IMG/VR virus record: IMGVR_UViG_3300042975_000096
Strand: one strand, 5' to 3'
DNA: 64,000 bases
Source: a virus
Lineage: Duplodnaviria > Caudoviricetes
Part shown: positions 1 to 64,000 of the stretch, in pieces
Layout of the letters: the number at the start of each line of letters is the position of its first letter
Numbering within the stretch: the stretch's first letter is position 1
Made by a program: the position numbers and the translations under genes
The notes under the pieces: model-generated
Database searches by the model: none
The model's input: only the letters and a program-made list of their open reading frames with translations
Told to the model about the DNA's origin: nothing

Positions 1-183
1 CATTTGTTGATTGAATTTTTCCATTTGTTCTTGCTGTTGCTGAAACATTAGTTTCTGCTCTTGATAATGTTGATAATCCATGTAGCTATTATATCCAATG
101 TATGAAGCCATCAATGCTCCAATCAAAATAGCTACCCCTGTCTGTTTATTGTTTTTGATTGTATTAATAATTTTTCCTGTCAT
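1..183 (-). CDS. Partial ORF running off the window edge; hypothetical protein with N-terminal hydrophobic segment
   Basis: Manual translation from ATG 183: MTGKIINTIKNNKQTGVAILIGALMASYIGYNSYMDYQHYQEQKLMFQQQQEQMEKFNQQM, open to position 1; true start uncertain. Confidence 0.5.
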   Translation of the reverse strand, partial: MTGKIINTIKNNKQTGVAILIGALMASYIGYNSYMDYQHYQEQKLMFQQQQEQMEKFNQQM

Positions 184-317
184 TCTCGCTCGTATGCAAC
201 ACCTGTTTTCAAAACAAGCTACGTTTTTTATTACACACGATTTTCACATCCTTCCTTTTCATTTATTTTTATTTTTTAACCAACACGTTTTTGTGGTTAA
301 TTTCATTTGATAATCAT

Positions 318-346
318 ATTATAGCATACCGTATTCCATTTGTCAA
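318..346 (-). promoter_or_regulatory. SigmaA-type promoter
   Basis: TTGACA-N17-TATAAT with extended TG on the minus strand. Confidence 0.7.
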
Positions 347-354
347 CAATATGC

Positions 355-387
355 AAAAAAGTGGTCACAAAAACCATGACCACTTTT
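355..387 (-). terminator. Intrinsic terminator
   Basis: aaaagtggtca...tgaccactttt inverted repeat with A/T tails, just after the 408-1100 stop. Confidence 0.7.
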
Positions 388-407
388 GAAAAACTAACTT
401 GATTTAA

Positions 408-1100
408 TTAGCCTAACATTGATAAAGCGTCTTGCTTCTCGTTTACAAAGCGATTATGTAGACCTTCCTTTACTACTGTATAAGAACCATTCGCCCAATC
501 CTGTGGACTATGATACAAACCATTTGAATTTTCGGTTGCATTATCACATTCCTCAATCAAGAAGTCATAAATGTTTGCAATCATATCATAATCAAATTTT
601 GCATCATCAACATATGATAAATTATCATATCCCATACGATTACATGCAATCGTATATAATTCAACCATATTACCTGAACCATATTGTGTAGCACGACTCA
701 TCAAAACAGCTTGCATAGCTTCAGATTTTGTCGTAATATCATAATAATTATTCTTTAGTTTTTCAGCAGAACTATCAAAATACACACTTTGAGCATATGC
801 ATCTTGCAATTCGCCAAATCCTTCAGGGTCATTTGCCCCAATTTCACGCCACGTATCAATAAATTCTTGGGAATTTACTTCATACTGACTTAATGTACGA
901 CCATAATTAGCTAATGCATCATTTTCATAATTACATGCAAAATTCAAAAACGTTGTGAGTGCGCCCATATTGGAAGCCAATTGATAAATACCATATGAAA
1001 TTCCACCTAAGTCACCCTCACCCGTAGAAACCGCTCCCGGGTCTCCACTAGCTTCATACTTACGTACTAAACAAGAAATATTTGACATTGTTAAATTCAC
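408..1100 (-). CDS. Putative peptidoglycan hydrolase (VgrG3-C-like, lysozyme-like fold)
   Basis: KYEASGDPGAVSTGEGDLGGISYGIYQL resembles the KYES..G.VS.G.GD.GG.SYG.YQ motif of this family. Confidence 0.6.
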   Translation of the reverse strand: MNLTMSNISCLVRKYEASGDPGAVSTGEGDLGGISYGIYQLASNMGALTTFLNFACNYENDALANYGRTLSQYEVNSQEFIDTWREIGANDPEGFGELQDAYAQSVYFDSSAEKLKNNYYDITTKSEAMQAVLMSRATQYGSGNMVELYTIACNRMGYDNLSYVDDAKFDYDMIANIYDFLIEECDNATENSNGLYHSPQDWANGSYTVVKEGLHNRFVNEKQDALSMLG

Positions 1101-1158
1101 CTACCTTTTTTATTTTTTGTAGTATTCCTACATTAATGTAATATGTTGAGATACAAAA

Positions 1159-1234
1159 AATATAACCACTACATGTAGTGGTTATATTGATTAGAATTAC
1201 TCTATATAGTGTTTTTGCCACTATATAGAGTAAT
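1159..1234. terminator. Two adjacent hairpins downstream of CRISPR array 1
   Basis: Perfect 30-bp palindrome aatataaccactacatgtagtggttatatt (1159-1188) followed on the minus strand by a U-tract; 16-bp inverted repeat 1196-1211/1219-1234 abuts the last repeat. Confidence 0.7.
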
Positions 1235-1449
1235 ATTTCGATTCACGCACCTCGTAGAGGTGCGACGTTAGCAAGGTAGCAGATAACAAGCGATTAGCGG
1301 ACATTTCAATTCACGCACCCATACAGGGTGCGACTATCAGGATTGCACAAATTTCAATTCACGCACCTCTGCGAGGTGCGACGTTATATTTCTTTTCCGT
1401 TTCTCTATTTTATCTATATTTCAATTCACGCACCTCTGCGAGGTGCGAC
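1235..1449 (-). CRISPR. Type I-C-like CRISPR array 1 (4 repeats, 3 spacers)
   Basis: 32-bp repeats at 1235, 1303, 1351, 1418; minus-strand consensus GTCGCACCTCGCAGAGGTGCGTGAATTGAAAT; spacers 36, 16, 35 nt. Confidence 0.95.
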
Positions 1450-1650
1450 AGCACACATGCCAAAGCCTTGCTACGCAAGGGCTGAAATGGCACTTTGTGC
1501 GAACCCCTTAATGTTTTACAAAATTCATTGACATATCTACATGCAAATACGTATGAACCCTGTAAAACAAAGAGGTGCGAAGCACCTAGTGTTTTTCTGT
1601 TCACTTATGCTTCGCACTTATTATAACATTCTATTTATCATTTTGTCAAG
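1450..1650 (-). promoter_or_regulatory. CRISPR leader copy 1 with sigmaA promoter
   Basis: Near-identical to 34551-34752 and 43138-43338; TTGACA (1649-1644)-N18-TATAAT (1625-1620); gtgcgaagca...tgcttcgcac inverted repeat 1575-1617. Confidence 0.9.
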
Positions 1651-1653
1651 TAA

Positions 1654-3750
1654 TTATTTTATTTTTATTTTCAATCTACGTTTTTCCGTTAAATCATCCG
1701 ATTCAACTAAATAACCCAATACAGAATCGCAACAATCTTTAGTGCTATCATAAAGTCTAGCGCAACCATTATCGGTTGCAACAACCTTTGCACCTTTTTC
1801 TGATTTTCCCACAAAATTAACACGAACACGTCCTGATAATGCAACAGGAATAAAATCGCTATTTGCTTCTTCTATGGTCTGTCCGTCTGTTGCTAATACA
1901 CCACCAACAATATGTCCATAAGAATCAGAATGAACCCCAATTACACATTTAGCGTTTTCAGTTGCCTTAATATATTGTTCTTTATCTGAATTCAAATCTA
2001 ACATAACTACATCACCAGGCAATGTTTCCTCTCCACGTGGGAAAAATTCTGCATAGTCATTATAGATTGCGTTATGTACTTTAGGAGCAGTAAACTCACT
2101 ATAACTATGTAGATACGTTCCATCATAAGCCAATCTTGCTTGATTAATATTACCAAAATAAACTGGATTACCCTCCATTACAATTCTTGCGCCTGAACCA
2201 CCATAACGTGTTGTAACATTCAAGTGGCAAATATTTGTTTCAGCCATTGCATTTAAATTTTTAGAAACATTAAGGGTTTCCACATCCTCTGAATTTACAT
2301 TAATATAGTCCGCATGAAAACCTCCAGGTCTATCCATTAAATATACACTATCATCATAAAACGGAGTAGTTCTTGAACTTCCATCAGAACCTAATACATA
2401 ACCTTTTTTCGTTGCATTGTGATTTATTTTAATTTCTGTAGAATAATCAGATTCACTTGAAGTATCTGCATTACCTTGTAGATGTCCAACAAATGTATTT
2501 GCGGTAATAGACCCCTTATTTTTATCTAACATTACCGCTGAATCACAAATTAAAGTATTATATGCTCCATATTGAGGTGTTGCGGTAATATATCCTTGTG
2601 AGTAATCCTCATTATTAACCATAACCTTATCTGCATTCATTGCATGATTAGCTTCATTTGAAAGCCCTGTCAAATTACCATCAATATTTTTCCCATTAAT
2701 CTTAACACAATCTCTACTAAGTCTCCAATATTCTATAGAAGAAGGAGATAAAGCTTCCATTACATTATTAATTTCAACCTGTGCAGAACCATAGATACAT
2801 AATTTCATATCATCTGCCCAGCCATTTTTTAATGTTTTCAAATATATCTTTAGCTTTCCATCAATGGTATTATATGCAACAATATCACAGTCTCTTAATG
2901 TACCAATAACCAATCCATTTAAGAACGCACCCTCACGATTTGAAGCACAAACAGTTATATGTGCTTTTCCTTCATCTTTTGCCCATCCTCCAATATGACC
3001 TTCAATCAATACATAATCATATGTAGTGGTATTACTAGAAGGTAAAGTACATAACAAACGGTATGTATCAAACGCAGGATGGTCTGCATTTAAACGAATA
3101 TTTAATGGCATGATTTTTTCAGACGTTACATCAATTTTAACATCTTCACTACCATCAAACATAGTTGAACCTGAAATCAAATTTGTTAACTCTATCTTTC
3201 TAGGATATTTTAATTTATGTGCAACATTTGCTTCTTCCGCAACAATTTTAATACCATCTTTATCATGTGGATTGTCACCTGGGTCTTCATCCTCTGTATC
3301 AGTGATGTTTTTTCCATTATCATCTTTAATCGGATTTCCATCTTCATCTTTTCCACCAGTTAATTCATACAAATAAACAAAGCGTTTCCATCCTGACCAT
3401 TCATTACTTGAAGCCTTACTATAGCGATAATACCATTTACCGTTTTTAACTGGATGTAATTCATCTTGTTGAACGACCATAATTTGATATTTATATCTTC
3501 CCATACCAACATTAAGCAACGTTCCAACCGTACAGAAGTTCTCTGCCAAATTATATTCTGATAAAATAGCATATACATTCATTCCTGTATCTGGCCATAG
3601 ACCTGGAGCATCATTTGAATTCGTCACTCCTGTAGGAAACTTTAATGTTCCGCTAAATATATCATAAACTCTATCTAATTTTTCTCCATATATGGCTTGC
3701 TGTTCCGCAAGCTTTTTATACAATTCTAATAGCGATAATTCTTGCGCCAT
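1654..3750 (-). CDS. Tail fibre/spike protein with C-terminal peptidase G2-like intramolecular chaperone domain
   Basis: WSGWKR motif, fibre-type GHLQGNADTS segments, C-terminal NDYAEFF..PGDVV..IGVHSD..PVALSGRVRV. Confidence 0.75.
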   Translation of the reverse strand: MAQELSLLELYKKLAEQQAIYGEKLDRVYDIFSGTLKFPTGVTNSNDAPGLWPDTGMNVYAILSEYNLAENFCTVGTLLNVGMGRYKYQIMVVQQDELHPVKNGKWYYRYSKASSNEWSGWKRFVYLYELTGGKDEDGNPIKDDNGKNITDTEDEDPGDNPHDKDGIKIVAEEANVAHKLKYPRKIELTNLISGSTMFDGSEDVKIDVTSEKIMPLNIRLNADHPAFDTYRLLCTLPSSNTTTYDYVLIEGHIGGWAKDEGKAHITVCASNREGAFLNGLVIGTLRDCDIVAYNTIDGKLKIYLKTLKNGWADDMKLCIYGSAQVEINNVMEALSPSSIEYWRLSRDCVKINGKNIDGNLTGLSNEANHAMNADKVMVNNEDYSQGYITATPQYGAYNTLICDSAVMLDKNKGSITANTFVGHLQGNADTSSESDYSTEIKINHNATKKGYVLGSDGSSRTTPFYDDSVYLMDRPGGFHADYINVNSEDVETLNVSKNLNAMAETNICHLNVTTRYGGSGARIVMEGNPVYFGNINQARLAYDGTYLHSYSEFTAPKVHNAIYNDYAEFFPRGEETLPGDVVMLDLNSDKEQYIKATENAKCVIGVHSDSYGHIVGGVLATDGQTIEEANSDFIPVALSGRVRVNFVGKSEKGAKVVATDNGCARLYDSTKDCCDSVLGYLVESDDLTEKRRLKIKIK

Positions 3751-3823
3751 TTAAAAATCACCAACTTTTTATTATTTATACTCTTTTTATTATCTATAAC
3801 AAAATATACATAGTTTATATACC

Positions 3824-4375
3824 TTACCGGTATACCCATTGCCGTTGAGCGTAGCTACGTATACGTACTGGGGCTGGATTACTCTTAATTGCCTTACCAT
3901 GTGGACGTAAAGCTTTTTTCAAGTTTTGTTTTTGTGTTTGATATGCAGATAACAATGAAGATGCAATTGATTGATAACCAGCTGCTGCATTAATATTTAA
4001 TGAAATACCATTATCTGAATAACTAAAGCTTTCTCCTGTCTGCACAATGGCTTCACCCATTAAAGCACTAATCAATGCTCCTGCTAATATACAACCATGC
4101 CAACTAATTGGTACATCACCTAGCATATATACAGTAAACGGCGGTTCTGCATTTATATCTGCCATTGCAATTTGTAAATATATTAACAATAATTCATCTG
4201 ACCATCTATATCCTCTTTGTTTTTCAACTAAGGTATTCAAACTTCTAAATTGTTCATCTGGCATATCTTTCAACATAGCCCTTAATTTGTGAACCAAATC
4301 TCTTTCTTCATCTGTTAATGGAGAAATCGAACTATCTTGCGAAGATTGCAAAATAATTGGCATATTTATCACCAC
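3824..4375 (-). CDS. Hypothetical, probable head-tail/neck protein
   Basis: 183-aa ORF; LRAMLKD..WSDELL..SYSDNGISL pattern is reminiscent of head-completion proteins. Confidence 0.4.
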   Translation of the reverse strand: MVINMPIILQSSQDSSISPLTDEERDLVHKLRAMLKDMPDEQFRSLNTLVEKQRGYRWSDELLLIYLQIAMADINAEPPFTVYMLGDVPISWHGCILAGALISALMGEAIVQTGESFSYSDNGISLNINAAAGYQSIASSLLSAYQTQKQNLKKALRPHGKAIKSNPAPVRIRSYAQRQWVYR

Positions 4376-4433
4376 TTTTATAAAAAATTAAAACCTTACT
4401 AATAGATAAATACATCCATAGTAAGGTTTTAAT

Positions 4434-5369
4434 TTAATAGTTAGTAACCAACACTTCAACTGTTTTACTAACTCTATCCTTTTTATGATAGCTTGCATTA
4501 CCATAATCATAATTCAAATAATGCACATTATATTTTTTAGACCAACCAATTAATAAATCATTGCTTTTCCCATTAACCTCAAATACATTTGATAATGCAA
4601 ATTTACATTTTAATGAATTTAGCAAATCAAACAAATCTTGTTCTTCTTTTTCCGTCCATAATTTATTATAAACCGAATCCGTTATTAAATACGGAACATC
4701 ACAATAAATTAATGTATTCTTATCTATATTATTAAAATCAATTTTTCTAAAATCTTTATTCATAAAAGCAATATTCTTTTGTTTCATTAAATTAGAAAAA
4801 TCAACTACTTTTTTTCTTAGTCTTTTATTGAAATCGGATTTGCCAACAGGCATATTATAATATCCATCTTTATTAAACCGAATTTGATTGTTAAATGAAA
4901 ACATAATTATTGCAAAAAACAATTCAATATCAATAATCCCTTGAGTTTTTAAATCATTAAAATCTTCTCTTAATGCAAGATAATTTTCCTTATTATAATG
5001 ACTCAATCCCCAATTATTATGTCCATTATTATAATATTTAATGCCATTTAAATGTGATTCCGATAAATGATAGTCATTAACAATATTTTCAATATTATGA
5101 ATAATCACATTAGATTCTGTTTCGTTCAAATATTTCAACAATCGAATTACATATGAATCAATATCATTCATAATTACATTTTTTGATTTAACGTTAATAC
5201 CTACATTACCGCCACCACAAAACAAATCAATAAAACTATCTGTATCATAAAACAACGGAATTATTTGTGGCAATAATTTATATTTTCCCCCTGTATAATT
5301 TAACGGACTTTGTACGAAATCCATCCCATATTTCTCTCCCCATCTAAATAATGGGATGCTATTGCACAT
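4434..5369 (-). CDS. dam: DNA N6-adenine methyltransferase (Dam/D12 family)
   Basis: SPLNYTGGKYKLL, DLFCGGG, RFNKDGYYNMPVG, IYCDVPY (DPPY variant), EVLVTNY; true start probably the internal Met (MDFVQ). Confidence 0.88.
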   Translation of the reverse strand: MCNSIPLFRWGEKYGMDFVQSPLNYTGGKYKLLPQIIPLFYDTDSFIDLFCGGGNVGINVKSKNVIMNDIDSYVIRLLKYLNETESNVIIHNIENIVNDYHLSESHLNGIKYYNNGHNNWGLSHYNKENYLALREDFNDLKTQGIIDIELFFAIIMFSFNNQIRFNKDGYYNMPVGKSDFNKRLRKKVVDFSNLMKQKNIAFMNKDFRKIDFNNIDKNTLIYCDVPYLITDSVYNKLWTEKEEQDLFDLLNSLKCKFALSNVFEVNGKSNDLLIGWSKKYNVHYLNYDYGNASYHKKDRVSKTVEVLVTNY

Positions 5370-5380
5370 CCCATCTCATA

Positions 5381-5767
5381 TTAATAATCGTATTCATCGC
5401 TATAATCGTAATATTGTTCTGCCTCATCATAAATATATTCGGCAATATTTTTCAAAAAAGTATGATTGTGAACCAAATCTGAAATAGTTTCGCTTTTATC
5501 ATCATTCGAAATAGTAACATCATTATCGTATTCATAATCTTCCATTGCAATTTCAATCAATGCAAATAAAAATTCTTTATCGTCTTCTAAAGAATCTTCT
5601 AAACAAGCCATTTCTTCATCCGTTCTATTTTCATAGTTAATCATATCTTTGGCATCTGTTTTGCAAAAATTATCTAATTCTGTTTTTAATCTTCCTGTTG
5701 GTTCTTTTGTAAAATCAATGATTTCATTGTCATAACTTTTTGAGGCAATTAATCGTTTTTTTCTCAA
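5381..5767 (-). CDS. Hypothetical acidic protein
   Basis: 128-aa ORF overlapping the upstream stop. Confidence 0.6.
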   Translation of the reverse strand: MRKKRLIASKSYDNEIIDFTKEPTGRLKTELDNFCKTDAKDMINYENRTDEEMACLEDSLEDDKEFLFALIEIAMEDYEYDNDVTISNDDKSETISDLVHNHTFLKNIAEYIYDEAEQYYDYSDEYDY

Positions 5768-6156
5768 TTTTCCTTAAACTCCTTTTCTACTGTTGATTCA
5801 CTAGAAGATGTATCTTTATTATCGTGATTAAGATTTTCTTCTTCAACCTCTCTATCTTCCATATGTTCGCAATCATCTTTAATTATCTTATCCAAATGAC
5901 CTTCTAATTCTAAGCGGTCATCGTCTTCATTCTGAACAATATTATTATCATACAGAAAATATTGTAAAATGGTTTCATCCCAATCTGAAAATTTATCTCT
6001 CATCCATGCTTTAAATATTTTGCCAATACGTTGTGCTTCATCGTTATCGTCTTCGTGAATATCCAAAACATATTTCATAGTTAAAATAATTGATTTTCTT
6101 TTTCTACGTGGTTTTGCTGTGGTCATCTTTGTTAAACGTTTTTTCAACAAACTCAC
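5764..6156 (-). CDS. Hypothetical protein
   Basis: 130-aa ORF with AAGGTAGG RBS. Confidence 0.6.
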   Translation of the reverse strand: MSLLKKRLTKMTTAKPRRKRKSIILTMKYVLDIHEDDNDEAQRIGKIFKAWMRDKFSDWDETILQYFLYDNNIVQNEDDDRLELEGHLDKIIKDDCEHMEDREVEEENLNHDNKDTSSSESTVEKEFKEN

Positions 6157-6328
6157 CTACCTTATCTTTTATATCTATTATTAAAATATTTTTTATACAC
6201 AAAAAAATATTAGTTTACAGATAAAACCCCTAGTTTTATTCTATTCAAGCAAGGCGATAAAAGTTAAGATAAACCCATATTTATTAAATGAACCCTATAT
6301 AAATGAAAAGAATCGAGGTGGATTATTT

Positions 6329-7819
6329 ATGGCTCAAAAACTTATAAATCTGTTACAGATTAGCGGTGGTAAAAAATTGCAAGAAACCGTTCAAGCAATT
6401 GAAAAAAGCTATCCTGCTGATAAAGTAACAACAACAACTGCAAAAAAAGTTGCTGAAGGTCAAGACCCTGCTACATACACAGCACAAGAATTATTAACAG
6501 AATTGAAAAATTCTATGGATAAATTGACGGATGGTAGCAATGGCTCTATTTCTGACCAAATAAAAACAGCAAAAGAAGAAGTCGTTAAAATGGTTGATGA
6601 CATCAATAATAGAGAAATATTAGATAATGTAAGAATCTTTATTGATGAATATTCTTCAAAAGATGATGTAACTGTTGGTTCTTTAACTCAATCTGAATAC
6701 AACACGTTAAACGTTGAAGGAGCAGGTACAGTTGCAACAAAAGATGGAAAATTAATCACTTTATCACAAGAAGATTTGCAGAAATTCCAATTAGATACTC
6801 CTTATATTGTTTATTCTTTCCGCAATACTCCAATTTTAAATGAGTTCAAAAAGAATATAACTGCCACGTTTACAAAAGATGCAACTAGTGGAAAAATAAC
6901 CATTAAATTTAATGATGTTCCTGTAACATTTTCCACGACTAAAACAACTAAATCTATTGAGGGAGAAGAATCAACATTAGAGTCTGATTTAAGAACAATT
7001 TCTCTAACGCAACAATATTGGGATGATTCTGCATCTATTATTGTTAAAGATTCTACAGGTAAAATTATTGATGCTTCTGAATATTATGTTAAGTCATTGT
7101 CAGGAAAAATCATGTTTAAAAAAGAACAAGTAGCAGGTTCTAAATATACTGTTTCTTATTCTTATTTTGAATATTCTGAAACTGTTACAAAACAACCTTC
7201 ATTTACTGCTGAATTAGTCAAAGATGCCAGCGGAAATGTAACTAGTGCAAAACCATTATTATGGAAAATTTTTCCTGTTAAATCTATGAAATTCAGCGAG
7301 TTATCTTCTGATTACTTATTGGATAATAGTGAATTAAACCAAATTTCCATGCAAAATTCAATCAATGAATTAAGCGAAAAATTGACTAATGAAACGGATA
7401 TTGTTGAACAGATTGTAGCTAAAGTGGGTGAAGCTTCTATTCAGAATGCATTAACCACTATTACTAATGAATTATCAAAAAGATTAGACCAGGCTGAAAA
7501 AGCAATTAACGATTTAAAAAGTTATTTCTCAGAAACATTTAATCCAACAGATAAACAAACATTATTTAATTTATCTCACGTTCCTGCAAGTAAATTAGTT
7601 GACTGCTACATCAATGGAATAAAATACTTCGAGAACACGTATTTTACTATTGATAGAACAACTGTTGGTACTGATGGAAATAAAGGTTATAAACCTTCTC
7701 TTACATGGTTATTCACTTCTGATAAAGAAGGATTTGATTTGGGTCCAGATTTTGAAGTTGTGTTGGAATATCTTATTGATAATGACAAAGCTATGTATTC
7801 AGCCACAGCTAACTCTTAA
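6329..7819 (+). CDS. Probable virion structural protein
   Basis: 496 aa, GAGGTG RBS, first gene of the + strand block; beta-rich modules (FNLSHVP..CYINGIKY). Confidence 0.6.
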   Translation: MAQKLINLLQISGGKKLQETVQAIEKSYPADKVTTTTAKKVAEGQDPATYTAQELLTELKNSMDKLTDGSNGSISDQIKTAKEEVVKMVDDINNREILDNVRIFIDEYSSKDDVTVGSLTQSEYNTLNVEGAGTVATKDGKLITLSQEDLQKFQLDTPYIVYSFRNTPILNEFKKNITATFTKDATSGKITIKFNDVPVTFSTTKTTKSIEGEESTLESDLRTISLTQQYWDDSASIIVKDSTGKIIDASEYYVKSLSGKIMFKKEQVAGSKYTVSYSYFEYSETVTKQPSFTAELVKDASGNVTSAKPLLWKIFPVKSMKFSELSSDYLLDNSELNQISMQNSINELSEKLTNETDIVEQIVAKVGEASIQNALTTITNELSKRLDQAEKAINDLKSYFSETFNPTDKQTLFNLSHVPASKLVDCYINGIKYFENTYFTIDRTTVGTDGNKGYKPSLTWLFTSDKEGFDLGPDFEVVLEYLIDNDKAMYSATANS

Positions 7820-7842
7820 TCAAAAAACGGATGTGATATATT

Positions 7843-8433
7843 ATGCCAAAACTGGTTAATGTAAACCAATTAGATAAAAACAGCATAGAGTACGCTTTCA
7901 ATTTGAATCAACGTACAGAAAAAATAGTCACATTCATATTTCCTTCACTTATTGAAGGTGCATTTGGGCCTTTATGTAAATTTCCTATTGGTGGAAAAAT
8001 AAAAAAAATAGAAGCATACTGTCAAGACGTTGCTTCTGTTGATACAATATTCACAATAGAAAAATCTACACAAGAACAAATAACAAAATTCACTTCTGAC
8101 GAACAACAATTAGTAGCTGATTTAACCAAATTAACAAATTCTCATACAGAACTTGTTGATGCAACTGATTCTAAAAAAACCAATTGTAAAGATAATTTAG
8201 TTACTAGTATGTTAGTTACTCCATGGAAAAAAATATTATCTTCTAATATTGTTATACCAAAAAATCAGAATTTTCAAAACAATACTTATGTGTTATCAGA
8301 TGATGTAGTTGCTGAAAATACAATATTTAGAATTAATTTTTTAGAAGTTGGATTTAAAAGTTCTAAAACGGCTCAAACAATTGCAAGCAATTTAACAATA
8401 CAAATAATTATCGAAACAAACGATAATTACTAA
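7843..8433 (+). CDS. Hypothetical virion protein
   Basis: 196-aa ORF in the operon. Confidence 0.6.
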   Translation: MPKLVNVNQLDKNSIEYAFNLNQRTEKIVTFIFPSLIEGAFGPLCKFPIGGKIKKIEAYCQDVASVDTIFTIEKSTQEQITKFTSDEQQLVADLTKLTNSHTELVDATDSKKTNCKDNLVTSMLVTPWKKILSSNIVIPKNQNFQNNTYVLSDDVVAENTIFRINFLEVGFKSSKTAQTIASNLTIQIIIETNDNY

Positions 8434-8453
8434 TAAATGGATGGTGATATGTA

Positions 8454-8932
8454 ATGGCGGCTCCTATAGTAACATGGACAGACGCATCAGATGATGGAAC
8501 AGTCATTTCCGCTTGGAATATGGGTAAAGTAAACGCTGGCGAACATGCTGGTGAAAAAAATATTCATATTTGGAACAATAAGGGAAATAAAGATTCTGCA
8601 TTATCTGATATGCAAGACGTACAGGTAACAACAACCTCTCCTGATGATGGTGATACAACTGACGTTGTAAAAGACCATTGGATTCAAGTTCGTTGTAACT
8701 CTGTCGCAAAAGACGGCAAAGCAGATACTACGTTTTACGAAATCGGCGCAGACCAAACACATACCTTAACTGCTGAAGGATGTGCTGAAGGTGTAATTAG
8801 TGGTGCAGTAAATAACGGATTGGCAACAGATTTAACGAACTTTGCTTCAATTACATTGATTGTAAAGTTCCTGCAAACGCTCCTGCTGGTCCTCGTAAAT
8901 TGAATACTCGTATAATTTATTATTACACCTAA
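8454..8932 (+). CDS. Hypothetical virion protein (apparent 1-nt indel near 8860)
   Basis: ORF 8454-8903 ends in an implausible tail; a shifted frame gives ..DCKVPANAPAGPRKLNTRIIYYYT* ending at 8932. Confidence 0.55.
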
Positions 8933-8983
8933 TTTTCAAAAGATAATATTAATTTTAACCAATACAATGGGAAGGAATAAACT

Positions 8984-9595
8984 ATGGAAAAACAAATAAC
9001 ATTTGATAATGTCAGTCTGTTTTCTCCTATTACTACTCAACCATTCATTTGGATGGTTGAGTATTTTTCTAATATGGGATTAACAGAATTTGACTTAGAC
9101 ACAAAAGAAGAAAACAATTTTAATGACATTGATAAAACTAGAATTAATCGTTTTGGATTAATTGGTCGTGGAGCTAAATTATATTTTGACCACTTTGGGG
9201 GAACATTCCTTTTGTCAGGACAAAAATACGCAATTAAATTAAGAAGTAATGGCGTTGAATATGATTTAAATCCATACAACAATAATGTAAATGATATTAT
9301 TACCTATAAAAAGGCTACGGCAAATTTAATTGAAGGTGTTCGTGAAGCACAATCAATTATTTTAGGATATTTTTTTGGTTATAAAACTAAGTTGTGTATC
9401 AACGAAGTAAATTTTACACTCAAACCAATTATTTCATTATTGGCAGATAAACCTTTATTCTTAGATTTATCATTATCCGCTGATAAAGATATTGAAGGAC
9501 AAATTGTTTTTGTAAAAAATAATACAGAAGAATTTGTTTATAATATCTCATTAAAGAAAGGTGTTACCAATCGAAGTCATTGGGATATCGTATAA
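8984..9595 (+). CDS. Hypothetical phage protein
   Basis: 203 aa with GGAAGGA RBS. Confidence 0.65.
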   Translation: MEKQITFDNVSLFSPITTQPFIWMVEYFSNMGLTEFDLDTKEENNFNDIDKTRINRFGLIGRGAKLYFDHFGGTFLLSGQKYAIKLRSNGVEYDLNPYNNNVNDIITYKKATANLIEGVREAQSIILGYFFGYKTKLCINEVNFTLKPIISLLADKPLFLDLSLSADKDIEGQIVFVKNNTEEFVYNISLKKGVTNRSHWDIV

Positions 9596-9612
9596 AAAAG
9601 AGGTGAATCACA

Positions 9613-10338
9613 TTGGCAGATATAACCGCTTATCATTCTATTGATAATGTAGATTTTTCCGCTTCTAATTTATGGTACAAAAGTTTAGCAGATGTTCAAA
9701 TTTCAGTTTCATTACATCTTCAAGTAGACAAAAAAGTAACAATGAAAACTGAATTTAAATCAGCTAATGCTGTTGCAACAAAAAACGCAGATGGAAGTAT
9801 TTTATCGGATGGATTTGAAACCATTTCTACAGATACAACCAGCTTCAATACAAACAGAACAGCAACGATTCCATACACAAAATTACAAGTGGGAACAAAT
9901 ACTGTAAGAATTACAATTACAGACGAAGTTCCTCCTAGCGGACAAACTGGTGTTTCTGTTTTTACACATGATGTTGTTGTGGAAAACAGAGATTCTTTTA
10001 AAATTAATAGAAGTTATGATTTCGCAAAAGAATATTTAATTTCAGGCTCAGGCACAATCACTAATGCAAATGGATTTTCAGTTACAACGTCAAACGGTGT
10101 AAGAAAATCATTAGTCATTCCACGCAAATCAATTGAAATGGATGGTCGTGCCAAAATAAAAAGCATTAGCGTTATTGGTGATAAAGATACCATTGGCAAG
10201 TGTGAAAAAGATGTTACTGTTAATAAACAAGAAGATATGGGTGATTGCTATATGCAAACCATTCCATTCACTGATATATTAACATTTCAAAAAATCGATA
10301 AAGTACAAGCAATCAATGCAATTGATGCAACTAGATAA
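9613..10338 (+). CDS. Hypothetical virion protein, Ig-like
   Basis: LQVGTNTVRITITD Ig-like strand; GAGGTG RBS. Confidence 0.55.
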   Translation: MADITAYHSIDNVDFSASNLWYKSLADVQISVSLHLQVDKKVTMKTEFKSANAVATKNADGSILSDGFETISTDTTSFNTNRTATIPYTKLQVGTNTVRITITDEVPPSGQTGVSVFTHDVVVENRDSFKINRSYDFAKEYLISGSGTITNANGFSVTTSNGVRKSLVIPRKSIEMDGRAKIKSISVIGDKDTIGKCEKDVTVNKQEDMGDCYMQTIPFTDILTFQKIDKVQAINAIDATR

Positions 10339-10353
10339 AGGTGGTGAATATTA

Positions 10354-11649
10354 ATGGCAGGTGGAGTTTTTGGTGGCGGTGATGGTTCTCAAAAATCACC
10401 ATTCTTAATAGAAGACGGTGCAGATTTATATCAAATGAGAAATCATCCTACCTCCTATTTTAAATTAATCTCAAACATTAATTTAGGTGAACCACCATAT
10501 AATGAAAAACGTGGCTGGGAACCAATTAATAGTTTCCGTGGGAGATTAGATGGAAATTATAAAAAAATATTTAATTTAACAATTACTAGACAGGATGAAG
10601 ATGATATTGGTCTTTTTAGTGTAATTGATGCAAATGCATGTGGAACATCAACACCATGTTATAATGTTTGTTTTGAAGAAACAAATATTATTGGTGGTAA
10701 TAATGTCGGTGCACTTTGCGGTAGATTTATTCATAATAATGACACATGGATTGGAAAAATTGATTTTTCAATCATTCAAAATTGTTATGTAGATGGAAAC
10801 ATTGAAGGTAAAAATAACGTTGGTGGATTTATTGGTAAAATCGATTCTTCAGCAAGTGCAACACAAAATAGACAATTGCCAATCGCAAGAGATTCTATTT
10901 CAAACTGTTCTTTAGCATTATCAAATGCAGATTCTACATTTATTGGTCAATTCGTTGGAATTATATCTGATAAATGGAACAATAGTTGCCAATACACACA
11001 TCCAAATTTTTACAACACATTGGCAACGGGCAGTATTTCTCCAAATTCAAAAACGCCAACAAAACCAGGTAATTACTTCTATGATTTGTATAATCAAGGC
11101 GTTTATACGAATTCTTATATGGATAATGCTCTTTGGGGATTTACAAATTTTGGAGATACTACACTTAAATGTATGGATACGTCTGAATTGAAATCAATCG
11201 CAAATCAAGCTGATTTTGCAACAATATTGAATGACGATAAGATTTCTCATAAATTCAGTTTATACGATGGGAGATATGTACAATTAGCATATCAAAGCCC
11301 TGATTATTTCTTCATTAAGGCTGACGATAATTTCTATACTTATGATTTTACAACTTCAAAATGGATTTTAAAATACAATCTAACTCCTTCTAGACAACAA
11401 GCAATTATCAACGGAATGCGAGCTTTACAGGATGTTCCACAAACAGCATGGGATTATTTCAAAACATTCCAAAATGTAAGTATAATTGATATTCTAGACA
11501 AAAAAGATAGTACACTTCAAACAACACAAGAAACAGAATTAGATATAGATGCTACACATACTAGTGACGATAATAAAAAAATGATTGTAAAACAAAAATT
11601 TTATTTTAACACTAGAATCGGTAATCTATCTAAATTGACAGGATGGTGA
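10354..11649 (+). CDS. GLUG-motif protein, paralog 1
   Basis: FGGGDGSQKSPFLIED..DL N-terminus; GNNVGALCG and KNNVGGFIG repeats. Confidence 0.8.
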   Translation: MAGGVFGGGDGSQKSPFLIEDGADLYQMRNHPTSYFKLISNINLGEPPYNEKRGWEPINSFRGRLDGNYKKIFNLTITRQDEDDIGLFSVIDANACGTSTPCYNVCFEETNIIGGNNVGALCGRFIHNNDTWIGKIDFSIIQNCYVDGNIEGKNNVGGFIGKIDSSASATQNRQLPIARDSISNCSLALSNADSTFIGQFVGIISDKWNNSCQYTHPNFYNTLATGSISPNSKTPTKPGNYFYDLYNQGVYTNSYMDNALWGFTNFGDTTLKCMDTSELKSIANQADFATILNDDKISHKFSLYDGRYVQLAYQSPDYFFIKADDNFYTYDFTTSKWILKYNLTPSRQQAIINGMRALQDVPQTAWDYFKTFQNVSIIDILDKKDSTLQTTQETELDIDATHTSDDNKKMIVKQKFYFNTRIGNLSKLTGW

Positions 11650-11656
11650 TTCTATA

Positions 11657-12937
11657 ATGGCTAATGGTTACTTTGGTGGGGGAGATGGAACTCCTGCTAA
11701 TCCATTTTTAATTGAAGATGCTGATGATTTAAATTCAATCAGAAAACATTTAGGTAGTAGTTATAAAATAATAAATGATATAAATTTAGCTGATGGTAAA
11801 TACAATGTAGAACAAGGATGGAATCCTATTGATAATTTTACAGGAACGTTAGATGGACAAAATCATAAATTAATTAATTTATATATTAATCGTCCTGCAC
11901 AAGATAATGTAGGATTATTTGGTCATGTACATGCCAACAATACAATCACAGTCAATAATTTACAAATAATTGATTGTGATATAACAGGGCATAATCAAGT
12001 TGGTTCGCTATTGGGATATAATGAAAATCCTTCTTGGGAATTTAATAGCTCATATACAGTTAATAATGTTTATGTTAAAGGAAAAATAACTGGTAATGCA
12101 AATGTAAGTGGTTTGATTGGTTATATAGGCATTATTGGTATTAATGGGGAATATCTTGATAAAGAAATTCGCACTTCCTTTACAATTAATTTAAATAATA
12201 TTTTTTGCAATGTTAATATTTCAAGCAATGACAACATTGCTTATGGTATAACTAAAATTATCGCAAATCGAATATCTGGTAGCAATTGCAATAGTCAATG
12301 GAATTGTAATTGTGTAACACAAGCATCTATTACTTTTACTAACTGTTTTACTATTATGCATAAAAACGATAAGATTTTAACTTATTATGCAATTTGCAAT
12401 CCTGAAAACAATAACAACACATACGCTTGTTATACAGATAACACGGAAATTTCTCCTATTATTTATTCAGGAACAGATTATGCTAATCTTCAAAATATAA
12501 AATTTCAAAATGGTTGGCTTCCAAAAATAGACCCAACTTATTATAATAAACAAATTGCCAAACAACCTGAACCTGTATTGTTGAATTTAAATAACATCTA
12601 TGTATTCTTTAATAATGGATATTACACTTATGATTTATCAACAAAAACGTGGACAAGAAAATATACCACTTTAGATAACAACAATTCAAAGAAAATAATT
12701 CAAAATGGAATGAATAAATTGGATTTCAATCACATTCCACAAGAAGTTTGGGTTACATTGAGCAAACAATATTCAGAAATTAAAGTGGTTAATTGTATTA
12801 ATGCACATGATAAAATATTGTATCATGAAAGCAGAGTTACATTGCCAACATATACAACTTCTGAAAGCAAAAATATTGTAAAGAAAAAAATAAAATTCGA
12901 AGACTTTAATAATAATATTACGAAAATTATAAAATAA
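11657..12937 (+). CDS. GLUG-motif protein, paralog 2
   Basis: FGGGDGTPANPFLIED; NVGLFG; NQVGSLLG. Confidence 0.8.
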   Translation: MANGYFGGGDGTPANPFLIEDADDLNSIRKHLGSSYKIINDINLADGKYNVEQGWNPIDNFTGTLDGQNHKLINLYINRPAQDNVGLFGHVHANNTITVNNLQIIDCDITGHNQVGSLLGYNENPSWEFNSSYTVNNVYVKGKITGNANVSGLIGYIGIIGINGEYLDKEIRTSFTINLNNIFCNVNISSNDNIAYGITKIIANRISGSNCNSQWNCNCVTQASITFTNCFTIMHKNDKILTYYAICNPENNNNTYACYTDNTEISPIIYSGTDYANLQNIKFQNGWLPKIDPTYYNKQIAKQPEPVLLNLNNIYVFFNNGYYTYDLSTKTWTRKYTTLDNNNSKKIIQNGMNKLDFNHIPQEVWVTLSKQYSEIKVVNCINAHDKILYHESRVTLPTYTTSESKNIVKKKIKFEDFNNNITKIIK

Positions 12938-12952
12938 GGCAGGTGATTAGAT

Positions 12953-14245
12953 TTGAACGGTCACTTTGGTGGAGGAAAAGGAACGTTAGCAAACCCATAT
13001 CTTATTGAAGATATTTGGGATTTTGATAATATTCGCCATTTCCCTAATAAAAGTTTTAAATTAACAAAAAATATCAATTTCGCCACGCCCCCATTTAATG
13101 ATGGTTTTTTACCAATTGCTCATTTTGAGGGTCAATTAGATGGTGATGGACATAAATTAATGAATGTTTATATCAACAAATCTAATATGGATAATGTTGG
13201 CATATTCTCTCTCGTTGATTTTGCATTAACCAATTATCAAGATGTATCCATCAGACCACATATTTGCAATCTCGTTATTGAAAATGCAAATGTAATTGGA
13301 GGTAAAAGTTCCGCAGGAATTCTAATTGGAGCTATGAATTATCATTATAATTGGGGTGTTGCCAATTATGGAGAATATTTAAATAATATTTATGTTAGTG
13401 GTACAGTTAGTGGTTATAACTATAACGGAGCATTGATTGGATATTTATATTTTGAACATGACAATTGGCAAAACACTTTTGCTAAAAACATTCAATGCAA
13501 CGTTGTATTAAAACCACAATTAAATTTAACATATAATTCTCCGTTATTTGGTTACATTAAATCTAATGAACAATCATATATCAACACTATTGAATTAATA
13601 AAAGATTCATTTATTGAAGCTTCTATCGATGATTCATTAGTTACATTATCTATGAATAATTGTAGTTCTCACGTTAATTCAAATGCAGGACAAAATGATA
13701 CATATCATTATAGATGCAACAATGTTATTCTAAATCAGGATAAATGGAATGGAAAACATTCTACTTATATTAATGAAATGACTTATGCTGATATTTGTTT
13801 GGCTTATAAAATGAGTGGTTTTAAATCCAATATAACTGATATAAATAAATGGTATTTACGTTATAATATTGCCCCACAATTGTTAGAATTGAATAATAAT
13901 TTATATTTTGTATCTGCAAATAATAAATTTTATACTTATGATTCTGACAAAGATTTATTTAATCAGGTTTATATTTTCGATTATGAACAAGCCGTTGCTA
14001 ATAAAGGGATTACTAATTTATCTGATTTATCAGTTAATTTCTTTAAATCTGCACATAAAACATTCGGTGATTCATATAAGATTGTAAATATAATTGATAA
14101 AAATAATGGTGTTATATTAAATAATGATACTGAAATTGTTTTAACTAGAGATGCAACAAAAGATTATGATTCAAAATATGTTTATAGAAAAAAAGTAAGC
14201 TTTTCTACTATAACAGGTGATATTGATTCTATTGTCGATGAATAA
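12953..14245 (+). CDS. GLUG-motif protein, paralog 3
   Basis: FGGGKGTLANPYLIED; LDGDGHKL; NGALIG. Confidence 0.8.
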   Translation: MNGHFGGGKGTLANPYLIEDIWDFDNIRHFPNKSFKLTKNINFATPPFNDGFLPIAHFEGQLDGDGHKLMNVYINKSNMDNVGIFSLVDFALTNYQDVSIRPHICNLVIENANVIGGKSSAGILIGAMNYHYNWGVANYGEYLNNIYVSGTVSGYNYNGALIGYLYFEHDNWQNTFAKNIQCNVVLKPQLNLTYNSPLFGYIKSNEQSYINTIELIKDSFIEASIDDSLVTLSMNNCSSHVNSNAGQNDTYHYRCNNVILNQDKWNGKHSTYINEMTYADICLAYKMSGFKSNITDINKWYLRYNIAPQLLELNNNLYFVSANNKFYTYDSDKDLFNQVYIFDYEQAVANKGITNLSDLSVNFFKSAHKTFGDSYKIVNIIDKNNGVILNNDTEIVLTRDATKDYDSKYVYRKKVSFSTITGDIDSIVDE

Positions 14246-14254
14246 TAATGGACG

Positions 14255-15555
14255 GTGATAATTTTGGCAAGTGGAAAATTTGGTGGCGGTAATGGTTCAG
14301 CTAGTACCCCATACTTAATAGAAGATGTAAAAGACTTAAATGCAATTCGTTTCTTCCCTGATAAATGTTTCAAATTAACGCAGAGCATTAATCTTAGCGT
14401 TTATCCTTATAATACAAATTCAGGTTGGCTTCCAATTGCAAACTTTTGTGGTCAATTAGATGGCGATGGTCACAAAATAATTAATTTGTACATTAATAGA
14501 CCTAATATTGATAACGTTGGATTTTTCTCTGTTATTTTCAAAAAAACGAACATTGATTTGGTTGTAAAGAATTTATACTTTGACAACGCTACAGTTTATG
14601 GAAATAATAATGTCGGCGTTGTGGCAGGAGCAATCAATATTCAAGAAACAGTTGCCCCACAAACGAACTATTTCTTTGAAAAATTAAAAATTACAGGCAC
14701 AATTAATGGTAGCAATCAAGTCGGTGCAGTATTAGGAAGAATTTATTGGGATGGAACTTTTGCATGGACTCCTAATTTCATTCTTAATTCAAGAACAACA
14801 GTTAAAGTTACTGTTAAGTCTTCTGGCGTTGACTATTCAGGATTGGTTGGATATGGTGCATTATCTAGAGGAACAATAAAAGTTTCTCACTTCATATCCG
14901 ATTGTAGTTTCAGTAACATTGTTGCTGGTGCTACCACAACCTTAAATCCAAATCATTGGACAAGAACTGATACAAATGGAATTACTTATGATAATTCGTT
15001 CTACAGTTCTGATACATGGACTTATGGAACAAAAACAAATAACAAAACAAATCAAGAATTATCCGTTGTTACTTTGGGTGATTTTGATAAACAAATAAAC
15101 CCTGACGGACTTTGGTTTGGAGTTTTAAAAAGAATGATAGAGTTGTAGACTTGAATCTCTTCTTATTCAAAAAGCATTTTATAAAAACTTCTAAGGGATA
15201 TTATATATATGACTTTGATAAATCACAATGGGTAAAGAAGTTTGATAAACCTTATACTCGTGAACAATTGATTGCTAACGCAATGGACAATGTAGATAAT
15301 ATTCCATTTAAAGGATGGGATGCATTAAAAGCATTACTTCCTTCAGGAGAAACTACTTTTGATTTGATTGACATAATTGAAGATTCTAATGGAACTACGT
15401 ATACAGAATCTATATTAAACATGGATTTGGATTCTACACATACGGCAGGTACAGATAAAAAATTATTCTCAAAAAAAATCACATTCGTTGATTCTAATGG
15501 CAAAAAATTATATGGCGATACAATTGTTCAAATTGATAAAGGAATTATAAAATAA
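14255..15555 (+). CDS. GLUG-motif protein, paralog 4 (split by 1-nt indel near 15110)
   Basis: 14255-15148 supplies the GLUG domain; 15112-15555 supplies the C-terminal module shared with the other paralogs. Confidence 0.75.
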
Positions 15556-15569
15556 GAGGTGTTTTACTA

Positions 15570-16778
15570 ATGGCTAATGGAAAATTTGGTACTCCTACGG
15601 GAACAGGTACAGTTGGTACAGATGCAAATCCATACATTATTGAAGATGGATATGATTTAGCAGCAATCAAAAATGATTTGTCTGCATACTATAAATTGTC
15701 TAAATCTGTTGATTTAACAAAAATTTGTAACGAATCTGACGGAACAGGTTGGACTCCAATTGAAGGATTCAACGGGGTTCTTGATGGTAGTGGATTCATG
15801 ATTAAAAATCTTTTCATTAATCGCGTTGCTGATAATCAGGCTTTATTCTCCACTACTCGCGGAGCAACAATTATGAATATCGGTTTGATTGATGCAAATG
15901 TTACAGGTGGAACGAATAATACTTCATTATTCGTCGGAAATATGACTTCTTACGATGACGTTTTGAAGAACTGTTTCTCTACAGGCGTTGTTACTTCTGA
16001 TTCTAATGTAAGCGGATTGGTAGGTACGCTTAATGGCGGTACAATCAGAAATTGCTATTCTTTAGCTTCTGTTGTCTGCACGAATACATCTTCTTCTAAC
16101 GGTGCAGGATTGGTTGGTATTATGGCACTTTCACAATCCTCAATCATTAAAAGTTATTATAATGGCAAAATTACAGGCGCAACCAACTTTCAACCCTACG
16201 TTGCAACTAACACGGCTGGTGGTTCAATTAATGATTGCCATTACAACTCTGATAATGTCGCTCTTGCTGCCAAAGCTTCAGGCGCATTATCTCAATCTGA
16301 CATGCAAAATCCAGACAATTTCAAATCATGGACAGACGAATATTATAACTATGATAAAGCTGTTTGGGTGCTTCGTAATGGTTCTGTTCCTCAGTTATTT
16401 TATACAGAAGCTACTAAGTATTTCATCTCTATTGTTAAGGATACAAAAACAGTTTTCTTAACATTCAAAGATAATACTTGGACTACATTAATGAATGATG
16501 ATGGTTCTGCCGTTACATTCCCAACTGCTGAACAGTTTACACAGCATGGTATTACCGATAATGAATTATCTGCCATTTCTCGTTTCAAATGGAATGAATT
16601 AAGACAGTATAATGAATTCGAACTTATTGCTTCTACAGATAAATATATCATTGATAGACAGATTGAAACTAAGAAAATGGAGTTAACACAAGAATTAACT
16701 GATGCTTTAGTTTTGTCAACGACTATTGATTTTAGTAAATATGGAGATTCAATTAATCAGATTAAAATCACTCAATAA
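15570..16778 (+). CDS. GLUG-motif protein, paralog 5
   Basis: GTDANPYIIEDGYDL; NVSGLVG; GAGLVG. Confidence 0.8.
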   Translation: MANGKFGTPTGTGTVGTDANPYIIEDGYDLAAIKNDLSAYYKLSKSVDLTKICNESDGTGWTPIEGFNGVLDGSGFMIKNLFINRVADNQALFSTTRGATIMNIGLIDANVTGGTNNTSLFVGNMTSYDDVLKNCFSTGVVTSDSNVSGLVGTLNGGTIRNCYSLASVVCTNTSSSNGAGLVGIMALSQSSIIKSYYNGKITGATNFQPYVATNTAGGSINDCHYNSDNVALAAKASGALSQSDMQNPDNFKSWTDEYYNYDKAVWVLRNGSVPQLFYTEATKYFISIVKDTKTVFLTFKDNTWTTLMNDDGSAVTFPTAEQFTQHGITDNELSAISRFKWNELRQYNEFELIASTDKYIIDRQIETKKMELTQELTDALVLSTTIDFSKYGDSINQIKITQ

Positions 16779-16794
16779 AGGAAGGTGAATATTA

Positions 16795-19700
16795 ATGGCA
16801 AATGGTACATTTGGTGGTGGCAATGGAACACAAACAACACCATTTTTAATAGAAGATATTGCAGATTTAAATGCCATTAGAACAAAACCAACCCTTTATT
16901 ACAAACTAGTTAACAATTTAGATATGAAAGGTTCATCCTTTAACGATGCAGTTAAAGGATGGACTCCTATATCTTCATTTTCTGGATATTTTGATGGTAA
17001 TTATCATAATATTAGAAATTTAACTATAAATGATACTACTTTAAAGGGTGCAGGATTATTTGCTGATATTACCACTAAAGGAGAGTTACACAATTTAGGA
17101 TTAATTGATGTATCTATTAAAGGTGGAAGTCAGACAGGTTCTTTTGCTGGAAGTTTTAGCGGAAATAATGTAACAATAGACCGTTGTTATGTTAACGGAA
17201 AAGTTGAAGGTACTCGTGATGTTGGTGGCGTTGTTGGTCAATCTCGTTCTAGAAATAATAATACTATATCCAATGTCGTATGTGATTGTCAAGTAATCGG
17301 AACTTCTGATAATGTTGGTGGTATTTGTGGCGAATTTACTTCTATAACTGATGATGATAAAACACGTTCTATTATGAATGCGGTTATGTTTTATAATACA
17401 GTTTCAGGAAACAACTTCATTACCACAAATGCAATGATTGGTCTTGCCGATGCAATTACTTCTTATAGCGATTGTTTTTACGATTCTTCAAAAGTTTCTG
17501 AAAATTATCCTGATGAACACGCTTCAGGACAAAAAACAGCATATTTTTATGGGAATGATAATTTCAAAAAGTTGATTACGCTAACTTATATTGATAATGA
17601 TAATAAAATAAATTCATTATGGAATTTTTCTAGTGAAGATTATCCTAGACTTGGATTCGCAAATAAAAAATATACATTATTTAAAATTGATAATGTATAT
17701 AATTATTACGATTTCACAACTAATGCATTTGTTCCTATTGATGGTTCTATTTCAACTTCTATATTCTTTGCAAAAGGAATCAATCCTAATTTGGTTGAAA
17801 CAATACCTCAAACTATTTTACATGATACAATGAAAAACCATGCATTTCAAGTATTTATGTTATTTGATACAAATAATAAAAATGTATTGTATCCATATTT
17901 CAAAACATTATCCGATAAAGTTAGTGATACGAAAAAGTTGAGATTAACTACAATTAACAGAAAAGACCTTATTACGACTGATTTTAATCCAGTTTCTTCT
18001 AATGCTCAAATTACAACAATAAACGAGGTTGAAGCAACTTCTGTTCCTGTTGCAATTCGAACTGAATCAAACTCTGATTTTGATGAATCAACATTAAAAG
18101 AAATCGATGCTAGAATTTTTTATGATAAATCTTCCGTTGATTCTAATCCATTTAATGTTTCTGTCCAATCTAATACTAGTGATAGCGAATCATCAGACAG
18201 TGCATTAAATGATAATCGTACCATTTCTATTATGAGTTCTAAAGCAAATGAATATTCAGGTATCAACTTGAAGGTTGCTTCTGATACAAATAATAAAAAT
18301 ACCGATTATAACGACATTTATTCTAAAATTATTTTTGATAAATCAACTGAAAAACAAAATATTAAAGGGAATGTTTTCTACACACTGTATAATACTATTA
18401 CTACTCAAAATCGTGGTATTCACGTTAATGCAGAAGGAGAAAATAAATCTAAATATTTATTGTCTGTATCTAATGGTAAATCATGGTTGAAATACGATAC
18501 AACCACAAACAATTGGGTTACTGCTGATTTAGCAAATATCTACGAAGAAGGAATTTCTGCTGAACAATTAGCTTCTCGCGCAATCATGAATTCTTTGCCA
18601 ACTGATTATAAATCGAAAATTAAATATGCTGCTTGTATTTCTTCTGAAGCATTTAATACGGTTTTCAGTATCAAAGATATTAATATTGAATTCGAACCAA
18701 ATTCAGGCCCAACTGTCTTAGAAGCTTCTTCTACAGAAACGGATGATAATGTAACTATTTCTGGTACTGTTTTCGATAATGAAAATGATGATATTCAATA
18801 TCGTATATTGACTAAGCATCAGATTGAAACTGAATGGAAACAGTTATTACCTACTTCTGTTGACGGTTGGTTTACTCAGAAAAACAACTACTCTTTCAAA
18901 CATTCGTTCCCATTATCTTCTTTCAAGAATGGAACAAATGCTATAAAGATTCAAACAAAAGATTCTCGTGGAACTTCCTATGAAAAAATAATTTCATTTA
19001 CATTGATTGGTGGTAATCCTGAAATTAAAATTAATTCAAATAACCAATTCTATGCAAATGCTACTATTACTCATTCTCAAAATAAAAAGGTTCATTATAA
19101 GATTTTCATCAATGGTGAACAAAAAGCTCCACTCACAGGATGGACTGAATATCGTCAAACTCCATTCACTTTCGATTATACATGGCAGACTTCTGATGTA
19201 CTGAATGGTCTTCCAAATGAAATCGAAATTGTAGTAGAAGACGAAATGCAATCTCAAGCATTTACTAAATTTAATATCGTCGGTGAATATAAATCACTCT
19301 TGTTCAAAGATGAAAATAATTTCTATTATTCTACTGATACAGGCGAGATTCTTCAGCAACTCGATTTCGGTACTGTCGTTGGTGGCGTATTATCTAATAT
19401 TTATCCTGTTTGGCTCGAAAATAAAACGGGTCTTCCAATGGAAAATATTACCATTTTCGCTGACTCAACTACACAAGAAGATTTGTCTAAGATAAAGGTT
19501 TCCTTTACCACTGATGATTCAACGTTAGGTACTTCATTCGTTCCTGCTGAATCTATCGTTTATGATAAGATTATTGATAATAATGACGTTATCAAATTCT
19601 ATGTTCGTATCGATTCTGACGATGCCGTTAAATCCTTGAAGAATAAGGTATTCCGTGTCCTTGCAAAAGGAGACCCAATTGATTCATCTATTGACAATCC

Positions 19701-20166
19701 GCAAGTGACAAAAGATACTTATACTTCTTTAAGCAAAAACTATGATGTTTTAAAAGATGGTTTAGGTCTTTATAATATTAAATTGGCTAACCTTAATGAT
19801 ACAAAACAAATCAATGGCAAGAATATATTCATTGCTTATGATAAGGTTTATGTATCAGACCCGAACAAGGTTTCTAAGAACGATTTCTTAAAATCTCCTG
19901 TAAAAGATTCTGTTCGTCAACAAGATTATACGAATTATTTAGCAGACAATGCTTCTTATCAGGTTTATTCTATTGATTGGCTCAATGATTTCTGTAAAGA
20001 TACATTCAATGATACATTCAATAATCTTACTAAATCTGGTAAATTGTCTTATGAAGCTAAATTGGAATATAATGCGTTCTATGACGGTCATTATGCTTGG
20101 CTTAAAGCTGATTCCACAAATGCTTCTAAAACATTTACTCACAAATGGACACTTATGAATAGTTAA
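16795..20166 (+). CDS. Large GLUG-motif protein with Ig-like domains, paralog 6
   Basis: FGGGNGTQTTPFLIED; DVGGVVG; NVGGICG; later Ig-like segments (NGTNAIKIQTKDSRG, NEIEIVVEDE). Confidence 0.8.
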   Translation: MANGTFGGGNGTQTTPFLIEDIADLNAIRTKPTLYYKLVNNLDMKGSSFNDAVKGWTPISSFSGYFDGNYHNIRNLTINDTTLKGAGLFADITTKGELHNLGLIDVSIKGGSQTGSFAGSFSGNNVTIDRCYVNGKVEGTRDVGGVVGQSRSRNNNTISNVVCDCQVIGTSDNVGGICGEFTSITDDDKTRSIMNAVMFYNTVSGNNFITTNAMIGLADAITSYSDCFYDSSKVSENYPDEHASGQKTAYFYGNDNFKKLITLTYIDNDNKINSLWNFSSEDYPRLGFANKKYTLFKIDNVYNYYDFTTNAFVPIDGSISTSIFFAKGINPNLVETIPQTILHDTMKNHAFQVFMLFDTNNKNVLYPYFKTLSDKVSDTKKLRLTTINRKDLITTDFNPVSSNAQITTINEVEATSVPVAIRTESNSDFDESTLKEIDARIFYDKSSVDSNPFNVSVQSNTSDSESSDSALNDNRTISIMSSKANEYSGINLKVASDTNNKNTDYNDIYSKIIFDKSTEKQNIKGNVFYTLYNTITTQNRGIHVNAEGENKSKYLLSVSNGKSWLKYDTTTNNWVTADLANIYEEGISAEQLASRAIMNSLPTDYKSKIKYAACISSEAFNTVFSIKDINIEFEPNSGPTVLEASSTETDDNVTISGTVFDNENDDIQYRILTKHQIETEWKQLLPTSVDGWFTQKNNYSFKHSFPLSSFKNGTNAIKIQTKDSRGTSYEKIISFTLIGGNPEIKINSNNQFYANATITHSQNKKVHYKIFINGEQKAPLTGWTEYRQTPFTFDYTWQTSDVLNGLPNEIEIVVEDEMQSQAFTKFNIVGEYKSLLFKDENNFYYSTDTGEILQQLDFGTVVGGVLSNIYPVWLENKTGLPMENITIFADSTTQEDLSKIKVSFTTDDSTLGTSFVPAESIVYDKIIDNNDVIKFYVRIDSDDAVKSLKNKVFRVLAKGDPIDSSIDNPQVTKDTYTSLSKNYDVLKDGLGLYNIKLANLNDTKQINGKNIFIAYDKVYVSDPNKVSKNDFLKSPVKDSVRQQDYTNYLADNASYQVYSIDWLNDFCKDTFNDTFNNLTKSGKLSYEAKLEYNAFYDGHYAWLKADSTNASKTFTHKWTLMNS

Positions 20167-20280
20167 AATTTCAATGCAATGAAGTTTTTATAATATGCTT
20201 TCGACTTCATCAATACAATGATGAAGTCGAAAAATTCTTATTTTTCACTAATTTCAATACAATGGGAGTGTGATTTAAAA

Positions 20281-21912
20281 ATGGCAAGTACATTTACAGT
20301 TCAAAAGCAGAATGGTGTTTTTATTCTAAATTCCTCTGCTAATCAAATTATCTTTAATGAGGTTTTCAATGGTCTTGGTGCTAATAAGGAAATTACCTAC
20401 ATTACATTAAAAGATTCTACGGGAAAAGAAGTAAACTTTAATTCCGTGTTCTCTAAATTTAATGTTAATGTTTCTAATTCTGCCGACTCTACGGTTTTTA
20501 ATGCTAATAAGGTCGGTGCTGTTAACAAAATAGACGTTTATGACGGTACTGCTCAAACTCGTGCCGATGGAACAACCGATACCGTTACAATCGATTTTGA
20601 CGTGCTTTCTAGCGCAACTGAGGGTAGTTATACCCTTAATGTTGAAACGGTTGATAACCAGAAGACACCGGCTTCTCAGGGTACTCAGGTTATTAATGTT
20701 AAGGTCGTTTCCGTTGAAACTGCTTTGACTGATTATGAAAATCTTGTTAGCGATATTGCAACGGCTGATTTGGCAGATATTGAATCTAAAAAAACTGCTG
20801 TTATTTCTGCTCAACAAACTGCTCAAACTGCCATTAGCGCATTAGATGATGGCGATACTAAAACTTCTTTACAGACTAGATTTAATAAGGCTCTCGATAA
20901 CCAAAATCAAGGTCTTAAAGAATTGTACCTCTATTATTCTAAAAACAATCATTTAACTTTATTTAAGGTTAATAATGTTGGTGGTAATGTTCCTTTCTCT
21001 ATTATCTTTAAGGATAATGTCTTGGTCGGTTCTGCTTCAGAAGCTTTCTATTATGCTCCTGATAGCAATGTTAGCGTTCCTGTTACTGGTCTTACGCCTA
21101 CTCAGAAAAACATCGTTTTCGGTGCTGATGGTACAAAAAGTGGACAGTATTTGTATATATTCAAGATAGGAGATAAATACTACAGAACAACGATTGATTG
21201 CACTGTAGACGCTTCTACAAAAGCCGTTAACATCACTAAAATTGATAGTATAGAAATTCCTGCTGGTTCTGTTGATAACACAGGTGAATCATATACTGTT
21301 CCTAGTGAATCAGTTAGCAAAACGGCATTGAATGATGCAATCTCTGCTGCAAATGCAGATTATACTGCACATGTAGTCGGTACTGAACCTGGTAATGTTC
21401 CTGAAAATCAAAGAACAACATTTAAAGCTGCAATTGATAAAGCACAAGCTGTTTATGACAATGCAGATGCACAGGCAGATGAAGTTGATTCTGCAACGAA
21501 AGAACTTAATGCTGCAAAAACTGTATTTGACGGATTCATTATAAAATATTATATTAATGAAGAAGCATTGCAGACTGCCGTTACGAAAGCTAACGATACA
21601 GTAAAAGCTGCAACTGTTGGTGAAAATGTTGGTCAAACTACTCAGGAAAACATTGACACATACAAAACAGCAATTGCGGTTGCACAAAAAGTTTTGGATG
21701 ATACCCCATCTAACGTTGACTATTCTGATAAAACAGCATATGATAAATATGTGAAAGACGTAGCAGATGCAATTACTGCATTAGCTACTGCAACGGATGC
21801 ATATAATTCAAATGTTGTAACAAACGCTAAATATGCAGAAGCAAAAGTTGCATTATATGAAACTGCAGCAGAAGCATTCTTAAATAGTATCAGAAAAAAA
21901 ATTCGTATCTAA
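20281..21912 (+). CDS. Protein with FIVAR-like helical repeats; probably the N-terminal part of a fusion with 22002-24938
   Basis: GGGAGTG RBS before ATG 20281; KTALNDAISAA.. and EALQTAVTKA.. repeats. Confidence 0.6.
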   Translation: MASTFTVQKQNGVFILNSSANQIIFNEVFNGLGANKEITYITLKDSTGKEVNFNSVFSKFNVNVSNSADSTVFNANKVGAVNKIDVYDGTAQTRADGTTDTVTIDFDVLSSATEGSYTLNVETVDNQKTPASQGTQVINVKVVSVETALTDYENLVSDIATADLADIESKKTAVISAQQTAQTAISALDDGDTKTSLQTRFNKALDNQNQGLKELYLYYSKNNHLTLFKVNNVGGNVPFSIIFKDNVLVGSASEAFYYAPDSNVSVPVTGLTPTQKNIVFGADGTKSGQYLYIFKIGDKYYRTTIDCTVDASTKAVNITKIDSIEIPAGSVDNTGESYTVPSESVSKTALNDAISAANADYTAHVVGTEPGNVPENQRTTFKAAIDKAQAVYDNADAQADEVDSATKELNAAKTVFDGFIIKYYINEEALQTAVTKANDTVKAATVGENVGQTTQENIDTYKTAIAVAQKVLDDTPSNVDYSDKTAYDKYVKDVADAITALATATDAYNSNVVTNAKYAEAKVALYETAAEAFLNSIRKKIRI

Positions 21913-22001
21913 TCCTCGAACAACAACGTTCTGATGCTTATATTGCATTAACTAAGGTTAATAAAGAAAGCGCAGAGTATAATGATTTAAATAAACGTTA
22001 T

Positions 22002-24938
22002 ATGTCTGCGCTTTCTATGCAATATAAAGGTTTTCGGTTATTATTAGAGGAAGATACAAAAAAGGAAATGTTTATAGACCATGTTAAAATACATGAATCT
22101 ATAAATTCTACCACTTTATATTTAGATAACATTAGACCTTATGAAGCAACAGAAGCGTATATGTTCGCTCCGCTAGGATATTGGAAAGCCGTTTATCAAG
22201 ATGAATTATATCCTGATGATTATCCATATGACTTGATGCCGGGGATTAATAGTAGTACGGTAACAATAGAAGTCAAAACGGATGTTATGGACGGCGAATA
22301 TGATTATTTTTATTATTGTTCTAATGAATGGAGAAAAATATCCATTCTAATTAAAAATCATAAAATAATAAAAATAAACAATACTGATACTTCAGCATTT
22401 ATTAATGAAACATTATATAACATACAAGTAACGAGTGGGTTAAGTGTAAATCTTAATGTAAATTCTCAATTTATTTCTGATATTCCAACAGAAATAGCTG
22501 TTAGACAGGTTGATGCACAAGAATTACCAACTTCAATTACAGTTAAACGTTGGGACAAATCTAATTTAAATTCAGATTTCATTGTTACTTATATTAATGA
22601 AATTCCCACCACATTATTCGTTAATGGTCATTCAGACCTGCCAACAAATATAATAGTTAAAATTACACGTGATAGTAGTATTCCAACAGATTTAACTGTT
22701 GTGCAACATGATGGTTCTTCTTTGCCTACTAATATTACGGTTAAATATACAATAGCACAAGATATTCCAACTGAAATGATGGTCTATCAAACAAGTAATC
22801 TTCCCACTGAAATTCTTATTCAAAGAAAGGATTTCAATGATTTACCGTCGAATATTAATATTCAACGTGTAGATAGAAGCAACTTACCAACTACTATTAG
22901 TGTCAAACAATGGGGCGTTGATACTCCATATATTCATGCAACATTGATTGTTGTTCGTCATGATAAATCAGATATTCCTATTACAGTATATATTATACAA
23001 CATGCAAAAGATGATTTATTGACAACGATGGATGTTGTAACAAACAATTGTTCTAATGATTTGACAACTAATATTACTGTTAAAAATGTTTTACATAATG
23101 AAATACCATGTTATTTAATTGTTAGCAAAAATGTTAATGCTATATTAAGCACGACAATTTCATTAGATAACACATATATTCACAGATATCAAGATTTACC
23201 AACAACCATTAATGTTCAAAAAAATAAACGTTATGATTTAACTACGTTTATATATGTATACCAAAATGCGCCACTTGAAACAATCGTTCATGGATTGTTA
23301 AAGAGCCATTCGGATTTACCTACAACAATTGATATTATTGGATGTCATAATGAGGAAATAATCACATATCTAGTCATTAACAAACAGAGTGGATTTGAAT
23401 CAATAATCAACTTTAACGCTAAAGAAAAATCAGAAATTCCAACCACTTTGACCGTTAAGAATAATATTAGTTCTAGCATTAATACTTCTCTTATTGTCAA
23501 TAGAAAAGGTATGATTAATGCAATAGGTAATATTACAACAAAACATTATAATGATTATAGTGAAATCCCAATTACTTTACAAGTTATTCATGGAAAGACA
23601 TTAATTATTCCAACAACCATCATGGTATTATCAAAACAGGTTGTGTTGGAAGCTTCTGTTTCTAAATTTACACAATTAGGGAAATCACAAATTGGAACAA
23701 TAATTGAAGTTAAAAATAATGAAACAAATTATATTAACACTACAATTAATGTTGTTTGTAATACAATAAAACTAGATGCAATTACAAACTTTGTTAATAG
23801 CAACCATAGTGATTTACCAACGAATGTAAATGTTATATATGAAAGGCATTCAGACTTGCCAATAACAATGCGTGTAAATCCATTAGGAATGATGGAAAAT
23901 GTTATAAACGTTATTTATCCAACTCATAGTGATTTGTTAACAACGTTACATATAATGAACACGAACGACATTGATACTACATTGGTTGTAATTAAGTCTG
24001 CGATATTAGAAGCGAAAGCTAAATTAGTACCACATCAATTAACCAAACGAAACGTTCCATGTGTAAAAGATTCTTATGTTTATAATTTCACTAGATTAAC
24101 AAATTATGGTAAATATAAATATACCAATATTGCTTATACAAATAAAAATGATATTTTAAGAAGTATTTTTGGTTTTGATTTTGCATGTTTAGACATTCCA
24201 AATAATAAATCTGCACAATATTTCGATTATCAAACAGTTCAAAAAGCATTATTGCATTTATATAAAGTGTCATCTTTACCTGAATCAGCAACAATTGAAG
24301 TATATTCAATTGACGATAAATGGTTTGAAACGACTATAAATCATGTTAAGTGTGAAGAACTAAATAAATCTTATATAACCTCAATCCCTACAACTACTAA
24401 AAATGGATGGGTAACAATAGATATTACAAAAGATTTGAATAATTTTGAAGAATTACCGTCAACAAAACGTAGTTATTTCTTAGTTATCAAACAAAAACAA
24501 AAAACAAATTCAATTATATCTATTGCAAGCATACAAAATGATAATCCTAAATTAGCCCCTTATGTGAGCGTTGAATATTATCATACCCCACCATATGCAA
24601 ATTGGTTGGATACACCAACAGAAGTTTTTGTTAAACCATATGTAGATTTACCAACAACCATTGATATTCCTGAAAGGACTGTTAGTGAAATACCTACAGA
24701 AATGACGGTTAAGGCACAAACAGCATATGACTTGACGTTCTCAATTACTGTTGATGTTGTTACAAACATATATACTGTTGATTTACCAACTACATTAGAT
24801 ATTATTGGTTATCCATGTGACGAAAAAGGATTTGAAATTAATGTTTACATTAATGCAACGCCTAAAAAGTCAAACATTGAAACCACTCTTATTGTTGTTA
24901 GAAATCCACAAAAAGAAGCATATGTATATATTACGTAA
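22002..24938 (+). CDS. Repeat-rich fibre-like protein with a C-terminal DNRLRE/CBM96-like domain
   Basis: Dozens of ~13-aa SDLPTTIxV repeats; KDSYV..TNYG..RSIFGFD..ALLHLY..WFETTI..GWVTIDIT..APYVSVEY. Confidence 0.7.
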   Translation: MSALSMQYKGFRLLLEEDTKKEMFIDHVKIHESINSTTLYLDNIRPYEATEAYMFAPLGYWKAVYQDELYPDDYPYDLMPGINSSTVTIEVKTDVMDGEYDYFYYCSNEWRKISILIKNHKIIKINNTDTSAFINETLYNIQVTSGLSVNLNVNSQFISDIPTEIAVRQVDAQELPTSITVKRWDKSNLNSDFIVTYINEIPTTLFVNGHSDLPTNIIVKITRDSSIPTDLTVVQHDGSSLPTNITVKYTIAQDIPTEMMVYQTSNLPTEILIQRKDFNDLPSNINIQRVDRSNLPTTISVKQWGVDTPYIHATLIVVRHDKSDIPITVYIIQHAKDDLLTTMDVVTNNCSNDLTTNITVKNVLHNEIPCYLIVSKNVNAILSTTISLDNTYIHRYQDLPTTINVQKNKRYDLTTFIYVYQNAPLETIVHGLLKSHSDLPTTIDIIGCHNEEIITYLVINKQSGFESIINFNAKEKSEIPTTLTVKNNISSSINTSLIVNRKGMINAIGNITTKHYNDYSEIPITLQVIHGKTLIIPTTIMVLSKQVVLEASVSKFTQLGKSQIGTIIEVKNNETNYINTTINVVCNTIKLDAITNFVNSNHSDLPTNVNVIYERHSDLPITMRVNPLGMMENVINVIYPTHSDLLTTLHIMNTNDIDTTLVVIKSAILEAKAKLVPHQLTKRNVPCVKDSYVYNFTRLTNYGKYKYTNIAYTNKNDILRSIFGFDFACLDIPNNKSAQYFDYQTVQKALLHLYKVSSLPESATIEVYSIDDKWFETTINHVKCEELNKSYITSIPTTTKNGWVTIDITKDLNNFEELPSTKRSYFLVIKQKQKTNSIISIASIQNDNPKLAPYVSVEYYHTPPYANWLDTPTEVFVKPYVDLPTTIDIPERTVSEIPTEMTVKAQTAYDLTFSITVDVVTNIYTVDLPTTLDIIGYPCDEKGFEINVYINATPKKSNIETTLIVVRNPQKEAYVYIT

Positions 24939-24941
24939 CAT

Positions 24942-24975
24942 AAAAAGCACTACTCTTAAAGAGTAGTGCTTTTTT
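24942..24975. terminator. Bidirectional intrinsic terminator
   Basis: aaaaagcactactct-taa-agagtagtgcttttt between convergent genes. Confidence 0.85.
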
Positions 24976-24976
24976 A

Positions 24977-25789
24977 TTATATTAATTGAGCCAATTCCGT
25001 TAATGGTTTTTGTAGCGCAACATTATTTTTCATTTTCTTTATTCTTAAATAAATACCTGCTTTTGTCATATTCAGGAGTTTGCTTATCTCTCCAATTTCA
25101 ATTCCTTTAATACACAATTTCAAGATATTTACATCTTTTTCTTCTAATAATGGATAAATGGATTGTTCTAATGTTTGATTAAATAAGACTTTATTATAGC
25201 TGTCTGCTGACCTATCGTCAACAATGGTATCTCCCAATTCCGTTTTTTGTTCGCTATCAGCTTTAATGGATAATGATACTTCACCGAATTTATTAATACG
25301 CTTTTGTGCATTTAATTTAGTAAAGTACATTCCAACTGTATTTTGTGCGCATCGCCAAAAAAACGTATTAAATTTAACCCCACCAAATTTATATGTTTTC
25401 ATGCACTTAATTAACTGCATATTAATTTCCCCGATTAATTCTTCAGCTTTTGACAATGATTTAGATTTTGCCATATATTCAATTTTAGGCTTAAAATATC
25501 TATATACATAATCAAATGCTTCATTGCATCCTGCACGAAAATCACAAACAGCATCTTCAATTGTCGGAATACTTTCATAAAAGTTGCTTTTTTCGGCAAT
25601 TTCACCGTCTTTAAGCTTAATTGGTGCTTCATCATAAATAATGCAATCTGATAAATCAGACACACAAATCGGTGACTCATCATAAAATTCGCAATCAGAC
25701 GTATCAGTAACGCATATTGCCATTTCATCATAAAGAATGCAGTCTTTATTTTCTAACATATATTTATCAAAATCACTCAATTTATCCAC
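24977..25789 (-). CDS. Phage sigma70-family RNA polymerase sigma factor
   Basis: Region 2 (EAFDYVYRYFKPKI..KFNTFFWRCAQN) and region 4 HTH (EIGEISKLLNMTKAGIYLRIKKMK). Confidence 0.8.
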   Translation of the reverse strand: MDKLSDFDKYMLENKDCILYDEMAICVTDTSDCEFYDESPICVSDLSDCIIYDEAPIKLKDGEIAEKSNFYESIPTIEDAVCDFRAGCNEAFDYVYRYFKPKIEYMAKSKSLSKAEELIGEINMQLIKCMKTYKFGGVKFNTFFWRCAQNTVGMYFTKLNAQKRINKFGEVSLSIKADSEQKTELGDTIVDDRSADSYNKVLFNQTLEQSIYPLLEEKDVNILKLCIKGIEIGEISKLLNMTKAGIYLRIKKMKNNVALQKPLTELAQLI

Positions 25790-26068
25790 TATCTATTTCC
25801 CCTTTTTTCTTATAAATATGTTTTTATCACCATATATGATTATAGCATATATCAATCAAAAGTCAATCACTTTTTTGGGATAAAAAAACAGCTACTTTTT
25901 AGCAACTGTTTTTTTATTTTTTAAGGCCACAAACCTTTAAATTTATTTGGATTAATGTGTTCTTTCCTTTTTGTAATCACGTCGTTCATCCAATCAGGAA
26001 TAACATTCTTTTCTTCATTCTTTTTATTAAATCCATAATGTTCATAAGCATTAGATACTTCCACAGGA

Positions 26069-26695
26069 TTATTCGTTGGATTTGCTCTTTTTTTCTTCAT
26101 CTTCTGAACTACCTTCTTCTTCATTTTCATTATTTAATTCATTATCATTATCTAAATTAAAATCAACATCATCATTTAATTCATTCTCATCTTTTTGTTT
26201 ATCATTAATTTTATCTTTTAATTCTTCTTCATGTTCTGCAACATAATTAGTTTCATCATCTAATCCATCACTTAACGTTTCAACAGCTTCATTAAACGGG
26301 TCATCTTCTCCTTCTTCACTTTCAGATAACTCTAAAATTTCTTCCGTCTCTGGTAAATAAGGAATAATATAATCTTCAGGATTGCTCTTATTATCTTCAT
26401 TTAATTCTTGCAAATCGTTTCCTGTTTCAGGATTCATTAAAGAATCATCAATGAATAATTGGATTATTCTATCCCATCGATATGAACGCACTGAACCATC
26501 TTGCTTATAACACATGATTAAAAGATTGTTGTCTTTACTGTTATTCCATCCGTATGGCTGAACAGTTCTCCATCCACTATTCTCATATTCAATTTTTATT
26601 AACATTGAATTAGCCATAGAATCAGTAATATACTGTATCGCATCATCATCTAAATTTACTTTAGATAAATCTGCCAATCTAATTAAATATTTCAT
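26069..26695 (-). CDS. WYL-domain protein with acidic tail
   Basis: IKIEY..RTVQPY..LIMCY..VRSYRWDRI; no HTH; D/E-rich C-terminus. Confidence 0.75.
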   Translation of the reverse strand: MKYLIRLADLSKVNLDDDAIQYITDSMANSMLIKIEYENSGWRTVQPYGWNNSKDNNLLIMCYKQDGSVRSYRWDRIIQLFIDDSLMNPETGNDLQELNEDNKSNPEDYIIPYLPETEEILELSESEEGEDDPFNEAVETLSDGLDDETNYVAEHEEELKDKINDKQKDENELNDDVDFNLDNDNELNNENEEEGSSEDEEKKSKSNE

Positions 26696-26928
26696 AACTT
26701 TATCAGTCCATTTATTATATTAAGAAAGGTCTAAAATAATAAAAAATACTATACAACTTTTCGTCTAATTATATAGTAAATACATTGATTGAAATAATGA
26801 TTCACGTTATACATTACACAATATATATTTCATCAAAAAATCCTTCATTGCCCTTCTTTTTTATTTTTTAGCCTTTCTACTGTAATAATATAAATCCAGC
26901 CATAGAATTATATCTATGGCTGGATAAT

Positions 26929-27912
26929 TTACAAACTTTTTTCAAAATCCATTTCATTTTTTATTTTTTGAACAACGGAATTCATTAATGAATAAGCCGA
27001 GTCGGTATAACAATGTGCTCCTGCTGCATTGATATGACCTCCACCACCTATTTCCTCCATTACTTTTGCAATGTTTACATTCGTGTTGCTTCTAGCTTTA
27101 ATATAAACATTTTTACCGTTCGCTAAAAACAATATTGCAACATCAACATCCTTTACTAATTTCATAATATCAACGATATATGAAGCTTCTTTGTATGAGG
27201 ATTTATTATCTTCAATTTGATGCCTAGTTATTAATACATACATAATTTTATAAACAGAATCATACATCATATTATTCCAAACATCCTGTTGTAATTTAAA
27301 CAAACTTCGTTGATAACGTTCTATTTCATTAACCGTTTCTACGTTTGCTCCTTGCTCTAGTAATTTAGCAACGACGAAATGTGTATTTGCATCTACCCCT
27401 GGATTTCTAAAGTTAAATGTATCTCCACGTATTGCCATATATAATGCTGTGGCAATTTTTTCATTAAATTTAATATTATATCCTTTTTCTATCATATAAG
27501 AAATCAATCGATAAATCAACATTGCTGTTGCAACAACGTCTTCACACCAATATATATTACCATATTGATTAAATCCTGTATGATGGTCAATTACGATACA
27601 ATATTGACTTAAATCGTGATAATCAACATTTATTCTTCCCTGCTCTGAACAATCTAGTACAAACACTATGTCAAATTTATTTGATGGTACGTTAATTTTA
27701 TTAACTCTTCCTTTCCCTAATACTACTGCATAGGTTTTATTTATTTTATTCTGAGTTATAATTGTTACCTTTTTCTGTAATTGTTTTAAAACATTTTCTA
27801 AAGCAATTGCAGACCCAATCGCATCTGAATCTGGATTGTCATGCATTATAATTCCCACATTACACATTTCATCTTCGTTAACTTTTGCTACAATCTTTTC
27901 AATAGTGTCCAT
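26929..27912 (-). CDS. nrnA: DHH/DHHA1 phosphoesterase (NrnA-like)
   Basis: HDNPDSDAIGS, VLDCS, IDHH, GDTFNF, GGGGHINAAG. Confidence 0.85.
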   Translation of the reverse strand: MDTIEKIVAKVNEDEMCNVGIIMHDNPDSDAIGSAIALENVLKQLQKKVTIITQNKINKTYAVVLGKGRVNKINVPSNKFDIVFVLDCSEQGRINVDYHDLSQYCIVIDHHTGFNQYGNIYWCEDVVATAMLIYRLISYMIEKGYNIKFNEKIATALYMAIRGDTFNFRNPGVDANTHFVVAKLLEQGANVETVNEIERYQRSLFKLQQDVWNNMMYDSVYKIMYVLITRHQIEDNKSSYKEASYIVDIMKLVKDVDVAILFLANGKNVYIKARSNTNVNIAKVMEEIGGGGHINAAGAHCYTDSAYSLMNSVVQKIKNEMDFEKSL

Positions 27913-28043
27913 GGTATTTTATCTCCATTAATCATTTTGTGCATTCAATCTTTTACATTTATAAAATATAAATGATTAATGGTCTATATACGCTTACTGC
28001 TCCACTAAATATATATTAATAAAGTCATATATTATTATTTTTT

Positions 28044-29699
28044 TTAATTATTTTTTATATCAACTAACATTAATTGAATTTTTCTTCTACCAGCCCAAAA
28101 ATTATAAGATAATTTATAAGCAATATCAACAGTTTTAGGTTCTTTCAATTCTTCCACATATTTATCCTTTAAGTCGTTAAAACATATACCTTCAACTATT
28201 GCATTGCCTTTTTTAAATTCAAACTTTATTGTATTTTGAGTCTTACCCAGGACTTTTGAACTAATTACTGAAACATTTTTTGTGCAAAATTGTGGCTCTG
28301 GATTTGATTCTCCAAATGGACTCATAATGCTTAATTTATGCATTAAAGTATCGTCTATTAAACTCAAATCAATTTCTGCCAATAGATATATGGTTGGCTC
28401 TGTTTCAACACCTGTAGCTGATTCTAACCACTTAGAATAATTCGCACAACATCTTTTTTTGAATTCTTCTAGGTTATTTACTGGTAATGAAACACCACAC
28501 GCTGCCGTATGTCCACCACCACTTACTAAGTCAAAATTATCTGAAACACATTTACTAATATCATAATCCATGACGTTACGCCCAGAACCTACAAATTTAC
28601 CGTTATGTTCATGTAATGCGAAACAAGGCTTTTGATATTTGCTTGCAAATCTACCTGCTAAAATCCCTAGAATTCCAGCTGGTATTTTCTTATCATCAAA
28701 TGTTTGTATAATAAACGAATCCGATTCGTTTACTACCGTTTCTTTTATTACCTTACTTTGAATATATTTTCTTTTATTGTTTAACGAAACTGCCTTTTGT
28801 GCTAATTGATTGGCTGTTGCTTCATCATCTGCCAAAAATAACTGTACTGCATAATCAGCGGTTTCTATTCTTCCTACCGCATTAACACACGGCGCAATAT
28901 AAAATGCAATGTCCGATGAAGAAATATTTCCCTTAGACATCTTTAATTCTTTAATAAGTGCATCTACTCCAAATCCAATATGCTCAACTTTATTAATAAC
29001 ATCTAAGCCCAATGCAACAAATTTTCTATTTTCATCAATTAATGGCATTACATCCGCGATTGTAGCAAAAGTAGTTAATGCAATTAATTCATTATGAATA
29101 TCTCGTTTTGTTAAGTCAGGAATAAGCATTCTTAAAAATTTATATGCAATCATGCATCCACATATTTCTTTGAATTCATAATCTGGTTGAATAAATGGGT
29201 CTACTACTATTTCACAAGGTAATGTTTCAGACAAAAATTGGTGATGGTCTGTAACAATAACATCAATATTGTTATTCTCTGCTAACGTAATTGCTTCATG
29301 AGCAGCAATTCCATTATCAACTGTAATAATCAAATTCACTTTATCATCTATAGCTTCTTGAATCATATTTAGATTCAATCCGTATCCATCTGAACGTTTT
29401 GGAACAACCCAATCAACATTTGCGCCAACACTTGATAGACCCATAACCATAATTGAAGTTGCTGTTACACCATCGCAATCATAGTCACCTGCAATCATTA
29501 TTTTTTCTTTATTTTTTATTGCCATCTTTGTTCTATTAATTGCAGATTCAATATTAGGCAATTTATTTGGATTGTGAAATTTATTGCTTTTTATATTAAT
29601 AAAACTATTTAATTGTTCTTCATTAAAGCCTTTATCTCTTTTTATTAAATCCCAAAAATCATTATCAAATTTATTTTTTATATTCCATTTATATTCCAA
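28044..29699 (-). CDS. recJ: ssDNA-specific exonuclease RecJ
   Basis: GDYDCDGVTAT, ITVDNG, TDHH, TIADVMPL..ENR, GGGHTAACG, PFGESNPEP. Confidence 0.93.
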   Translation of the reverse strand: MEYKWNIKNKFDNDFWDLIKRDKGFNEEQLNSFINIKSNKFHNPNKLPNIESAINRTKMAIKNKEKIMIAGDYDCDGVTATSIMVMGLSSVGANVDWVVPKRSDGYGLNLNMIQEAIDDKVNLIITVDNGIAAHEAITLAENNNIDVIVTDHHQFLSETLPCEIVVDPFIQPDYEFKEICGCMIAYKFLRMLIPDLTKRDIHNELIALTTFATIADVMPLIDENRKFVALGLDVINKVEHIGFGVDALIKELKMSKGNISSSDIAFYIAPCVNAVGRIETADYAVQLFLADDEATANQLAQKAVSLNNKRKYIQSKVIKETVVNESDSFIIQTFDDKKIPAGILGILAGRFASKYQKPCFALHEHNGKFVGSGRNVMDYDISKCVSDNFDLVSGGGHTAACGVSLPVNNLEEFKKRCCANYSKWLESATGVETEPTIYLLAEIDLSLIDDTLMHKLSIMSPFGESNPEPQFCTKNVSVISSKVLGKTQNTIKFEFKKGNAIVEGICFNDLKDKYVEELKEPKTVDIAYKLSYNFWAGRRKIQLMLVDIKNN

Positions 29700-29769
29700 A
29701 ATTACACCCCATCTTTTTTATAATATTTATTATATTAAAAGGACGTACAATTAAGCACGTCCTTTTTTA

Positions 29770-30972
29770 TTAAGCTTCTTCTTTAATGTCATTTTCTGTA
29801 ATAACGATTTCTTTATTTTTTTCAACTGGTGCTTTATACATAATGTCTAACATGCTGTTTTCCAAAATGCTTTTCAAGCTTCTTGCTCCAGTTTTATTTT
29901 TTAATGCTAAATTAGCAATCTTTTTAATTGCCTTTGTATCAAATTTTAACTCTACACCATCAACTGCTAACAAGTCATGATATTGTTTTGTAATAGAATT
30001 TTTTGGTTCGGTTAAGATTTTCATTAATGAATCTTCATCTAATTTATGCAATGCGGTTACTACAGGGAATCGTCCAACAAATTCAGGTATTAATCCATAT
30101 TGAATGATTTCATCTGTTCTAACTTCATTAAGAAAATATTCTTTTTCTTTTTCTGTTACTTTGTGACTTGTGTTTCCAAATCCCATCACATGTTTTTCTT
30201 TTTTATCTGCAATGAAATTTTCAATCCCTGGAAATGCTCCACTTGCAATAAACAAAATATTATCTGTATTGATAGTCTTAGGCTCTCCCTCGCCCCCTAA
30301 CAGGCCATCTTTTTTTGAAGGTAGTGCAACCTCACAACCCTCCAAAATCTTCAACAGGGCTTGTTGTACGCCCTCTCCACCGACATCCTTTGCATTGTCT
30401 GTACTAGTTTTTGCCAATTTGTCGATTTCATCAAGAAATACAATTCCATATTCAGCTCTTTTAATATCTCCATCTGCTTTTCTTACTAAATCGCCTAAAC
30501 AATCTTCAACATTTTTACCGACATATCCTGCTGAAGTAATTGAATTTACATCAATAATTGTCATTGGTAAATCTAAAAGTTTGGAAATTGTTTGAGCAAT
30601 TAATGTTTTTCCACTACCCGTAGAACCAATCAGCATAATATTTGATTTCTGAATATCTTTCCCTTTAAGTTTAAATACTCTCTTATAATGGTTATAAACA
30701 GCAACCGACATAATCTTTTTTGCTCTATCTTGACCAATAATATATTCGTCCAATTTTTTCTTTAATTCAGTTGGTTTCAATATTCCTTCTAAATTAATAA
30801 TTTCATGATTCTTTTTATCTTTGAAAATATGAGAACAAATATCTAAACAATCTTCACAAATAGTGATTGATTGTGTCTTGCCATAAATAAGTTTATCTTC
30901 GTCAACCATCTTTCCGCAAAATTTACATTTTACCTGTTTTGGTTCATTCGTTTCTTCTGTGCGTTTTGCCAT
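29770..30972 (-). CDS. clpX: ATP-dependent Clp protease ATPase ClpX
   Basis: C4 zinc finger, LDEYIIGQDRAKK..AVYNHYKR, GSTGSGKT, DEIDK, DVGGEGVQQALLK, MGFG loop, TGAR. Confidence 0.95.
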   Translation of the reverse strand: MAKRTEETNEPKQVKCKFCGKMVDEDKLIYGKTQSITICEDCLDICSHIFKDKKNHEIINLEGILKPTELKKKLDEYIIGQDRAKKIMSVAVYNHYKRVFKLKGKDIQKSNIMLIGSTGSGKTLIAQTISKLLDLPMTIIDVNSITSAGYVGKNVEDCLGDLVRKADGDIKRAEYGIVFLDEIDKLAKTSTDNAKDVGGEGVQQALLKILEGCEVALPSKKDGLLGGEGEPKTINTDNILFIASGAFPGIENFIADKKEKHVMGFGNTSHKVTEKEKEYFLNEVRTDEIIQYGLIPEFVGRFPVVTALHKLDEDSLMKILTEPKNSITKQYHDLLAVDGVELKFDTKAIKKIANLALKNKTGARSLKSILENSMLDIMYKAPVEKNKEIVITENDIKEEA

Positions 30973-31107
30973 TTATAGCCACCCCTTCTAAGAAAACTTT
31001 TTAATTTCTCATCAGTATTGTATTAAAATTATTTCAAAAAATAACTCTCATAATAAACATAAACAAAAAGATGCGCAATATTACGCATCATTTTTGCCTA
31101 GTGCAAG

Positions 31108-33522
31108 TTATACAATTAAATCATTTTGACCAATATTGATTTTAAATGTGTCTTTTGTTTCATTACATTTATCACTACGTTTAGAAATTTTATATTTATT
31201 GAAAACGACCTCTTTGTTTTTATCATTCAGCATTATAAAATCATCCTTACTAATATAAATTCTTGAAAGTTGCTTAAACTTTTTACCTGCAACACAACTT
31301 AATGCTCTAGCACTCCGACCTTTTACTAACAAATCGCTAATATTCATCGTTTTGTAACCATAAGTATCATTTTCAAAAAGATAAATCATCAACAATTTAT
31401 TATCTGAGTCATCTTGTTCACTAGAAATCTTACAATCAACAATGAAATCCCCATCATCTAATTTTGATGTAGTCATTGCTTTTGCTCCACTTGCTGTTGC
31501 CACAAACGAATTACAACTAAACCTACCAATAAACCCATTGTTAGAAGCAATCGTAATAATCTCATCTTTCGTATCATTTACTAGCTTATTTACAACTATT
31601 TCTGAATTCATATCCTTAATCAATTGGGTTGGTTTGTTTTGTTTGAATTTCATCTTATTAACAAACGTCTTTTTAATATTACCATTTTTCAATACAGAAA
31701 TCAAGGTCTTTTTTGATTCCACATCAAATTTAATAAAGTTTATTGCATTATCAAACTTGATATTATTATATTGAAGCTCTGAAATTGGCACTCTTTCACA
31801 AGTTCCATCACGATTAATAATAATCAATTCTTCTGACCGTTTGCAGTTCATATATTGAATGAATACATTGCTTTTTTCTTTATACGTTTTTGATTCAATA
31901 AATTTATTGAATTCTTCTTCTTCATAAATCATAAGCAAACCATTCTTGTTTAATACACAAACTACGTCCTCTGATACATTCGCTTCTGCTACAGTATCAT
32001 CAAAAGATTTAACAATTTTAGTTCTACGTTTATCACCAAATTTGTTTTTTAATTCTTCTAATTGAGAAATTATTTCTTTATCGATTAGAATTTCGTCTGC
32101 CAATTTAGCTTTACAATCATCAATAATTGCATTATATTCTTTGATTGTATCAAATATTTTATCTCTATCCAATTTAACCAAAGTACGAACTTTTTTATCT
32201 AAGATAAAATTAGCCTGTTCTTCATTTAATTTATATTTTTCCATAAGGGATTGTTTTGCTTGAACATCAGTTTCACTATCGATAATGATATTTACTGCAT
32301 TTTTAATATCATCAATAACTTTAGTCAATCCTAATTGCTGATTCAATTTATTATTGGTTACATCTAAAGTATATTCTGTACGTCGTTTAATAACATCTCT
32401 ACGATGATTAATATAAATATCCATATAATCATCTAATGTTACCAACTTTAATGTTTTATCAACCACTCCACGAATAATGTATGATACCTTTTTCTGCAAT
32501 TGAGTTTTTGCATACAAATCTTTAACTAGCAATGGAATATTTGCTGTTTTTTGACACTCTACAACAACTCTTATATCCATGCCTTTTGATTCATCACGAA
32601 CACATACAACTCTCGGTAACGCTTTTGTTACAATCAATTCATGAATCTTCTCTAGCAAAGTTGGTTTTTTACTTTCAGGTGGCAAGTCAATAAATACAAT
32701 CTGGGGATTTCCATTTTCTTCATTTTGCTCAATAACATAATTTGCTCTGAATTCCAAATGTGCCTGACCTGTTGTATATAGCTCATCAATATTTTTATTC
32801 AGCATAGAAGAGCCATATGGCAAATCCGGTCCCTTTATGTATTTCATTAAATCTTTTACAGTAAAATCTTTATGCTGAATGGCATAAATAATTCCATCGC
32901 AAACTTCTTTCAAATTGTGAGAAGGAACATTGGTTGTATATCCTACTGCAATTCCTGAAGCTCCGTTTAATAAAAAATTTGGAAATAATGCAGGTAATAT
33001 TTTAGGTTCTGTTGCAGTTTCAGAGTAATTTGGTTGGAATTCTACGCTATGCTTGTTCATAACGTCCTCTAGAATCTCGTAAGAGGCTTTTGCAAGTCTA
33101 CCCTCTGTATATCTATCTGCTGCTTCACCATCACCGTCTAACGAGCCGTTATTGCCGTGAAAATCGATTAATGGATAACGATATGTCCATGGTTGCGACA
33201 TGTTTGCAATTGTTCCATAACATGAACCATGCGGATGATAATTACCACTTACCGCACCTGCAATTTTTGCACATTTCACATATGGTTTTGTTACCTCAAA
33301 TCCAGATTCTTTACAACAATATAGAATTCTTCTTTGTACAGGTTTCATACCATCTCGCACATCAGGCAATGCTCTATCAATAATAGTCATTACTGAATAT
33401 GATAACATAGATAACTCAATTTCATCTTTTAAGTTTCCGTCCACTATGTTTTCATTTGCAATAATTGAATCTATGCTTTCTTTGGTATTCTTCTTTTTAG
33501 CCAAATCTAACCCCTCTTTCAA
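31108..33522 (-). CDS. gyrA: Type IIA topoisomerase subunit A (GyrA/ParC-like)
   Basis: RALPDVRDGMKPVQRR, YHPHG, AADRYTEGRL (catalytic Tyr), NGASGIAVG, GPDLP. Confidence 0.92.
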   Translation of the reverse strand: MKEGLDLAKKKNTKESIDSIIANENIVDGNLKDEIELSMLSYSVMTIIDRALPDVRDGMKPVQRRILYCCKESGFEVTKPYVKCAKIAGAVSGNYHPHGSCYGTIANMSQPWTYRYPLIDFHGNNGSLDGDGEAADRYTEGRLAKASYEILEDVMNKHSVEFQPNYSETATEPKILPALFPNFLLNGASGIAVGYTTNVPSHNLKEVCDGIIYAIQHKDFTVKDLMKYIKGPDLPYGSSMLNKNIDELYTTGQAHLEFRANYVIEQNEENGNPQIVFIDLPPESKKPTLLEKIHELIVTKALPRVVCVRDESKGMDIRVVVECQKTANIPLLVKDLYAKTQLQKKVSYIIRGVVDKTLKLVTLDDYMDIYINHRRDVIKRRTEYTLDVTNNKLNQQLGLTKVIDDIKNAVNIIIDSETDVQAKQSLMEKYKLNEEQANFILDKKVRTLVKLDRDKIFDTIKEYNAIIDDCKAKLADEILIDKEIISQLEELKNKFGDKRRTKIVKSFDDTVAEANVSEDVVCVLNKNGLLMIYEEEEFNKFIESKTYKEKSNVFIQYMNCKRSEELIIINRDGTCERVPISELQYNNIKFDNAINFIKFDVESKKTLISVLKNGNIKKTFVNKMKFKQNKPTQLIKDMNSEIVVNKLVNDTKDEIITIASNNGFIGRFSCNSFVATASGAKAMTTSKLDDGDFIVDCKISSEQDDSDNKLLMIYLFENDTYGYKTMNISDLLVKGRSARALSCVAGKKFKQLSRIYISKDDFIMLNDKNKEVVFNKYKISKRSDKCNETKDTFKINIGQNDLIV

Positions 33523-33605
33523 ATATCGTAATTTTATTTTATTTATTTTTTCAAAAAATCATAAACACTGATATTTCTTATTAATATTTTTGCTGTTATT
33601 ATATT

Positions 33606-33637
33606 AAAAAAAGCACTCTGTTTTTTGAGTGCTTTTT
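33606..33637 (-). terminator. Intrinsic terminator
   Basis: aaaaagcactc...gagtgcttttt immediately after the 33639 stop. Confidence 0.75.
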
Positions 33638-33638
33638 A

Positions 33639-34172
33639 TTAACGCCATAGTTTTATTTTAAATAAAACATTATCAACATATTGCCCGTTCACTTTAAATG
33701 AATTCCATAATGTAATATTATCAAATGGTATTGCGATTCCATGAACATTAATATCTGGTATGTTTTGAGAAGCATCATATGCCATTGTTATATGTGGTGT
33801 ATATCCCTTAAACTTGCTTGGAGCTTTTTGATACCCAACACGATTAAAACATTCTTCCAATTGGTATCGTGCCTGATATAACTTGAAAGAACTATTTACA
33901 CCTATCCATAAAGCTCCTTGTGGGAATCTATTTACTCCACTAGCAAACACATATTGATTGAAACATTTATTTTGTTTTTCAAATAGTTTCATTCCCTCAA
34001 CTACTTTTTCAAAATCCGTTTCATCTTCTCCTAGAAAATCAACCGTAACATGAAAATCATTAGGGTCTTCCCAATCACCTGTCATTTTATGTTTCAAAAT
34101 ATTCTGATAATACATTAATTGTTGTTTTACCATATTGTCAGATATATCCATTGAAAGCCATAGTTGTGCCAT
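33639..34172 (-). CDS. 2H phosphoesterase (ThpR/LigT-like)
   Basis: Two HxT motifs: FHVTVDFLGE and YTPHITMAY. Confidence 0.85.
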   Translation of the reverse strand: MAQLWLSMDISDNMVKQQLMYYQNILKHKMTGDWEDPNDFHVTVDFLGEDETDFEKVVEGMKLFEKQNKCFNQYVFASGVNRFPQGALWIGVNSSFKLYQARYQLEECFNRVGYQKAPSKFKGYTPHITMAYDASQNIPDINVHGIAIPFDNITLWNSFKVNGQYVDNVLFKIKLWR

Positions 34173-34216
34173 GCTTTAACCGCCGTCCTTTTTTATGTTC
34201 TATCTATAGAATATTT

Positions 34217-34414
34217 TTACATGGTGGTTTTTATTCCAACAGTTGACTCTTTTTTTAATTTTTTATACATCTTGTGCATTTTGTTTATGTTATTGTTGCA
34301 CACAACTGATAACATATATAAATCCTGGTTTTTATCCACCAACAAATCCATAAGGGGGTTTTTATTTACTTTTGCCTTTTTATAGTATTTTTTTCTTTCT
34401 TTTAACGTAGACAT
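34217..34414 (-). CDS. Small basic hypothetical protein
   Basis: 65 aa, GAAAGGGG RBS, directly downstream of array 2. Confidence 0.55.
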   Translation of the reverse strand: MSTLKERKKYYKKAKVNKNPLMDLLVDKNQDLYMLSVVCNNNINKMHKMYKKLKKESTVGIKTTM

Positions 34415-34444
34415 TATATTTAGACCCCTTTCTTGTTTTTGATG

Positions 34445-34550
34445 ATTTCAATTCACGCACCTCGTGCGAGGTGCGAGCCGGACAAGCAAGAGATTAGAAG
34501 AAATTAAGCCCGCGCATTTCAATTCACGCATCCGTCTAGCGAGGTGCGAC
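34445..34550 (-). CRISPR. Single-spacer type I-C mini-array 2
   Basis: Repeats 34445-34477 and 34516-34550 equal the consensus plus single-base insertions; ~38-nt spacer. Confidence 0.85.
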
Positions 34551-34752
34551 AGCACCCATGCCGAAGCCTTGCTAGTGCAAGGGCTGAAATGGCACTTTGT
34601 GCGAACCCCTAATCATTTTACAAAATTCATTTACATATCCCCATGCAAATACGTATGAACCCTATAAAACAAAGGGGTGCGAAGCACCTAGTGTTTTTCT
34701 GTTCACTTATGCTTCGCACTTATTATAACATTTCACTTATTCTATTGTCAAG
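34551..34752 (-). promoter_or_regulatory. CRISPR leader copy 2 with sigmaA promoter
   Basis: Same leader; TTGACA (34751-34746)-N18-TATAAT (34727-34722). Confidence 0.9.
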
Positions 34753-34770
34753 TATTAATATTTAATTTTA

Positions 34771-36472
34771 TTAAAGATTATCAATATCTATTTTGTCAGA
34801 ATTTGATTCAATAAATTGTCTTCTCGGCAAAACATTCTTTCCCATCAGCACTTCGAATGTATCAGCCACTTCTTTTGCTTCATCTAAATTAATGCGTTTC
34901 AATGTTCTTGTTTTTGGGTCTAATGTTGTTTCGCCTAGCTGTTCAGGATTCATCTCCCCAAGCCCTTTAAACCGGTTCAGTGTATATTTATCTTTTGCAT
35001 GTTTTTGACGATATTCCCGAAGTTCTGAATCATCCAACAAATATACAGAAGAATTGTCTGATTTAATAATTCTATACAATGGTGGTTGTGCTGAATATAC
35101 ACGACCAGATTCAATTAATCCAGGCAAATAATAATAAAACAATGTTAAAATTAAGCTTCTGATATGATTTCCATCAACATCCGCATCGGCCATAATGATA
35201 ATTTTATCGTATCTTACATCGTCTACGCTAAATGTTTTGCCAACACCACCGCCAATAGAAGCAACAATGCTTTTTACTGTATCTGAATTTAAGATTTTAC
35301 CAATATCGGCTTTATTAACATTTAGAATCTTACCTCTTAATGGCAAAATAGATTGATATGTTCTATCTCTTCCTTCTTTTGCCGAACCTCCAGCGCTATC
35401 GCCTTCAGTTAAGAATAATTCTCGATAACCGTTTTTATTACTACATTCTGCCAATTTTCCTGGCAAAGCAACTTTAGAAGCTTTTTTTGTCTGTCTACTA
35501 ATGCTTCTAGCTTTTCTTGCTGCTTCTTCAGCTTCTTTTACTTTTGAAGCTCTATTAATAATAGAATCAAATACATCGTACAGTTTTTTATTTTTAATCT
35601 CTTTATCAAAAAAATCATGCATGATTTTTTCAACTGCTTCTTGTGCTTCTTTATTTCCTAATTTTGTTTTTGTCTGTCCTTCAAATTCCGCTTCTGGAAT
35701 TTTAATGGATATAGTGCAATACATACCATCCATAAGATATTTCATTTCAATAGGGTCTTTAATTAATTTTTTATCAATTCCATATTGATTAATAATATCC
35801 TTATAAGCGTTTTTAAATCCTTGTAAATGAAAACCGCCCTCATATGTATTAACATTATTTGCAAATGATTTTATTTTTGTATTTGGTTCAGCTTCATCGT
35901 CATGAATAAATGCAATATCACATAAAATCAATTGACCATTAGGCAATTCATATTGTCCAAAAAATGAAAAAGGATTATCATATAACTTTATTTTTCCTTC
36001 AATCATTTTCATTGTATATCCAGTAATACCATCTTCAAAATGATAAACTGTATCTGTTTTATCCACATCGTTAATATATCTGATTTTAATTCCAGGATTT
36101 AATGATGCCAATTCTTTCAATCTGTTATTTACATGTTCACTAGGATTTAATGTGATTTTGAAAATAGATTTATCAGGATGGTATTTTATTTCCGTTCCCG
36201 TTTCTGTTGTTTTGCCAATTTGTTCAACATCAGAGGTAGGAACACCCCTAGAAAATGTTTGTTTATAAATTGCCCCATTACGTTTAACAACAACCTCAAA
36301 ATTATCCGCTAGTGCATTTACGCAAGTAACACCAACGCCGTGCAATCCACTCGAACAATTGCCAACAACAATATTATTAATGTTATACGTATGTGTATTT
36401 TTTACATTTAAATCATAGATTTTACCTTTGTATGCTTCTTTATTTATTTCTTTTACTCGGAATAAATTTCAA
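34771..36472 (-). CDS. gyrB: Split-intein C-half (~38 aa) fused to the GyrB C-extein; apparent 1-nt insertion near 36457
   Basis: AGGGGG RBS and TTG at 36472; MKFIP/VKEINKEAYKGKIYDLNVKNTHTYNINNIVVGN|CSSGLHGVGVTCVNAL..; then EGDSAGGSAK, PLRGKILNV, DADVDG, RFKGLGEM. Confidence 0.9.
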
Positions 36473-36498
36473 AATTAACGCCCCCTATTTACAAAATA

Positions 36499-37354
36499 TT
36501 ATATGGAATTACAAATTCTTTTTGCAATTTCTCTCATCGCTGGTTGAAAAACAGTTCTTCCTGCACGTTCATATAGTTTAGAATCAGATAAACCACAAGA
36601 TAAAATTTTGTCAATACTTTCATCTTCAATTCCTTGCAATCTAAAACATTCTCTAGGCGTTAATTTTCTCAATCTATTATTGTCAATAATCAGTGGCACG
36701 TTATTTCCACCGAGTACCCATAGAAGCTGTCAATGTTGGACAATATCCTTGAAATCTTCTAAAATTTCCACGTCTGTATTGATAGATACATATTTCGCTA
36801 TCATTTTTTGATATACTTTCGAGGATAGGAAATATTTTTCCGGTACGTTGTCCTCTAATATGTCCGACAATGAACACCCTTTCTCTGAGGACGGGATACC
36901 CAAAATTTTTTGCGTTGACACATTGCCATTCAACATCATACCCCAATTTGTCCAACTCCCAGAGTATTCGTTTAAAGCTTTCTCCGTTATCATGATTCAA
37001 TAACCCCTTTACATTTTCAAACCAAAACATCTTTGGCTTTTTTATTTTCAAAATCTTTGCCAATTCAAAAAACATTTGTCCTCTAGGGTCTTTTGAGGCA
37101 AATCCTTCTCTATCTCCTGCAATTGAAAACTTTGCACATGGAAAACCACCACATAACAAATCAATATCAGGAAGTGTATTGTAATCATAAGTTCGAATAT
37201 CTTTATCGTATGGCATTTCATTAAACAATGATTGATATATTGTCTGTGATGCAATTTCATAATCTGAACTGAATACACATTTCGTATCAAACTTTTCTAA
37301 TGCCAATCTAAATCCACCTATGCCACAAAACATATCTGCATATTTGATAGTCAT
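36499..37354 (-). CDS. C5-cytosine methyltransferase homolog, candidate carboxymethyltransferase; 1-nt insertion at ~36712
   Basis: DMFCGIGG, GGFPC, ENV, RERVFIVG, TLTASMGT/GGNNVP, RKLTPRECFRLQG, motif X LYERAGRTV. Confidence 0.85.
36730..36993 (-). CDS. Nested alternative-frame ORF, EcoHK31I beta-like
   Basis: SWTNWGMMLNG..PSSEKGCSLSDILEDNVPEKYFLS; lies wholly within the methyltransferase gene. Confidence 0.6.
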   Translation of the reverse strand: MITEKALNEYSGSWTNWGMMLNGNVSTQKILGIPSSEKGCSLSDILEDNVPEKYFLSSKVYQKMIAKYVSINTDVEILEDFKDIVQH

Positions 37355-37406
37355 TATTATTTCCTCTTCTCATAAAATATTTACTATACTTTTTAGTATA
37401 TTAAAA

Positions 37407-37691
37407 TCATTTTGATGTATATTTTTTTGGTTTTCCATTTTCATCCAACACATTACCGCCAATAACATATGAGATTGAATATTTAGCATGTACTGCTGTG
37501 ACATAGTATTCATATTTCGTATTTTTATCAGCAACAATATAATAATCCTCTCCAAATTGTTCTACAAATATAAACTGTGATGAGTCATTACAAAAATCTT
37601 CACCAGTTTTTCTATTAACACTAGCGTTCCCTGTACATCCTGCCAATACAAGCGTACACACAATTAATACGATTGAAATGTATTTTTTCAT
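37407..37691 (-). CDS. Small lipoprotein
   Basis: MKK + hydrophobic stretch + LAGC lipobox. Confidence 0.75.
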   Translation of the reverse strand: MKKYISIVLIVCTLVLAGCTGNASVNRKTGEDFCNDSSQFIFVEQFGEDYYIVADKNTKYEYYVTAVHAKYSISYVIGGNVLDENGKPKKYTSK

Positions 37692-37703
37692 GATAACCCT
37701 CTT

Positions 37704-38627
37704 TTACAAATATTTTTCTACTTGTTTTGCCAAATTCTCTGCAAATAATGATGGTATTCCACTACAACGTTCATATTGTTTTGCTAATGGAATGTTTACA
37801 TCAAAGCAAAACGTATCAGGAACGCTCTGTATTCGTAAACATTCACGTACTGTAAATCTTCTAGGAGGATTTATTTGCGTTTTTCTTATATCGTAATTTG
37901 CTGGTGATGGGTATAACGGCAACTGTCTTGCACAAGAAACGATAGTAAATGATTGTTCATTCCATTGCCGTTGCCTGTTCCTAGAAATATATCTAGAAGA
38001 AAATCCACCATCATAATACTCATAATGATTAAAAGACTCATATTTTTTAGCAGGAATAGGTAAATCATGTATTGCATCATAAAGAGTTTTCTTTGGTAAT
38101 GTGTTAGGAAACTCAAAATTATCATTATGAATTCCAACAACAAAAACTCTTTTCCTGTCTTGTGGAATTCCATAATCAGATAGATTCATTAACTTGAATT
38201 TTACAATATATCCCATATTTTCAAATGATTGAATTAAAAAATTAAAAAACGCGCAATGTTTTTTACTAACCAATCCTGCAACATTTTCAATAACAAATGC
38301 TTTTGGTCTTTTATCATTAACAATACGCATAAACTGCAAACTTAAATCGCCATTCTTTTCATCATGTACTCCTTTTCCGCTTCCTGCAACACTAAATGGC
38401 TTACAAGGGAAACCTCCAATGATTACATCCGAATTAGGAATATCTGATGATTTTAACTTTCTTATATCTTTACACACAGCATTGAATTTAATATTTTTAA
38501 TATAAGTATCAACCGCATATTGATTATTATCAACTGCATAATTTATATCAAAAACATTTTTAAATCCCATTGCCCCTATACCTGCACCACAAAACAAATC
38601 TGTTACAGTATACATATTCTTAATCAT
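37704..38627 (-). CDS. dcm: C5-cytosine DNA methyltransferase homolog
   Basis: DLFCGAG, GGFPCKPFS, IENV, PQDRKRVF, RRFTVRECLRIQ; atypical motif X (QYERCSGIP). Confidence 0.88.
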   Translation of the reverse strand: MIKNMYTVTDLFCGAGIGAMGFKNVFDINYAVDNNQYAVDTYIKNIKFNAVCKDIRKLKSSDIPNSDVIIGGFPCKPFSVAGSGKGVHDEKNGDLSLQFMRIVNDKRPKAFVIENVAGLVSKKHCAFFNFLIQSFENMGYIVKFKLMNLSDYGIPQDRKRVFVVGIHNDNFEFPNTLPKKTLYDAIHDLPIPAKKYESFNHYEYYDGGFSSRYISRNRQRQWNEQSFTIVSCARQLPLYPSPANYDIRKTQINPPRRFTVRECLRIQSVPDTFCFDVNIPLAKQYERCSGIPSLFAENLAKQVEKYL

Positions 38628-39325
38628 CCTTTTATCGCAATATATCCTTCAAAATTCAACATACGCCAAAAAGTTTCAACCTTTGCAAACCCTGCTTGAT
38701 GCAATAATTCTTTATTCCATTCTGAAGTAACTGGAACCAAAACTCCAGCCAATGATTTTCTTTTTTCTTCAATTTGCTCTTTTGAATATCCATTTTCATT
38801 TTTTAATTGATAATAGCTATCTACTAACAAATTATTAATTGTATTACATGAACCTAAAACCTTTTCAACAAAAATAAAAATCCCATTTTTATTTAAAGAA
38901 TCATAAATGTTTTGTAAAATTTGCTGTCTATTTTCAATTGGTGTGAATTGAATTGTTAGCACAGACATAATAATATCAAAATTATTTGTACCAAAATCTT
39001 CTTCTAAAATGTCTCGATTCATGATTTTAATGTTATCTGCGTGTTCAAATCTTTTTTTTGCTTTTTCAATCATCGGTTCAGAAACATCAATTCCTAAACA
39101 TTGGTATTTATTGTTATTTTCAAATGGGATTAAGTTTAATCCATTTGAACATCCCAAATCCAAAACGTTTCCGCTTTTATGTTTACATAGCATTTGTATT
39201 GTTTTTCGCATAACATCATATTGTGGAATTGAACGTTGTAACATATCCTCAAAACAATCTGCTACTTGTTCGTCAAATTCCCACTTGCCATTAACGTGGA
39301 TTTTATCTTTTGCCATATTAATCAC
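38624..39325 (-). CDS. cmoA: CmoA-like carboxy-SAM synthase
   Basis: WEFDEQVADCFEDMLQRSIPQY, LDLGCSNG, TIQF, FVEK, GYSKEQIEEKRKSL, AGF..LNFEGYIAIK. Confidence 0.85.
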   Translation of the reverse strand: MINMAKDKIHVNGKWEFDEQVADCFEDMLQRSIPQYDVMRKTIQMLCKHKSGNVLDLGCSNGLNLIPFENNNKYQCLGIDVSEPMIEKAKKRFEHADNIKIMNRDILEEDFGTNNFDIIMSVLTIQFTPIENRQQILQNIYDSLNKNGIFIFVEKVLGSCNTINNLLVDSYYQLKNENGYSKEQIEEKRKSLAGVLVPVTSEWNKELLHQAGFAKVETFWRMLNFEGYIAIKG

Positions 39326-39693
39326 TAGCCTTTATATACATATAAAAATCTTCATCAACATTTTTAAAAAATAAATAACATTTCCTTTTATCGTTGAACG
39401 TATAATTAAAACTATCTTCTGTATATGGAGCATTAATGTTATTCGTCATCTTGCCAATTTTATCAAAGTTTTTTTCTACAAGAAAATTTTTAATATCATA
39501 ATCCATTGGCAAAAACAATGATAGATATTTCCCTTTTGAACATTTTCCAACGTCTGTATGTATTTCAAACTTTGTGCCCAACCATACTTTCATCACCATA
39601 TCTTACAATTTCTTCATCTTTAGATATAGCCAATTTATATACTGTATATCCATCGCCTTTTGTTGCTTGTTCAAATCCTTGTGATATTTTCAT
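39318..39693 (-). CDS. Hypothetical protein (probable indel near 39590)
   Basis: GAGGTG RBS and ATG 39693 give MKISQGFEQATKGDGYTVYKLAISKDEEIV.., which overlaps ORF 39318-39599 in another frame. Confidence 0.45.
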
Positions 39694-39702
39694 AAATCCA
39701 CC

Positions 39703-40419
39703 TCAAAATTTCACTTTATCATAAATAGGAATTTCTTTTTTCAATTGTTCTACATCATCCGTATCTTCTAGTTCAATTAAAAAATCTTCTTTTTTGACAT
39801 TCTCTATTTTTTCCCAATATAATGTATCATTACGTTTAATTAATACATAGTGACCATTTATAGCAGACAGCTTTTTGTCATTTTTCAAAACAATTGAGTT
39901 AACATCACCGTCATAATCATATGAATATACCTCTGAAACTTCGTCAGATTCGTTGTAACAGTTTTTTACTCTGCACCCTACTACTACTTCACTTATTTTT
40001 TTAACGCCCTTAGAAGTGATTACAGGGCTGTTCTCGACGAAACACTTATAACCACTATCACCACCAAATTTACCACCGGCATGAAGTCTAGTAAGAATAC
40101 CTGTTAATGTATCTTGTGGTGAACCATCTTTGTTTTTCCATTCAGGATGTGTTCCAACAGGAATTCCGCGACCTTCATCTGTACTCGTTACCGTTCCATC
40201 TTTGTGAACATGAATGGTAATATTTTCGCCAAATCCTGCCGTATATTCGTCGATGGAATTATCAATAACTTCATAAACTAATTGGTCTATGCCTGATTGT
40301 GAGGTACTACCGATATACATACCTGGACGTTTTCTAACGGCTTCCAACCCATTCAATGATTTAATCTGGTTTACATCATAATCATTTTTCACTTTTAGCA
40401 TTTCTTGTTCTTTAGTCAT
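39703..40419 (-). CDS. gyrB: GyrB N-extein fused to split-intein N-half (113 aa from Cys at 40044)
   Basis: GLEAVRKRPGMYIGST, EVIDNSIDE, DEGRGIP, LHAGGKFGGDSGYK|CFVENSPVITSKGVKKISEV..SAINGHYVL..WEKIENVKKEDFL. Confidence 0.92.
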   Translation of the reverse strand: MTKEQEMLKVKNDYDVNQIKSLNGLEAVRKRPGMYIGSTSQSGIDQLVYEVIDNSIDEYTAGFGENITIHVHKDGTVTSTDEGRGIPVGTHPEWKNKDGSPQDTLTGILTRLHAGGKFGGDSGYKCFVENSPVITSKGVKKISEVVVGCRVKNCYNESDEVSEVYSYDYDGDVNSIVLKNDKKLSAINGHYVLIKRNDTLYWEKIENVKKEDFLIELEDTDDVEQLKKEIPIYDKVKF

Positions 40420-40514
40420 TTTAATTTTATCCCCTCTCATCGTCATATATATTCATTGTATTTATTTTATTAAAAAAAATAAAGGATGAAAATTATTCAC
40501 CCTTTATTTTTCAA

Positions 40515-41745
40515 TTACTTATCTTCTTCTGTTTCGTATAACTGTTGACCTTTATCCTTAAGTACCCATGCAATAATTAAATTAAATACAAATATTGCAG
40601 AAAATAGATACATAATTAATTGATAAGAACCAAACACTGATTTTGTAAACGTAAGCAAAAGTGGACCAGCAATTCCTGCAAATCCCCAAGCTGTTAAAAT
40701 TCTACCATGAATTGTTGACAAATGTCGCGTTCCAAAAATATCACTAAGATATGCTGGCATACATGAAAATCCACCACCATAGCATGTAATAATCATCAAA
40801 ACAAACAATTCAAACAAAAACTCGTTCGTTGTCGTTGCCAACAAGAAGAACATTACAATTTCAAGTACAAAGAATGTAACATATGTATATCCACGACCAA
40901 TATAATCAGAAATTGTAGCCCAAACAATACGACCGAAGACCATTAAGCAATCCGACAATACCAACTAAAGCCGCTGCTCTTGTTGGCGAAAAACCAACAA
41001 CCTCTTGTGCCATAGGTGAAACAACAGATAACAATGCAATACCACAAGAAATATTTATGAAAAAAATAATCCACAACGCTTTAAACTGCCATGTACTATA
41101 AACTTCTTTTGGTGGAATATCCTCTCCAATAAAATCTTCTGCTTCATTGTATCCTTTTGGTGGAGCTAAATATAATGATGACAATGCCATAATAATCATG
41201 TAGGCAAATCCCAAAATCAAGAAATTGCTAACCAATCCATATGTAGAAGATAAAAACTGCATTAAAGGAGCAGCAATCAATGCAGCAAATCCAAATGACA
41301 TGATTGAAATTCCTGTTGCAAAACCTCTATTTTCAGGAAAATATTTAACCAGTGTAGATACAGGAGTTATATAGCCCAATCCCAATCCACAACCGCCAAT
41401 AACACCATAGAACAAATACAACAAAAATAAACTATGTAGAGATAATGCCAATGAAGTTCCAAACAATCCCAACCCAAAAAAGGCAGAAGCCAATAAACCA
41501 ACTTTTTTTGCACCCCACTTATCAACTAGATTCCCAAAAAATCCTGCTGATAATCCAAGGAATAAAATTGCCAATGAAAATGCAAATGTTGTTTGTGATA
41601 AAGACCATCCATTCTCAGCAATAATTGGATTTACCAAAACGCTCCATGCATATACGCTACCAATCGAAATATGGATTCCACCAGCTGCTAATGCAATCAA
41701 CCATCGATTCCTTTGTAGTTTTGAAAATACTTTTTTCATAACCAT
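40515..41745 (-). CDS. OFA-family MFS transporter (oxalate/formate or lactate type); 1-nt insertion at ~40938
   Basis: NRWLIALAAGGIHISIGSVYAWSV, GLGYITPVSTLVKYFP..RGFATG, NG/FGRIVWATISDYIGR, YGGGFSCMPAYLSDIFG. Confidence 0.88.
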
Positions 41746-41842
41746 TATTTATATCACTTTCCTTTCAATTGATGTTTTTATTATATTTATTTAAAAATAA
41801 AAATGCTATATATTCGTCTTAAATATATAGCATTTCTAATAA

Positions 41843-42214
41843 TTATTCTTCTTCCCATCTATAGGCATGTCCACGCATATCAACGTGTACAACATTATCT
41901 CCATATTTCAATCCAATTCCTTCCGCGCCTTTTTCTTCGCATAAATCTGCAAATTCATCAACCGTCATATATTCAGGAACAGCAATGTCTACTGCTATAC
42001 CTTGTATATGATAACTGTTTTTGTATCCACCAACAGATTCATTATAGTCCTTACATCTAGCGCAAGATATAATTTCTAATGGTTCTTCGACTTCTGATTG
42101 TACATTATCCAAAAAATCTAATAATTCCTCTGCAATTCCATCTTCTGGTTGCCATCCACAATGCGGACATGACAATGATTCTTCATCAAAACTATTTGAA
42201 CTATTCATATTCAA
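41843..42214 (-). CDS. Peptidase M15A (YcbK-like) zinc peptidase
   Basis: CPHCG..ISCARC..N..VGGYKNSYH..GIAVDI..VHVDMRG. Confidence 0.85.
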   Translation of the reverse strand: MNMNSSNSFDEESLSCPHCGWQPEDGIAEELLDFLDNVQSEVEEPLEIISCARCKDYNESVGGYKNSYHIQGIAVDIAVPEYMTVDEFADLCEEKGAEGIGLKYGDNVVHVDMRGHAYRWEEE

Positions 42215-42402
42215 TTGTAGGGAAAATAGTTAATTTCTTTTTCTAAATAATAAATATGTCATTTTCACCTACTTTTCACCTCACTTTAAAATTTTATTTT
42301 ATTATCCATACTTTAAATAGTATTTATCAGACCTTTTATCTTTGTATTATTAATACAAAAAATGACGAATGCATATACTACACATTCGTCATTTTTTCAC
42401 AA

Positions 42403-42681
42403 TTAAGCATTCAGTTTATCTTTCAAGCTACTAGATACAACTACCTTCAATGCTTTAGACGGAGGAATGTCTACCATTTCTCTCGTTTGTGGATTGCGAC
42501 CTTTACGCGCCGCTCTATCAATACGCTTAAACGTACCAAAATTCTTTTGATTATATGTATCGCCATCAACCAATGCATCCACCAATACATCGAAGAATGT
42601 GTCTACACAATCCTCAATTTGGGTTAACGTAATTCCATCCATTCTATCTGAAATTGCTTTTGCCATATCATGTTTCTTCAT
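42403..42681 (-). CDS. hup: HU family DNA-binding protein (divergent)
   Basis: [16 protein letters not shown]. Confidence 0.9.
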   Translation of the reverse strand: MKKHDMAKAISDRMDGITLTQIEDCVDTFFDVLVDALVDGDTYNQKNFGTFKRIDRAARKGRNPQTREMVDIPPSKALKVVVSSSLKDKLNA

Positions 42682-42783
42682 GTAAAATCACCTATTATCT
42701 ATTTTTTTAATAATGTCCTTCTTTAACTAAGAAATTCTCATTTCTATGAAATTAATACATCTTGTTTACATAAAATATTTGTC

Positions 42784-43137
42784 GTTTTTATTCACGCACC
42801 CATACGGGTGCGACCATTTGAACGCTTCTGCTAGTTTTGCATCTTTTTCATTTCGATTCACGCACCTCTGCGAGGTGCGACTTCAAGTTCAGAAAAACTA
42901 TATTTACTTGTATATTTCAATTCACGCACCTCTGCGAGGTGCGACTTGTAGGTGGTACAACCGCATCGTGCATTTCAATTCACGCACCTCTGCGAGGTGC
43001 GACATACTTTTTTAAGTTTCTTTATTTCATTCTTTATTATTTCAATTCACGCACCTCTGCGAGGTGCGACACATCAGAGCTGAAAACTGTTGATGATAAG
43101 CAGTTATTTCAATTCACGCACCTCTGCGAGGTGCGAC
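42784..43137 (-). CRISPR. Type I-C-like CRISPR array 3 (6 repeats, 5 spacers)
   Basis: Repeats at 42784 (degenerate), 42850, 42914, 42972, 43039, 43106; spacers 35, 32, 26, 35, 35 nt. Confidence 0.96.
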
Positions 43138-43338
43138 AGCACACATGCCAAAGCCTTGCTATGCAAGGGCTGAAATGGCACTTTGTGCGAACCCCTAACC
43201 ATTTTACAAAATTCATTGACATTTCCCCATGAAAATAAGCATGAACCCTGTAAAACAAAGGGGTGCGAAGCACCTAGTGTTTTTCTGTTCACTTATGCTT
43301 CGCACTTATTATAACATTTAATTTATTATTTTGTCAAG
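43138..43338 (-). promoter_or_regulatory. CRISPR leader copy 3 with sigmaA promoter
   Basis: Same leader; TTGACA (43337-43332)-N18-TATAAT (43313-43308). Confidence 0.9.
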
Positions 43339-43378
43339 TGTTTTTTACTTAAAATCTCATAACATAAAAATCTTATAG

Positions 43379-44170
43379 TTACTGCTTCTTTTCAGTTGCT
43401 TCCCAATACTGATTAATCTGTGCAATTGCTCCCTGAACAATATCATTCATTTCTTCCTTATTCAAGGAATCCTTTACCTGTGCATCGTCATTAATCTTCT
43501 TGATTTTCTGTTTCTGCAAAGTGTTTTCCATAATTTTCTTCGCCAATACAATATTTTTCGTTGTATGAAGAAGCTTTACATTCGTTGCCACATTCTGAAT
43601 CAAAACAATATAATCATTTTTTTCCTGATACATTGTAACAACAATATCATCCTGCGACTTTTCTTCCAATTTATCCATTAGCAGAACGTCTTCCAACTGA
43701 TAATCATGTTCTTCTTTTTCTTCAAGCCTAGCAATATGCTGTACTTTAATCAAATCTGCAATTTCCTGACAAACTCTTAATGGTCTCGTGTTGAACGAAT
43801 CCATATACTCATTAAACAAACTTTCATCTGCCAAAGGATATTTTGCTTTCAATTCACGTACTTTTTGCAAAGTAGCATAAATAACCTTATCATTCTGTTC
43901 TTTTGTTTGTTCATTATGTCGTTTATCAATTTTTGCCTGTTCGATTTCTTTTGTTAAACGTCTACGTTCTTTTTCTTTTTCCAAATACCCGTCTTTTTCC
44001 AAATCATGTTTAACAAAAATATTGTTATAAATATAATCCGCAAAACTATACAAGCACAATCCAAAAACATGTAATGCCACAAATGCAACCTTAAAAAACA
44101 AATATCCAAAAGCAATGATAATCAATGCAATTCCAATTGTCATTAATCCAAGTCCAAACATGTTAATCAA
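43379..44170 (-). CDS. Membrane-anchored coiled-coil hypothetical protein
   Basis: N-terminal hydrophobic helices; own sigmaA-like promoter at 44191-44219. Confidence 0.65.
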   Translation of the reverse strand: MINMFGLGLMTIGIALIIIAFGYLFFKVAFVALHVFGLCLYSFADYIYNNIFVKHDLEKDGYLEKEKERRRLTKEIEQAKIDKRHNEQTKEQNDKVIYATLQKVRELKAKYPLADESLFNEYMDSFNTRPLRVCQEIADLIKVQHIARLEEKEEHDYQLEDVLLMDKLEEKSQDDIVVTMYQEKNDYIVLIQNVATNVKLLHTTKNIVLAKKIMENTLQKQKIKKINDDAQVKDSLNKEEMNDIVQGAIAQINQYWEATEKKQ

Positions 44171-44226
44171 TCCCCTTTCTTTATGATTATATTATATCAT
44201 AGGGTATTGATTTTGTCAACAAGTTT

Positions 44227-44655
44227 TTAAAAAAATAATAATGAAATTACAAAAGCACTAATCATGGTTATACATATCATCATATCTATAATTCGTTTAT
44301 CCTGTATACAGGCAAATAAAATACTAAGTGAACCGTATATAGACAACAAAACACTAAACCATTTATTATAATCAAGCTCTTTGCCCATCATTAATATTGT
44401 CACAAATGTACAAATACATAAAAACATTGATAAAAAATAAAAGCTAGTGCTTTTTTTAAAAATAACCATAGCCAAAAAGCACATAAAAGCCTCTAACAAT
44501 ATCATGTATACATTTTCTCGAAAAAAATAACCTGTAGTGGAAAAATATAAATATATTACCATGTTTGACAATTTTAAATTATGATTAATTACAAAATTAG
44601 ATAATCGTTCCAATTTATACCCCCATGTAAAAATAAGCATGTGCTTGTTTGGCAC
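44227..44655 (-). CDS. Hypothetical integral membrane protein
   Basis: 142 aa, several hydrophobic segments. Confidence 0.55.
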   Translation of the reverse strand: MPNKHMLIFTWGYKLERLSNFVINHNLKLSNMVIYLYFSTTGYFFRENVYMILLEAFMCFLAMVIFKKSTSFYFLSMFLCICTFVTILMMGKELDYNKWFSVLLSIYGSLSILFACIQDKRIIDMMICITMISAFVISLLFF

Positions 44656-44674
44656 ATGCTTACCATCTATAAGA

Positions 44675-44950
44675 TTACTTATTTACTGCTTCTTTAAGTG
44701 CCTTACCAGCCTTAAATGCCGGTGCTTTAGAAGCAGCAATCTCAATTTCTGCTCCAGTCTGAGGATTACGACCCTTACGAGCAGCACGTTCACGAACCTC
44801 GAACGTACCAAATCCTACAATCTGAAGCTTATCACCTGCCGAAAGAGTTTCGGTAATTGCCGTGAAAACCGCATTTACTGCCTTTTCTGCATCCTTCTTC
44901 GTAAGTTCTGCACCGTTTGCTACATTTGTAATAAGTTCCTGTTTTGTCAT
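44675..44950 (-). CDS. hup: HU DNA-binding protein (host-like)
   Basis: [34 protein letters not shown]. Confidence 0.97.
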
Positions 44951-45024
44951 AATGTTTTTTCTCTCCTTCGCTAACTTTTTGTTAGCATGTTTTATTTGAT
45001 TTACAATGATATTATACTAAAAAT

Positions 45025-45663
45025 TTAATTGTTTGTCAACCCATTTTTTCTTACTTTTAAACTATTTTGCGTTAATTCTATTAAATATTTTGCTTCATCA
45101 GCATTTTTTTCTAACAACTCATAGTCTAATTTCTTATATATAGATTGAATATAATCAAATTCAGTATCAAATTTATCATGAAAATTATTTTGAACGAACC
45201 TTAAATAATTTCTACACGCAATAGAACAAATAAAGTTTATTTCTAATAATGATATTGTATGAACATTCTCATGGTTTAATTCTGTCAATGCGACCTTCAA
45301 CTCATTTAATTTATCGTCACCATTGAATTCTAATTTGAATTTGTGTTGCAATGAACTGCAAGCATCTTCTAGTGTAGGCAAATCATAGAACAGTTCTTCA
45401 AACTTAACAATATCTCCACCTTTATGACATCCAAAACAAAACCATGAAGTATAATCTTGAACTTTTCCGTCAGTGTTTCTATATCCTTTTGGATATATTC
45501 GTAATGAAGGTGTTTTTTCGTCATGAAACGGACAACGACAAGAATACAATCCTCCTATTTTTTTTATATCAACCAAAGAAGATATATATTTTACTTCATC
45601 TATTGAACGCCTTATAAATTTTATTTTTAATTTTAATTCTTCGTCTATCATAATGATTCCCAT
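45025..45663 (-). CDS. CHC2 zinc-finger protein (primase Zn-binding domain only)
   Basis: CPFHDEKTPSL..WFCFGCHKGGD; no TOPRIM motifs. Confidence 0.8.
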   Translation of the reverse strand: MGIIMIDEELKLKIKFIRRSIDEVKYISSLVDIKKIGGLYSCRCPFHDEKTPSLRIYPKGYRNTDGKVQDYTSWFCFGCHKGGDIVKFEELFYDLPTLEDACSSLQHKFKLEFNGDDKLNELKVALTELNHENVHTISLLEINFICSIACRNYLRFVQNNFHDKFDTEFDYIQSIYKKLDYELLEKNADEAKYLIELTQNSLKVRKNGLTNN

Positions 45664-47012
45664 CCATCATCGTCAACTTCAACAACTTTTAACTTATTAT
45701 ATTGTTTTTCTATACTGAATTTAAATGAAGCACCGTCACGAGTTTTCATAGATTCAATAATACCATTTGTATCGTCAATGGAACGAATTGTCATTGCATT
45801 ATCACAATGGTCTGCAATTTGGTCTGACCCTGCAATTGCAGTAGTATCGGTACGACCATTTTTCTGGTCACCATCTTTTTTACCTTCACGGTTCATCTGT
45901 ACTGCGGATATCACAATTTTATTATTATCACGAGCAAAATGTTTCAAATCAAGCGATATTTGTCCTAAATCATCTCTAGCAACACCTGTTGGATTATTTG
46001 CAGACATAATACCTGCATAATCAACAACAATGAAATCATAAATAACATTTGTTTTTCTTTCAATTTCTTTTGTTTTTGATTCAATAAATGACGGAGTAAC
46101 CGCACTAGGACAATCGACAATATATACTTTACCCACTTTATTGCCAAAAACATCTTCGTTCTTTTTCAGTGCTTCAATATATTCTTCATATACTTTTTCT
46201 TCGCTATCAGATAACGTACCGCTTTTCAATCCTCTCGACTCAACCATAGCTGCACGTGCATCCCATCTACGTTCATATTGTTTTTTATCAATTTCCAAAG
46301 AAAAGAACAGTACATTTATTCCTTGTTTCCAAACATGATATGCTAAATTCAACATTAATGTTGATTTACCATCACCTTTTCTACCTGCAATAAAATTCGT
46401 TGTTCCATAACCCCAACCAATAATTGCTTCATCAATATGTTTGTATCCTGTTTTTATTAATTTTACTTCTTCAGGATGTTCTTTATAGTATTTATATTCG
46501 TCTAAACGTTCTTGCGCATCCTCATCAACAGCACCTTCGCGTTCTACATCAAAATCTGTTGATTGTATTTTAACAAATGTTTTTTGAATTTTCTCTAACA
46601 TTTCCTCAAATGAATCTTCAGAACATGAATTTGGATTTGCGCTTATTATTTCTTCTGCCATTTTTAACGCTTGTCTGCGTTTGTAATAACCAATAAGCTC
46701 ATCCTCAATTGCATGAAAATCAGCTTCATCAATCAATATCATAGTTCTGGCTTCCGAAATAATTGTTTTTAAACGAATCATTTCATCTGGCTCTAAATTA
46801 TGTTTAACAAATTGCCGTTCCATCGTATCATCTGAAATAATACCTTTATATTTCTCATAATACGATGTAACCATAATATAAATGTTTCTAATATTAACAA
46901 AATATGAGCGTTTCATTTTTGACATTGCTTGACCAATATATAATTTATCGCTTAACAAATAAGCTAAAAACTTTTTTTCTAATTCTAACACTTGTGAATT
47001 ATTGCTTGCCAT
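45648..47012 (-). CDS. dnaB: DnaB-like replicative helicase
   Basis: GRKGDGKST, FFSLE, VVDY, SAVQMNR, AGSDQIADHCD, KTRDG. Confidence 0.9.
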   Translation of the reverse strand: MASNNSQVLELEKKFLAYLLSDKLYIGQAMSKMKRSYFVNIRNIYIMVTSYYEKYKGIISDDTMERQFVKHNLEPDEMIRLKTIISEARTMILIDEADFHAIEDELIGYYKRRQALKMAEEIISANPNSCSEDSFEEMLEKIQKTFVKIQSTDFDVEREGAVDEDAQERLDEYKYYKEHPEEVKLIKTGYKHIDEAIIGWGYGTTNFIAGRKGDGKSTLMLNLAYHVWKQGINVLFFSLEIDKKQYERRWDARAAMVESRGLKSGTLSDSEEKVYEEYIEALKKNEDVFGNKVGKVYIVDCPSAVTPSFIESKTKEIERKTNVIYDFIVVDYAGIMSANNPTGVARDDLGQISLDLKHFARDNNKIVISAVQMNREGKKDGDQKNGRTDTTAIAGSDQIADHCDNAMTIRSIDDTNGIIESMKTRDGASFKFSIEKQYNKLKVVEVDDDGWESL

Positions 47013-47030
47013 TAACGCTACCCCTTATCA

Positions 47031-47802
47031 TTAAAATTCTTCAAAAGAATCTTGTTTTTCAATTCTATGATTATCTCCTGCAATATAGACAATTTCATCA
47101 TTTTGAATGATAAAATCTTTTACATCAATATTATATTCTGTTTCAATTTCATTAATATTATAATTTGAAGAAATAATTGTTGGTAAGCAATCATTATCTC
47201 TTTTCCTTAAAATCATTTCCAACAATCGTTGTGAAAACTGTTTTTCGTTTTTCCCAGGTTTCATTACCAACATTATCAATGATAAGTAAATCCGATTTAT
47301 ATAAAAACTGTTTTAATTGAGCTTTTTCTTCTTCACTTTTTGAAAACTGTTTTTTTACAATATCATCATACATTGAGAATCCAACAATAAATCTTTTTTT
47401 ATCCTCAAACGTATCAGGGTTAATCATTGCCGAAACACGTTTTGCAATTACGCATTCTGTTGTTGTTTTGCCACGTCCATGCGGGCCAGTTAAAAACAAT
47501 CCTTTACCTGCATCATAATTATCAATAAAATTATCAATATATTTATTGATAATTTTAAAAAATGATTTATCTTTTAAAATATCCAAATCCCATTTATCAT
47601 CCAAAAACTTTCTAGGTATTCCCCAATCCAACAATCGAATATTACGCTTCGCTTTTTTTAAACATTCACATGGAACAAACGTATCGTATATACCATCTAC
47701 TTTTGCAATAAGTCCTGTGCCACCGCAAATTTTACATGGTTTAACGATACGTCTCTTATTTTTCTTCAATTCCAATTCTTTATTTTCATCCGACAGAAAC
47801 AT
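47031..47802 (-). CDS. DnaC/IstB-like helicase loader ATPase; 1-nt insertion at ~47256
   Basis: CxxC..CxC N-terminus, GPHGRGKT, LLIIDNVGNE, continuing in ORF 47031-47279 (ILRKR..PTIISSN). Confidence 0.8.
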
Positions 47803-47871
47803 TGAAAATACACTCCCCTTTTTAAGACTTCAAATTTAATGATTTTGAAATCTCTTTATGAGGATAGTATA

Positions 47872-49128
47872 TTACAATGATAATTGATTTGTTAACCACT
47901 CATCAAAACATTTCTTAGAACGATTAATCTTCTCAATTACTGAATCATTGTCAGAATATTTATTTATTATTTCTGCAAATCTAGAGTGTCTATTATCTTG
48001 ATTTTCTTTGCCAACACGATACATTTCACTATCTAAATTAAGCCCTATTTTGAACGCCCATTCAAAATAAGTATATCTATTATCAAAGTCACCTAATAAA
48101 TATGCTTCTTTAATTAATTTTAAACATGGTTCATAAATGCGTTTACTTATATCTCTTAACCGCATTTTACCGTGTTTAACTTGTTCCACAACCTCATTTA
48201 TTTCTCTTTCATCTGTATATGCCCTGCACGGATTAAGATTGTTTTTATAATCTCTGTATTTAGCAACATTTCCATCAAACCACAATAGCACTTTTATCTT
48301 TTCTTTTATCATTCCATCAATTACATTTTTCATTTCTTCAAACGTTAAATTATTTGCTCTTTGTGATGATTCTAATGCTTTTACTTCCTTAATAAAATAT
48401 TTTTTATTCATTTTCATTTTCAAAGATTTATAATAATATTTAATCAAAAAAGGAATTGTTCCTTTTTGATTTATTTTCCTTGCGTTTTCATAGAAAATAC
48501 TAGCATCATTTAATACATAATTGATTGAGCGTAAATTAGAATATCCCATATTTGCCATATATTTTAAAACATTTCTAACCTGTTCAACAGTAAAATTATT
48601 CTTTGTAAATAATGACTTAATCAATTTTATTTCAATGGTATAGTTAAAACATTGACTATGAATCGTTTGATAAAATTCGTTTACTAATGCTTTCGGTCTA
48701 TCTTTTTCAGGCAAATCTTTAAACAATCTCGATTCTTGATTTTTTTGAAGTTTACGCATTTCCTCTAACTGTGCCAATTTTTCTGCTTCCTGCTTCAATT
48801 TTTCTAATTTACGCTTTGCTTTTTCTTCTTGTTTTTTATTAAACAAGACTTCTTTCTTTTTTCTTTCATCTTCATTGATTTTATTCATAATCAATGTTTT
48901 TTTATCTAGTTCTTCACCTTCAAAATATTGTTTATATTTCATGTAAACAGATACAATATCTTTACATTTTAAATGCGCTTCATTATATACAGAGGACAAC
49001 AACTGATGCTGTTCATCCTCCATTTTTACAATATGATTCTTCATAGCAATTGAACTCTTAAATTCCTTATTGCAACAAGGGCATTTAGAATCATTAATCT
49101 GAAACTCATCCATAAACCATACCTCCAT
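47872..49128 (-). CDS. Hypothetical protein with N-terminal C2H2-like finger; possible replication initiator
   Basis: CPCCNKEF..MKNH; lies upstream of loader and helicase genes. Confidence 0.45.
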   Translation of the reverse strand: MEVWFMDEFQINDSKCPCCNKEFKSSIAMKNHIVKMEDEQHQLLSSVYNEAHLKCKDIVSVYMKYKQYFEGEELDKKTLIMNKINEDERKKKEVLFNKKQEEKAKRKLEKLKQEAEKLAQLEEMRKLQKNQESRLFKDLPEKDRPKALVNEFYQTIHSQCFNYTIEIKLIKSLFTKNNFTVEQVRNVLKYMANMGYSNLRSINYVLNDASIFYENARKINQKGTIPFLIKYYYKSLKMKMNKKYFIKEVKALESSQRANNLTFEEMKNVIDGMIKEKIKVLLWFDGNVAKYRDYKNNLNPCRAYTDEREINEVVEQVKHGKMRLRDISKRIYEPCLKLIKEAYLLGDFDNRYTYFEWAFKIGLNLDSEMYRVGKENQDNRHSRFAEIINKYSDNDSVIEKINRSKKCFDEWLTNQLSL

Positions 49129-49134
49129 TAATTC

Positions 49135-50580
49135 TTATTCTTCTGGGCTAACTGAAAATTTGTGAATATCCCATAAAGGTTCTTCTTTATAAAGTTTTTG
49201 TCTTGTTCTAGAATGTCTTCTTAACATTGGAGTATAATCAACAAAATCAAATACATATGCGTTTTTCTTTCCATCATATAATCTCAAAACACGACCAATA
49301 CGTTGAAATGCACGTGTAGAAGATTTACCGCCACCTGCCAAAATAAGCGTATCTAATATTGGTAAATCCAATCCCTCATCTGCTATTGTTGAAGCAATAA
49401 GAATATCACATTTCTTTTGTTTTACTGCTTCCATAACTGCTTTACGGCGTAAGCCATTATCTGAACCAGATAGAAATTCTATATTCTTTACTCTTATTGT
49501 TACGTCTTTTCCTGTTTTTGGATTTTTTATAACAATACCTTGTGTCTTTTCGCCCAAACGCTTAATTAATGCTTTTTGCATCTTTTCACCATGCTTAATA
49601 TTCTTTATTAAAATAAGTATTTTTCTATCACGTTTGTGCATTTGTTTAACAATTTTATATATCATTTTATTTCTATCTTCATTGTCAACAATCGCCTTAT
49701 TATATACTTCATTATAGTTTTTTCCTTTGAACACTTGTTTTACAGGAACAAAATAAATATCTGGCTTAATCAAGTATCCTAACTCTATTAAAGTAGAAGC
49801 ATTAATATTTGTGCTTTTATCTCGTTTGCTTAATACAGATTCAATCAACATATCGTCTCCAGCGTCTCTCCACGGAGTTGCAGATACACCTATTCTGTAA
49901 TATGCAGACGTGCACTTACGGGCAACCGTCTCTGCTGTGTGGGATGGAATATGGTGACATTCGTCCCACAAACACAAATGTGCATTTTTTATATACGATT
50001 CTTCTGCTGATTGTAAAGAAATAACTGTAATGTCTTTATAATCATTAAATCCACCACCAACTAAACCGACTTCAATCCCTAAGAATTTTTCCATTTCTTC
50101 TTTCAACTGAACGCATAAAGTTATTTTATCAGCAAAAATACAAACGGGTTTAACATTAAATTTGGCGATTAACGATGCCATCATAAAAGTTTTACCTGCA
50201 CCTGTTGCTGCTTGTATAATTGCTCTTGAAGGACAATTATCAACAATATCTTTTTGATACGGTCTTGGTTCAAGTTTTATTGTCTTTGCATCATCAATAT
50301 ACTCAACTAATGAAAAATTACCATTTTGTTCTGGCTTCACGCGATTATCATTTATTTGATATTTTAAACCATTTTCCTTACAAAAGTCAAGAACATATGG
50401 TAATAATCCAGTATAAGTCTTTTTCGTTTTTCTATTATACAAATGTCTTGGATATGGGTCATGACCAAATACTTGTATGTAAAATGTTAATATATCCCAT
50501 AATTTTATTTCATAATCTTTTTCCATGTTCATAATTTTTGTATAAACGTTATCTATTTCTAATTGAATCATTATTATCAA
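49135..50580 (-). CDS. SF2 DExH helicase (UvsW/XPB-like)
   Basis: PRPYQ, ATGAGKT, DECHH, SATP, EGLDLP, QRIGRVLR. Confidence 0.9.
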   Translation of the reverse strand: MIIMIQLEIDNVYTKIMNMEKDYEIKLWDILTFYIQVFGHDPYPRHLYNRKTKKTYTGLLPYVLDFCKENGLKYQINDNRVKPEQNGNFSLVEYIDDAKTIKLEPRPYQKDIVDNCPSRAIIQAATGAGKTFMMASLIAKFNVKPVCIFADKITLCVQLKEEMEKFLGIEVGLVGGGFNDYKDITVISLQSAEESYIKNAHLCLWDECHHIPSHTAETVARKCTSAYYRIGVSATPWRDAGDDMLIESVLSKRDKSTNINASTLIELGYLIKPDIYFVPVKQVFKGKNYNEVYNKAIVDNEDRNKMIYKIVKQMHKRDRKILILIKNIKHGEKMQKALIKRLGEKTQGIVIKNPKTGKDVTIRVKNIEFLSGSDNGLRRKAVMEAVKQKKCDILIASTIADEGLDLPILDTLILAGGGKSSTRAFQRIGRVLRLYDGKKNAYVFDFVDYTPMLRRHSRTRQKLYKEEPLWDIHKFSVSPEE

Positions 50581-50585
50581 TCACC

Positions 50586-50918
50586 TCAATTTTTTGTGCT
50601 TTCCACCAAACCTAAATAATGAATTATTTTTTCCAACTCTTCTTTATTTAAGCAATTCCTTTCCCATGAATATTTCACAATATTCTGCAATACTTGTAAT
50701 AATTCTACTGCATTATATTCTCTATGATTAGTTTCATCATTTTTTCTAGCTTTTGGTATGATTCCTTTTATTTCCCACATTCTAATTGTAGCAGATTTTT
50801 TATTTAATAATTTTGCTAAATCACTAATTGACAATGAATCTCCATCTAATATTTTTGCATAAATTTTTTGTTTTGTTTTTACTTTCTTTTCTTCTTCAGT
50901 TAATATTCTTCTAGGCAT
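50586..50918 (-). CDS. MerR-type HTH protein
   Basis: SISDLAKLLNKKSATIRMWEIKGIIP..HREY. Confidence 0.8.
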   Translation of the reverse strand: MPRRILTEEEKKVKTKQKIYAKILDGDSLSISDLAKLLNKKSATIRMWEIKGIIPKARKNDETNHREYNAVELLQVLQNIVKYSWERNCLNKEELEKIIHYLGLVESTKN

Positions 50919-50999
50919 TAATTAACCACCTCCAAAATAATAATAATTTTGTACCGTTCAATAATAATAAAGCCTGTATATATTGTACAGGCTTTATTG

Positions 51000-51257
51000 T
51001 TACATCATTTTTTTTACTTGTTCAAAAAAATCATTAAATGCTTTTTGATACTGTTCTACTTCTTCAACTGTATTTAATCGAATCATCATTCCGTTTTTCG
51101 TTGGGCCATCATATGAATCTGTATGTTTGAACTCTCGAATCCCTGCTCTCAAAATACCACTTTTTTTATTTTCCAACATAGAAAATTTAATTTCACCGAC
51201 ATCACTTAATTTCATTTCATTTTCAAATAAAACGTTATTACTATCATTAAAAGCCAT
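51000..51257 (-). CDS. PC4/YdbC-like ssDNA-binding protein
   Basis: GIREF..PTKNGMMI resembles the PC4 DIR..PTKKGI motif. Confidence 0.6.
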   Translation of the reverse strand: MAFNDSNNVLFENEMKLSDVGEIKFSMLENKKSGILRAGIREFKHTDSYDGPTKNGMMIRLNTVEEVEQYQKAFNDFFEQVKKMM

Positions 51258-51342
51258 TTGTTAACAAACCCTTTCCTAAAAATAATTAGTATGCGAATAT
51301 TTTCTACTCACATACTAATTATATTAAATCTACAATATTTTG

Positions 51343-54300
51343 TCAACGTCTAACCGTTGTCGGTCTACCTTCAATCCTATACAAATCACCATATTGCGGA
51401 GATAATTTATTTATTACTGTGGACTTCATATTTAAATTACCTACCACAAGTACCATAATTTCTCCTGTATCAGAAACGACAACACAATATGCTCCAATAT
51501 ACTTGTTAATCGCTGTTGTGCAATCATTAAAGAATAAATTAAAATCTACATTTCTAAATTCAATTCCACCATCTTGAAACACATTACAATCCTTTGATAC
51601 TTTATATTTAGTTACAAGATTACAGAAATATGAGTCATTTTTCAACATAAAATCATTCATAAAGACCATTTTTTTATTCAAGTCTTCATTTGTTAAAGTT
51701 TGTTCCATATTAGAAAATACATTTTTAAGCACAATATCATTGTTATCAACAATGTATCCATACGTCAATCCACCAGGCAAGCTATTAATAACATTTTTCC
51801 TAATAATTTCGTCATTATTCTTTCCTGTTCCCAATGTTGTTATAAAATATTTCCAATCGGTTATTCTAGAAATCTCTTGAACTTCCGCTTTCATTGTTCC
51901 TTGATATGGCGTGTAATTATACCATAAGGACAGTAATTTATCTTCAGGAAATTGATAACTAACAACAATTGGTATCTGAATAATGGTGTCTTTTCTTGGT
52001 TTATTACCTTCATTAAATATAATGGTAATAAATGGTGTACCAAATGATGCATCAGTAATTCTTACTGTTTCTGTATTGAATTCCCTTTGGTCTGTTGGAT
52101 TACCATGCTCATCATAGAATATTTCTCCATCCTGATAGCATTGTACATAATCATTATGTGCAGAAGTAACATCACCATTGGCATCTAATGTATTATCTGT
52201 AAAGGTAAATACTGATTTCAATACACCACCATGTATAGTTCCTTCCTCAGAAGGGGTTAAACACGGCAATGTGAACACATTATTTATACCATCCGCAACA
52301 AATTCTAACGTTTTACATCTGCAAACATTTGTAATTAATGTTTTTGAATTCAAATCATAGTCAAAACTATAACCTTCTGTTGCCAATTCAAATGTGATTG
52401 TCTCTCCAATTAATAATGCCGACTGTAAATAAACTGTAAAATATAAATCTTCCTCACCAATTATATCTGATGGAGTTCTAGTAACTTTTTCAATTTTTTG
52501 AGCATTGCTACCAACAACACCAGCTATTTTATATCCATATAAATGCATAGGAATTCTATATTGGTTCGTTCCATCGCCAGACATGTTATAATAAATCAAT
52601 CTAGCATAACATTGTTTTCTATTTCTATGACTATTAGAAATATCATATGCACTATCTTCATTGCCTGAAACTTTTCTAGGTTTTAATAAAGATACCTGCC
52701 GTGGATATTCATTGTTTATATCATTAAACGAAACTTCTTCTGTTAAGTTTAATTTATAATCATAATTATCGGCTTCCTCATCATATTTTACGATTGAAGC
52801 TGATAAAATTTCTGTTGGCATATCTTGTCCACCACAACCGTTTGACAATTCAATCGTAGCCTGAACAATAATCTGTTCTACTGTTTGGTCATACGGTTTA
52901 AACATTACGCTATTTGTTCCAATTCCTGACCATAAGCCAACAACATTTTTCCCTGTTAAATCATAAACTTTTTCAATTGATTTTATCAACTTATCAGAAC
53001 ACAAGTTAATATTAAATGTTTTCAATGAAGATTTTTTATCATATTCACAATGAAATATTGTATCTTTTTGTGTATAAGCGTTATCACTATAATTATTAAC
53101 GACAGAATTAAATGATGGCATTAATAATGTATCTGAATTAATAAAATCTGTTGGAATCATTGGCCAAAACGTATTTTTAGCATATCCATACATACTTCCT
53201 AATAATGATAATATTTCAAAATTTTTAGAATAACCAATAAACTCTTCAATCAAAAATCCTTTTTCAGAAGTATTTTTTGAATCGCCAATAATAAGGTTTT
53301 TTGCAACCAAATGACAAGGCGCACAATCACTTTGCGCTTTTAAACTACCGTTAATATATAAATAAATCTGTCCATTTGTAGGCATTGGGTCTTCTGTCCA
53401 TGCAAGTCTAATATGATAATATTGATTTGCTTTCAATAAATCTGTGGTTAAATCAACCACCGCTTTGTTTTCAACATATTCACTATTCATTTCCTCATAA
53501 TTAAATTGTGACAAAATAAATTGATTCCCTTGTTTTTTTAGTTTTATTATTGGTGATTGAGATTCATTAACCAATGTAATTATGGTTTGATTAATCGTAG
53601 TATCATTACCATTCCAAAAAGGTTTGAAATAAAAGTCCATCGTTCCCGTATGGGAATTAAACAAATATTCAGTTGAGCTATTATGAATTCTATAATTTAA
53701 CGAACGATTACCTTCAATAACTGCACCAAATCCGCAAATAGAATCTTCATATCTAACATTACCCTCTACCGTAATTGGATTATTTATATCATATGCAGGA
53801 GATAACGGAATGGTTGTTTTATTAAATGGGATAATCAATGTGGCAGATGGGATTGTAGAATAATCCATGTGTGCATTACCAAACTGTATTCTTCTCATCT
53901 TCTTTGTCTGCACAGTTGATAAATCATTATTGAACAGTTTTTTGATTGTTTCATCGCCTAAAGAGTTTTCATTATAATCTGAAAAGCTAACGGACTTTCT
54001 CAAATCCATAACATCATTTTCATTAATCACATCATATGCCAATTTATCTGGTCGCATATGATTCATTAAATCACCTGTTTTTGAAGAATCGTTTACAATC
54101 ACCATAGCATTATAAGATGGTGCACCATTATAATTTTCCAATGTATATTTAGAAGAATTACGTCTTCTTATCCTAAACATAGGTAATGCGAAAACATACT
54201 TTCCATACAAAGTTGATGAATTTATATCATAATCTTTTCTTCCTGCAACATATAAATTTTTATCAAAATGAAAAATTTCATCTTTAAATAAATCATTCGT

Positions 54301-55008
54301 TGCTTCACAAAATGCAATATTAACATTATCTATTCCACCAAATTGTCCATTAGCTTTTGCAAAAACCCTAGAATAATGTACAATATCCTTATAGCCTAAC
54401 CCTTCGGGATATTTATTAAAAGCGCATTCGTTAGCTACTTTTATATCCCAACACAAAACCACACGCCTAGAGGTTTCCTCTCCAACACGCTCATCCAATG
54501 CAGGAGTTCCTATATCATCACCTTTAACGTAACCGTATTTCTTCGCAGAACTGCTACCTTTAGCAATTTCAAACCATACCTCTAAGTATACTAAAGTATC
54601 ATCTAGAGAATCCTTTTGAGTTTCCCCTAAATCAATCAATATATAATTATCTAATTTATTATATGTAAAATTTCCTTGCGCATTAATTTCATATCCATTA
54701 ACAAATGCCTTAAATGGGGCAATTGCAATTTTATTAATTAAAGTCAAACCGTTTTCAGTTGGATTATAAATAATTGGGTCTCCTGTGAATTCCTTTTGAA
54801 CCAACTCTGTAAATCCACTATATATAACTTTTCTAATAGCATTCGTTCTAGCGTCTTCTTGCAATTGTTGCATTTCATTCAATTCTGTTTCAAGAATTCC
54901 AATATCATGACCGAATCTTATCTGTTGATAACTAGACTTGTTATTGTAATTAGAAAATTTTTCAAATTTATCCAAATCAAAATCGCTCCTTCCAATTTCT
55001 TTTTTCAT
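51343..55008 (-). CDS. Large virion/baseplate protein with LamG-like domain
   Basis: LETELNEMQ N-terminus; GTMDFYFKP..YYHIRLAW..LYING..LIIG. Confidence 0.65.
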   Translation of the reverse strand: MKKEIGRSDFDLDKFEKFSNYNNKSSYQQIRFGHDIGILETELNEMQQLQEDARTNAIRKVIYSGFTELVQKEFTGDPIIYNPTENGLTLINKIAIAPFKAFVNGYEINAQGNFTYNKLDNYILIDLGETQKDSLDDTLVYLEVWFEIAKGSSSAKKYGYVKGDDIGTPALDERVGEETSRRVVLCWDIKVANECAFNKYPEGLGYKDIVHYSRVFAKANGQFGGIDNVNIAFCEATNDLFKDEIFHFDKNLYVAGRKDYDINSSTLYGKYVFALPMFRIRRRNSSKYTLENYNGAPSYNAMVIVNDSSKTGDLMNHMRPDKLAYDVINENDVMDLRKSVSFSDYNENSLGDETIKKLFNNDLSTVQTKKMRRIQFGNAHMDYSTIPSATLIIPFNKTTIPLSPAYDINNPITVEGNVRYEDSICGFGAVIEGNRSLNYRIHNSSTEYLFNSHTGTMDFYFKPFWNGNDTTINQTIITLVNESQSPIIKLKKQGNQFILSQFNYEEMNSEYVENKAVVDLTTDLLKANQYYHIRLAWTEDPMPTNGQIYLYINGSLKAQSDCAPCHLVAKNLIIGDSKNTSEKGFLIEEFIGYSKNFEILSLLGSMYGYAKNTFWPMIPTDFINSDTLLMPSFNSVVNNYSDNAYTQKDTIFHCEYDKKSSLKTFNINLCSDKLIKSIEKVYDLTGKNVVGLWSGIGTNSVMFKPYDQTVEQIIVQATIELSNGCGGQDMPTEILSASIVKYDEEADNYDYKLNLTEEVSFNDINNEYPRQVSLLKPRKVSGNEDSAYDISNSHRNRKQCYARLIYYNMSGDGTNQYRIPMHLYGYKIAGVVGSNAQKIEKVTRTPSDIIGEEDLYFTVYLQSALLIGETITFELATEGYSFDYDLNSKTLITNVCRCKTLEFVADGINNVFTLPCLTPSEEGTIHGGVLKSVFTFTDNTLDANGDVTSAHNDYVQCYQDGEIFYDEHGNPTDQREFNTETVRITDASFGTPFITIIFNEGNKPRKDTIIQIPIVVSYQFPEDKLLSLWYNYTPYQGTMKAEVQEISRITDWKYFITTLGTGKNNDEIIRKNVINSLPGGLTYGYIVDNNDIVLKNVFSNMEQTLTNEDLNKKMVFMNDFMLKNDSYFCNLVTKYKVSKDCNVFQDGGIEFRNVDFNLFFNDCTTAINKYIGAYCVVVSDTGEIMVLVVGNLNMKSTVINKLSPQYGDLYRIEGRPTTVRR

Positions 55009-55070
55009 CTAATAATAAAATAAACCCACATCAATTTTTTAATATATTGATGTGGGTTTTTATATAATTT

Positions 55071-55727
55071 TTAGAAGGTTAATTTCCAACAAATTGTCAA
55101 ACGAGAATTATCCGGTTTGTTCCAAACCTTAAATGTTTTATAGTTGAACATGTATCCACTATCTTTACCTGCACCAGCATTCCAATCCTGTGCATCTCCA
55201 CCGAACAATCCCATTTCTGTCAATGGGCCATTAGCTTCATTTTCATAAAATGTGGTGGTCAATTTCAAAATATTCGTTAGCGTATTTACTTCATTTCCTG
55301 CTGCATCAACAAAACACCATGAAGTAAACGGTTTTCTATAAAATTCACCAACCAATTTAGTTGTTGATAATGTTTCAGAAGGGGGGTCTTGCAAATCCCA
55401 CTGAGTTGTATCTACATTGTTTGTTTTTTCGTCATAAGGTTTCGTAATGTCCTGAAGAATACCAACACCCAATGCCAAATACTGCAATCCTCTATCAAGG
55501 AAGTTTCCCTGAAAAGCTGGTGTTGTTGCACCCGTAATAGCACCTGGAGCCATTCTAGCTGCCATTAGTTCTGAAGCTTTATCAACAATAAGGTTTTGAA
55601 TTGTTAACTGTTTCTGCATTACACCGTTAACAACCTTTCCATTCTTTATTTCCCCACCTTGATGCAAATACATTGAAATCTGACCAGATGGCTTTTTATT
55701 TTTTAAATAATTTTCATTAAAATTCAT
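55071..55727 (-). CDS. Tail-collar/baseplate protein
   Basis: NLIV..YLALGVG..EANGPLTEMGLFGG..LTICWKLTF. Confidence 0.65.
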   Translation of the reverse strand: MNFNENYLKNKKPSGQISMYLHQGGEIKNGKVVNGVMQKQLTIQNLIVDKASELMAARMAPGAITGATTPAFQGNFLDRGLQYLALGVGILQDITKPYDEKTNNVDTTQWDLQDPPSETLSTTKLVGEFYRKPFTSWCFVDAAGNEVNTLTNILKLTTTFYENEANGPLTEMGLFGGDAQDWNAGAGKDSGYMFNYKTFKVWNKPDNSRLTICWKLTF

Positions 55728-55745
55728 TTATTTCAAATTCCTCTC

Positions 55746-57734
55746 TTATTTAAATTTTACAACAATATTCGGTAAAATAATATTCATAGGTACGTTTAGT
55801 GTATCATAATATTCCTCATACGGAATATCATTAAACACTAAGCATTGCACTGTTGCACCTGCTGAACCTGTATTATATACTGTAAAAATATCATCATTAT
55901 CAATATCAGCATACAAATCGCCAATCGAACCCTCTTCAATTGAAGAATTTGTAGTCAATATTGGTGTTCCTAAAGATAATCTATAATTCTCTCCAAACTC
56001 CTTTGAAGAAATAGATACCCCCTGTTGCCCTGCTAATGTTGCATTAACATAATTAATATTTTTCCATGTTTTGCTATACATATCAATTACAGTCCATTGA
56101 AATTTATTTCCTGTTGTTTGAACTACATTTGATTTCTTATCTGTAGTAATACCTGTATTATAAACAATAATTTGGTTATCAACGCATTTTACAAAAATTT
56201 CACCATTTCTACCATTTGTGTTTTCTTTAGCGCAAATATGGATAAAATATCTATCATCATCTAATTTGAAGGGCATTGTAATAAATGTGCCGTCCATACC
56301 GGAAAACGTACCCTCTCCGCTATAAACAACCTCATTATCAATCAAAATGGTTTCTAAATTCATTTTTAAATTTCTTGTACCTGTATTATATACTCGGAAT
56401 CTTTTTGCTTGTTTTTCAACAAACAAATCGCCTATTTTACCCTTATCTTCCCAATCATAATCTATCAATGTAGGAATTACAGTATAATCTTTATTCTCTA
56501 ATTGATGTCCAACATAATATTTTCTTTTACGATAAATAATCTTTTTGTCTTCATCTTCTTCATCAACCATTGCTCCTGCTGTTTGACCATACTGATGAAA
56601 CATTTCAATACCATAAATTTCTTTATCATGAATGGACGGCAAATCATATCCCAAATTTTTAATAATATGTGATAAATTTTCCAAATCTTCCGTCATTCTA
56701 TAAATTTTATTTTTCATGGAAGTTTCGTCTGTATAATATTCAGTTAATGTAGTATAAATCTTATTATATTGTTCTTCCGATAATGGAGCTAAATGTCTCA
56801 AATCCGTTATTTGGTCATCATAAATAATATTGGAGAATTTACCATCAGGTCTATCAGATTTTGTATTTTCATCAACCCAATCAACACCACCAAAAGGATT
56901 ATATTTTTCATCATAACCTGAATTATTCAATCTCATAATTCTAAATAATGGGATTGCATAAACATACCCATCTATTGTATGAATAGTTGGATTAGCTATT
57001 AATCCTTCTCCGGCAATAAATAAATACGGGTCATTTTCTGACTGTTTATAAAAATATTTTTTTGCTCGATAACCATTTTGAGCTAAAGGATGTATGCTTT
57101 CATTTGGTTTCCCATCTGCATCAACAAACCCCTTACTATACTTGTTATCAAAATCTTCATAATGTGAGATTGTCCATTGAAGCTGGATTCTTCTACTCGT
57201 TTCAGCTTCAATTCTTTCATCAATGATATTAAAGTCCATAGGGGAGTTAATATCATATCCGAACATAGGAACTTTATCGTTTTTCTTAAGTTCTGAAAAC
57301 CAAAATTCAAGAAAAACAAAATCATGTCTTACATCACCTACTGGTGGATTCGGCAATCTTATCGGAATATTTTTTTTCGTTTCGCCAGTTCTATAATATT
57401 CATGATGTGTTAAAAACCCATTTACAACCGAATCAAATGGTGGTAATTCAAATCCATTCAAATTAGTTGTATTATTATTAATAATCTTAAAACATTTTTC
57501 AAGGTTATTAGTTTTATCTATTGTTAAAATTCCACTTTTTGTAATTTGTTTTAAAGTTTTTGCAGCATTGTCAACATTAAGCCATTGAGCTTCATTTACC
57601 TCACGTTCCATAACATAGGCATCAGAACCCACATTTAATGCAACAAAATGTGTATTATCTTTCCATGTTCCCTTTATTGGTTGAGAAAACGTAGGATTAT
57701 AATCTGGCAACACTGAACTTTGTGTAGTCGGCAT
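55746..57734 (-). CDS. Virion/baseplate protein, N-terminal paralog of 51343-55008
   Basis: Shared EVNEAQ, FLEFWF, DERIEAETSRR, YAIPLFRI, RPDG..DLR motifs. Confidence 0.65.
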   Translation of the reverse strand: MPTTQSSVLPDYNPTFSQPIKGTWKDNTHFVALNVGSDAYVMEREVNEAQWLNVDNAAKTLKQITKSGILTIDKTNNLEKCFKIINNNTTNLNGFELPPFDSVVNGFLTHHEYYRTGETKKNIPIRLPNPPVGDVRHDFVFLEFWFSELKKNDKVPMFGYDINSPMDFNIIDERIEAETSRRIQLQWTISHYEDFDNKYSKGFVDADGKPNESIHPLAQNGYRAKKYFYKQSENDPYLFIAGEGLIANPTIHTIDGYVYAIPLFRIMRLNNSGYDEKYNPFGGVDWVDENTKSDRPDGKFSNIIYDDQITDLRHLAPLSEEQYNKIYTTLTEYYTDETSMKNKIYRMTEDLENLSHIIKNLGYDLPSIHDKEIYGIEMFHQYGQTAGAMVDEEDEDKKIIYRKRKYYVGHQLENKDYTVIPTLIDYDWEDKGKIGDLFVEKQAKRFRVYNTGTRNLKMNLETILIDNEVVYSGEGTFSGMDGTFITMPFKLDDDRYFIHICAKENTNGRNGEIFVKCVDNQIIVYNTGITTDKKSNVVQTTGNKFQWTVIDMYSKTWKNINYVNATLAGQQGVSISSKEFGENYRLSLGTPILTTNSSIEEGSIGDLYADIDNDDIFTVYNTGSAGATVQCLVFNDIPYEEYYDTLNVPMNIILPNIVVKFK

Positions 57735-57799
57735 TTAATTCACTTCTTTCATTTTTTCTACTAATTAAATAGTACAATTACTGTTTTTTATAGCAAGTT

Positions 57800-58471
57800 T
57801 TATTTGAATAGCACCTGATACGCAGTTAATATTGCATCTTCATCTTTTGAATTCTTAAAACCAACATAAACAATTTCACTATCTGCATCATTCTTAATAC
57901 TTTTTTTGCATTTATAATACATTTTTCCATCAAAAGAATAGTAGGTCATTAATTCACTATCTGAATCATAAAACACCGAAAATTCTTTTGCTCCCTTTAT
58001 TTTAATCTCGTTTGTTTTAGCAATGCCTTCAGGTCTAATTTTAATATCATGCTTTCCTACATCAATATTTTCACTATTATTCAAATCAACAAAATCTGAC
58101 ATATTAAACTCAAATAACATACCATCTGTATATTTAATTGTTGATAACATAACTTCTTTTTTGAATGTCATCACATCAATTTTTGAAAAACAACTTGGGT
58201 CATGAATAATATCAATTGTTTCATTCACTTCAATATTTTTAGTTAGCGGTTTTGCGTTTTTGCTGTTATTTGTTAAAACGCCGTTTTTATCAACATACCA
58301 TGGATTTCCTTTACTATCTTTTTCTTCAATCCAATATGTACGCTTAATTTTTTTTTCTAATCCAACAACACTATCTACATAAATTCCAGAAGTAAATGGT
58401 TTTATGGCGTTTGAAACCCCACAAGCCATATTACTCCCTTCCTCAAACAATACATACATATGTATAACCAC
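57800..58471 (-). CDS. Hypothetical protein
   Basis: 223-aa ORF in the baseplate operon. Confidence 0.6.
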   Translation of the reverse strand: MVIHMYVLFEEGSNMACGVSNAIKPFTSGIYVDSVVGLEKKIKRTYWIEEKDSKGNPWYVDKNGVLTNNSKNAKPLTKNIEVNETIDIIHDPSCFSKIDVMTFKKEVMLSTIKYTDGMLFEFNMSDFVDLNNSENIDVGKHDIKIRPEGIAKTNEIKIKGAKEFSVFYDSDSELMTYYSFDGKMYYKCKKSIKNDADSEIVYVGFKNSKDEDAILTAYQVLFK

Positions 58472-58477
58472 CTATCA

Positions 58478-61390
58478 TTAAATTTTACTGTGTTTTATAA
58501 CAGTTTCTTTGCCCTTAGAATCAACCGTATATAATTTCATATCAACATCTTCTTCAATATGTTTTTTATCAAACAATTCTTCTTCATATGCATCAAAATA
58601 TATATATGTATCTTCATGCATTCGATACTTAATACCATACCTACTATGATTAATAATTCTATTTTTTCTTCTACGTGGATTTTTAGAATATGTCATAGTT
58701 GTTTCATTTGTATAAGGAACTAATCCATATTTTAACTCTCTAAAATCAAATTCAACTAATACTTTTTCTTCTTCTTCAGGTTTTTTATAAATCTCATTCC
58801 AATCAACAAATGCTTCCCACAACATTTGTGATTCTCTCACCTTATCATATTTTTCATGGTCAAAATATTCAAATAAAATCCACAAATCGTCTTTCAACGC
58901 ATATCGAATTCCTGTTCTAAAAGTATTAGTTGTTCTGTTTTCTGATTTTATTATATTTCCGTTTGCATCATATTGTAAACCACCATTTGTTTTTAACGTT
59001 CTATCTGTAGAAATAGGCTTTATTCCAAACTTTGCTTCTTGAAGATACATATCCAAACTAACTGTATATTCATCTTTTGGTTTCTTTACATACCTATCTT
59101 CATAATTAACAACCAACCATGGCATACATTCCTCTTTTGGTTTTGGAATATAAACACTTTCCGTATGAAGAACATCCACCCAATCTCTATCATATAATGT
59201 ATATTTTGGCGCAATTGGAAATGCAGAATTAGTATTTGTACTTTTTTTACCATCAGCCGTAGCTTTCAATACAAAATCATAATCAATATTTTTCCATCCA
59301 TAAACGTTACTTTCTTCAAAGTCACGTTTTTCAATCAATAATTTATCTGAATTGCTAAAATCTTCTCCATATCGTTCTTTATACCACTCTCTATAATTTT
59401 CTTCACCAACCAAAACAATCATGATAATTGGTATCGTATGAGCAGGTCTTACAATATTCGTTATTTCTTTTACATCACTATAAACTTCATTTATTTCAGC
59501 CGTGCTATCTATTGATTTTTCGATTTCAACAGTAAATCTATACTGATTATCCCAATTAATATCCTTATTTAATCCATAATGCGCATAATCAGTAAATAAT
59601 TCATATATATGAACATCAAATCCTGTATATGCCTTTATTGCTTTTGATATGGAATTTTTATTAGCCCCAGACAATAAAGACTCAATGATTCCTGATACAA
59701 CCTCACGATACTTCTCTTGACTCCATTTAGTTTTCCATGGAACGCCAATCAATGCGCCAAAATTATTATAAATAGCATCTCCATGTGCAGTAGATAAGTA
59801 CATGTTATCTTCTAAAATGCCTTTTTCGTAATTTGCGTCCCCATATTCAATACCCAATGAACGTAACAATTTTACATAGTTAATATCATAAACTTCTTTG
59901 TTATAATCATCTGGAACCATTTTTAATAAATCTTCAAAACATCCCTGATAATACGCCATGCGTTTCTTTACTTCTGCTGAAACGTCCTTTGAATCAGAAG
60001 TTGATTTTACTAATTTTTCTTCAACAATAATAAAATCATACTTTTTGAAATTAACATCTAATGGGGTAGTTATTTGAACTTCATTACCATTAGGTATATA
60101 CACTTTTCTATTTAATGCAGGTTTTAATGTAACTTTGTTAAAAAAACTATTATTTGGAGTTAAAATTCTCTCCGTCTTTGGAAAAACAACAGAAATAATT
60201 TTATCTCCTGAATCATTAATAAACATTAAACTATCAATAGTTAAATCTTTTTCATATGGAAGTTTACTCTTAATTAACAATTCATCTGTAACAATTTTAT
60301 GATAGTCATAAAGTTTATTTAGAAGAAAATAAAATTCTTGATATGATGGTTTTCTTTCATTACCTAAATAATAATATAAAATACCATATGTGTTTTTTTG
60401 AGAATTTTTATCTGTTATATCATAAAACTCATCAACTAATTGTTTTTTATAGGGAACAACATTAATTGCAAAATCATTAATATATTCTCTTAAATCACGA
60501 TAACCTTGCAATTGCATGTCATTTACGCTTGATTTATCAGCATAATGACCCTGTTCAGTTGATAAAAATTCAATATCTAAATTAAGTCCATTCCTTTGAG
60601 CTTGTTCAAGCACTCCAGATTTCATTGCACTTATTATTGGACGAAAAGTTTCATAATCAAATTCTCCAGAACTTTCATCCCCTTGAAATGCAAAAAAATC
60701 AATGTATGGCAAAAAACCTGCTTTTTCTGTCAAATCATATTTTGAGTTTGTGCCATATAATTCGCCAGTTGCTTCCGCTAACCAACCCGTATGAAACTTT
60801 TGTTTATCCTCATTAATATACGTTGATTTCGTATATTCATTAATCGCCGTTAAAATCCCTGGACCACCGATTTTTATATCACTATACTTATTATGAATAA
60901 TATCATGAATGTATTTTAGCATTTGTACATATAACTCTGGTGGACATTTTATCGCGCCTGTCTTATCAATCTGTTCAGGAACAGTCATAATTTGCCAATA
61001 TTTTATCCATGAATATTTATCAATAACGGTCACAGCATATTGAGCATACTGCATATAATTAAATGATGTAATGATTGTTGGAAATTCAAGTTCAATCACC
61101 ATATTCAATTTATATTGTCCAACATACTTTTTATATTCTTCAATGCGTTGATTAAAAGGCCATATATCCCCATTAACACCACTATTCGCAAGGTATAATG
61201 AATTCGAGGCATCTTTACTAATTTGAATTGTATCAATAACATCCGTTATTTTTAATTTATTCACATGTAAAAACATATCTTGTAGCTTTGATTGTATTGC
61301 TTCTACACCAATCAAACCTTTATATTCCCAAGTTTGACCTAATAAGTTATCTCCATTTTTCAAACAAGTGAATCGAATACCACTTCTCAA
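58478..61390 (-). CDS. Baseplate wedge-like protein with N-terminal glycoside-hydrolase-like region
   Basis: Follows baseplate J; LSTAHGDAIYNNFGALIG and IVRPAHT wedge motifs; IKYWQI..IKIGGPG..IDFFAF. Confidence 0.6.
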   Translation of the reverse strand: MRSGIRFTCLKNGDNLLGQTWEYKGLIGVEAIQSKLQDMFLHVNKLKITDVIDTIQISKDASNSLYLANSGVNGDIWPFNQRIEEYKKYVGQYKLNMVIELEFPTIITSFNYMQYAQYAVTVIDKYSWIKYWQIMTVPEQIDKTGAIKCPPELYVQMLKYIHDIIHNKYSDIKIGGPGILTAINEYTKSTYINEDKQKFHTGWLAEATGELYGTNSKYDLTEKAGFLPYIDFFAFQGDESSGEFDYETFRPIISAMKSGVLEQAQRNGLNLDIEFLSTEQGHYADKSSVNDMQLQGYRDLREYINDFAINVVPYKKQLVDEFYDITDKNSQKNTYGILYYYLGNERKPSYQEFYFLLNKLYDYHKIVTDELLIKSKLPYEKDLTIDSLMFINDSGDKIISVVFPKTERILTPNNSFFNKVTLKPALNRKVYIPNGNEVQITTPLDVNFKKYDFIIVEEKLVKSTSDSKDVSAEVKKRMAYYQGCFEDLLKMVPDDYNKEVYDINYVKLLRSLGIEYGDANYEKGILEDNMYLSTAHGDAIYNNFGALIGVPWKTKWSQEKYREVVSGIIESLLSGANKNSISKAIKAYTGFDVHIYELFTDYAHYGLNKDINWDNQYRFTVEIEKSIDSTAEINEVYSDVKEITNIVRPAHTIPIIMIVLVGEENYREWYKERYGEDFSNSDKLLIEKRDFEESNVYGWKNIDYDFVLKATADGKKSTNTNSAFPIAPKYTLYDRDWVDVLHTESVYIPKPKEECMPWLVVNYEDRYVKKPKDEYTVSLDMYLQEAKFGIKPISTDRTLKTNGGLQYDANGNIIKSENRTTNTFRTGIRYALKDDLWILFEYFDHEKYDKVRESQMLWEAFVDWNEIYKKPEEEEKVLVEFDFRELKYGLVPYTNETTMTYSKNPRRRKNRIINHSRYGIKYRMHEDTYIYFDAYEEELFDKKHIEEDVDMKLYTVDSKGKETVIKHSKI

Positions 61391-61413
61391 TTTTTTTCAC
61401 GACCTTTTTGTTT

Positions 61414-63360
61414 TTAACTATCTAAAGTATTTTCAGATATAACATTAATTTCAACATTATCCAACATAAAATACTCATTTAATTCTAATTGTATTTTTGC
61501 TTCCGCAATTTTATTTTTTCTCGCTAATGACACGGTACTCAAATCAACTCTGGTTACACCCGTCGTTTGTCTTGCCAACGCAACCAATTCCGAATTCTCA
61601 ATTGAACTACCCATAGATTTTAAATTATTTACAAACGTACTAATATTCGTTGCTATTGTATTTTTGATTAATGTCGAATCACTATCTATATCACAATAAA
61701 CATCCATCATTATTTGCAAATCAACCCTATTTGCTTGTCTAAGAAGTATATCCGCTGTTAAAATTCGTTTCGCATTCATTTCTTTTTGTAATGACAAAAT
61801 TAATTGATTATAATTATATTTTATGGCCAACGTATCTCCTTCTTGAAGGATATCTTTGTTTATCCAATGGATACAGTCCTTTGATAAAATGCTTCCACCA
61901 ACATCATTACCCAATTGCGAAGTATATTTTTCATCAGAATATGTTGTTTTCACTAAAGCATAATCTGGTTTTGCGTACACTCTTAAATATATTCTATTTT
62001 TTTTCTTAATAAAAGTTCTACTATTTAATCGTTTATCTACTGCAATTATTTTATATGGTTTACCATTATAATAAACTTTTTGAAACATAGGAGCAATATC
62101 ATATTTACTAATATCTTCAAATGTTACTAGTGACCAATTTATAGAATAATCAATATTCGTTAAATATTCCCTTGCAGATTGAAGTTCAACATCCACTTTT
62201 TTCTTCAGTACCTCAATCTCTGTGGCATCAACAATATCCATTGGATAATAATTAGTGTCATTAAATGCATCTGTTATTGAAAAATCCCAAAGTATATCTT
62301 TATAATATGTTTGAGTTATTTTATTCGCTGTAGTCCCATATTCAATTTCATAATTTTCTGCATTCTCATACGTTTTACCAGAAGCCAAAGACGAAATTGA
62401 AACAATGTTTAATGTTGGTTGGTAATCCAAAACTAAATCTTCTGCGCCTTTTTTTAAATATGTAGATGTTATTTTAAAATTCTTATCAACTTCTTGAATT
62501 TGTCTACCTCTAACCCAAATATCAACCATGCCACCCCTACCATATTGATATTCTTTTGCTGAGTTGATAAATCCACCATCTCTAAACATAATTGAATCTG
62601 CTCCACCAATAACAACTGCATCTTCAACAAAATCTTTTTGAATGATATATTTCAAATAGCCATTCTTTGTGCAAATTGAAGCTCCCAATATTGCCAACAT
62701 TATTCTCATTTTTAAGCTTGTATCATTTTCCTGGTCTTCTCCACCACTACAAGCTATTGGATTAGATACTGCAACAATCCCATCAATATCTCCACTATAC
62801 GTTTCTGTTATCGTACCTGCTGAAACATTACCGGAACTTCCAGCAACAACGCTTTGCACTTCACACTCCAAATATTTATATCCCGTACCTGAATCTATAG
62901 GTAAATTATTATAAATATCTCTATTTGTCGCATATGCAGAATCTAATGTTTTAAATACTACCTGGTCAGAAGATGCTGTTCCGCTCGTTGCAATCTCAAA
63001 ATTTGCAGGTATATAAACCTCTGTTGGCAATGAATCCATTGTCAATTTTGTTCTATTTGTATTTTTAATATAAAATCTAACTCTACCAGAAGAATATGTT
63101 GCACCTCTTCTATATGTAAAATAATTAAATCCTAATCTATCCAAATTATAATCAGAAGCCGTTAAAATTGATTGATTAATTTCCATCAATTTCAAATCTG
63201 TATAAAAAGAAGCTAATTCATCAGCTTCTGGACACACTAATACATCACTAATAAATGTTCCTGCTTTAGAATCTATTTTTTCATCTTTATCATTAATATT
63301 ATTTCTAATAGATTGTCGTATCTCATCATATGTACGTTGTTTAATCAAAAATCTCGCCAC
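61414..63360 (-). CDS. Baseplate J family protein
   Basis: LDRLG..RRGAT, AGSSGNVSAGTI, VSNP..SGGEDQENDTSLKMRI. Confidence 0.88.
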   Translation of the reverse strand: MARFLIKQRTYDEIRQSIRNNINDKDEKIDSKAGTFISDVLVCPEADELASFYTDLKLMEINQSILTASDYNLDRLGFNYFTYRRGATYSSGRVRFYIKNTNRTKLTMDSLPTEVYIPANFEIATSGTASSDQVVFKTLDSAYATNRDIYNNLPIDSGTGYKYLECEVQSVVAGSSGNVSAGTITETYSGDIDGIVAVSNPIACSGGEDQENDTSLKMRIMLAILGASICTKNGYLKYIIQKDFVEDAVVIGGADSIMFRDGGFINSAKEYQYGRGGMVDIWVRGRQIQEVDKNFKITSTYLKKGAEDLVLDYQPTLNIVSISSLASGKTYENAENYEIEYGTTANKITQTYYKDILWDFSITDAFNDTNYYPMDIVDATEIEVLKKKVDVELQSAREYLTNIDYSINWSLVTFEDISKYDIAPMFQKVYYNGKPYKIIAVDKRLNSRTFIKKKNRIYLRVYAKPDYALVKTTYSDEKYTSQLGNDVGGSILSKDCIHWINKDILQEGDTLAIKYNYNQLILSLQKEMNAKRILTADILLRQANRVDLQIMMDVYCDIDSDSTLIKNTIATNISTFVNNLKSMGSSIENSELVALARQTTGVTRVDLSTVSLARKNKIAEAKIQLELNEYFMLDNVEINVISENTLDS

Positions 63361-63363
63361 CTT

Positions 63364-63849
63364 TTATAATAGAATCGTTTGTTCTAAAATCTCGTTTGAA
63401 GTGTTTTTTATCACTACCGAAACATCATATCCTACATAATAATTATCTACTTTTATTGACTCGACACCTAACAATATTTCATCTGTTGTCATATTATTAT
63501 ATGTATCACTTTCTTCACATTGTAAAAACCGTAAATATTCTAATGAAGTCCTTATCATTAATTGAAGTTTTGGACTAGTTAATTTTGTTGATTTCTGTCC
63601 AATTAAATCATGTATTTCTGAACCCCATCTTTCAAAAAATGGATTATCACCTTTTACATCATTTATTATTTTCAGCATTTCCTGCTGAAGTTTTATACTC
63701 CCTGTTGCCAAAACAGCTTGACCGGATTTATCAAAAGCTATATCATAATAATATCCTTTACCTAAACATTTTGGACATTTTTCAGGCATATATTGTTTAC
63801 CACCTGTATAGTGGTCACATAAATTAAATATTTTTACATCATAAGACAT
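63364..63849 (-). CDS. gp25-like baseplate wedge protein
   Basis: KLQQEMLKII..GDNPF..WGSEIHDLIG; upstream of baseplate J. Confidence 0.65.
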   Translation of the reverse strand: MSYDVKIFNLCDHYTGGKQYMPEKCPKCLGKGYYYDIAFDKSGQAVLATGSIKLQQEMLKIINDVKGDNPFFERWGSEIHDLIGQKSTKLTSPKLQLMIRTSLEYLRFLQCEESDTYNNMTTDEILLGVESIKVDNYYVGYDVSVVIKNTSNEILEQTILL

Positions 63850-63869
63850 AACGTTAACACCTCAAAATA

Positions 63870-64000
63870 TCAATTTCCATCTCCACGACCATAATTTGCA
63901 TTGAAAGATGGAGCATTCATTGTAACAGCAGAAGGAGAAACTATATTTGTCGTTTCTGTATCTAAAACCATTGAGCTTTTTCCTTTCACGGACATGCTGA
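63870..64000 (-). CDS. 3' end of an upstream gene, possibly the baseplate spike
   Basis: Open frame ..SMSVKGKSSMVLDTETTNIVSPSAVTMNAPSFNANYGRGDGN*; position before gp25/J. Confidence 0.4.
   Translation of the reverse strand, partial: SMSVKGKSSMVLDTETTNIVSPSAVTMNAPSFNANYGRGDGN

Follow-up and report, generated by a model that had tools for sequence, protein, structure and literature searches.

Dispersed type I-C CRISPR cassettes with a common promoter and leader module, and without nearby cas genes, in the genome of a huge bacteriophage

The huge bacteriophage analyzed in this study carries short type I-C CRISPR arrays at several loci of its genome, each preceded by its own promoter and leader. 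Three of these cassettes are located in the window, i.e., the whole stretch of 64,000 nucleotides that was analyzed (IMG/VR record IMGVR_UViG_3300042975_000096). Two more cassettes are located less than 10 kb before the window start, so that at least five cassettes occur within ~52 kb. We think that these arrays are probably functional and that each cassette is a self-contained unit served in trans, most likely by Cas proteins of the host. A preliminary description of the same DNA had proposed a portable promoter-leader-repeat unit which was copied to several loci, gained spacers independently, and hijacks host Cas proteins. The type I-C family, the presence of the unit at several loci, and acquisition by the individual arrays stood up to the analysis. 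Hijacking of host Cas is the likeliest reading and no firmer than that, because some published huge phages bear an I-C-variant effector of their own (PMC7162821).

The phage genome is represented by two contigs of 431,886 and 430,772 bp, has a GC content of 30.5%, and belongs to a lytic-type huge phage of ~431 kb. Genes for gyrase, ClpX, RecJ, DnaB, a sigma factor, baseplate and tail proteins, and lysin place the arrays in a viral genome; models of the HU/IHF family hit two window proteins. DNA of this phage was found in sludge and wastewater sequencing runs from 15 studies (habitat: wastewater and bioreactor sludge), and the phage collection contained no relative of the window. A query with the phage MFS transporter against 401 genomes retrieved a best identity of 63%, which was uninformative as to the host. 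At least ten independent assemblies carry the same arrays within the same phage flanks. Hence, both host contamination and misassembly, the latter a concern raised for the leader copies in the preliminary description, were rejected as explanations of the arrays.

The three arrays were recovered at the positions and on the minus strand as initially described (Table 1), and a comparison of the nine spacers confirmed that all of them differ from each other. When up to three mismatches were allowed, a 17-nt core of the repeat gave 13 matches compared to 0.32 expected by chance, and 12 of the 13 are repeats listed in Table 1. The arrays and their neighboring genes share the same orientation.

Table 1 Positions of the CRISPR cassettes and adjacent features in the window.
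Feature	Position (nt)	Strand	Remarks
Terminator-like hairpin	1188..1159	-	13 pairs and T-run; after array 1
Terminator-like hairpin	1196-1234	+ (as listed)	16 pairs; palindrome; directly after array 1
CRISPR array 1	1235..1449	-	4 repeats, 3 spacers (35, 16, and 36 nt from the leader side)
Array 1 repeats	1235-1266, 1303-1334, 1351-1382, 1418-1449	-	
Array 1 promoter and I-C leader	1450..1649	-	TTGACA-18-TGnTATAAT at 1649..1620, perfect
CRISPR array 2	34445..34550	-	2 variant repeats, one 38-nt spacer
Array 2 repeats	34445-34477 (33 nt), 34516-34550 (35 nt)	-	
Array 2 promoter and leader	34551..34751	-	Directly after the gyrB stop codon
HU/IHF-family gene (PF00216)	42403..42681	-	~100 nt downstream of array 3; context only
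CRISPR array 3	42784..43137	-	6 repeats, 5 spacers (35, 35, 26, 32, and 35 nt from the leader side)
Array 3 repeats	42784-42814 (degenerate, terminal), 42850-42881, 42914-42945, 42972-43003, 43039-43070, 43106-43137	-	
Array 3 promoter and leader	43138..43337	-	From leader-copy alignment and promoter scan

The consensus repeat (GTCGCACCTCGCAGAGGTGCGTGAATTGAAAT) has the features of type I-C repeats: it is ~32 nt long, starts with GTCGC, contains a G+C-rich hairpin, and ends with ATTGAAA(T/C). Across strains, the hairpin is preserved through compensatory changes. The third repeat of array 1 (1303-1334) matches the repeat of a bacterial array (L010) exactly. On contig C51 of the bacterial genome G002, repeats of this family adjoin type I-C cas genes, including those for Cas5d (176 bits, cut-off 85) and Cas1c (458.7 bits, cut-off 385); the leader and array are immediately preceded by genes for Cas2 and for a fragment of Cas4 (64.4 bits, slightly below the cut-off of 65 bits). 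This neighborhood of cas5d and cas4-cas1c-cas2 bears out the type I-C assignment made initially. Repeat and leader thus have counterparts in bacterial I-C loci, whereas scans of species genomes and of metagenome contigs, including the JGI metagenome collection, did not detect the exact consensus repeat. Only one contig in IMG/VR, which is unrelated, had a similar repeat, and Rfam holds no family for the leader or the repeats. Judged from their sequences, the phage repeats and leader are of the standard bacterial I-C type and not a divergent variant.

The three leader copies align over ~210 bp with a mean column identity of 89%, in line with the common leader of ~200 bp noticed before, and their homology begins exactly at the −35 box. 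Each of the three cassettes has a sigma-70 promoter (TTGACA-18-TGnTATAAT) that scores 12/12 and has a TG extension; a similarly perfect extended −10 region was seen in four further promoters of this strand. A TGCGAA-N29-TTCGCA palindrome is located 167 nt before the first phage repeat. In 13 bacterial I-C leaders, this palindrome lies at −147 to −230, with 11 of the 13 positions falling between −165 and −171. The phage leader and two bacterial I-C leaders also have the GGTTCGCA motif near −60 in common, and the leader side is opposite the degenerate terminal repeats, with which the arrays end. At the sequence level, the phage leader is thus homologous to bacterial type I-C leaders. It was absent from IMG/VR and the JGI metagenome collection. 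The leader RNA is unusually structured, with folding z-scores of about −8 in the phage (−8.6 for array 1) compared to 0 to −6 in bacterial leaders.

Comparison of related phage strains revealed a polarized turnover of spacers. In arrays 1 and 3, the trailer spacer and the terminal repeat were constant across strains and the leader-proximal spacers were replaced, with flanks of the compared arrays being 98.6–100% identical (except for L042 with 91% upstream). The sibling contigs have the trailer spacer of array 1 in common and differ in the leader-proximal ones. The trailer spacer and terminal repeat of array 3 were present in every related contig covering them, next to four different leader-proximal spacer sets, and three haplotypes coexisted in one sample. 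The related strains contained 38 distinct inter-repeat segments, mostly of 32–38 nt (mode 34). Among them, the shortest three are remnants, and a degenerate repeat is included in each of the longest two. One array of a relative consists of seven repeats and six spacers. Since the strains differ at the leader end, the arrays appear to be still gaining spacers, and this pattern, a classic signature of polarized acquisition, indicates real acquisition, with unique spacers close to the length expected for type I-C (~33–36 nt) added next to the leader. The independent gain of spacers postulated for each array is therefore supported by the arrays' own spacers and by their polarized turnover. One spacer was found in two different arrays of different strains, and recombination between arrays could be a source of part of the spacer diversity. 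The spacer of array 2 has diverged homologs in other strains, one strain shows compensatory changes in the repeat stem of this array, and in another strain the locus holds six unrelated spacers.

HMM scans detected no core cas family among the 55 ORFs of the window, in agreement with the lack of cas ORFs described initially. The search was extended past the window edges, where the Pfam-labeled gene tables of the flanks listed no core cas family and nine flank proteins were also checked with PADLOC. Within the ~102 kb of the ~431-kb genome covered by window and flanks, neither a complete I-C locus (cas3, cas5d, cas8c, cas7, cas4, cas1, cas2) nor any cas gene within reach of one of the five examined cassettes was found. 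A type I-C or I-C-variant effector, perhaps together with adaptation genes, might be encoded elsewhere in the 431 kb, and the arrays would then serve a phage system. The ~102-kb span of the cas check and several large flank proteins without family assignment are compatible with this explanation. We regard it as unlikely, because cas operons normally adjoin an array and none of the five cassettes has a cas gene nearby, and because the repeats and leader resemble standard bacterial I-C elements.

Searches for spacer targets with a 5′-TTC PAM, as suggested by the preliminary description, retrieved no protospacer in the phage collection (where the best hit, with E = 0.03, was AT-rich noise), in IMG/VR for the four spacers tried (with every sixth base left free), or in the window and ~130 kb of DNA from related phages. 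A comparison of the spacers with two bacterial I-C operons, which are not those of the true host, yielded only chance 11-mers and no seed-plus-PAM match.

The latter comparison bears on a role in counter-defense. RNA anti-CRISPRs and viral regulatory mini-arrays have been described as Racr (PMC10651486), Cracr (10.1101/2024.10.29.618823), and by Shmakov et al. 2023 (10.1101/2023.03.03.530964), and the latter two reports include viral regulatory arrays against I-C systems. Numerous, strongly transcribed repeat units of the phage could likewise flood the host's Cas5d and Cascade with guides that do no harm (Racr-like sequestration), or some units could serve as guides for repression of cas or toxin promoters in the host (Cracr/CreR-like), the candidate regulatory guides being array 2 and the short spacers. 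The many copies with consensus promoters and the existence of 16- and 26-nt spacers speak for such a role, as does array 2, whose conserved spacer is homologous among strains and slowly diverging and whose two variant repeats keep their hairpin by compensatory changes. In its form, array 2 resembles these systems, in which phage repeat units engage host Cas. In contrast to Racr and Cracr, arrays 1 and 3 bear leaders and full-length spacers of normal size that turn over in a polarized manner. Moreover, the 16-nt spacer of array 1 is what a deletion left of a 38-nt spacer, and it varies between near-identical genomes, and no complementarity to cas promoters was found in the two bacterial I-C operons, which are not the true host's. 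We therefore rate counter-defense as slightly less probable still than an effector encoded by the phage, and note that sequestration and targeting could occur together.

Each cassette combines a phage early-type sigma-70 promoter with an I-C leader of ~170 nt and repeats with spacers. If the arrays function in immunity with host Cas proteins, as we favor, host RNA polymerase would transcribe each cassette early in infection, type I-C Cas5d would cut the repeats and leave an 11-nt 5′ handle, and the crRNAs would be loaded into a type I-C Cascade that acts in trans and most likely comes from the host. They may then aim this complex at competing mobile elements. A type I-C Cas1-Cas2(-Cas4) integrase acting in trans would recognize the conserved leader and insert new spacers at the leader-proximal repeat. 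The cassette was presumably copied to several loci, and the copies would have diverged by their own acquisitions, by deletions from which short spacer remnants result, and by arrays exchanging units. Contigs from RNA libraries give a weak hint of cassette expression: contigs of three metatranscriptome runs span the array 2 leader, and RNA-library contigs cover this leader, as well as repeat 1 of array 3, at a depth of 15–45, compared to bin means mostly below ~12 elsewhere on the stretch. These data are a hint only because the leader occurs in several copies, contigs neither rank expression levels nor reveal RNA ends, and DNA may have been carried over.

More speculatively, the phage may maintain a multi-locus spacer bank that is written in trans by the host's I-C adaptation machinery. 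In this scenario, to which we give somewhat less than even credence, a mobile cassette at five or more loci would acquire spacers independently at each locus during infection and exchange units between loci, and some cassettes would also act as promoters or 5′ UTRs for phage genes. If true, adaptation into the genome of a virus could be studied in a natural bacteriophage system. That the module spread mainly as a mobile promoter/5′-UTR unit driving downstream phage genes, with the repeats as passengers, is very improbable: despite their co-orientation with neighboring genes, the highly structured leader RNA, and the lack of terminators detected between array 2 and its next gene and between array 3 and the HU/IHF gene, two strong hairpins resembling terminators come directly after array 1 (the palindromic one forms on the minus strand as well), and a pure promoter unit would not keep I-C leader motifs, repeats with intact hairpins, and ongoing spacer turnover.

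Phage arrays without cas genes that possibly use host Cas proteins are an already published kind. Huge phages were reported to carry such arrays with repeats shared with their hosts and a median of six repeats, and use of host Cas against competing phages was proposed (Al-Shayeb et al. 2020, PMC7162821). Six arrays are known from a jumbophage of 421,673 bp from a landfill (PMC11160803). Like those, the arrays described here are compact, have bacterial-type repeats, and lack adaptation genes nearby. Unlike those, the arrays form separate cassettes, each equipped with a consensus promoter and an I-C-homologous leader, at least five cassettes lie within ~52 kb, and the turnover between near-identical strains is polarized. 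Spacer targets were identified in the published work, whereas none were found here in the collections searched.

The archaeal viruses SPV1 and SPV2 carry mini-arrays without cas genes that undergo spacer turnover and have leaders similar to those of the host, and the different spacers of these close relatives led to the conclusion that host machinery acquired them (Medvedeva et al. 2019, PMC6858448). According to the same paper, no leaders were present in the mini-arrays then known from phages, for which recombination was considered as a possible way of gaining spacers. The cassettes of this study resemble those of SPV1 and SPV2 in being virus-borne and cas-less, with promoter-containing leaders and spacers that differ between relatives. 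However, the SPV arrays are archaeal, type I-A-like, and have one or two spacers directed against the sister virus, whereas those studied here belong to a bacteriophage, are of type I-C with up to five spacers (six in a relative), occur at many loci, and showed no detectable cross-targeting. The source of spacers in cas-less phage arrays has been unsettled, and the natural populations examined here combine I-C leaders with leader-end turnover in genomes that are otherwise ~99–100% identical. Provided that the Cas proteins come from the host, this would be direct population-level evidence of a host integrase writing immune memory into a virus, which then carries that memory between cells. The multiplied cassette also offers a compact natural promoter-leader-repeat unit for dissecting which parts of the I-C leader are needed in acquisition.

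With the chromosomal I-C loci of Bacillota, such as that of G002 (cas5d ... cas4-cas1c-cas2-leader-array), the phage arrays have in common the repeat family including one identical repeat, the orientation, the leader palindrome around −167, and the range of spacer lengths. They differ from these loci in being short, multiple, and dispersed in a genome with 30% GC, without adjacent cas genes, and in having a leader that contains two extra strong hairpins and is joined directly to a consensus promoter of the phage type.

All three CRISPR arrays that the preliminary description had placed on the minus strand of the window were confirmed in position and sense. Searching the window for a 17-nt core of the repeat and tolerating up to 3 mismatches gave 13 matches, of which 12 are array repeats, where chance alone would give 0.32. 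The nine spacers all differ from each other, and each array is preceded, in its direction of transcription, by a common leader module of ~210 bp, both in line with the preliminary description. The three copies of this module show a mean column identity of 89% when aligned, their homology starts exactly at the -35 box, and all three cassettes, each consisting of promoter, leader, and array, have a perfect TG-extended TTGACA-18-TATAAT promoter. Leader copies also occur outside the window: ahead of its start, at distances of 6.8 and 8.7 kb, the flank contains another two cassettes, giving five cassettes in ~52 kb. Exact-protein look-ups placed the window on a parent contig of 431,886 bp, which over the compared part shares 99.9% identity with a sibling contig of 430,772 bp. 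The size of these two contigs identifies the virus as a huge phage, and we regard the cassettes as a real feature of its genome.

CRISPR arrays in the window (window positions; spacers listed from the leader)
Array	Position	Strand	Repeats	Spacers
Array 1	1235-1449	minus	4	35, 16, 36 nt
Array 2	34445-34550	minus	two variant repeats, 35 and 33 nt	one, 38 nt
Array 3	42784-43137	minus	6, last degenerate	35, 35, 26, 32, 35 nt

The assignment of the repeats to type I-C was borne out by comparison with cellular genomes. Among 185,579 species genomes scanned, 31 loci matched the repeat stem and 3' end; these were mostly from Bacillota, with others from Galliscardovia and from metagenome-assembled Bacteroidales, Spirochaetales, and Parendomicrobium. 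The phage repeat at 1303-1334 is identical to an array repeat in a Ruminococcaceae genome (G002), in which a sister array of the same repeat family follows cas4, cas1c, and cas2, with Cas5d encoded upstream on the same contig. Since the Cas1c of this locus scored 458.7 bits in a profile search (cut-off 385) and the array stands in this cas context, both the subtype and the orientation of the phage repeats are fixed by test. Another contig of G002 (C40) carries an I-C-type leader and array next to DnaD and amino-acid biosynthesis genes with no adjacent cas gene; cas-less leader-bearing arrays therefore occur in cells too.

The leader has bacterial counterparts as well. Relative to the first repeat, a palindrome, TGCGAA-N29-TTCGCA, lies between -147 and -230 in 13 bacterial loci (Paenibacillus, lactobacilli, Clostridia, Galliscardovia, and a Bacteroidales genome), with 11 of the 13 at -165 to -171, and the phage palindrome is located at -167. 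In addition, the motif GGTTCGCA near -60 is common to the phage leader and two G002 leaders. Judged by these shared motifs, the phage leader is a genuine type I-C leader. Its consensus promoter directly precedes the palindrome, and the palindrome would therefore fold into the transcript's 5' hairpin. The phage leader RNA is predicted to be unusually structured (z = -8.6); bacterial leaders gave z values of roughly 0 to -6, but from a cruder shuffle test than that used for the phage figure. Three hairpins and the repeat hairpin were kept in the 10 phage leader copies compared. Compensatory changes affected 8 pairs, but most came from a single divergent copy and the covariation support is thus modest.

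The spacers were compared among related phages by retrieving the same array loci from other assemblies through look-ups of the flanking proteins. At the trailer end of array 3, the spacer and the degenerate terminal repeat were kept in every related contig covering the array; next to the leader, four spacer sets without relation to each other occurred, numbering four, two, one, and three spacers. At array 1, the trailer spacer was likewise common and the leader-proximal spacers differed, even between the window and its nearly identical sibling. The flanks of the compared loci were 98.6-100% identical, except for 91% upstream of array 3 in one strain (L042), and a single sample contained three co-occurring haplotypes. 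This combination of a kept trailer and variation at the leader end is what Cas1-Cas2 acquisition at the first repeat classically leaves behind, and these populations provide clear evidence of leader-end spacer acquisition in the phage arrays. Across five array positions, 38 distinct inter-repeat segments were recorded, most of them 32-38 nt long (mode 34); remnants account for the three shortest segments, and the two at the long end (45 and 72 nt) include a degenerate repeat. The 16-nt spacer of array 1 (1335-1350) is a truncated remnant, with a 23-nt version in the sibling (L050:12438-12460) and the full 38-nt version, with the same terminal bases, in a relative (L054:377-414). Short spacers are therefore decay products and not designed short guides. 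One 34-nt spacer occurred in array 3 of one strain (L042:5144-5177) and array 1 of another (L054:311-344), and thus cassettes either exchange units or sample one target repeatedly.

The reported absence of cas genes from the window held up, as searches of its 55 ORFs against Pfam, NCBIfam, and PADLOC returned no core Cas family. Cas-related matches were limited to a weak WYL domain and one marginal match to CARF. The small WYL protein (26069-26695; PADLOC 3e-7, below the Pfam cut-off) adjoins a phage sigma-factor gene (24977-25789). WYL proteins regulate some CRISPR loci, and a link between this protein and the cassettes is speculative. Beyond the window, the cas search covered the flanks at 113,176-215,071 of the 430,772-bp sibling, including the two extra cassettes; the Pfam-labelled gene tables of this portion contained no cas genes, and 9 flank proteins had no cas match in PADLOC. 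The preliminary description had proposed that the cassettes hijack both host Cascade and host adaptation. We consider use of host Cascade and integrase the most likely mechanism, with moderate confidence. Comparison of the spacers with viral sequences, which had also been proposed, yielded no protospacer in the phage collection, IMG/VR (four spacers tried), the window, or ~130 kb of related phage DNA.

Array 2 could be either an old guide that has been retained or a regulatory unit. Its spacer occurs in three diverged versions (34478-34515 in the window, L041:13602-13635 and L042:13546-13577 in relatives), and in L042 the repeat stem is altered on both sides with pairing retained. The spacer differences look codon-like in the + strand frame, as if one site of diverged coding targets had been sampled. 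In a fourth strain, the repeats of this locus are canonical and its six spacers are unrelated. In L041, an extra 477-residue gene lies just downstream of array 2 (L041:14009-15442), which the window and the sibling lack.

Contigs of four metatranscriptome runs from two studies map to the 10-kb stretch holding arrays 2 and 3, with the array 2 leader covered in three runs and the first repeat of array 3 in one. Such contigs cannot give RNA ends or abundance and are only a hint of cassette expression. Four further perfect sigma-70 promoters on the cassettes' strand are similar to the cassette promoter, which fits early transcription by host RNA polymerase. Two strong terminator-like hairpins follow array 1; a terminator scan after arrays 2 and 3 detected none, and their transcription may read through into the next genes.

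Cas-less phage arrays as such are already known. Huge phages with compact cas-less arrays and host-like repeats have been described, for which use of host Cas proteins was proposed; some others encode an I-C-variant effector themselves (PMC7162821). Six arrays have been reported in a landfill phage whose length is 421,673 bp, or about 422 kb (PMC11160803). The archaeal viruses SPV1 and SPV2 contain leader-bearing mini-arrays with spacer turnover, and that study notes that the phage mini-arrays then known were without leaders (PMC6858448). Viral repeat units can serve as RNA anti-CRISPRs or regulatory guides as well, also against I-C systems (PMC10651486; 10.1101/2024.10.29.618823; 10.1101/2023.03.03.530964). 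What is new here is that the self-contained I-C promoter-leader-array cassette has been multiplied in a bacteriophage, with clear evidence from its populations that spacers are acquired at the leader end.

Runs from 15 studies, on bioreactor sludge and wastewater, contained DNA of this phage; the GenBank phage collection contained no relative of the window, and the phage leader was not found in IMG/VR. The window has a G+C content of 30.5%, and profile searches identified genes for GyrA, GyrB, ClpX, RecJ, DnaB, a primase-like protein, an SF2 helicase, DNA methyltransferases, two HU/IHF-family proteins, a sigma factor, and baseplate and lysin functions. The HU/IHF-family genes (42403-42681 and 44675-44950) lie on either side of the array 3 cassette. 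HU and IHF help leader-proximal integration in other CRISPR types, and genes of this family are also common in large phages. An MFS transporter of the oxalate/formate or lactate type (40515-41745) is split into 279 and 142 residues and is intact (409 residues) in relatives. The cytosine-5 methyltransferase (36701-37354) has 217 residues in the window versus 284 in relatives, and the version of a related strain (L045), at 629 residues, contains an intein. The plus-strand gene block includes three paralogues in tandem at 10354-14245, each ~430 residues long and assigned to no family. In sequence upstream of the window (L053), the coding sequence of DNA polymerase III alpha is divided into two parts ~6.5 kb apart (L053:3047-4654 and L053:11152-13614, ~1.3-11.9 kb before window start), with two of the CRISPR cassettes between them.

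Follow-up and report, generated by a model that had tools for sequence, protein, structure and literature searches.

A probable naturally split class-1 intein in the ATP lid of a GyrB-like topoisomerase from a large wastewater phage

The locus described here lies in the window, a stretch of 64,000 nucleotides of viral DNA (IMG/VR record IMGVR_UViG_3300042975_000096; Duplodnaviria, Caudoviricetes). It comprises two genes on the minus strand that together encode a GyrB-like protein (Pfam domains PF02518, PF00204, PF01751 and PF00986), five genes placed between them and, further downstream, a GyrA/ParC-like partner subunit (Table 1). In the N gene, the extein ends in ...LHAGGKFGGDSGYK and is followed by C-FVENSPV..., ...AINGH... 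and an acidic tail. In the C gene, a frame that is open from position 36456 reads VKEINKEAYKGKIYDLNVKNTHTYNINNIVVGN, then CSSGLHGVG, and runs on into GyrB; when base 36458 is dropped, the gene begins M-KFIPVKEINKEAY... and equals its in-frame relatives in length. The TTG at 36472-36470, which as assembled lies in a different frame from the C-intein and yields MKFIPSKRNK-stop, is brought into frame together with its ribosome-binding site by the same omission, matching the independent contigs and the relatives. The initial annotation, made from the letters alone, had described these intein blocks with the acidic tail, a C-intein of about 38 residues followed by Cys+1 and halves about 3.2 kb apart; all of these were recovered at the coordinates of Table 1, the C-intein having 38 residues and 3230 nt separating the N-gene stop from the C-gene start.

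Table 1. Features of the split topoisomerase locus, in window coordinates.
Feature	Position	Strand	Basis
GyrA/ParC-like partner subunit, 804 aa	31108..33522	-	Profile matches
C gene: C-intein plus C-extein	34771-36472	-	Sequence, Pfam
C-extein, 528 aa from Cys+1 (CSSGLHGVG...) plus stop; transducer, Toprim and GyrB C-terminal domains	34771..36357	-	Pfam; NF004189
C-intein, 38 aa without extra base 36458; TTG start, block F (YDL...THTY), block G (VVGN)	36358..36472	-	Sequence, relatives, independent contigs
Extra base breaking the C-intein frame in the window assembly	36458..36458		Missing from the contigs of runs X3, X4 and X10 and from L016
Ribosome-binding site AGGGGG, 8 nt ahead of the C-gene TTG start	36481..36486	-	Sequence; conserved in L016 and L023
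Promoter-like site TTGCAA-18-TATAAT, immediately upstream of the C gene	36498..36527	-	Hint only; overall number of these sites as expected by chance
Cargo gene 5, second C5 methyltransferase-fold gene, 284 aa without extra base 36712; absent in L016	36499..37354	-	Pfam, contigs
Cargo gene 4, 94 aa, lipoprotein-signal-like N-terminus; absent in L016	37407..37691	-	ORF, Pfam search
Cargo gene 3, C5 cytosine DNA methyltransferase-fold protein, 307 aa	37704..38627	-	Profile matches
Cargo gene 2, CmoA-like SAM-dependent enzyme, 233 aa	38624..39325	-	Pfam; PHROG 4752, E 3e-74; TIGR00740
Cargo gene 1, 124-aa ORF without known family; broken in the window by extra base 39576	39318..39693	-	Relatives, independent contigs
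N gene: GyrB N-extein plus N-intein, 247 aa plus stop codon	39703..40446	-	ORF; Pfam HATPase_c and Intein_splicing
N-intein, 113 aa; Cys1 (block A), A-I-N-G-H (block B), conserved acidic tail	39706..40044	-	Family alignments, Pfam, fold matches
N-extein, 134 aa, GHKL ATPase through ...GGDSGYK of the ATP lid	40045..40446	-	GyrB model and intein-less alignment

The C-intein had been thought to escape the open reading frame track on account of one extra base near 36457. This base was placed at 36458, and independent evidence came from Logan contigs of three independent public DNA runs (X3, X4 and X10), which omit it and are also free of three other frame-breaking bases of neighbouring genes. One contig of 7613 bases, from another study, covers positions 35351-41800, including both halves, with 3 substitutions and 4 one-base gaps, every one of which restores an open reading frame. 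The window assembly contains four single-base frame-breaking errors within 4.5 kb, and ORF tracks taken from the record therefore miss or split genes.

The two exteins fit together exactly. When compared with the NCBIfam GyrB model NF004189, residues 18-134 of the N-half correspond to model positions 5-114 and residues 34-556 of the C-half to positions 115-636, so that the exteins meet at 114/115 with no gap. Joined, they make a protein of 662 aa whose junction is also gap-free in the alignment with intein-less GyrB, and intein-less relatives read GYK/VSSGLHGVG at the insertion point. Both the gyrB and the parE models of NCBIfam match; since the sum of the scores (141 + 567 bits) does not reach the cut-off of 740, the B subunit is classed by sequence as a divergent phage form of GyrB/ParE, with neither gyrase nor topoisomerase IV assigned. 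The halves of this topoisomerase probably need joining at the protein level.

The search of both halves with Hint-domain models, suggested by the initial annotation, returned Pfam Intein_splicing (PF14890) with E values of 4e-5 and 3e-4. The scores were 23.8 bits for the N-half and 21.2 bits for the C-half; either half by itself falls short of the gathering score of 35.8 bits, which their sum exceeds. The top matches of the N- and C-intein profiles among solved structures are inteins, at a weak level of similarity (E 0.002 and 5e-5, respectively), and for the N-intein model (pLDDT 79) the 50 top hits in Foldseek are without exception Hint-fold proteins (inteins, hedgehog and BIL domains), the best E value being only 0.006. 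The position-1 nucleophile of a class 1 intein is present as Cys135 of the N gene, the block-B His is H199, and the N-intein has a net charge of -6. Two atypical residues proved to be real. Block B reads I-x-x-H, with Ile or Val instead of Thr at B:7 in every family member and an invariant His at B:10, and His is replaced at the penultimate position by Gly (by Ala in L028), with an invariant terminal Asn and Cys+1 after it. The block-B Thr is an assisting residue and no nucleophile (PMC4031507), and a phage class-1 intein with penultimate Gly has been found to splice fully (PMC5050341).

A model of the complex of the two intein halves reached 0.75, compared with 0.01 for the best of three controls; the mark was attained by 58 of 80 complexes with solved structures, as against 2 of 110 pairs that were mismatched. 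At least 92% of the contacts were common to the runs, with a partner pLDDT of at least 72. The predicted complex supports the pairing of the halves; because split inteins have already been solved, this result may reflect likeness to those structures.

The same split occurs in at least 33 protein clusters that are 53-100% identical, and chance is excluded as its source because Pfam matches both halves and the split recurs in at least 33 clusters. The junction Y-[KQ]-C-F is found in all 33 N-halves of the family (125-245 aa, 53-100% identity), each of which has a stop codon after the N-intein. Alignments of 19 and 21 members show no variation at Cys1 or the block-B His, and the seven C-halves compared show none at the block-F Asp (Y-D-L) and His (T-H-T-Y), the terminal Asn and Cys+1. 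The C-intein is in frame in relatives, and the layout is repeated in L016, L023 and L024. Between the window and L016, dN/dS amounted to 0.10 for the N-intein, 0.025 for the C-intein and 0.05-0.06 for the exteins; purifying selection acts on both intein halves. Among 1.84 billion representative proteins, none was found to carry a contiguous GyrB intein of this family. One relative (L017) has a separate, contiguous HNH intein at the Toprim motif EGDSAGG/S.

Neither a homing endonuclease nor a remnant of one was found between the halves in the window, where five other genes occupy the slot, mostly concerned with nucleic-acid modification. The second of them resembles CmoA (TIGR00740, E 5e-50), yet stays under the cut-off of that model. 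The expectation that split inteins usually surround a free-standing homing endonuclease therefore did not hold for the window, but it did for three relatives (L020, L021 and L027), in which an endonuclease-like ORF lies between the halves (PHROG 3339 'homing endonuclease', E 6e-7; PDB 3r3p, I-Bth0305I, E 0.007). L028 retains a decayed version of this ORF, and L017, L018 and L026 have none. The gap is a variable slot, which may be empty or hold a Vsr-like homing endonuclease, its remains or cargo.

All these observations are very probably accounted for by a naturally split class-1 intein. It would lie in the gene for the GyrB-like B subunit (type IIA topoisomerase) of a large, AT-rich phage from wastewater or sludge, between Lys and the position held by Val in GyrB without an intein, immediately ahead of the GLHGVG loop in the ATP lid. 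A clade of phages keeps this two-gene layout under selection. The split gyrB intein in the ATP lid first read from the letters was upheld by the invariant catalytic residues, the purifying selection, the extein fit, the in-frame relatives and the contigs, and the complex model supports it. The two polypeptides would dock through the acidic N-intein and the basic C-intein, helped by their opposite charge; Cys1 would form a thioester, to be attacked by Cys+1, and cyclisation of the terminal Asn would be aided by the block-F His in place of the penultimate His. Splicing would then release the 662-aa GyrB, carrying ...GYK-CSSGLHGVG..., which would pair with the GyrA-like subunit.

The loss of the penultimate His and of the block-B Thr, and the fact that the complex model shows association only, could also be explained if the intein halves docked the GyrB pieces non-covalently, with no splicing, the enzyme being a three-part complex. 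A precedent exists in a fragmented phage NrdA, which is reported to assemble through interaction domains that a mobile element left behind (PMC3045599). However, a docking module would need none of the residues (Cys1, block-B His, block-F Asp and His, terminal Asn and Cys+1) that stay invariant at 53-100% identity, the very low dN/dS of the C-intein argues in the same direction, and, from established knowledge of GHKL ATPases, an unspliced Hint domain of some 150 residues inside the ATP lid speaks against such an arrangement, which was considered very unlikely.

It was judged slightly more improbable still that the C gene is truly frameshifted, whether as part of a decaying topoisomerase pseudogene or with the C-intein made by ribosomal frameshifting. 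In its favor, a second assembly of the lineage, L023 (97.7% identical to the window), also has one extra base at the C-intein spot, and this base may be a real variant in some populations. Yet its position differs within the same few bases (CCGAG in the window, CCAGG in L023), the three independent runs lack it, and the three further one-base insertions that break neighbouring genes of the window are all absent from other assemblies. Moreover, the GyrB C-half of L023 contains insertions of its own, and the change of TACTGG to TACTCGG, seen in two insertions of the window and one of L023, looks like a systematic error; the downstream frame is also under strong purifying selection. Nothing was found in favor of a misassembly of a contiguous intein or a contiguous gyrB, and its probability is practically negligible in view of the bridging 7613-base contig, the layout shared by L016, L023 and L024, the stop after the N-intein throughout the family and the lack of any contiguous counterpart in the protein search. 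Genuine frameshift and misassembly had been named from the outset as what could overturn the split intein; because the independent contigs omit the extra bases and one of them bridges both halves and the 3.2-kb insert, the locus is neither a pseudogene nor a misassembly, and the frameshift of the window is an assembly error.

The fractured-gene layout is known from the work of Dassa and coworkers (2009, PMC2677866), and the present locus is a real further example with a new host protein. As in their fractured genes of uncultured phages (gp41-1, gp41-8, NrdJ-1, IMPDH-1, NrdA-2 and DnaE), an essential replication-type gene of a phage is found as two same-strand genes in one locus, with oppositely charged intein halves at the break. 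[quoted passage not shown] The set also differs in its host proteins and insertion sites, since gyrB, gyrase and topoisomerase each have 0 occurrences in that paper, and similarity to gp41-1 is marginal (E 0.006). In our literature search, no publication was found on a natural split GyrB intein or on the Lys/Val ATP-lid site.

Another class-1 intein with Cys1 in GyrB is that of Synechocystis PCC6803 (Ssp GyrB), from which forms such as S11 were derived by artificial splitting; but it has Ser at +1, and in the literature found it figures only in tables of split inteins and in studies of engineered ones. Its site we take to be the Toprim motif EGDSAGG/S. The cyanobacterial DnaE split inteins (Npu, Ssp) are natural pairs of about 100 + 36 aa with Cys1, Cys+1 and assembly by opposite charge, in which the presumed trans-splicing partners described here resemble them, and Ssp DnaE is reported also to do without a penultimate His. 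However, the DnaE halves are encoded at distant places of a cellular genome, the host protein differs, and only weak profile matches link them to the window intein. The class-1 intein of the RDF gp51 of mycobacteriophage Bethlehem shares the penultimate Gly and splices completely, a change of Gly to His slowing the reaction (Kelley et al. 2016, PMC5050341); unlike the pair in the window, it is contiguous, contains an endonuclease and sits in an unrelated host protein.

A more far-reaching combined reading would make the break a stable cargo bay, where in this lineage a carboxy-SAM synthase resembling CmoA and two enzymes of the C5-methylase fold take the place of the homing endonuclease as a DNA-modification module co-transcribed with the topoisomerase halves, with trans-splicing, through its penultimate Gly and I-x-x-H block B, acting as a timing or dosage gate on the topoisomerase in infection and no neutral scar, and with the pair as a new, fast and orthogonal ligation tool; taken as a whole, this seems unlikely. 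With the split intein itself, the short list of natural split inteins gains a GyrB-like type IIA topoisomerase and an ATP-lid site one residue before SGLHGVG. The dozens of natural family variants, which combine a chemistry of the Cys1/Cys+1 type with Gly-Asn as a non-canonical C-terminus, are candidate tools for orthogonal protein ligation, and the family displays the life cycle of a fractured gene, from an empty slot to an intact Vsr-like endonuclease, a decaying one and unrelated cargo.

The N gene opens with 134 residues corresponding to the start of a GyrB-type GHKL ATPase, ending in ...LHAGGKFGGDSGYK, which are followed by a Cys and then 112 residues that include the sequence A-I-N-G-H and an acidic tail. 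The frame encoding the rest of GyrB is open upstream as far as 36456, and reads VKEINKEAYKGKIYDLNVKNTHTYNINNIVVGN before continuing as CSSGLHGVG; a TTG codon, found 8 nt past an AGGGGG sequence, lies in a different frame in the window and runs into a stop after ten codons. The initial annotation had described these genes as the two halves of a naturally split intein, the second one hidden by a single extra base, and inspection of the reading frames bore out this description, one-base problem included. Pfam searches agreed: the N gene contains HATPase_c and the Intein_splicing model over the first two thirds of its length, and the C frame contains the final 33 positions of that model followed by DNA_gyraseB, Toprim and DNA_gyraseB_C. 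The two Intein_splicing matches score 23.8 and 21.2 bits, each below the Pfam cut-off of 35.8, which their sum would exceed.

Features of the split GyrB-like locus and its surroundings (window coordinates)
Feature	Coordinates (strand)	Remarks
ResIII/helicase gene	49135-50580	481 aa, intein-free
MFS transporter gene	40515-41745 (-)	409 aa once corrected; in the replication module of the phage, adjoining the N gene on its upstream side; also in L016, L023 and L024
N gene	39703-40446 (-)	247 residues
N-intein residues 94-113	39706-39765	Stretch past the last predicted strand
Genes between the halves	36499-39325 (-)	Include a CmoA-like enzyme and two C5 cytosine-methylase-fold genes (family matches), the second 284 aa once corrected; preceded by the 124-aa ORF (39318-39693, length once corrected)
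C gene	34771-36472 (-)	566 aa with extra base 36458 removed; begins (M)KFIPVKEINKEAY...
TTG codon	36472-36470	
Rest of GyrB	34771-36345 (-)	
Perfect TTGACA-18-TATAAT	34751-34722	Directly past the GyrB-C stop
Terminator-like hairpin	34688-34676	
Repeat pair	34444-34549 (-)	After the hairpin
LigT / 2'-5' RNA ligase-fold phosphoesterase gene	33639-34172 (-)	Between the gyrB-C and gyrA-like genes
GyrA/ParC-like gene	31108-33522	After the C gene

The nature of the frameshift in the C gene was assessed against independent sequence. Public runs containing the window's stretch derive from bioreactor sludge and wastewater (14 studies), and the region 33600-41800 was compared with contigs of three DNA runs, each from a different study. 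The extra base proposed by the initial annotation could be placed at 36458, since it is missing from the contigs of all three runs, which also lack one base at 36712, at 39576 or 39577, and at 40935 or 40936. These four extra bases, located within 4.5 kb, break four genes, that of the C-intein and GyrB-C among them, and their deletion restores four complete ORFs; an independent contig (L024) likewise carries the MFS transporter gene and the 124-aa ORF intact. In a relative with 83% DNA identity to the window (L016), moreover, the C-intein is in frame behind a GTG as start codon, and the sequence is shorter by one base precisely at the 36458 spot. An extra base at the C-intein spot is present as well in a second assembly of the window's lineage (L023, 97.7% identical), but one position off (CCAGG versus CCGAG in the window), and this assembly contains frame-breaking insertions of its own within the GyrB C-half. 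The same change, TACTGG to TACTCGG, is found in two insertions of the window and in one of L023 (window position 36022), on which account a systematic base-calling error is suspected, possibly at a modified motif; a third TACTCGG occurs in the window at 56391. This motif does not explain all insertions, as the bases around those at 40935 and 39576 are different and six TACTGG sites of the window are intact. The frameshift is, in consequence of the contig comparison, regarded as an error of the window's assembly, and base 36458 is very probably an artefact. As for misassembly being the cause of the split itself, a contig of 7613 bases (depth 79) bridges 35351-41800 and differs from the window by only three substitutions and the four gaps, which argues against it.

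The reading of both fragments as halves of one Hint domain was also examined at the level of profiles and models. Against solved structures, the N-intein profile gave the inteins PI-PkoII and gp41-1 as top matches, and for the C-intein profile the best match was the M. jannaschii KlbA intein (E 5e-5), ahead of RecA mini-inteins and the Npu DnaE C-intein. The AlphaFold model of the N-intein alone (pLDDT 79) retrieved with Foldseek only inteins, hedgehog or BIL domains among the best 50 matches; no E-value was below 0.006, and since all were above 0.001 the search was used for the fold class of the top matches only. When the L016 pair was modeled as a complex from family alignments, it scored 0.75, compared with 0.01 for the best of three controls, with at least 92% of contacts in common between runs and a partner pLDDT of at least 72. 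Of 80 solved complexes, 58 reach the mark applied, as do 2 of 110 mismatched pairs. The model thus supports binding of the intein halves, although the pass may reflect likeness to solved split inteins, which are well represented among known structures. The N-intein has a net charge of -6 and the C-intein of +3; charge-assisted natural split inteins display the same opposite-charge pattern.

Two residues depart from the usual intein signature, namely the Gly that precedes the terminal Asn and the Ile/Val found at position 7 of block B. The latter position is that of an assisting residue rather than of a nucleophile (PMC4031507). With regard to the former, splicing is complete in a mycobacteriophage class-1 intein whose penultimate residue is Gly and becomes slower when this residue is changed to His, the authors noting that the block-F His is able to take over the role of the penultimate one (PMC5050341). 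The penultimate Gly of the C-intein is unusual, yet would not be disabling.

The split is conserved across a family. About 32 clusters of 206-245 aa, in a search limited to proteins of similar length, share the N-extein, N-intein and stop at 53-100% identity, and the Y-[KQ]-C-F junction is present in 33 sequences, including the family protein P0133. Cys1 and the block-B His are invariant wherever members were aligned (two alignments, of 19 and 21 sequences), and a 20-residue tail, L..IP.Y...K[YF], is kept. Residues beyond the last strand should be dispensable for a split intein; residues 94-113 of the N-intein read D.DD.E.L...IP.Y...K[YF], with three invariant positions, and appear in the isolated-chain model as a helix of falling confidence and then a tail of pLDDT below 50. 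Seven C-halves show no variation at the block F:4 Asp (in Y-D-L), at the F:13 His (in H-T-Y), at the Asn that ends the intein or at Cys+1; before that Asn they have Gly, or in one case Ala. Between the window and L016, dN/dS was 0.10 for the N-intein, 0.025 for the C-intein and 0.05-0.06 for the exteins, and the low intein values indicate that both halves are maintained by selection. A phmmer search of the N-intein against 1.84 billion representatives, looking for a contiguous form, returned two close clusters, each of the split form, beyond which all matches were distant inteins of unrelated proteins. From the C-intein side, a search for longer proteins recovered only C-halves and intein-less GyrB. 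These results are weak evidence that a contiguous ancestor does not exist. IMG/VR scans with both halves yielded only intein-less or distant GyrB-like genes, and megablast of window 30000-42000 against GenBank phages gave no match.

The exteins complement each other exactly. The N gene covers positions 5-114 of NF004189, the GyrB model of NCBIfam, and the C frame covers its positions 115-636, and the joined exteins (662 aa) align without a gap at the junction to intein-less GyrB proteins of 634-665 aa, whose GYK/VSSGLHGVG would become GYK/CSSGLHGVG in the predicted spliced product. The insertion site falls in the GHKL ATP lid, immediately ahead of the glycine-rich phosphate loop. Because the summed NCBIfam score lies under both the gyrB and parE cut-offs, the protein is named GyrB-like. 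The AT-rich window (G+C about 30%) also has genes of phage type, coding for baseplate J, a RecJ-like exonuclease and a DnaB-like helicase, and relatives have a primase-type zinc ribbon and HU. Other intervening elements occur in relatives: the ResIII/helicase gene upstream of DnaB has its own intein (LAGLIDADG_3 or Intein_splicing matches) in L022:1-784, L026:1-107 and L027:1-1234, and the L017 GyrB C-half (10753-15135) bears two contiguous HNH-type inteins, at EGDSAAG/C and just before DADVDG. Two short non-coding inserts interrupt the C-half in L020, L021 and L028, one behind DAD and the other behind KGL; those of L020 (13028-13317 and 13573-13769) match the whole group I intron model at 36 and 30 bits, below the Rfam threshold (E 2e-7 and 1e-5 in a 900-base search).

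The slot between the halves varies among relatives. It is empty in L017, L018 and L026, whose genes are 12-39 nt apart; it holds one ORF of 349-363 aa, with a zinc ribbon and a C-terminal ...AIEV.G.Y.H... motif, in L020, L021 and L027, and a broken one of this type in L028. L016 has the 124-aa ORF, a CmoA-like gene and one C5 methylase, to which the window and L023 add a small lipoprotein-like gene and a second C5 methylase. The 349-363-aa ORF matches PHROG 3339, 'homing endonuclease' (E 6e-7), and more weakly I-Bth0305I (E 0.007), the founding structure of Vsr-like homing endonucleases. No endonuclease remnant was found in the window. The 124-aa ORF had no match in Pfam or PHROGs, and the CmoA-like gene matched TIGR00740 (E 5e-50, 170 bits, under the cut-off of 193) and PHROG 4752, 'tRNA methyltransferase' (E 3e-74). 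The family therefore shows side by side an empty slot, an intact endonuclease, a decaying endonuclease and non-endonuclease cargo, in the same layout as the fractured genes of Dassa et al. (PMC2677866).

Between 40446 and 34771 all seven genes are encoded on the same strand and either overlap slightly or are separated by no more than 52 nt, and no convincing terminator was found between the halves, so that their co-transcription is plausible from the gene arrangement. Promoter-like sites in the window equal the number expected by chance, which makes the one just before the C gene a hint only. Contigs of metatranscriptome run X17 cover parts of both halves, although, as DNA carry-over is possible, they do not count as evidence of transcription. 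Rfam at gathering score gave no match in the window, L020, L027 or L028. Downstream of the C gene, the two repeats of about 33 nt (GTCGCACCTCGC...GTGAATTGAAAT) flank a spacer of about 39 nt and resemble a CRISPR mini-array in the style of type I-C, although the vicinity has no cas gene; contig depth there is 10-15x that of the flanks, indicating that the repeat is common to other DNA too. The LigT-fold phosphoesterase, present at the same place in most relatives, has a weak match, under the cut-off, to the anti-CBASS family Acb1 (E 5e-4).

The sequence analysis thus establishes a pair of genes whose exteins complement each other exactly, along with conservation of the catalytic residues, purifying selection and a genuine C-gene start. 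In the mechanism that we infer, the intein halves would dock, Cys1 would undergo an N-S acyl shift followed by trans-thioesterification to Cys+1, the block-F His would aid Asn cyclisation, and a final S-N shift would yield the 662-aa subunit. In the literature, the words gyrB, gyrase and topoisomerase are absent from the fractured-genes paper (PMC2677866); a census of inteins in cellular genomes counts 33 in GyrB, and the only split inteins that it names are those of DnaE; and in the reviews and studies found, GyrB inteins appear only where split inteins are engineered or where their properties are tabulated. The full-text literature searched yielded no natural split intein of GyrB or of a topoisomerase. 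The split layout is already known, and the occupied cargo slot represents a minor twist on it; it is the host protein and the site of the split intein that are new relative to the literature searched.

Follow-up and report, generated by a model that had tools for sequence, protein, structure and literature searches.

A predicted phage cassette for DNA cytosine carboxymethylation with two C5 transferase homologs, one of them lacking the motif X arginine

The window, a stretch of viral DNA of 64,000 nucleotides, carries three genes on the minus strand in the order cmoA (39325..38624), dcm1 (38627..37704) and dcm2 (37354..36499). They encode a carboxy-SAM (Cx-SAM) synthase homolog of 233 aa, a HaeIII-like C5 transferase homolog of 307 aa, and a HhaI-like C5 transferase homolog of 284 aa when read without base 36712 (discussed below). 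The stop codon of cmoA overlaps the ATG of dcm1 by 4 nt. The genome holding the cassette is that of a large, low-GC, jumbo-type phage of sludge or wastewater, and megablast found no near-identical phage among the GenBank phages. An earlier note on this DNA had described a cmoA-like gene overlapping the start of one dcm homolog with a second one downstream, a retained KRxxL arginine in CmoA, the motif X readings LYERAGRTV and QYERCSGIP in the second and first enzymes, respectively, and the lack of a cmoB-like gene. All of these descriptions agree with the alignments and searches presented here.

The top NCBIfam family for the cmoA product is TIGR00740 (CmoA), with an E value of 5e-50 and 170.4 bits; residues 9–232 cover positions 9–239 of the 239-position profile, i.e. 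its full length, and the next unrelated family, BioC, follows at 6e-14. The score lies below the curated equivalog cut-off of TIGR00740 (193.3 bits). However, the biochemically validated SpCmoA reaches just 115.6 bits on this profile and the CmoX-linked CmoA neighbors all fall at 130–165 bits, which indicates, as judged by these scores, that the cut-off is too strict for phage CmoA copies. Among solved structures, YecO (1IM8, E = 3e-36) comes nearest, followed by E. coli CmoA (4GEK, E = 1e-30). In the HMMER alignment, the K-R pair of the phage protein coincides with K198-R199 of 4GEK, and likewise with the corresponding pair of 1IM8. Arg199 (E. coli numbering) forms a salt bridge with the carboxymethyl group (PMC3663124). 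As in the bacterial CmoA/CmoB pathway of tRNA cmo5U34, a member of the Cx-SAM synthase family with this arginine is thus present. In contrast to that pathway, no CmoB-like protein (PF08003) was found among the window ORFs scanned, and the candidate acceptor enzymes are DNA C5-methyltransferase homologs.

The two pieces of dcm2 match Pfam PF00145 with E values of 1e-57 and 2e-06, and the frame-joined read-through matches TIGR00675 at 2.5e-71 and M.HhaI at 1.9e-43. The Pro-Cys, ENV and RxR motifs are retained, with Cys73 as the catalytic residue within GGFPCA. In motif X, Arg266 (AGA codon, 36556..36558, minus strand) aligns to Asn304 of M.HhaI (HMMER) and to Arg350 of SpCmoX (MAFFT), and Ala74 occupies the position of HhaI Gln82. 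In M.HhaI, the group to be transferred lies between Gln82 and Asn304, and Q82A lowers methyl transfer and favors larger groups (PMC3526304). Both pocket positions are also altered in the M.HhaI variant Q82A/Y254S/N304A; unlike dcm2, that variant was built for synthetic propargylic cofactors and has no charged residue selecting a carboxylate (PMC3526304).

In the laboratory point mutants M.MpeI N374K and M.MedI N377K, the motif X Asn has been exchanged for a basic residue, which leads to Cx-SAM-dependent formation of 5-carboxymethylcytosine, whereas wild-type M.MedI, an Asn enzyme, shows just weak carboxymethyl transfer. The dcm2 arginine is a natural equivalent of this residue. The mutants are CG-specific and still use SAM; unlike them, the phage enzymes carry natural, co-varying changes at the Gln82, Gln301 and Asn304 positions, and a cofactor supply is encoded alongside. 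DNMT3-type enzymes have an Arg near the HhaI-304 position yet use SAM. Therefore, the arginine alone is no proof of Cx-SAM use.

The dcm1 product also belongs to PF00145 (E = 1.3e-66) and has the C5-methyltransferase fold with the Pro-Cys, ENV and RxR motifs. Its alignment with M.HaeIII, a GGCC enzyme, spans the whole protein, including the target-recognition region (E = 3.5e-48, 36% identity). The top PDB match of its AlphaFold model (pLDDT 87.9) is 1DCT with a TM score of 0.89, and 8YF3 appears at rank 15. Motif IV reads GGFPCK. Unlike the xIGNAVP of M.HaeIII, motif X of dcm1 contains RCSGIP (residues 287–292; 37752..37769, minus strand), which is placed by the alignments and the AlphaFold model in a loop between helices 281–286 and 293–306. 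This loop is one residue shorter than the canonical motif, and the HhaI-304 position is occupied by Ser or Gly, with neither Asn nor Arg. The earlier proposal that both enzymes had exchanged the motif X Asn for Arg thus stands for dcm2, whereas dcm1 has no basic residue there. RCSG[IV]P is present in 113 of the 120 best dcm1 homologs, and the clade defined by it counts, besides dcm1, over 100 relatives, found in phages, Bacillota prophages and plasmids. When viral contigs were searched with the dcm1 sequence alone, there was no match, and an alignment-based search was needed.

A CmoA-CmoX(-CmoY) system for DNA carboxymethylation in Synechococcus phage S-B43 was published in December 2025 (Yang et al., Nat Commun; PMC12783734). 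It is the natural cyanophage example that the earlier note had mentioned. Carboxymethylation chemistry is thus already published, demonstrated in 2025; the present cassette is a further example of the known CmoA-CmoX system and no discovery of chemistry. In SpCmoX (structure 8YF3), Arg350 binds the carboxylate, and the R350N primer in the supplement identifies this residue as the Arg of the G-R pair (PMC12783734). As in S-B43, a phage CmoA homolog lies directly beside a C5-methyltransferase homolog without CmoB, and this neighborhood is conserved in relatives. Dcm2 and SpCmoX share the arginine at the R350/N304 position, an E-R-x-G-R motif X, and a small residue after the catalytic Cys (Ala in dcm2, Ser in SpCmoX). 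The published CmoX sequence filter relied on an SPPC motif (PMC12783734), whereas both phage enzymes read GGFPC, in which the Pro-Cys dyad is present, and they are just 27–28% identical to SpCmoX. The systems differ further in that two transferases of different lineages occur here instead of one, and in host and habitat. The present CmoA, which is nearer to its bacterial counterparts, retains Arg199, where SpCmoA shows K-E-K in the alignment. Dcm1 lacks R350 entirely. Because of the Ser or Gly at this position and the shortened loop, we did not class dcm1 as a CmoX member; it lies outside the published definition and is treated only as a protein that would work like one. The arginine-less class is a plausible new variant of the CmoX-type transferase.

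We compared three groups of loci, fetched as relatives with dcm1 and dcm2 as queries: enzymes with an ERxGR motif X (class A, including dcm2), those with RCSG[IV]P (class B, including dcm1), and canonical enzymes with a GN motif. An adjacent CmoA gene was found for 47/51 class A enzymes (the four misses are contig ends), for 24/25 class B enzymes (14/14, plus eight 'PVCK...RCSGVP' loci and one B. cereus locus listed twice as L191/L192), and for 0/98 GN enzymes, these counts not being phylogenetically independent. Among GN-type enzymes, P0063 is closest to dcm1 but lies 530 bp from its contig start, so that its upstream side is off the contig and it gives no negative control for the CmoA linkage. 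The association between an altered motif X and CmoA is far beyond chance. The column of HhaI Gln301 holds Arg in 47/47 class A and 47/47 class B enzymes and in 0/83 GN enzymes, and 45/47 class A enzymes have Ala at the Gln82 position. In a tree built without the motif IV and X columns, class B forms a single clade (SH-aLRT 96), apart from class A and sister to GN-type HaeIII-like enzymes, which are enzymes of Bacillota prophages. Unlike M.HaeIII, members of the dcm1 clade in Bacillota and viral contigs show an obligatory link to CmoA, and the residue after the catalytic Cys varies in this clade (K/T/Q).

The three genes probably constitute a cassette of the CmoA-CmoX type with two transferases, by which the phage would carboxymethylate DNA cytosine at C5. 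From the gene content, the residue equivalences, the intactness of the genes and the linkage, we infer the enzyme activities, both specificities and the role of Arg287 as follows. CmoA would convert SAM and host prephenate to carboxy-SAM, as judged by homology. Dcm2 would follow the usual C5-methyltransferase chemistry, with Cys73 attacking C6, and its rebuilt cofactor pocket (Ala for Gln82 and Arg266 for Asn304) would allow carboxymethyl transfer by analogy with SpCmoX Arg350. Dcm1, presumably coupled to cmoA in translation, would be a second carboxy-SAM-dependent transferase, probably acting at GGCC-like sites because its target-recognition domain is HaeIII-like. In dcm1 a shorter S-G loop replaces GN, and the invariant Arg287, which occupies the HhaI Gln301 position and is shared, as Arg263 in dcm2 and Arg347 in SpCmoX, by all Arg-type CmoX enzymes, may help to hold the carboxylate. 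This Gln301-position arginine, also present in the published class, may be a determinant of Cx-SAM use that has so far escaped notice.

Ligase families were not found among the scanned window ORFs; a tblastn search of the window with SpCmoY gave a best E value of 2.8, and the 98%-complete relative G001 contains no CmoY-type ligase either. Because no such ligase is present, the modification would end at 5-carboxymethylcytosine, placed at two kinds of site, and, in contrast to S-B43, no glycine amide is expected. The mark would shield the phage genome from host restriction. The earlier suggestion that the phage makes its own Cx-SAM and writes 5-carboxymethylcytosine, possibly at two motifs, is supported in that it fits every comparative test run.

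The strongest alternative is that only dcm2 carboxymethylates, and that dcm1 is an ordinary SAM-dependent 5mC methyltransferase of the GGCC type that lies beside cmoA by chance. Dcm1 has no Arg or Lys at the HhaI-304 position, the sole position shown to matter, and its end-to-end alignment with M.HaeIII is what such an enzyme would give. Some members of the RCSG clade retain PCQ in motif IV, and CmoA is missing from the 5 kb around one class B gene of Vibrio crassostreae and around one RTSGIP variant, although host cmoA may explain the Vibrio exception. Chance neighborhood is, however, hard to reconcile with the contrast between 24/25 RCSG[IV]P loci and 0/98 GN-type relatives. Moreover, L084 and L085, close relatives of this phage with 82% identical CmoA, have cmoA and a dcm1-type enzyme with no other transferase, and the Paenibacillus and B. 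cereus loci also pair cmoA with a dcm1-type enzyme alone, so that this type is the sole possible partner of CmoA there. Six RCSG loci (L089, L090, L091, L092, L096 and L149) carry a CmoY-like ligase, an enzyme dependent on a carboxyl handle, next to cmoA and beside the class B enzyme; in the loci whose coordinates were checked, it sits between cmoA and the class B gene. The motif X Arg and Cys, invariant in the dcm1 class, are common to the Arg-type enzymes. We therefore regard an ordinary methyltransferase role of dcm1 as unlikely. By a narrow preponderance, we favor the reading that the RCSG[IV]P clade represents a second natural class of DNA cytosine carboxymethyltransferases, independent of the published one, which would select carboxy-SAM without an arginine at the Asn304 position by means of the short motif X loop and the Gln301-position Arg, and that a single cmoA supplies both classes in this phage for the marking of two kinds of site.

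It is far less probable that neither enzyme uses Cx-SAM, with both writing 5mC while CmoA drains host SAM or feeds host CmoB for tRNA cmo5U. Phages are known to counter host defences with enzymes that deplete SAM, and the S-B43 study mentions this possibility in its discussion (PMC12783734). The changes in the Gln82/Asn304 pocket, however, co-occur perfectly with CmoA, SpCmoX with Arg at the equivalent position accepts only Cx-SAM (PMC12783734), and the lowered methyl transfer of M.HhaI Q82A as well as the lack of a CmoB match among the scanned window ORFs speak against it.

The earlier note had overlooked a frameshift in dcm2. In the window, one extra base at 36712 (ACT-C-GGT) splits the gene into ORFs of 217 and 66 aa, with a stop after codon 217. 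Contigs of four public sludge or wastewater runs, three of which belong to studies distinct from the possible source of the window, omit exactly this base, and a further surplus base, at 36458, is absent from them as well. Since all four omit base 36712, it is an error of the record, and dcm2 is intact in nature. A decaying pseudogene or a dependence on programmed +1 frameshifting, which the one-base skip needed in the window would suggest, is ruled out by these contigs, and there is no slippery site and the orthologs in L004 and L005 are uninterrupted in a single frame. The ortholog in the 281-kb, 98%-complete phage contig L004 is 68% identical, directly follows cmoA, and is the only C5-methyltransferase homolog found in that contig.

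If the arginine-less clade is active, the recognition rule for DNA carboxymethyltransferases must change, and the present counts would underrate the spread of 5-carboxymethylcytosine, particularly in Bacillota prophages. The signature of SPPC and Arg350 may be too narrow, as it would miss an Arg-less clade tied to CmoA and, in several phages, also to a ligase of the CmoY type. The Gln301-position Arg, common to all CmoA-linked enzymes, could guide the engineering of carboxymethyltransferases for methylome sequencing. One cofactor gene may supply two transferases that differ in their target-recognition domains, which would be a simple means of broadening the protection against restriction.

Several minor features accompany the cassette. 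A promoter and terminator scan of 34500–40700 gave counts at chance level and was uninformative on transcription units. An alternative-frame ORF was positive in the library-wide search, but local BLAST against approximately 200 fetched C5 enzymes gave no match. A small ORF (39318..39599, minus strand) overlaps the start of cmoA with its end and is kept with the cassette in L084/L085, where its counterpart has 124 aa. It has no match in Pfam, NCBIfam or Atlas; a role as a chorismate mutase that could supply prephenate was considered and found no support. Because run contigs differ from the window by 1-nt indels at 39574–39577, its N-terminus as read in the window may be wrong. Between dcm1 and dcm2 lies a 94-aa ORF (37407..37691, minus strand) with a lipoprotein-like N-terminus, for which the Pfam and NCBIfam profile searches gave only weak matches of the signal-peptide type. 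It is missing from L084/L085 and is variable among strains, as contigs from other runs diverge here or replace 37469–37665.

The cassette, which lies on the minus strand of the window, is of a kind already known. The CmoA-CmoX-CmoY system was published in December 2025 by Yang et al. in Nat Commun (PMC12783734). In Synechococcus phage S-B43, the phage CmoA produces carboxy-SAM (Cx-SAM), CmoX (a C5-methyltransferase homolog) places the carboxymethyl group on cytosine within GC motifs, and CmoY, an asparagine-synthetase-like ligase, adds glycine (PMC12783734). Arg350 of S-B43 CmoX (SpCmoX) stands in for Asn304 of M.HhaI and contacts the carboxylate, and an R350N primer in the supplement confirms it as the Arg in the G-R pair (PMC12783734). 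The same paper counted 5,615 CmoX (SPPC motif and Arg350) and 4,257 CmoA candidates in phage data. In M.HhaI, the group to be transferred lies between Gln82 and Asn304, and the Q82A mutation lowers methyl transfer and favors larger groups (PMC3526304). Our analysis goes beyond Yang et al. in the CmoA- and CmoY-linked RCSG[IV]P clade, in an Arg at the Gln301 column (M.HhaI numbering) common to both transferase classes, and in the deployment of both classes in one cassette.

The stretch from 40446 to 34771 (minus strand) begins with the N-terminal part of gyrB (40446..39703) and ends with its remainder (36345..34771). Between them are a small ORF (39599..39318), cmoA (39325..38624; a 233-aa gene of the class I methyltransferase fold), dcm1 (38627..37704; a C5-cytosine methyltransferase homolog of 307 aa, with an ATG that overlaps the cmoA stop), a 94-aa lipoprotein-like ORF (37691..37407), and dcm2, the second C5 homolog (37354..36499). 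A naturally split intein divides gyrB (39703-40446 and 34771-36490, minus strand), with the modification cassette in the 3.2-kb gap. An intein N-fragment (weak Pfam match to Intein_splicing) comes after the final ...GYK of the N part. When base 36458 is omitted, an intein C-fragment of about 40 aa (...NNIVVGN) continues directly into gyrB CSSGLHGVG. The closest relatives, L084 and L085, have the identical split-gyrB arrangement and an additional intein further along.

All features named in the earlier note are present in the sequence. For the cmoA-like gene, TIGR00740 (CmoA) is by far the best family over the full length (E 5e-50, 170 bits), and among solved structures those of H. influenzae YecO and E. 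coli CmoA come closest. The KRxxL arginine is retained, with the K-R pair aligned to K198-R199 of E. coli CmoA, in which Arg199 salt-bridges the carboxymethyl group (PMC3663124). The window CmoA falls below the NCBI cut-off for TIGR00740 (193 bits); the S-B43 enzyme (SpCmoA), which was shown to synthesize Cx-SAM very actively, reaches only 116 bits on this model. In a pairwise alignment, SpCmoA (L003:6083-6778) has K-E-K at the K-R site of the E. coli and window enzymes, which may reflect either a one-residue alignment slip or the use of Lys by the phage enzyme.

The motif X of dcm2 reads LYERAGRTV, with the AGA codon at 36558-36556, as had been noticed. In HMMER alignments, this Arg corresponds to Asn304 of M.HhaI and Ala74 to Gln82. 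A point absent from the earlier note is that the window sequence splits dcm2 in two: an extra base at 36712 (ACT-C-GGT) creates a stop after codon 217. Because this base is missing from the contigs of all four public runs mapped on the stretch, three of them generated by studies that are not the possible source of the record, and because the orthologs in two viral contigs have a single frame, the frameshift is a record error and the gene has a normal 284 aa. Base 36458 is likewise missing from the contigs of all four runs, and its removal restores the intein C-fragment before the C-terminal part of gyrB. Compared with the short-read contigs, single-base indel errors of the record occur at 36458, 36712, and 39574-39577. 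An MFS transporter gene (40515-41745) appears as 279-aa and 149-aa ORFs, whereas L084 and L085 carry an intact 409-aa gene; this split is probably a further error of the same type. Like SpCmoX, dcm2 has E-R-x-G-R in motif X and a small residue following the catalytic Cys. These features, with the pocket changes at Gln82 and Asn304, mark it by sequence as a clear new addition to the Arg-type CmoX enzymes, although its lineage is just 27% identical to SpCmoX.

Of the two enzymes, only dcm2 has the Asn-to-Arg change in motif X. In dcm1, the sequence QYERCSGIP is present, but position 304 lacks a basic residue, and the loop is one residue shorter. dcm1 aligns with M.HaeIII from end to end (E 3.5e-48), the target-recognition region included, and its predicted model (pLDDT 88; TM 0.89 to 1DCT) indicates a close structural relative of M.HaeIII. 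Among its best 120 homologs, motif X is RCSG[IV]P in 113, RTSGIP in five, and canonical GN in one.

Loci around relatives of dcm1 and dcm2 were fetched from viral contigs and genomes, the C5 genes were sorted by motif X, and linkage was scored as a CmoA gene within the same fetched locus. CmoA accompanies ERxGR enzymes (class A, the dcm2 type) in 47 of 51 loci, with the gene at a contig end in all four misses. For class B (the dcm1 type), it is found in 14/14 RCSGIP loci and 8/8 loci of the 'PVCK...RCSGVP' subgroup, and for canonical GN enzymes in none of 98. The class B neighbors were identified as CmoA by NCBIfam, and direct look-ups of a Paenibacillus prophage and a B. cereus element placed CmoA immediately upstream of the class B gene in each. 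Two loci are without CmoA within 5 kb: one holds an RTSGIP variant and the other a class B gene in Vibrio crassostreae, a gammaproteobacterium that probably has its own cmoA. In L084 and L085 (CmoA 82% identical, same site in gyrB), the cassette consists of cmoA and the dcm1 type only, so that CmoA has no alternative partner there. A CmoY-like ligase adjoins cmoA in six class B loci, and coordinates in one of them, L089, give the S-B43 gene order. A ligase requiring a carboxyl handle makes little sense beside a plain methyltransferase. In the 'PVCK' subgroup of this arginine-less clade (L096, L098, L099, L112, L136, and L151, at ~4950-6000), Pro-Val-Cys-Lys replaces the usual Phe/Pro-Pro-Cys of motif IV, and all of the genes adjoin a CmoA ~50% identical to that of the window.

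Three residues before position 304, both classes have an Arg at the Gln301 column (Arg347 in SpCmoX, Arg263 in dcm2, and Arg287 in dcm1). In the alignment columns, it is present in 47/47 class A and 47/47 class B sequences and in 0/83 of the GN type, and most sequences of either class have Cys at the following position. The Gln following the catalytic Cys is replaced in all 47 class A and about two thirds of class B sequences. In a tree built after removal of the motif IV and motif X columns, class B is a single clade (SH-aLRT 96) with GN-type HaeIII-like prophage enzymes as its sister, starred branches separate it from class A, and class A must have arisen from GN-type enzymes at least twice. 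Thus, the pocket changes have arisen in separate lineages, always with CmoA. Yang et al. (PMC12783734) mention neither Arg347 nor the arginine-less class; the shared Arg might contact the carboxylate.

In the proposed mechanism, CmoA would convert SAM and host prephenate to Cx-SAM, which dcm2 and, less certainly, dcm1 would use in the usual C5 chemistry, writing 5-carboxymethylcytosine (5cxmC) at two different kinds of sites. Those of dcm1 are probably GGCC-like; the variable region of dcm2 is very short. In contrast to S-B43, no CmoY-like ligase was found in the window, and CmoB was not found among its scanned ORFs either, in agreement with the first reading. Both are also lacking in a 98%-complete 281-kb relative, in which the dcm2 ortholog beside cmoA is the sole C5-methyltransferase homolog found. 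Therefore, 5cxmC itself is the likely end product. It would protect against restriction, as 5cxmC blocked HhaI in the S-B43 work (PMC12783734). We have good confidence that at least one of dcm1 and dcm2 writes 5cxmC, and consider the chance that both do to be slightly better than even.

The window is phage DNA; its predicted products include baseplate proteins, a DnaB-type helicase, RecJ, GyrA, and a ClpX-like ATPase. Its G+C content is ~30%, and metagenomes of bioreactor sludge and wastewater from 17 studies contain nearly identical DNA. Within the lipoprotein-like ORF, 37469-37665 is a hot spot of variation: one run has a diverged sequence there, and in a second run 1419 different bases take its place. 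The ORFs translated at ~34464-34658 and 42746-43232 contain recurring peptide strings, which suggests short arrays of DNA repeats on either side of the region. GATC is absent from the 64-kb window (~175 expected), despite a D12-class (Dam-like) N6-adenine methyltransferase encoded at 4434-5369 (minus strand); GGCC occurs 12 times (~31 expected) and CCGG 15 times (~29 expected). In the 281-kb relative (L004, 2499-4557), the cmoA-dcm2 pair adjoins an IS200/IS605-type TnpA/TnpB-like gene pair outside gyrB, and thus the location of the cassette differs among related phages.

An 88-codon ORF in the +1 frame within dcm2 (36730-36993, minus strand) is open at the equal place in the orthologs of L004 and L005. 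A library-wide search with this ORF gave 528 matches (best E 1e-16, ~50% identity), and P0218, P0149, and P0122 seem to have its domain in frame. Many matches lie in ordinary HhaI-like C5-methyltransferase genes, where an ORF was called in the +1 frame (L194 and L195), and the conserved open frame, putative as a coding sequence, is therefore a property of the methyltransferase subfamily, not of the CmoA system. The dcm2 ortholog at L005:4735-6669 (plus strand) carries a full intein, including an endonuclease-sized insert, and the intein interrupts motif IV precisely at its catalytic Cys (GGFP / C...HN / CAKFS).
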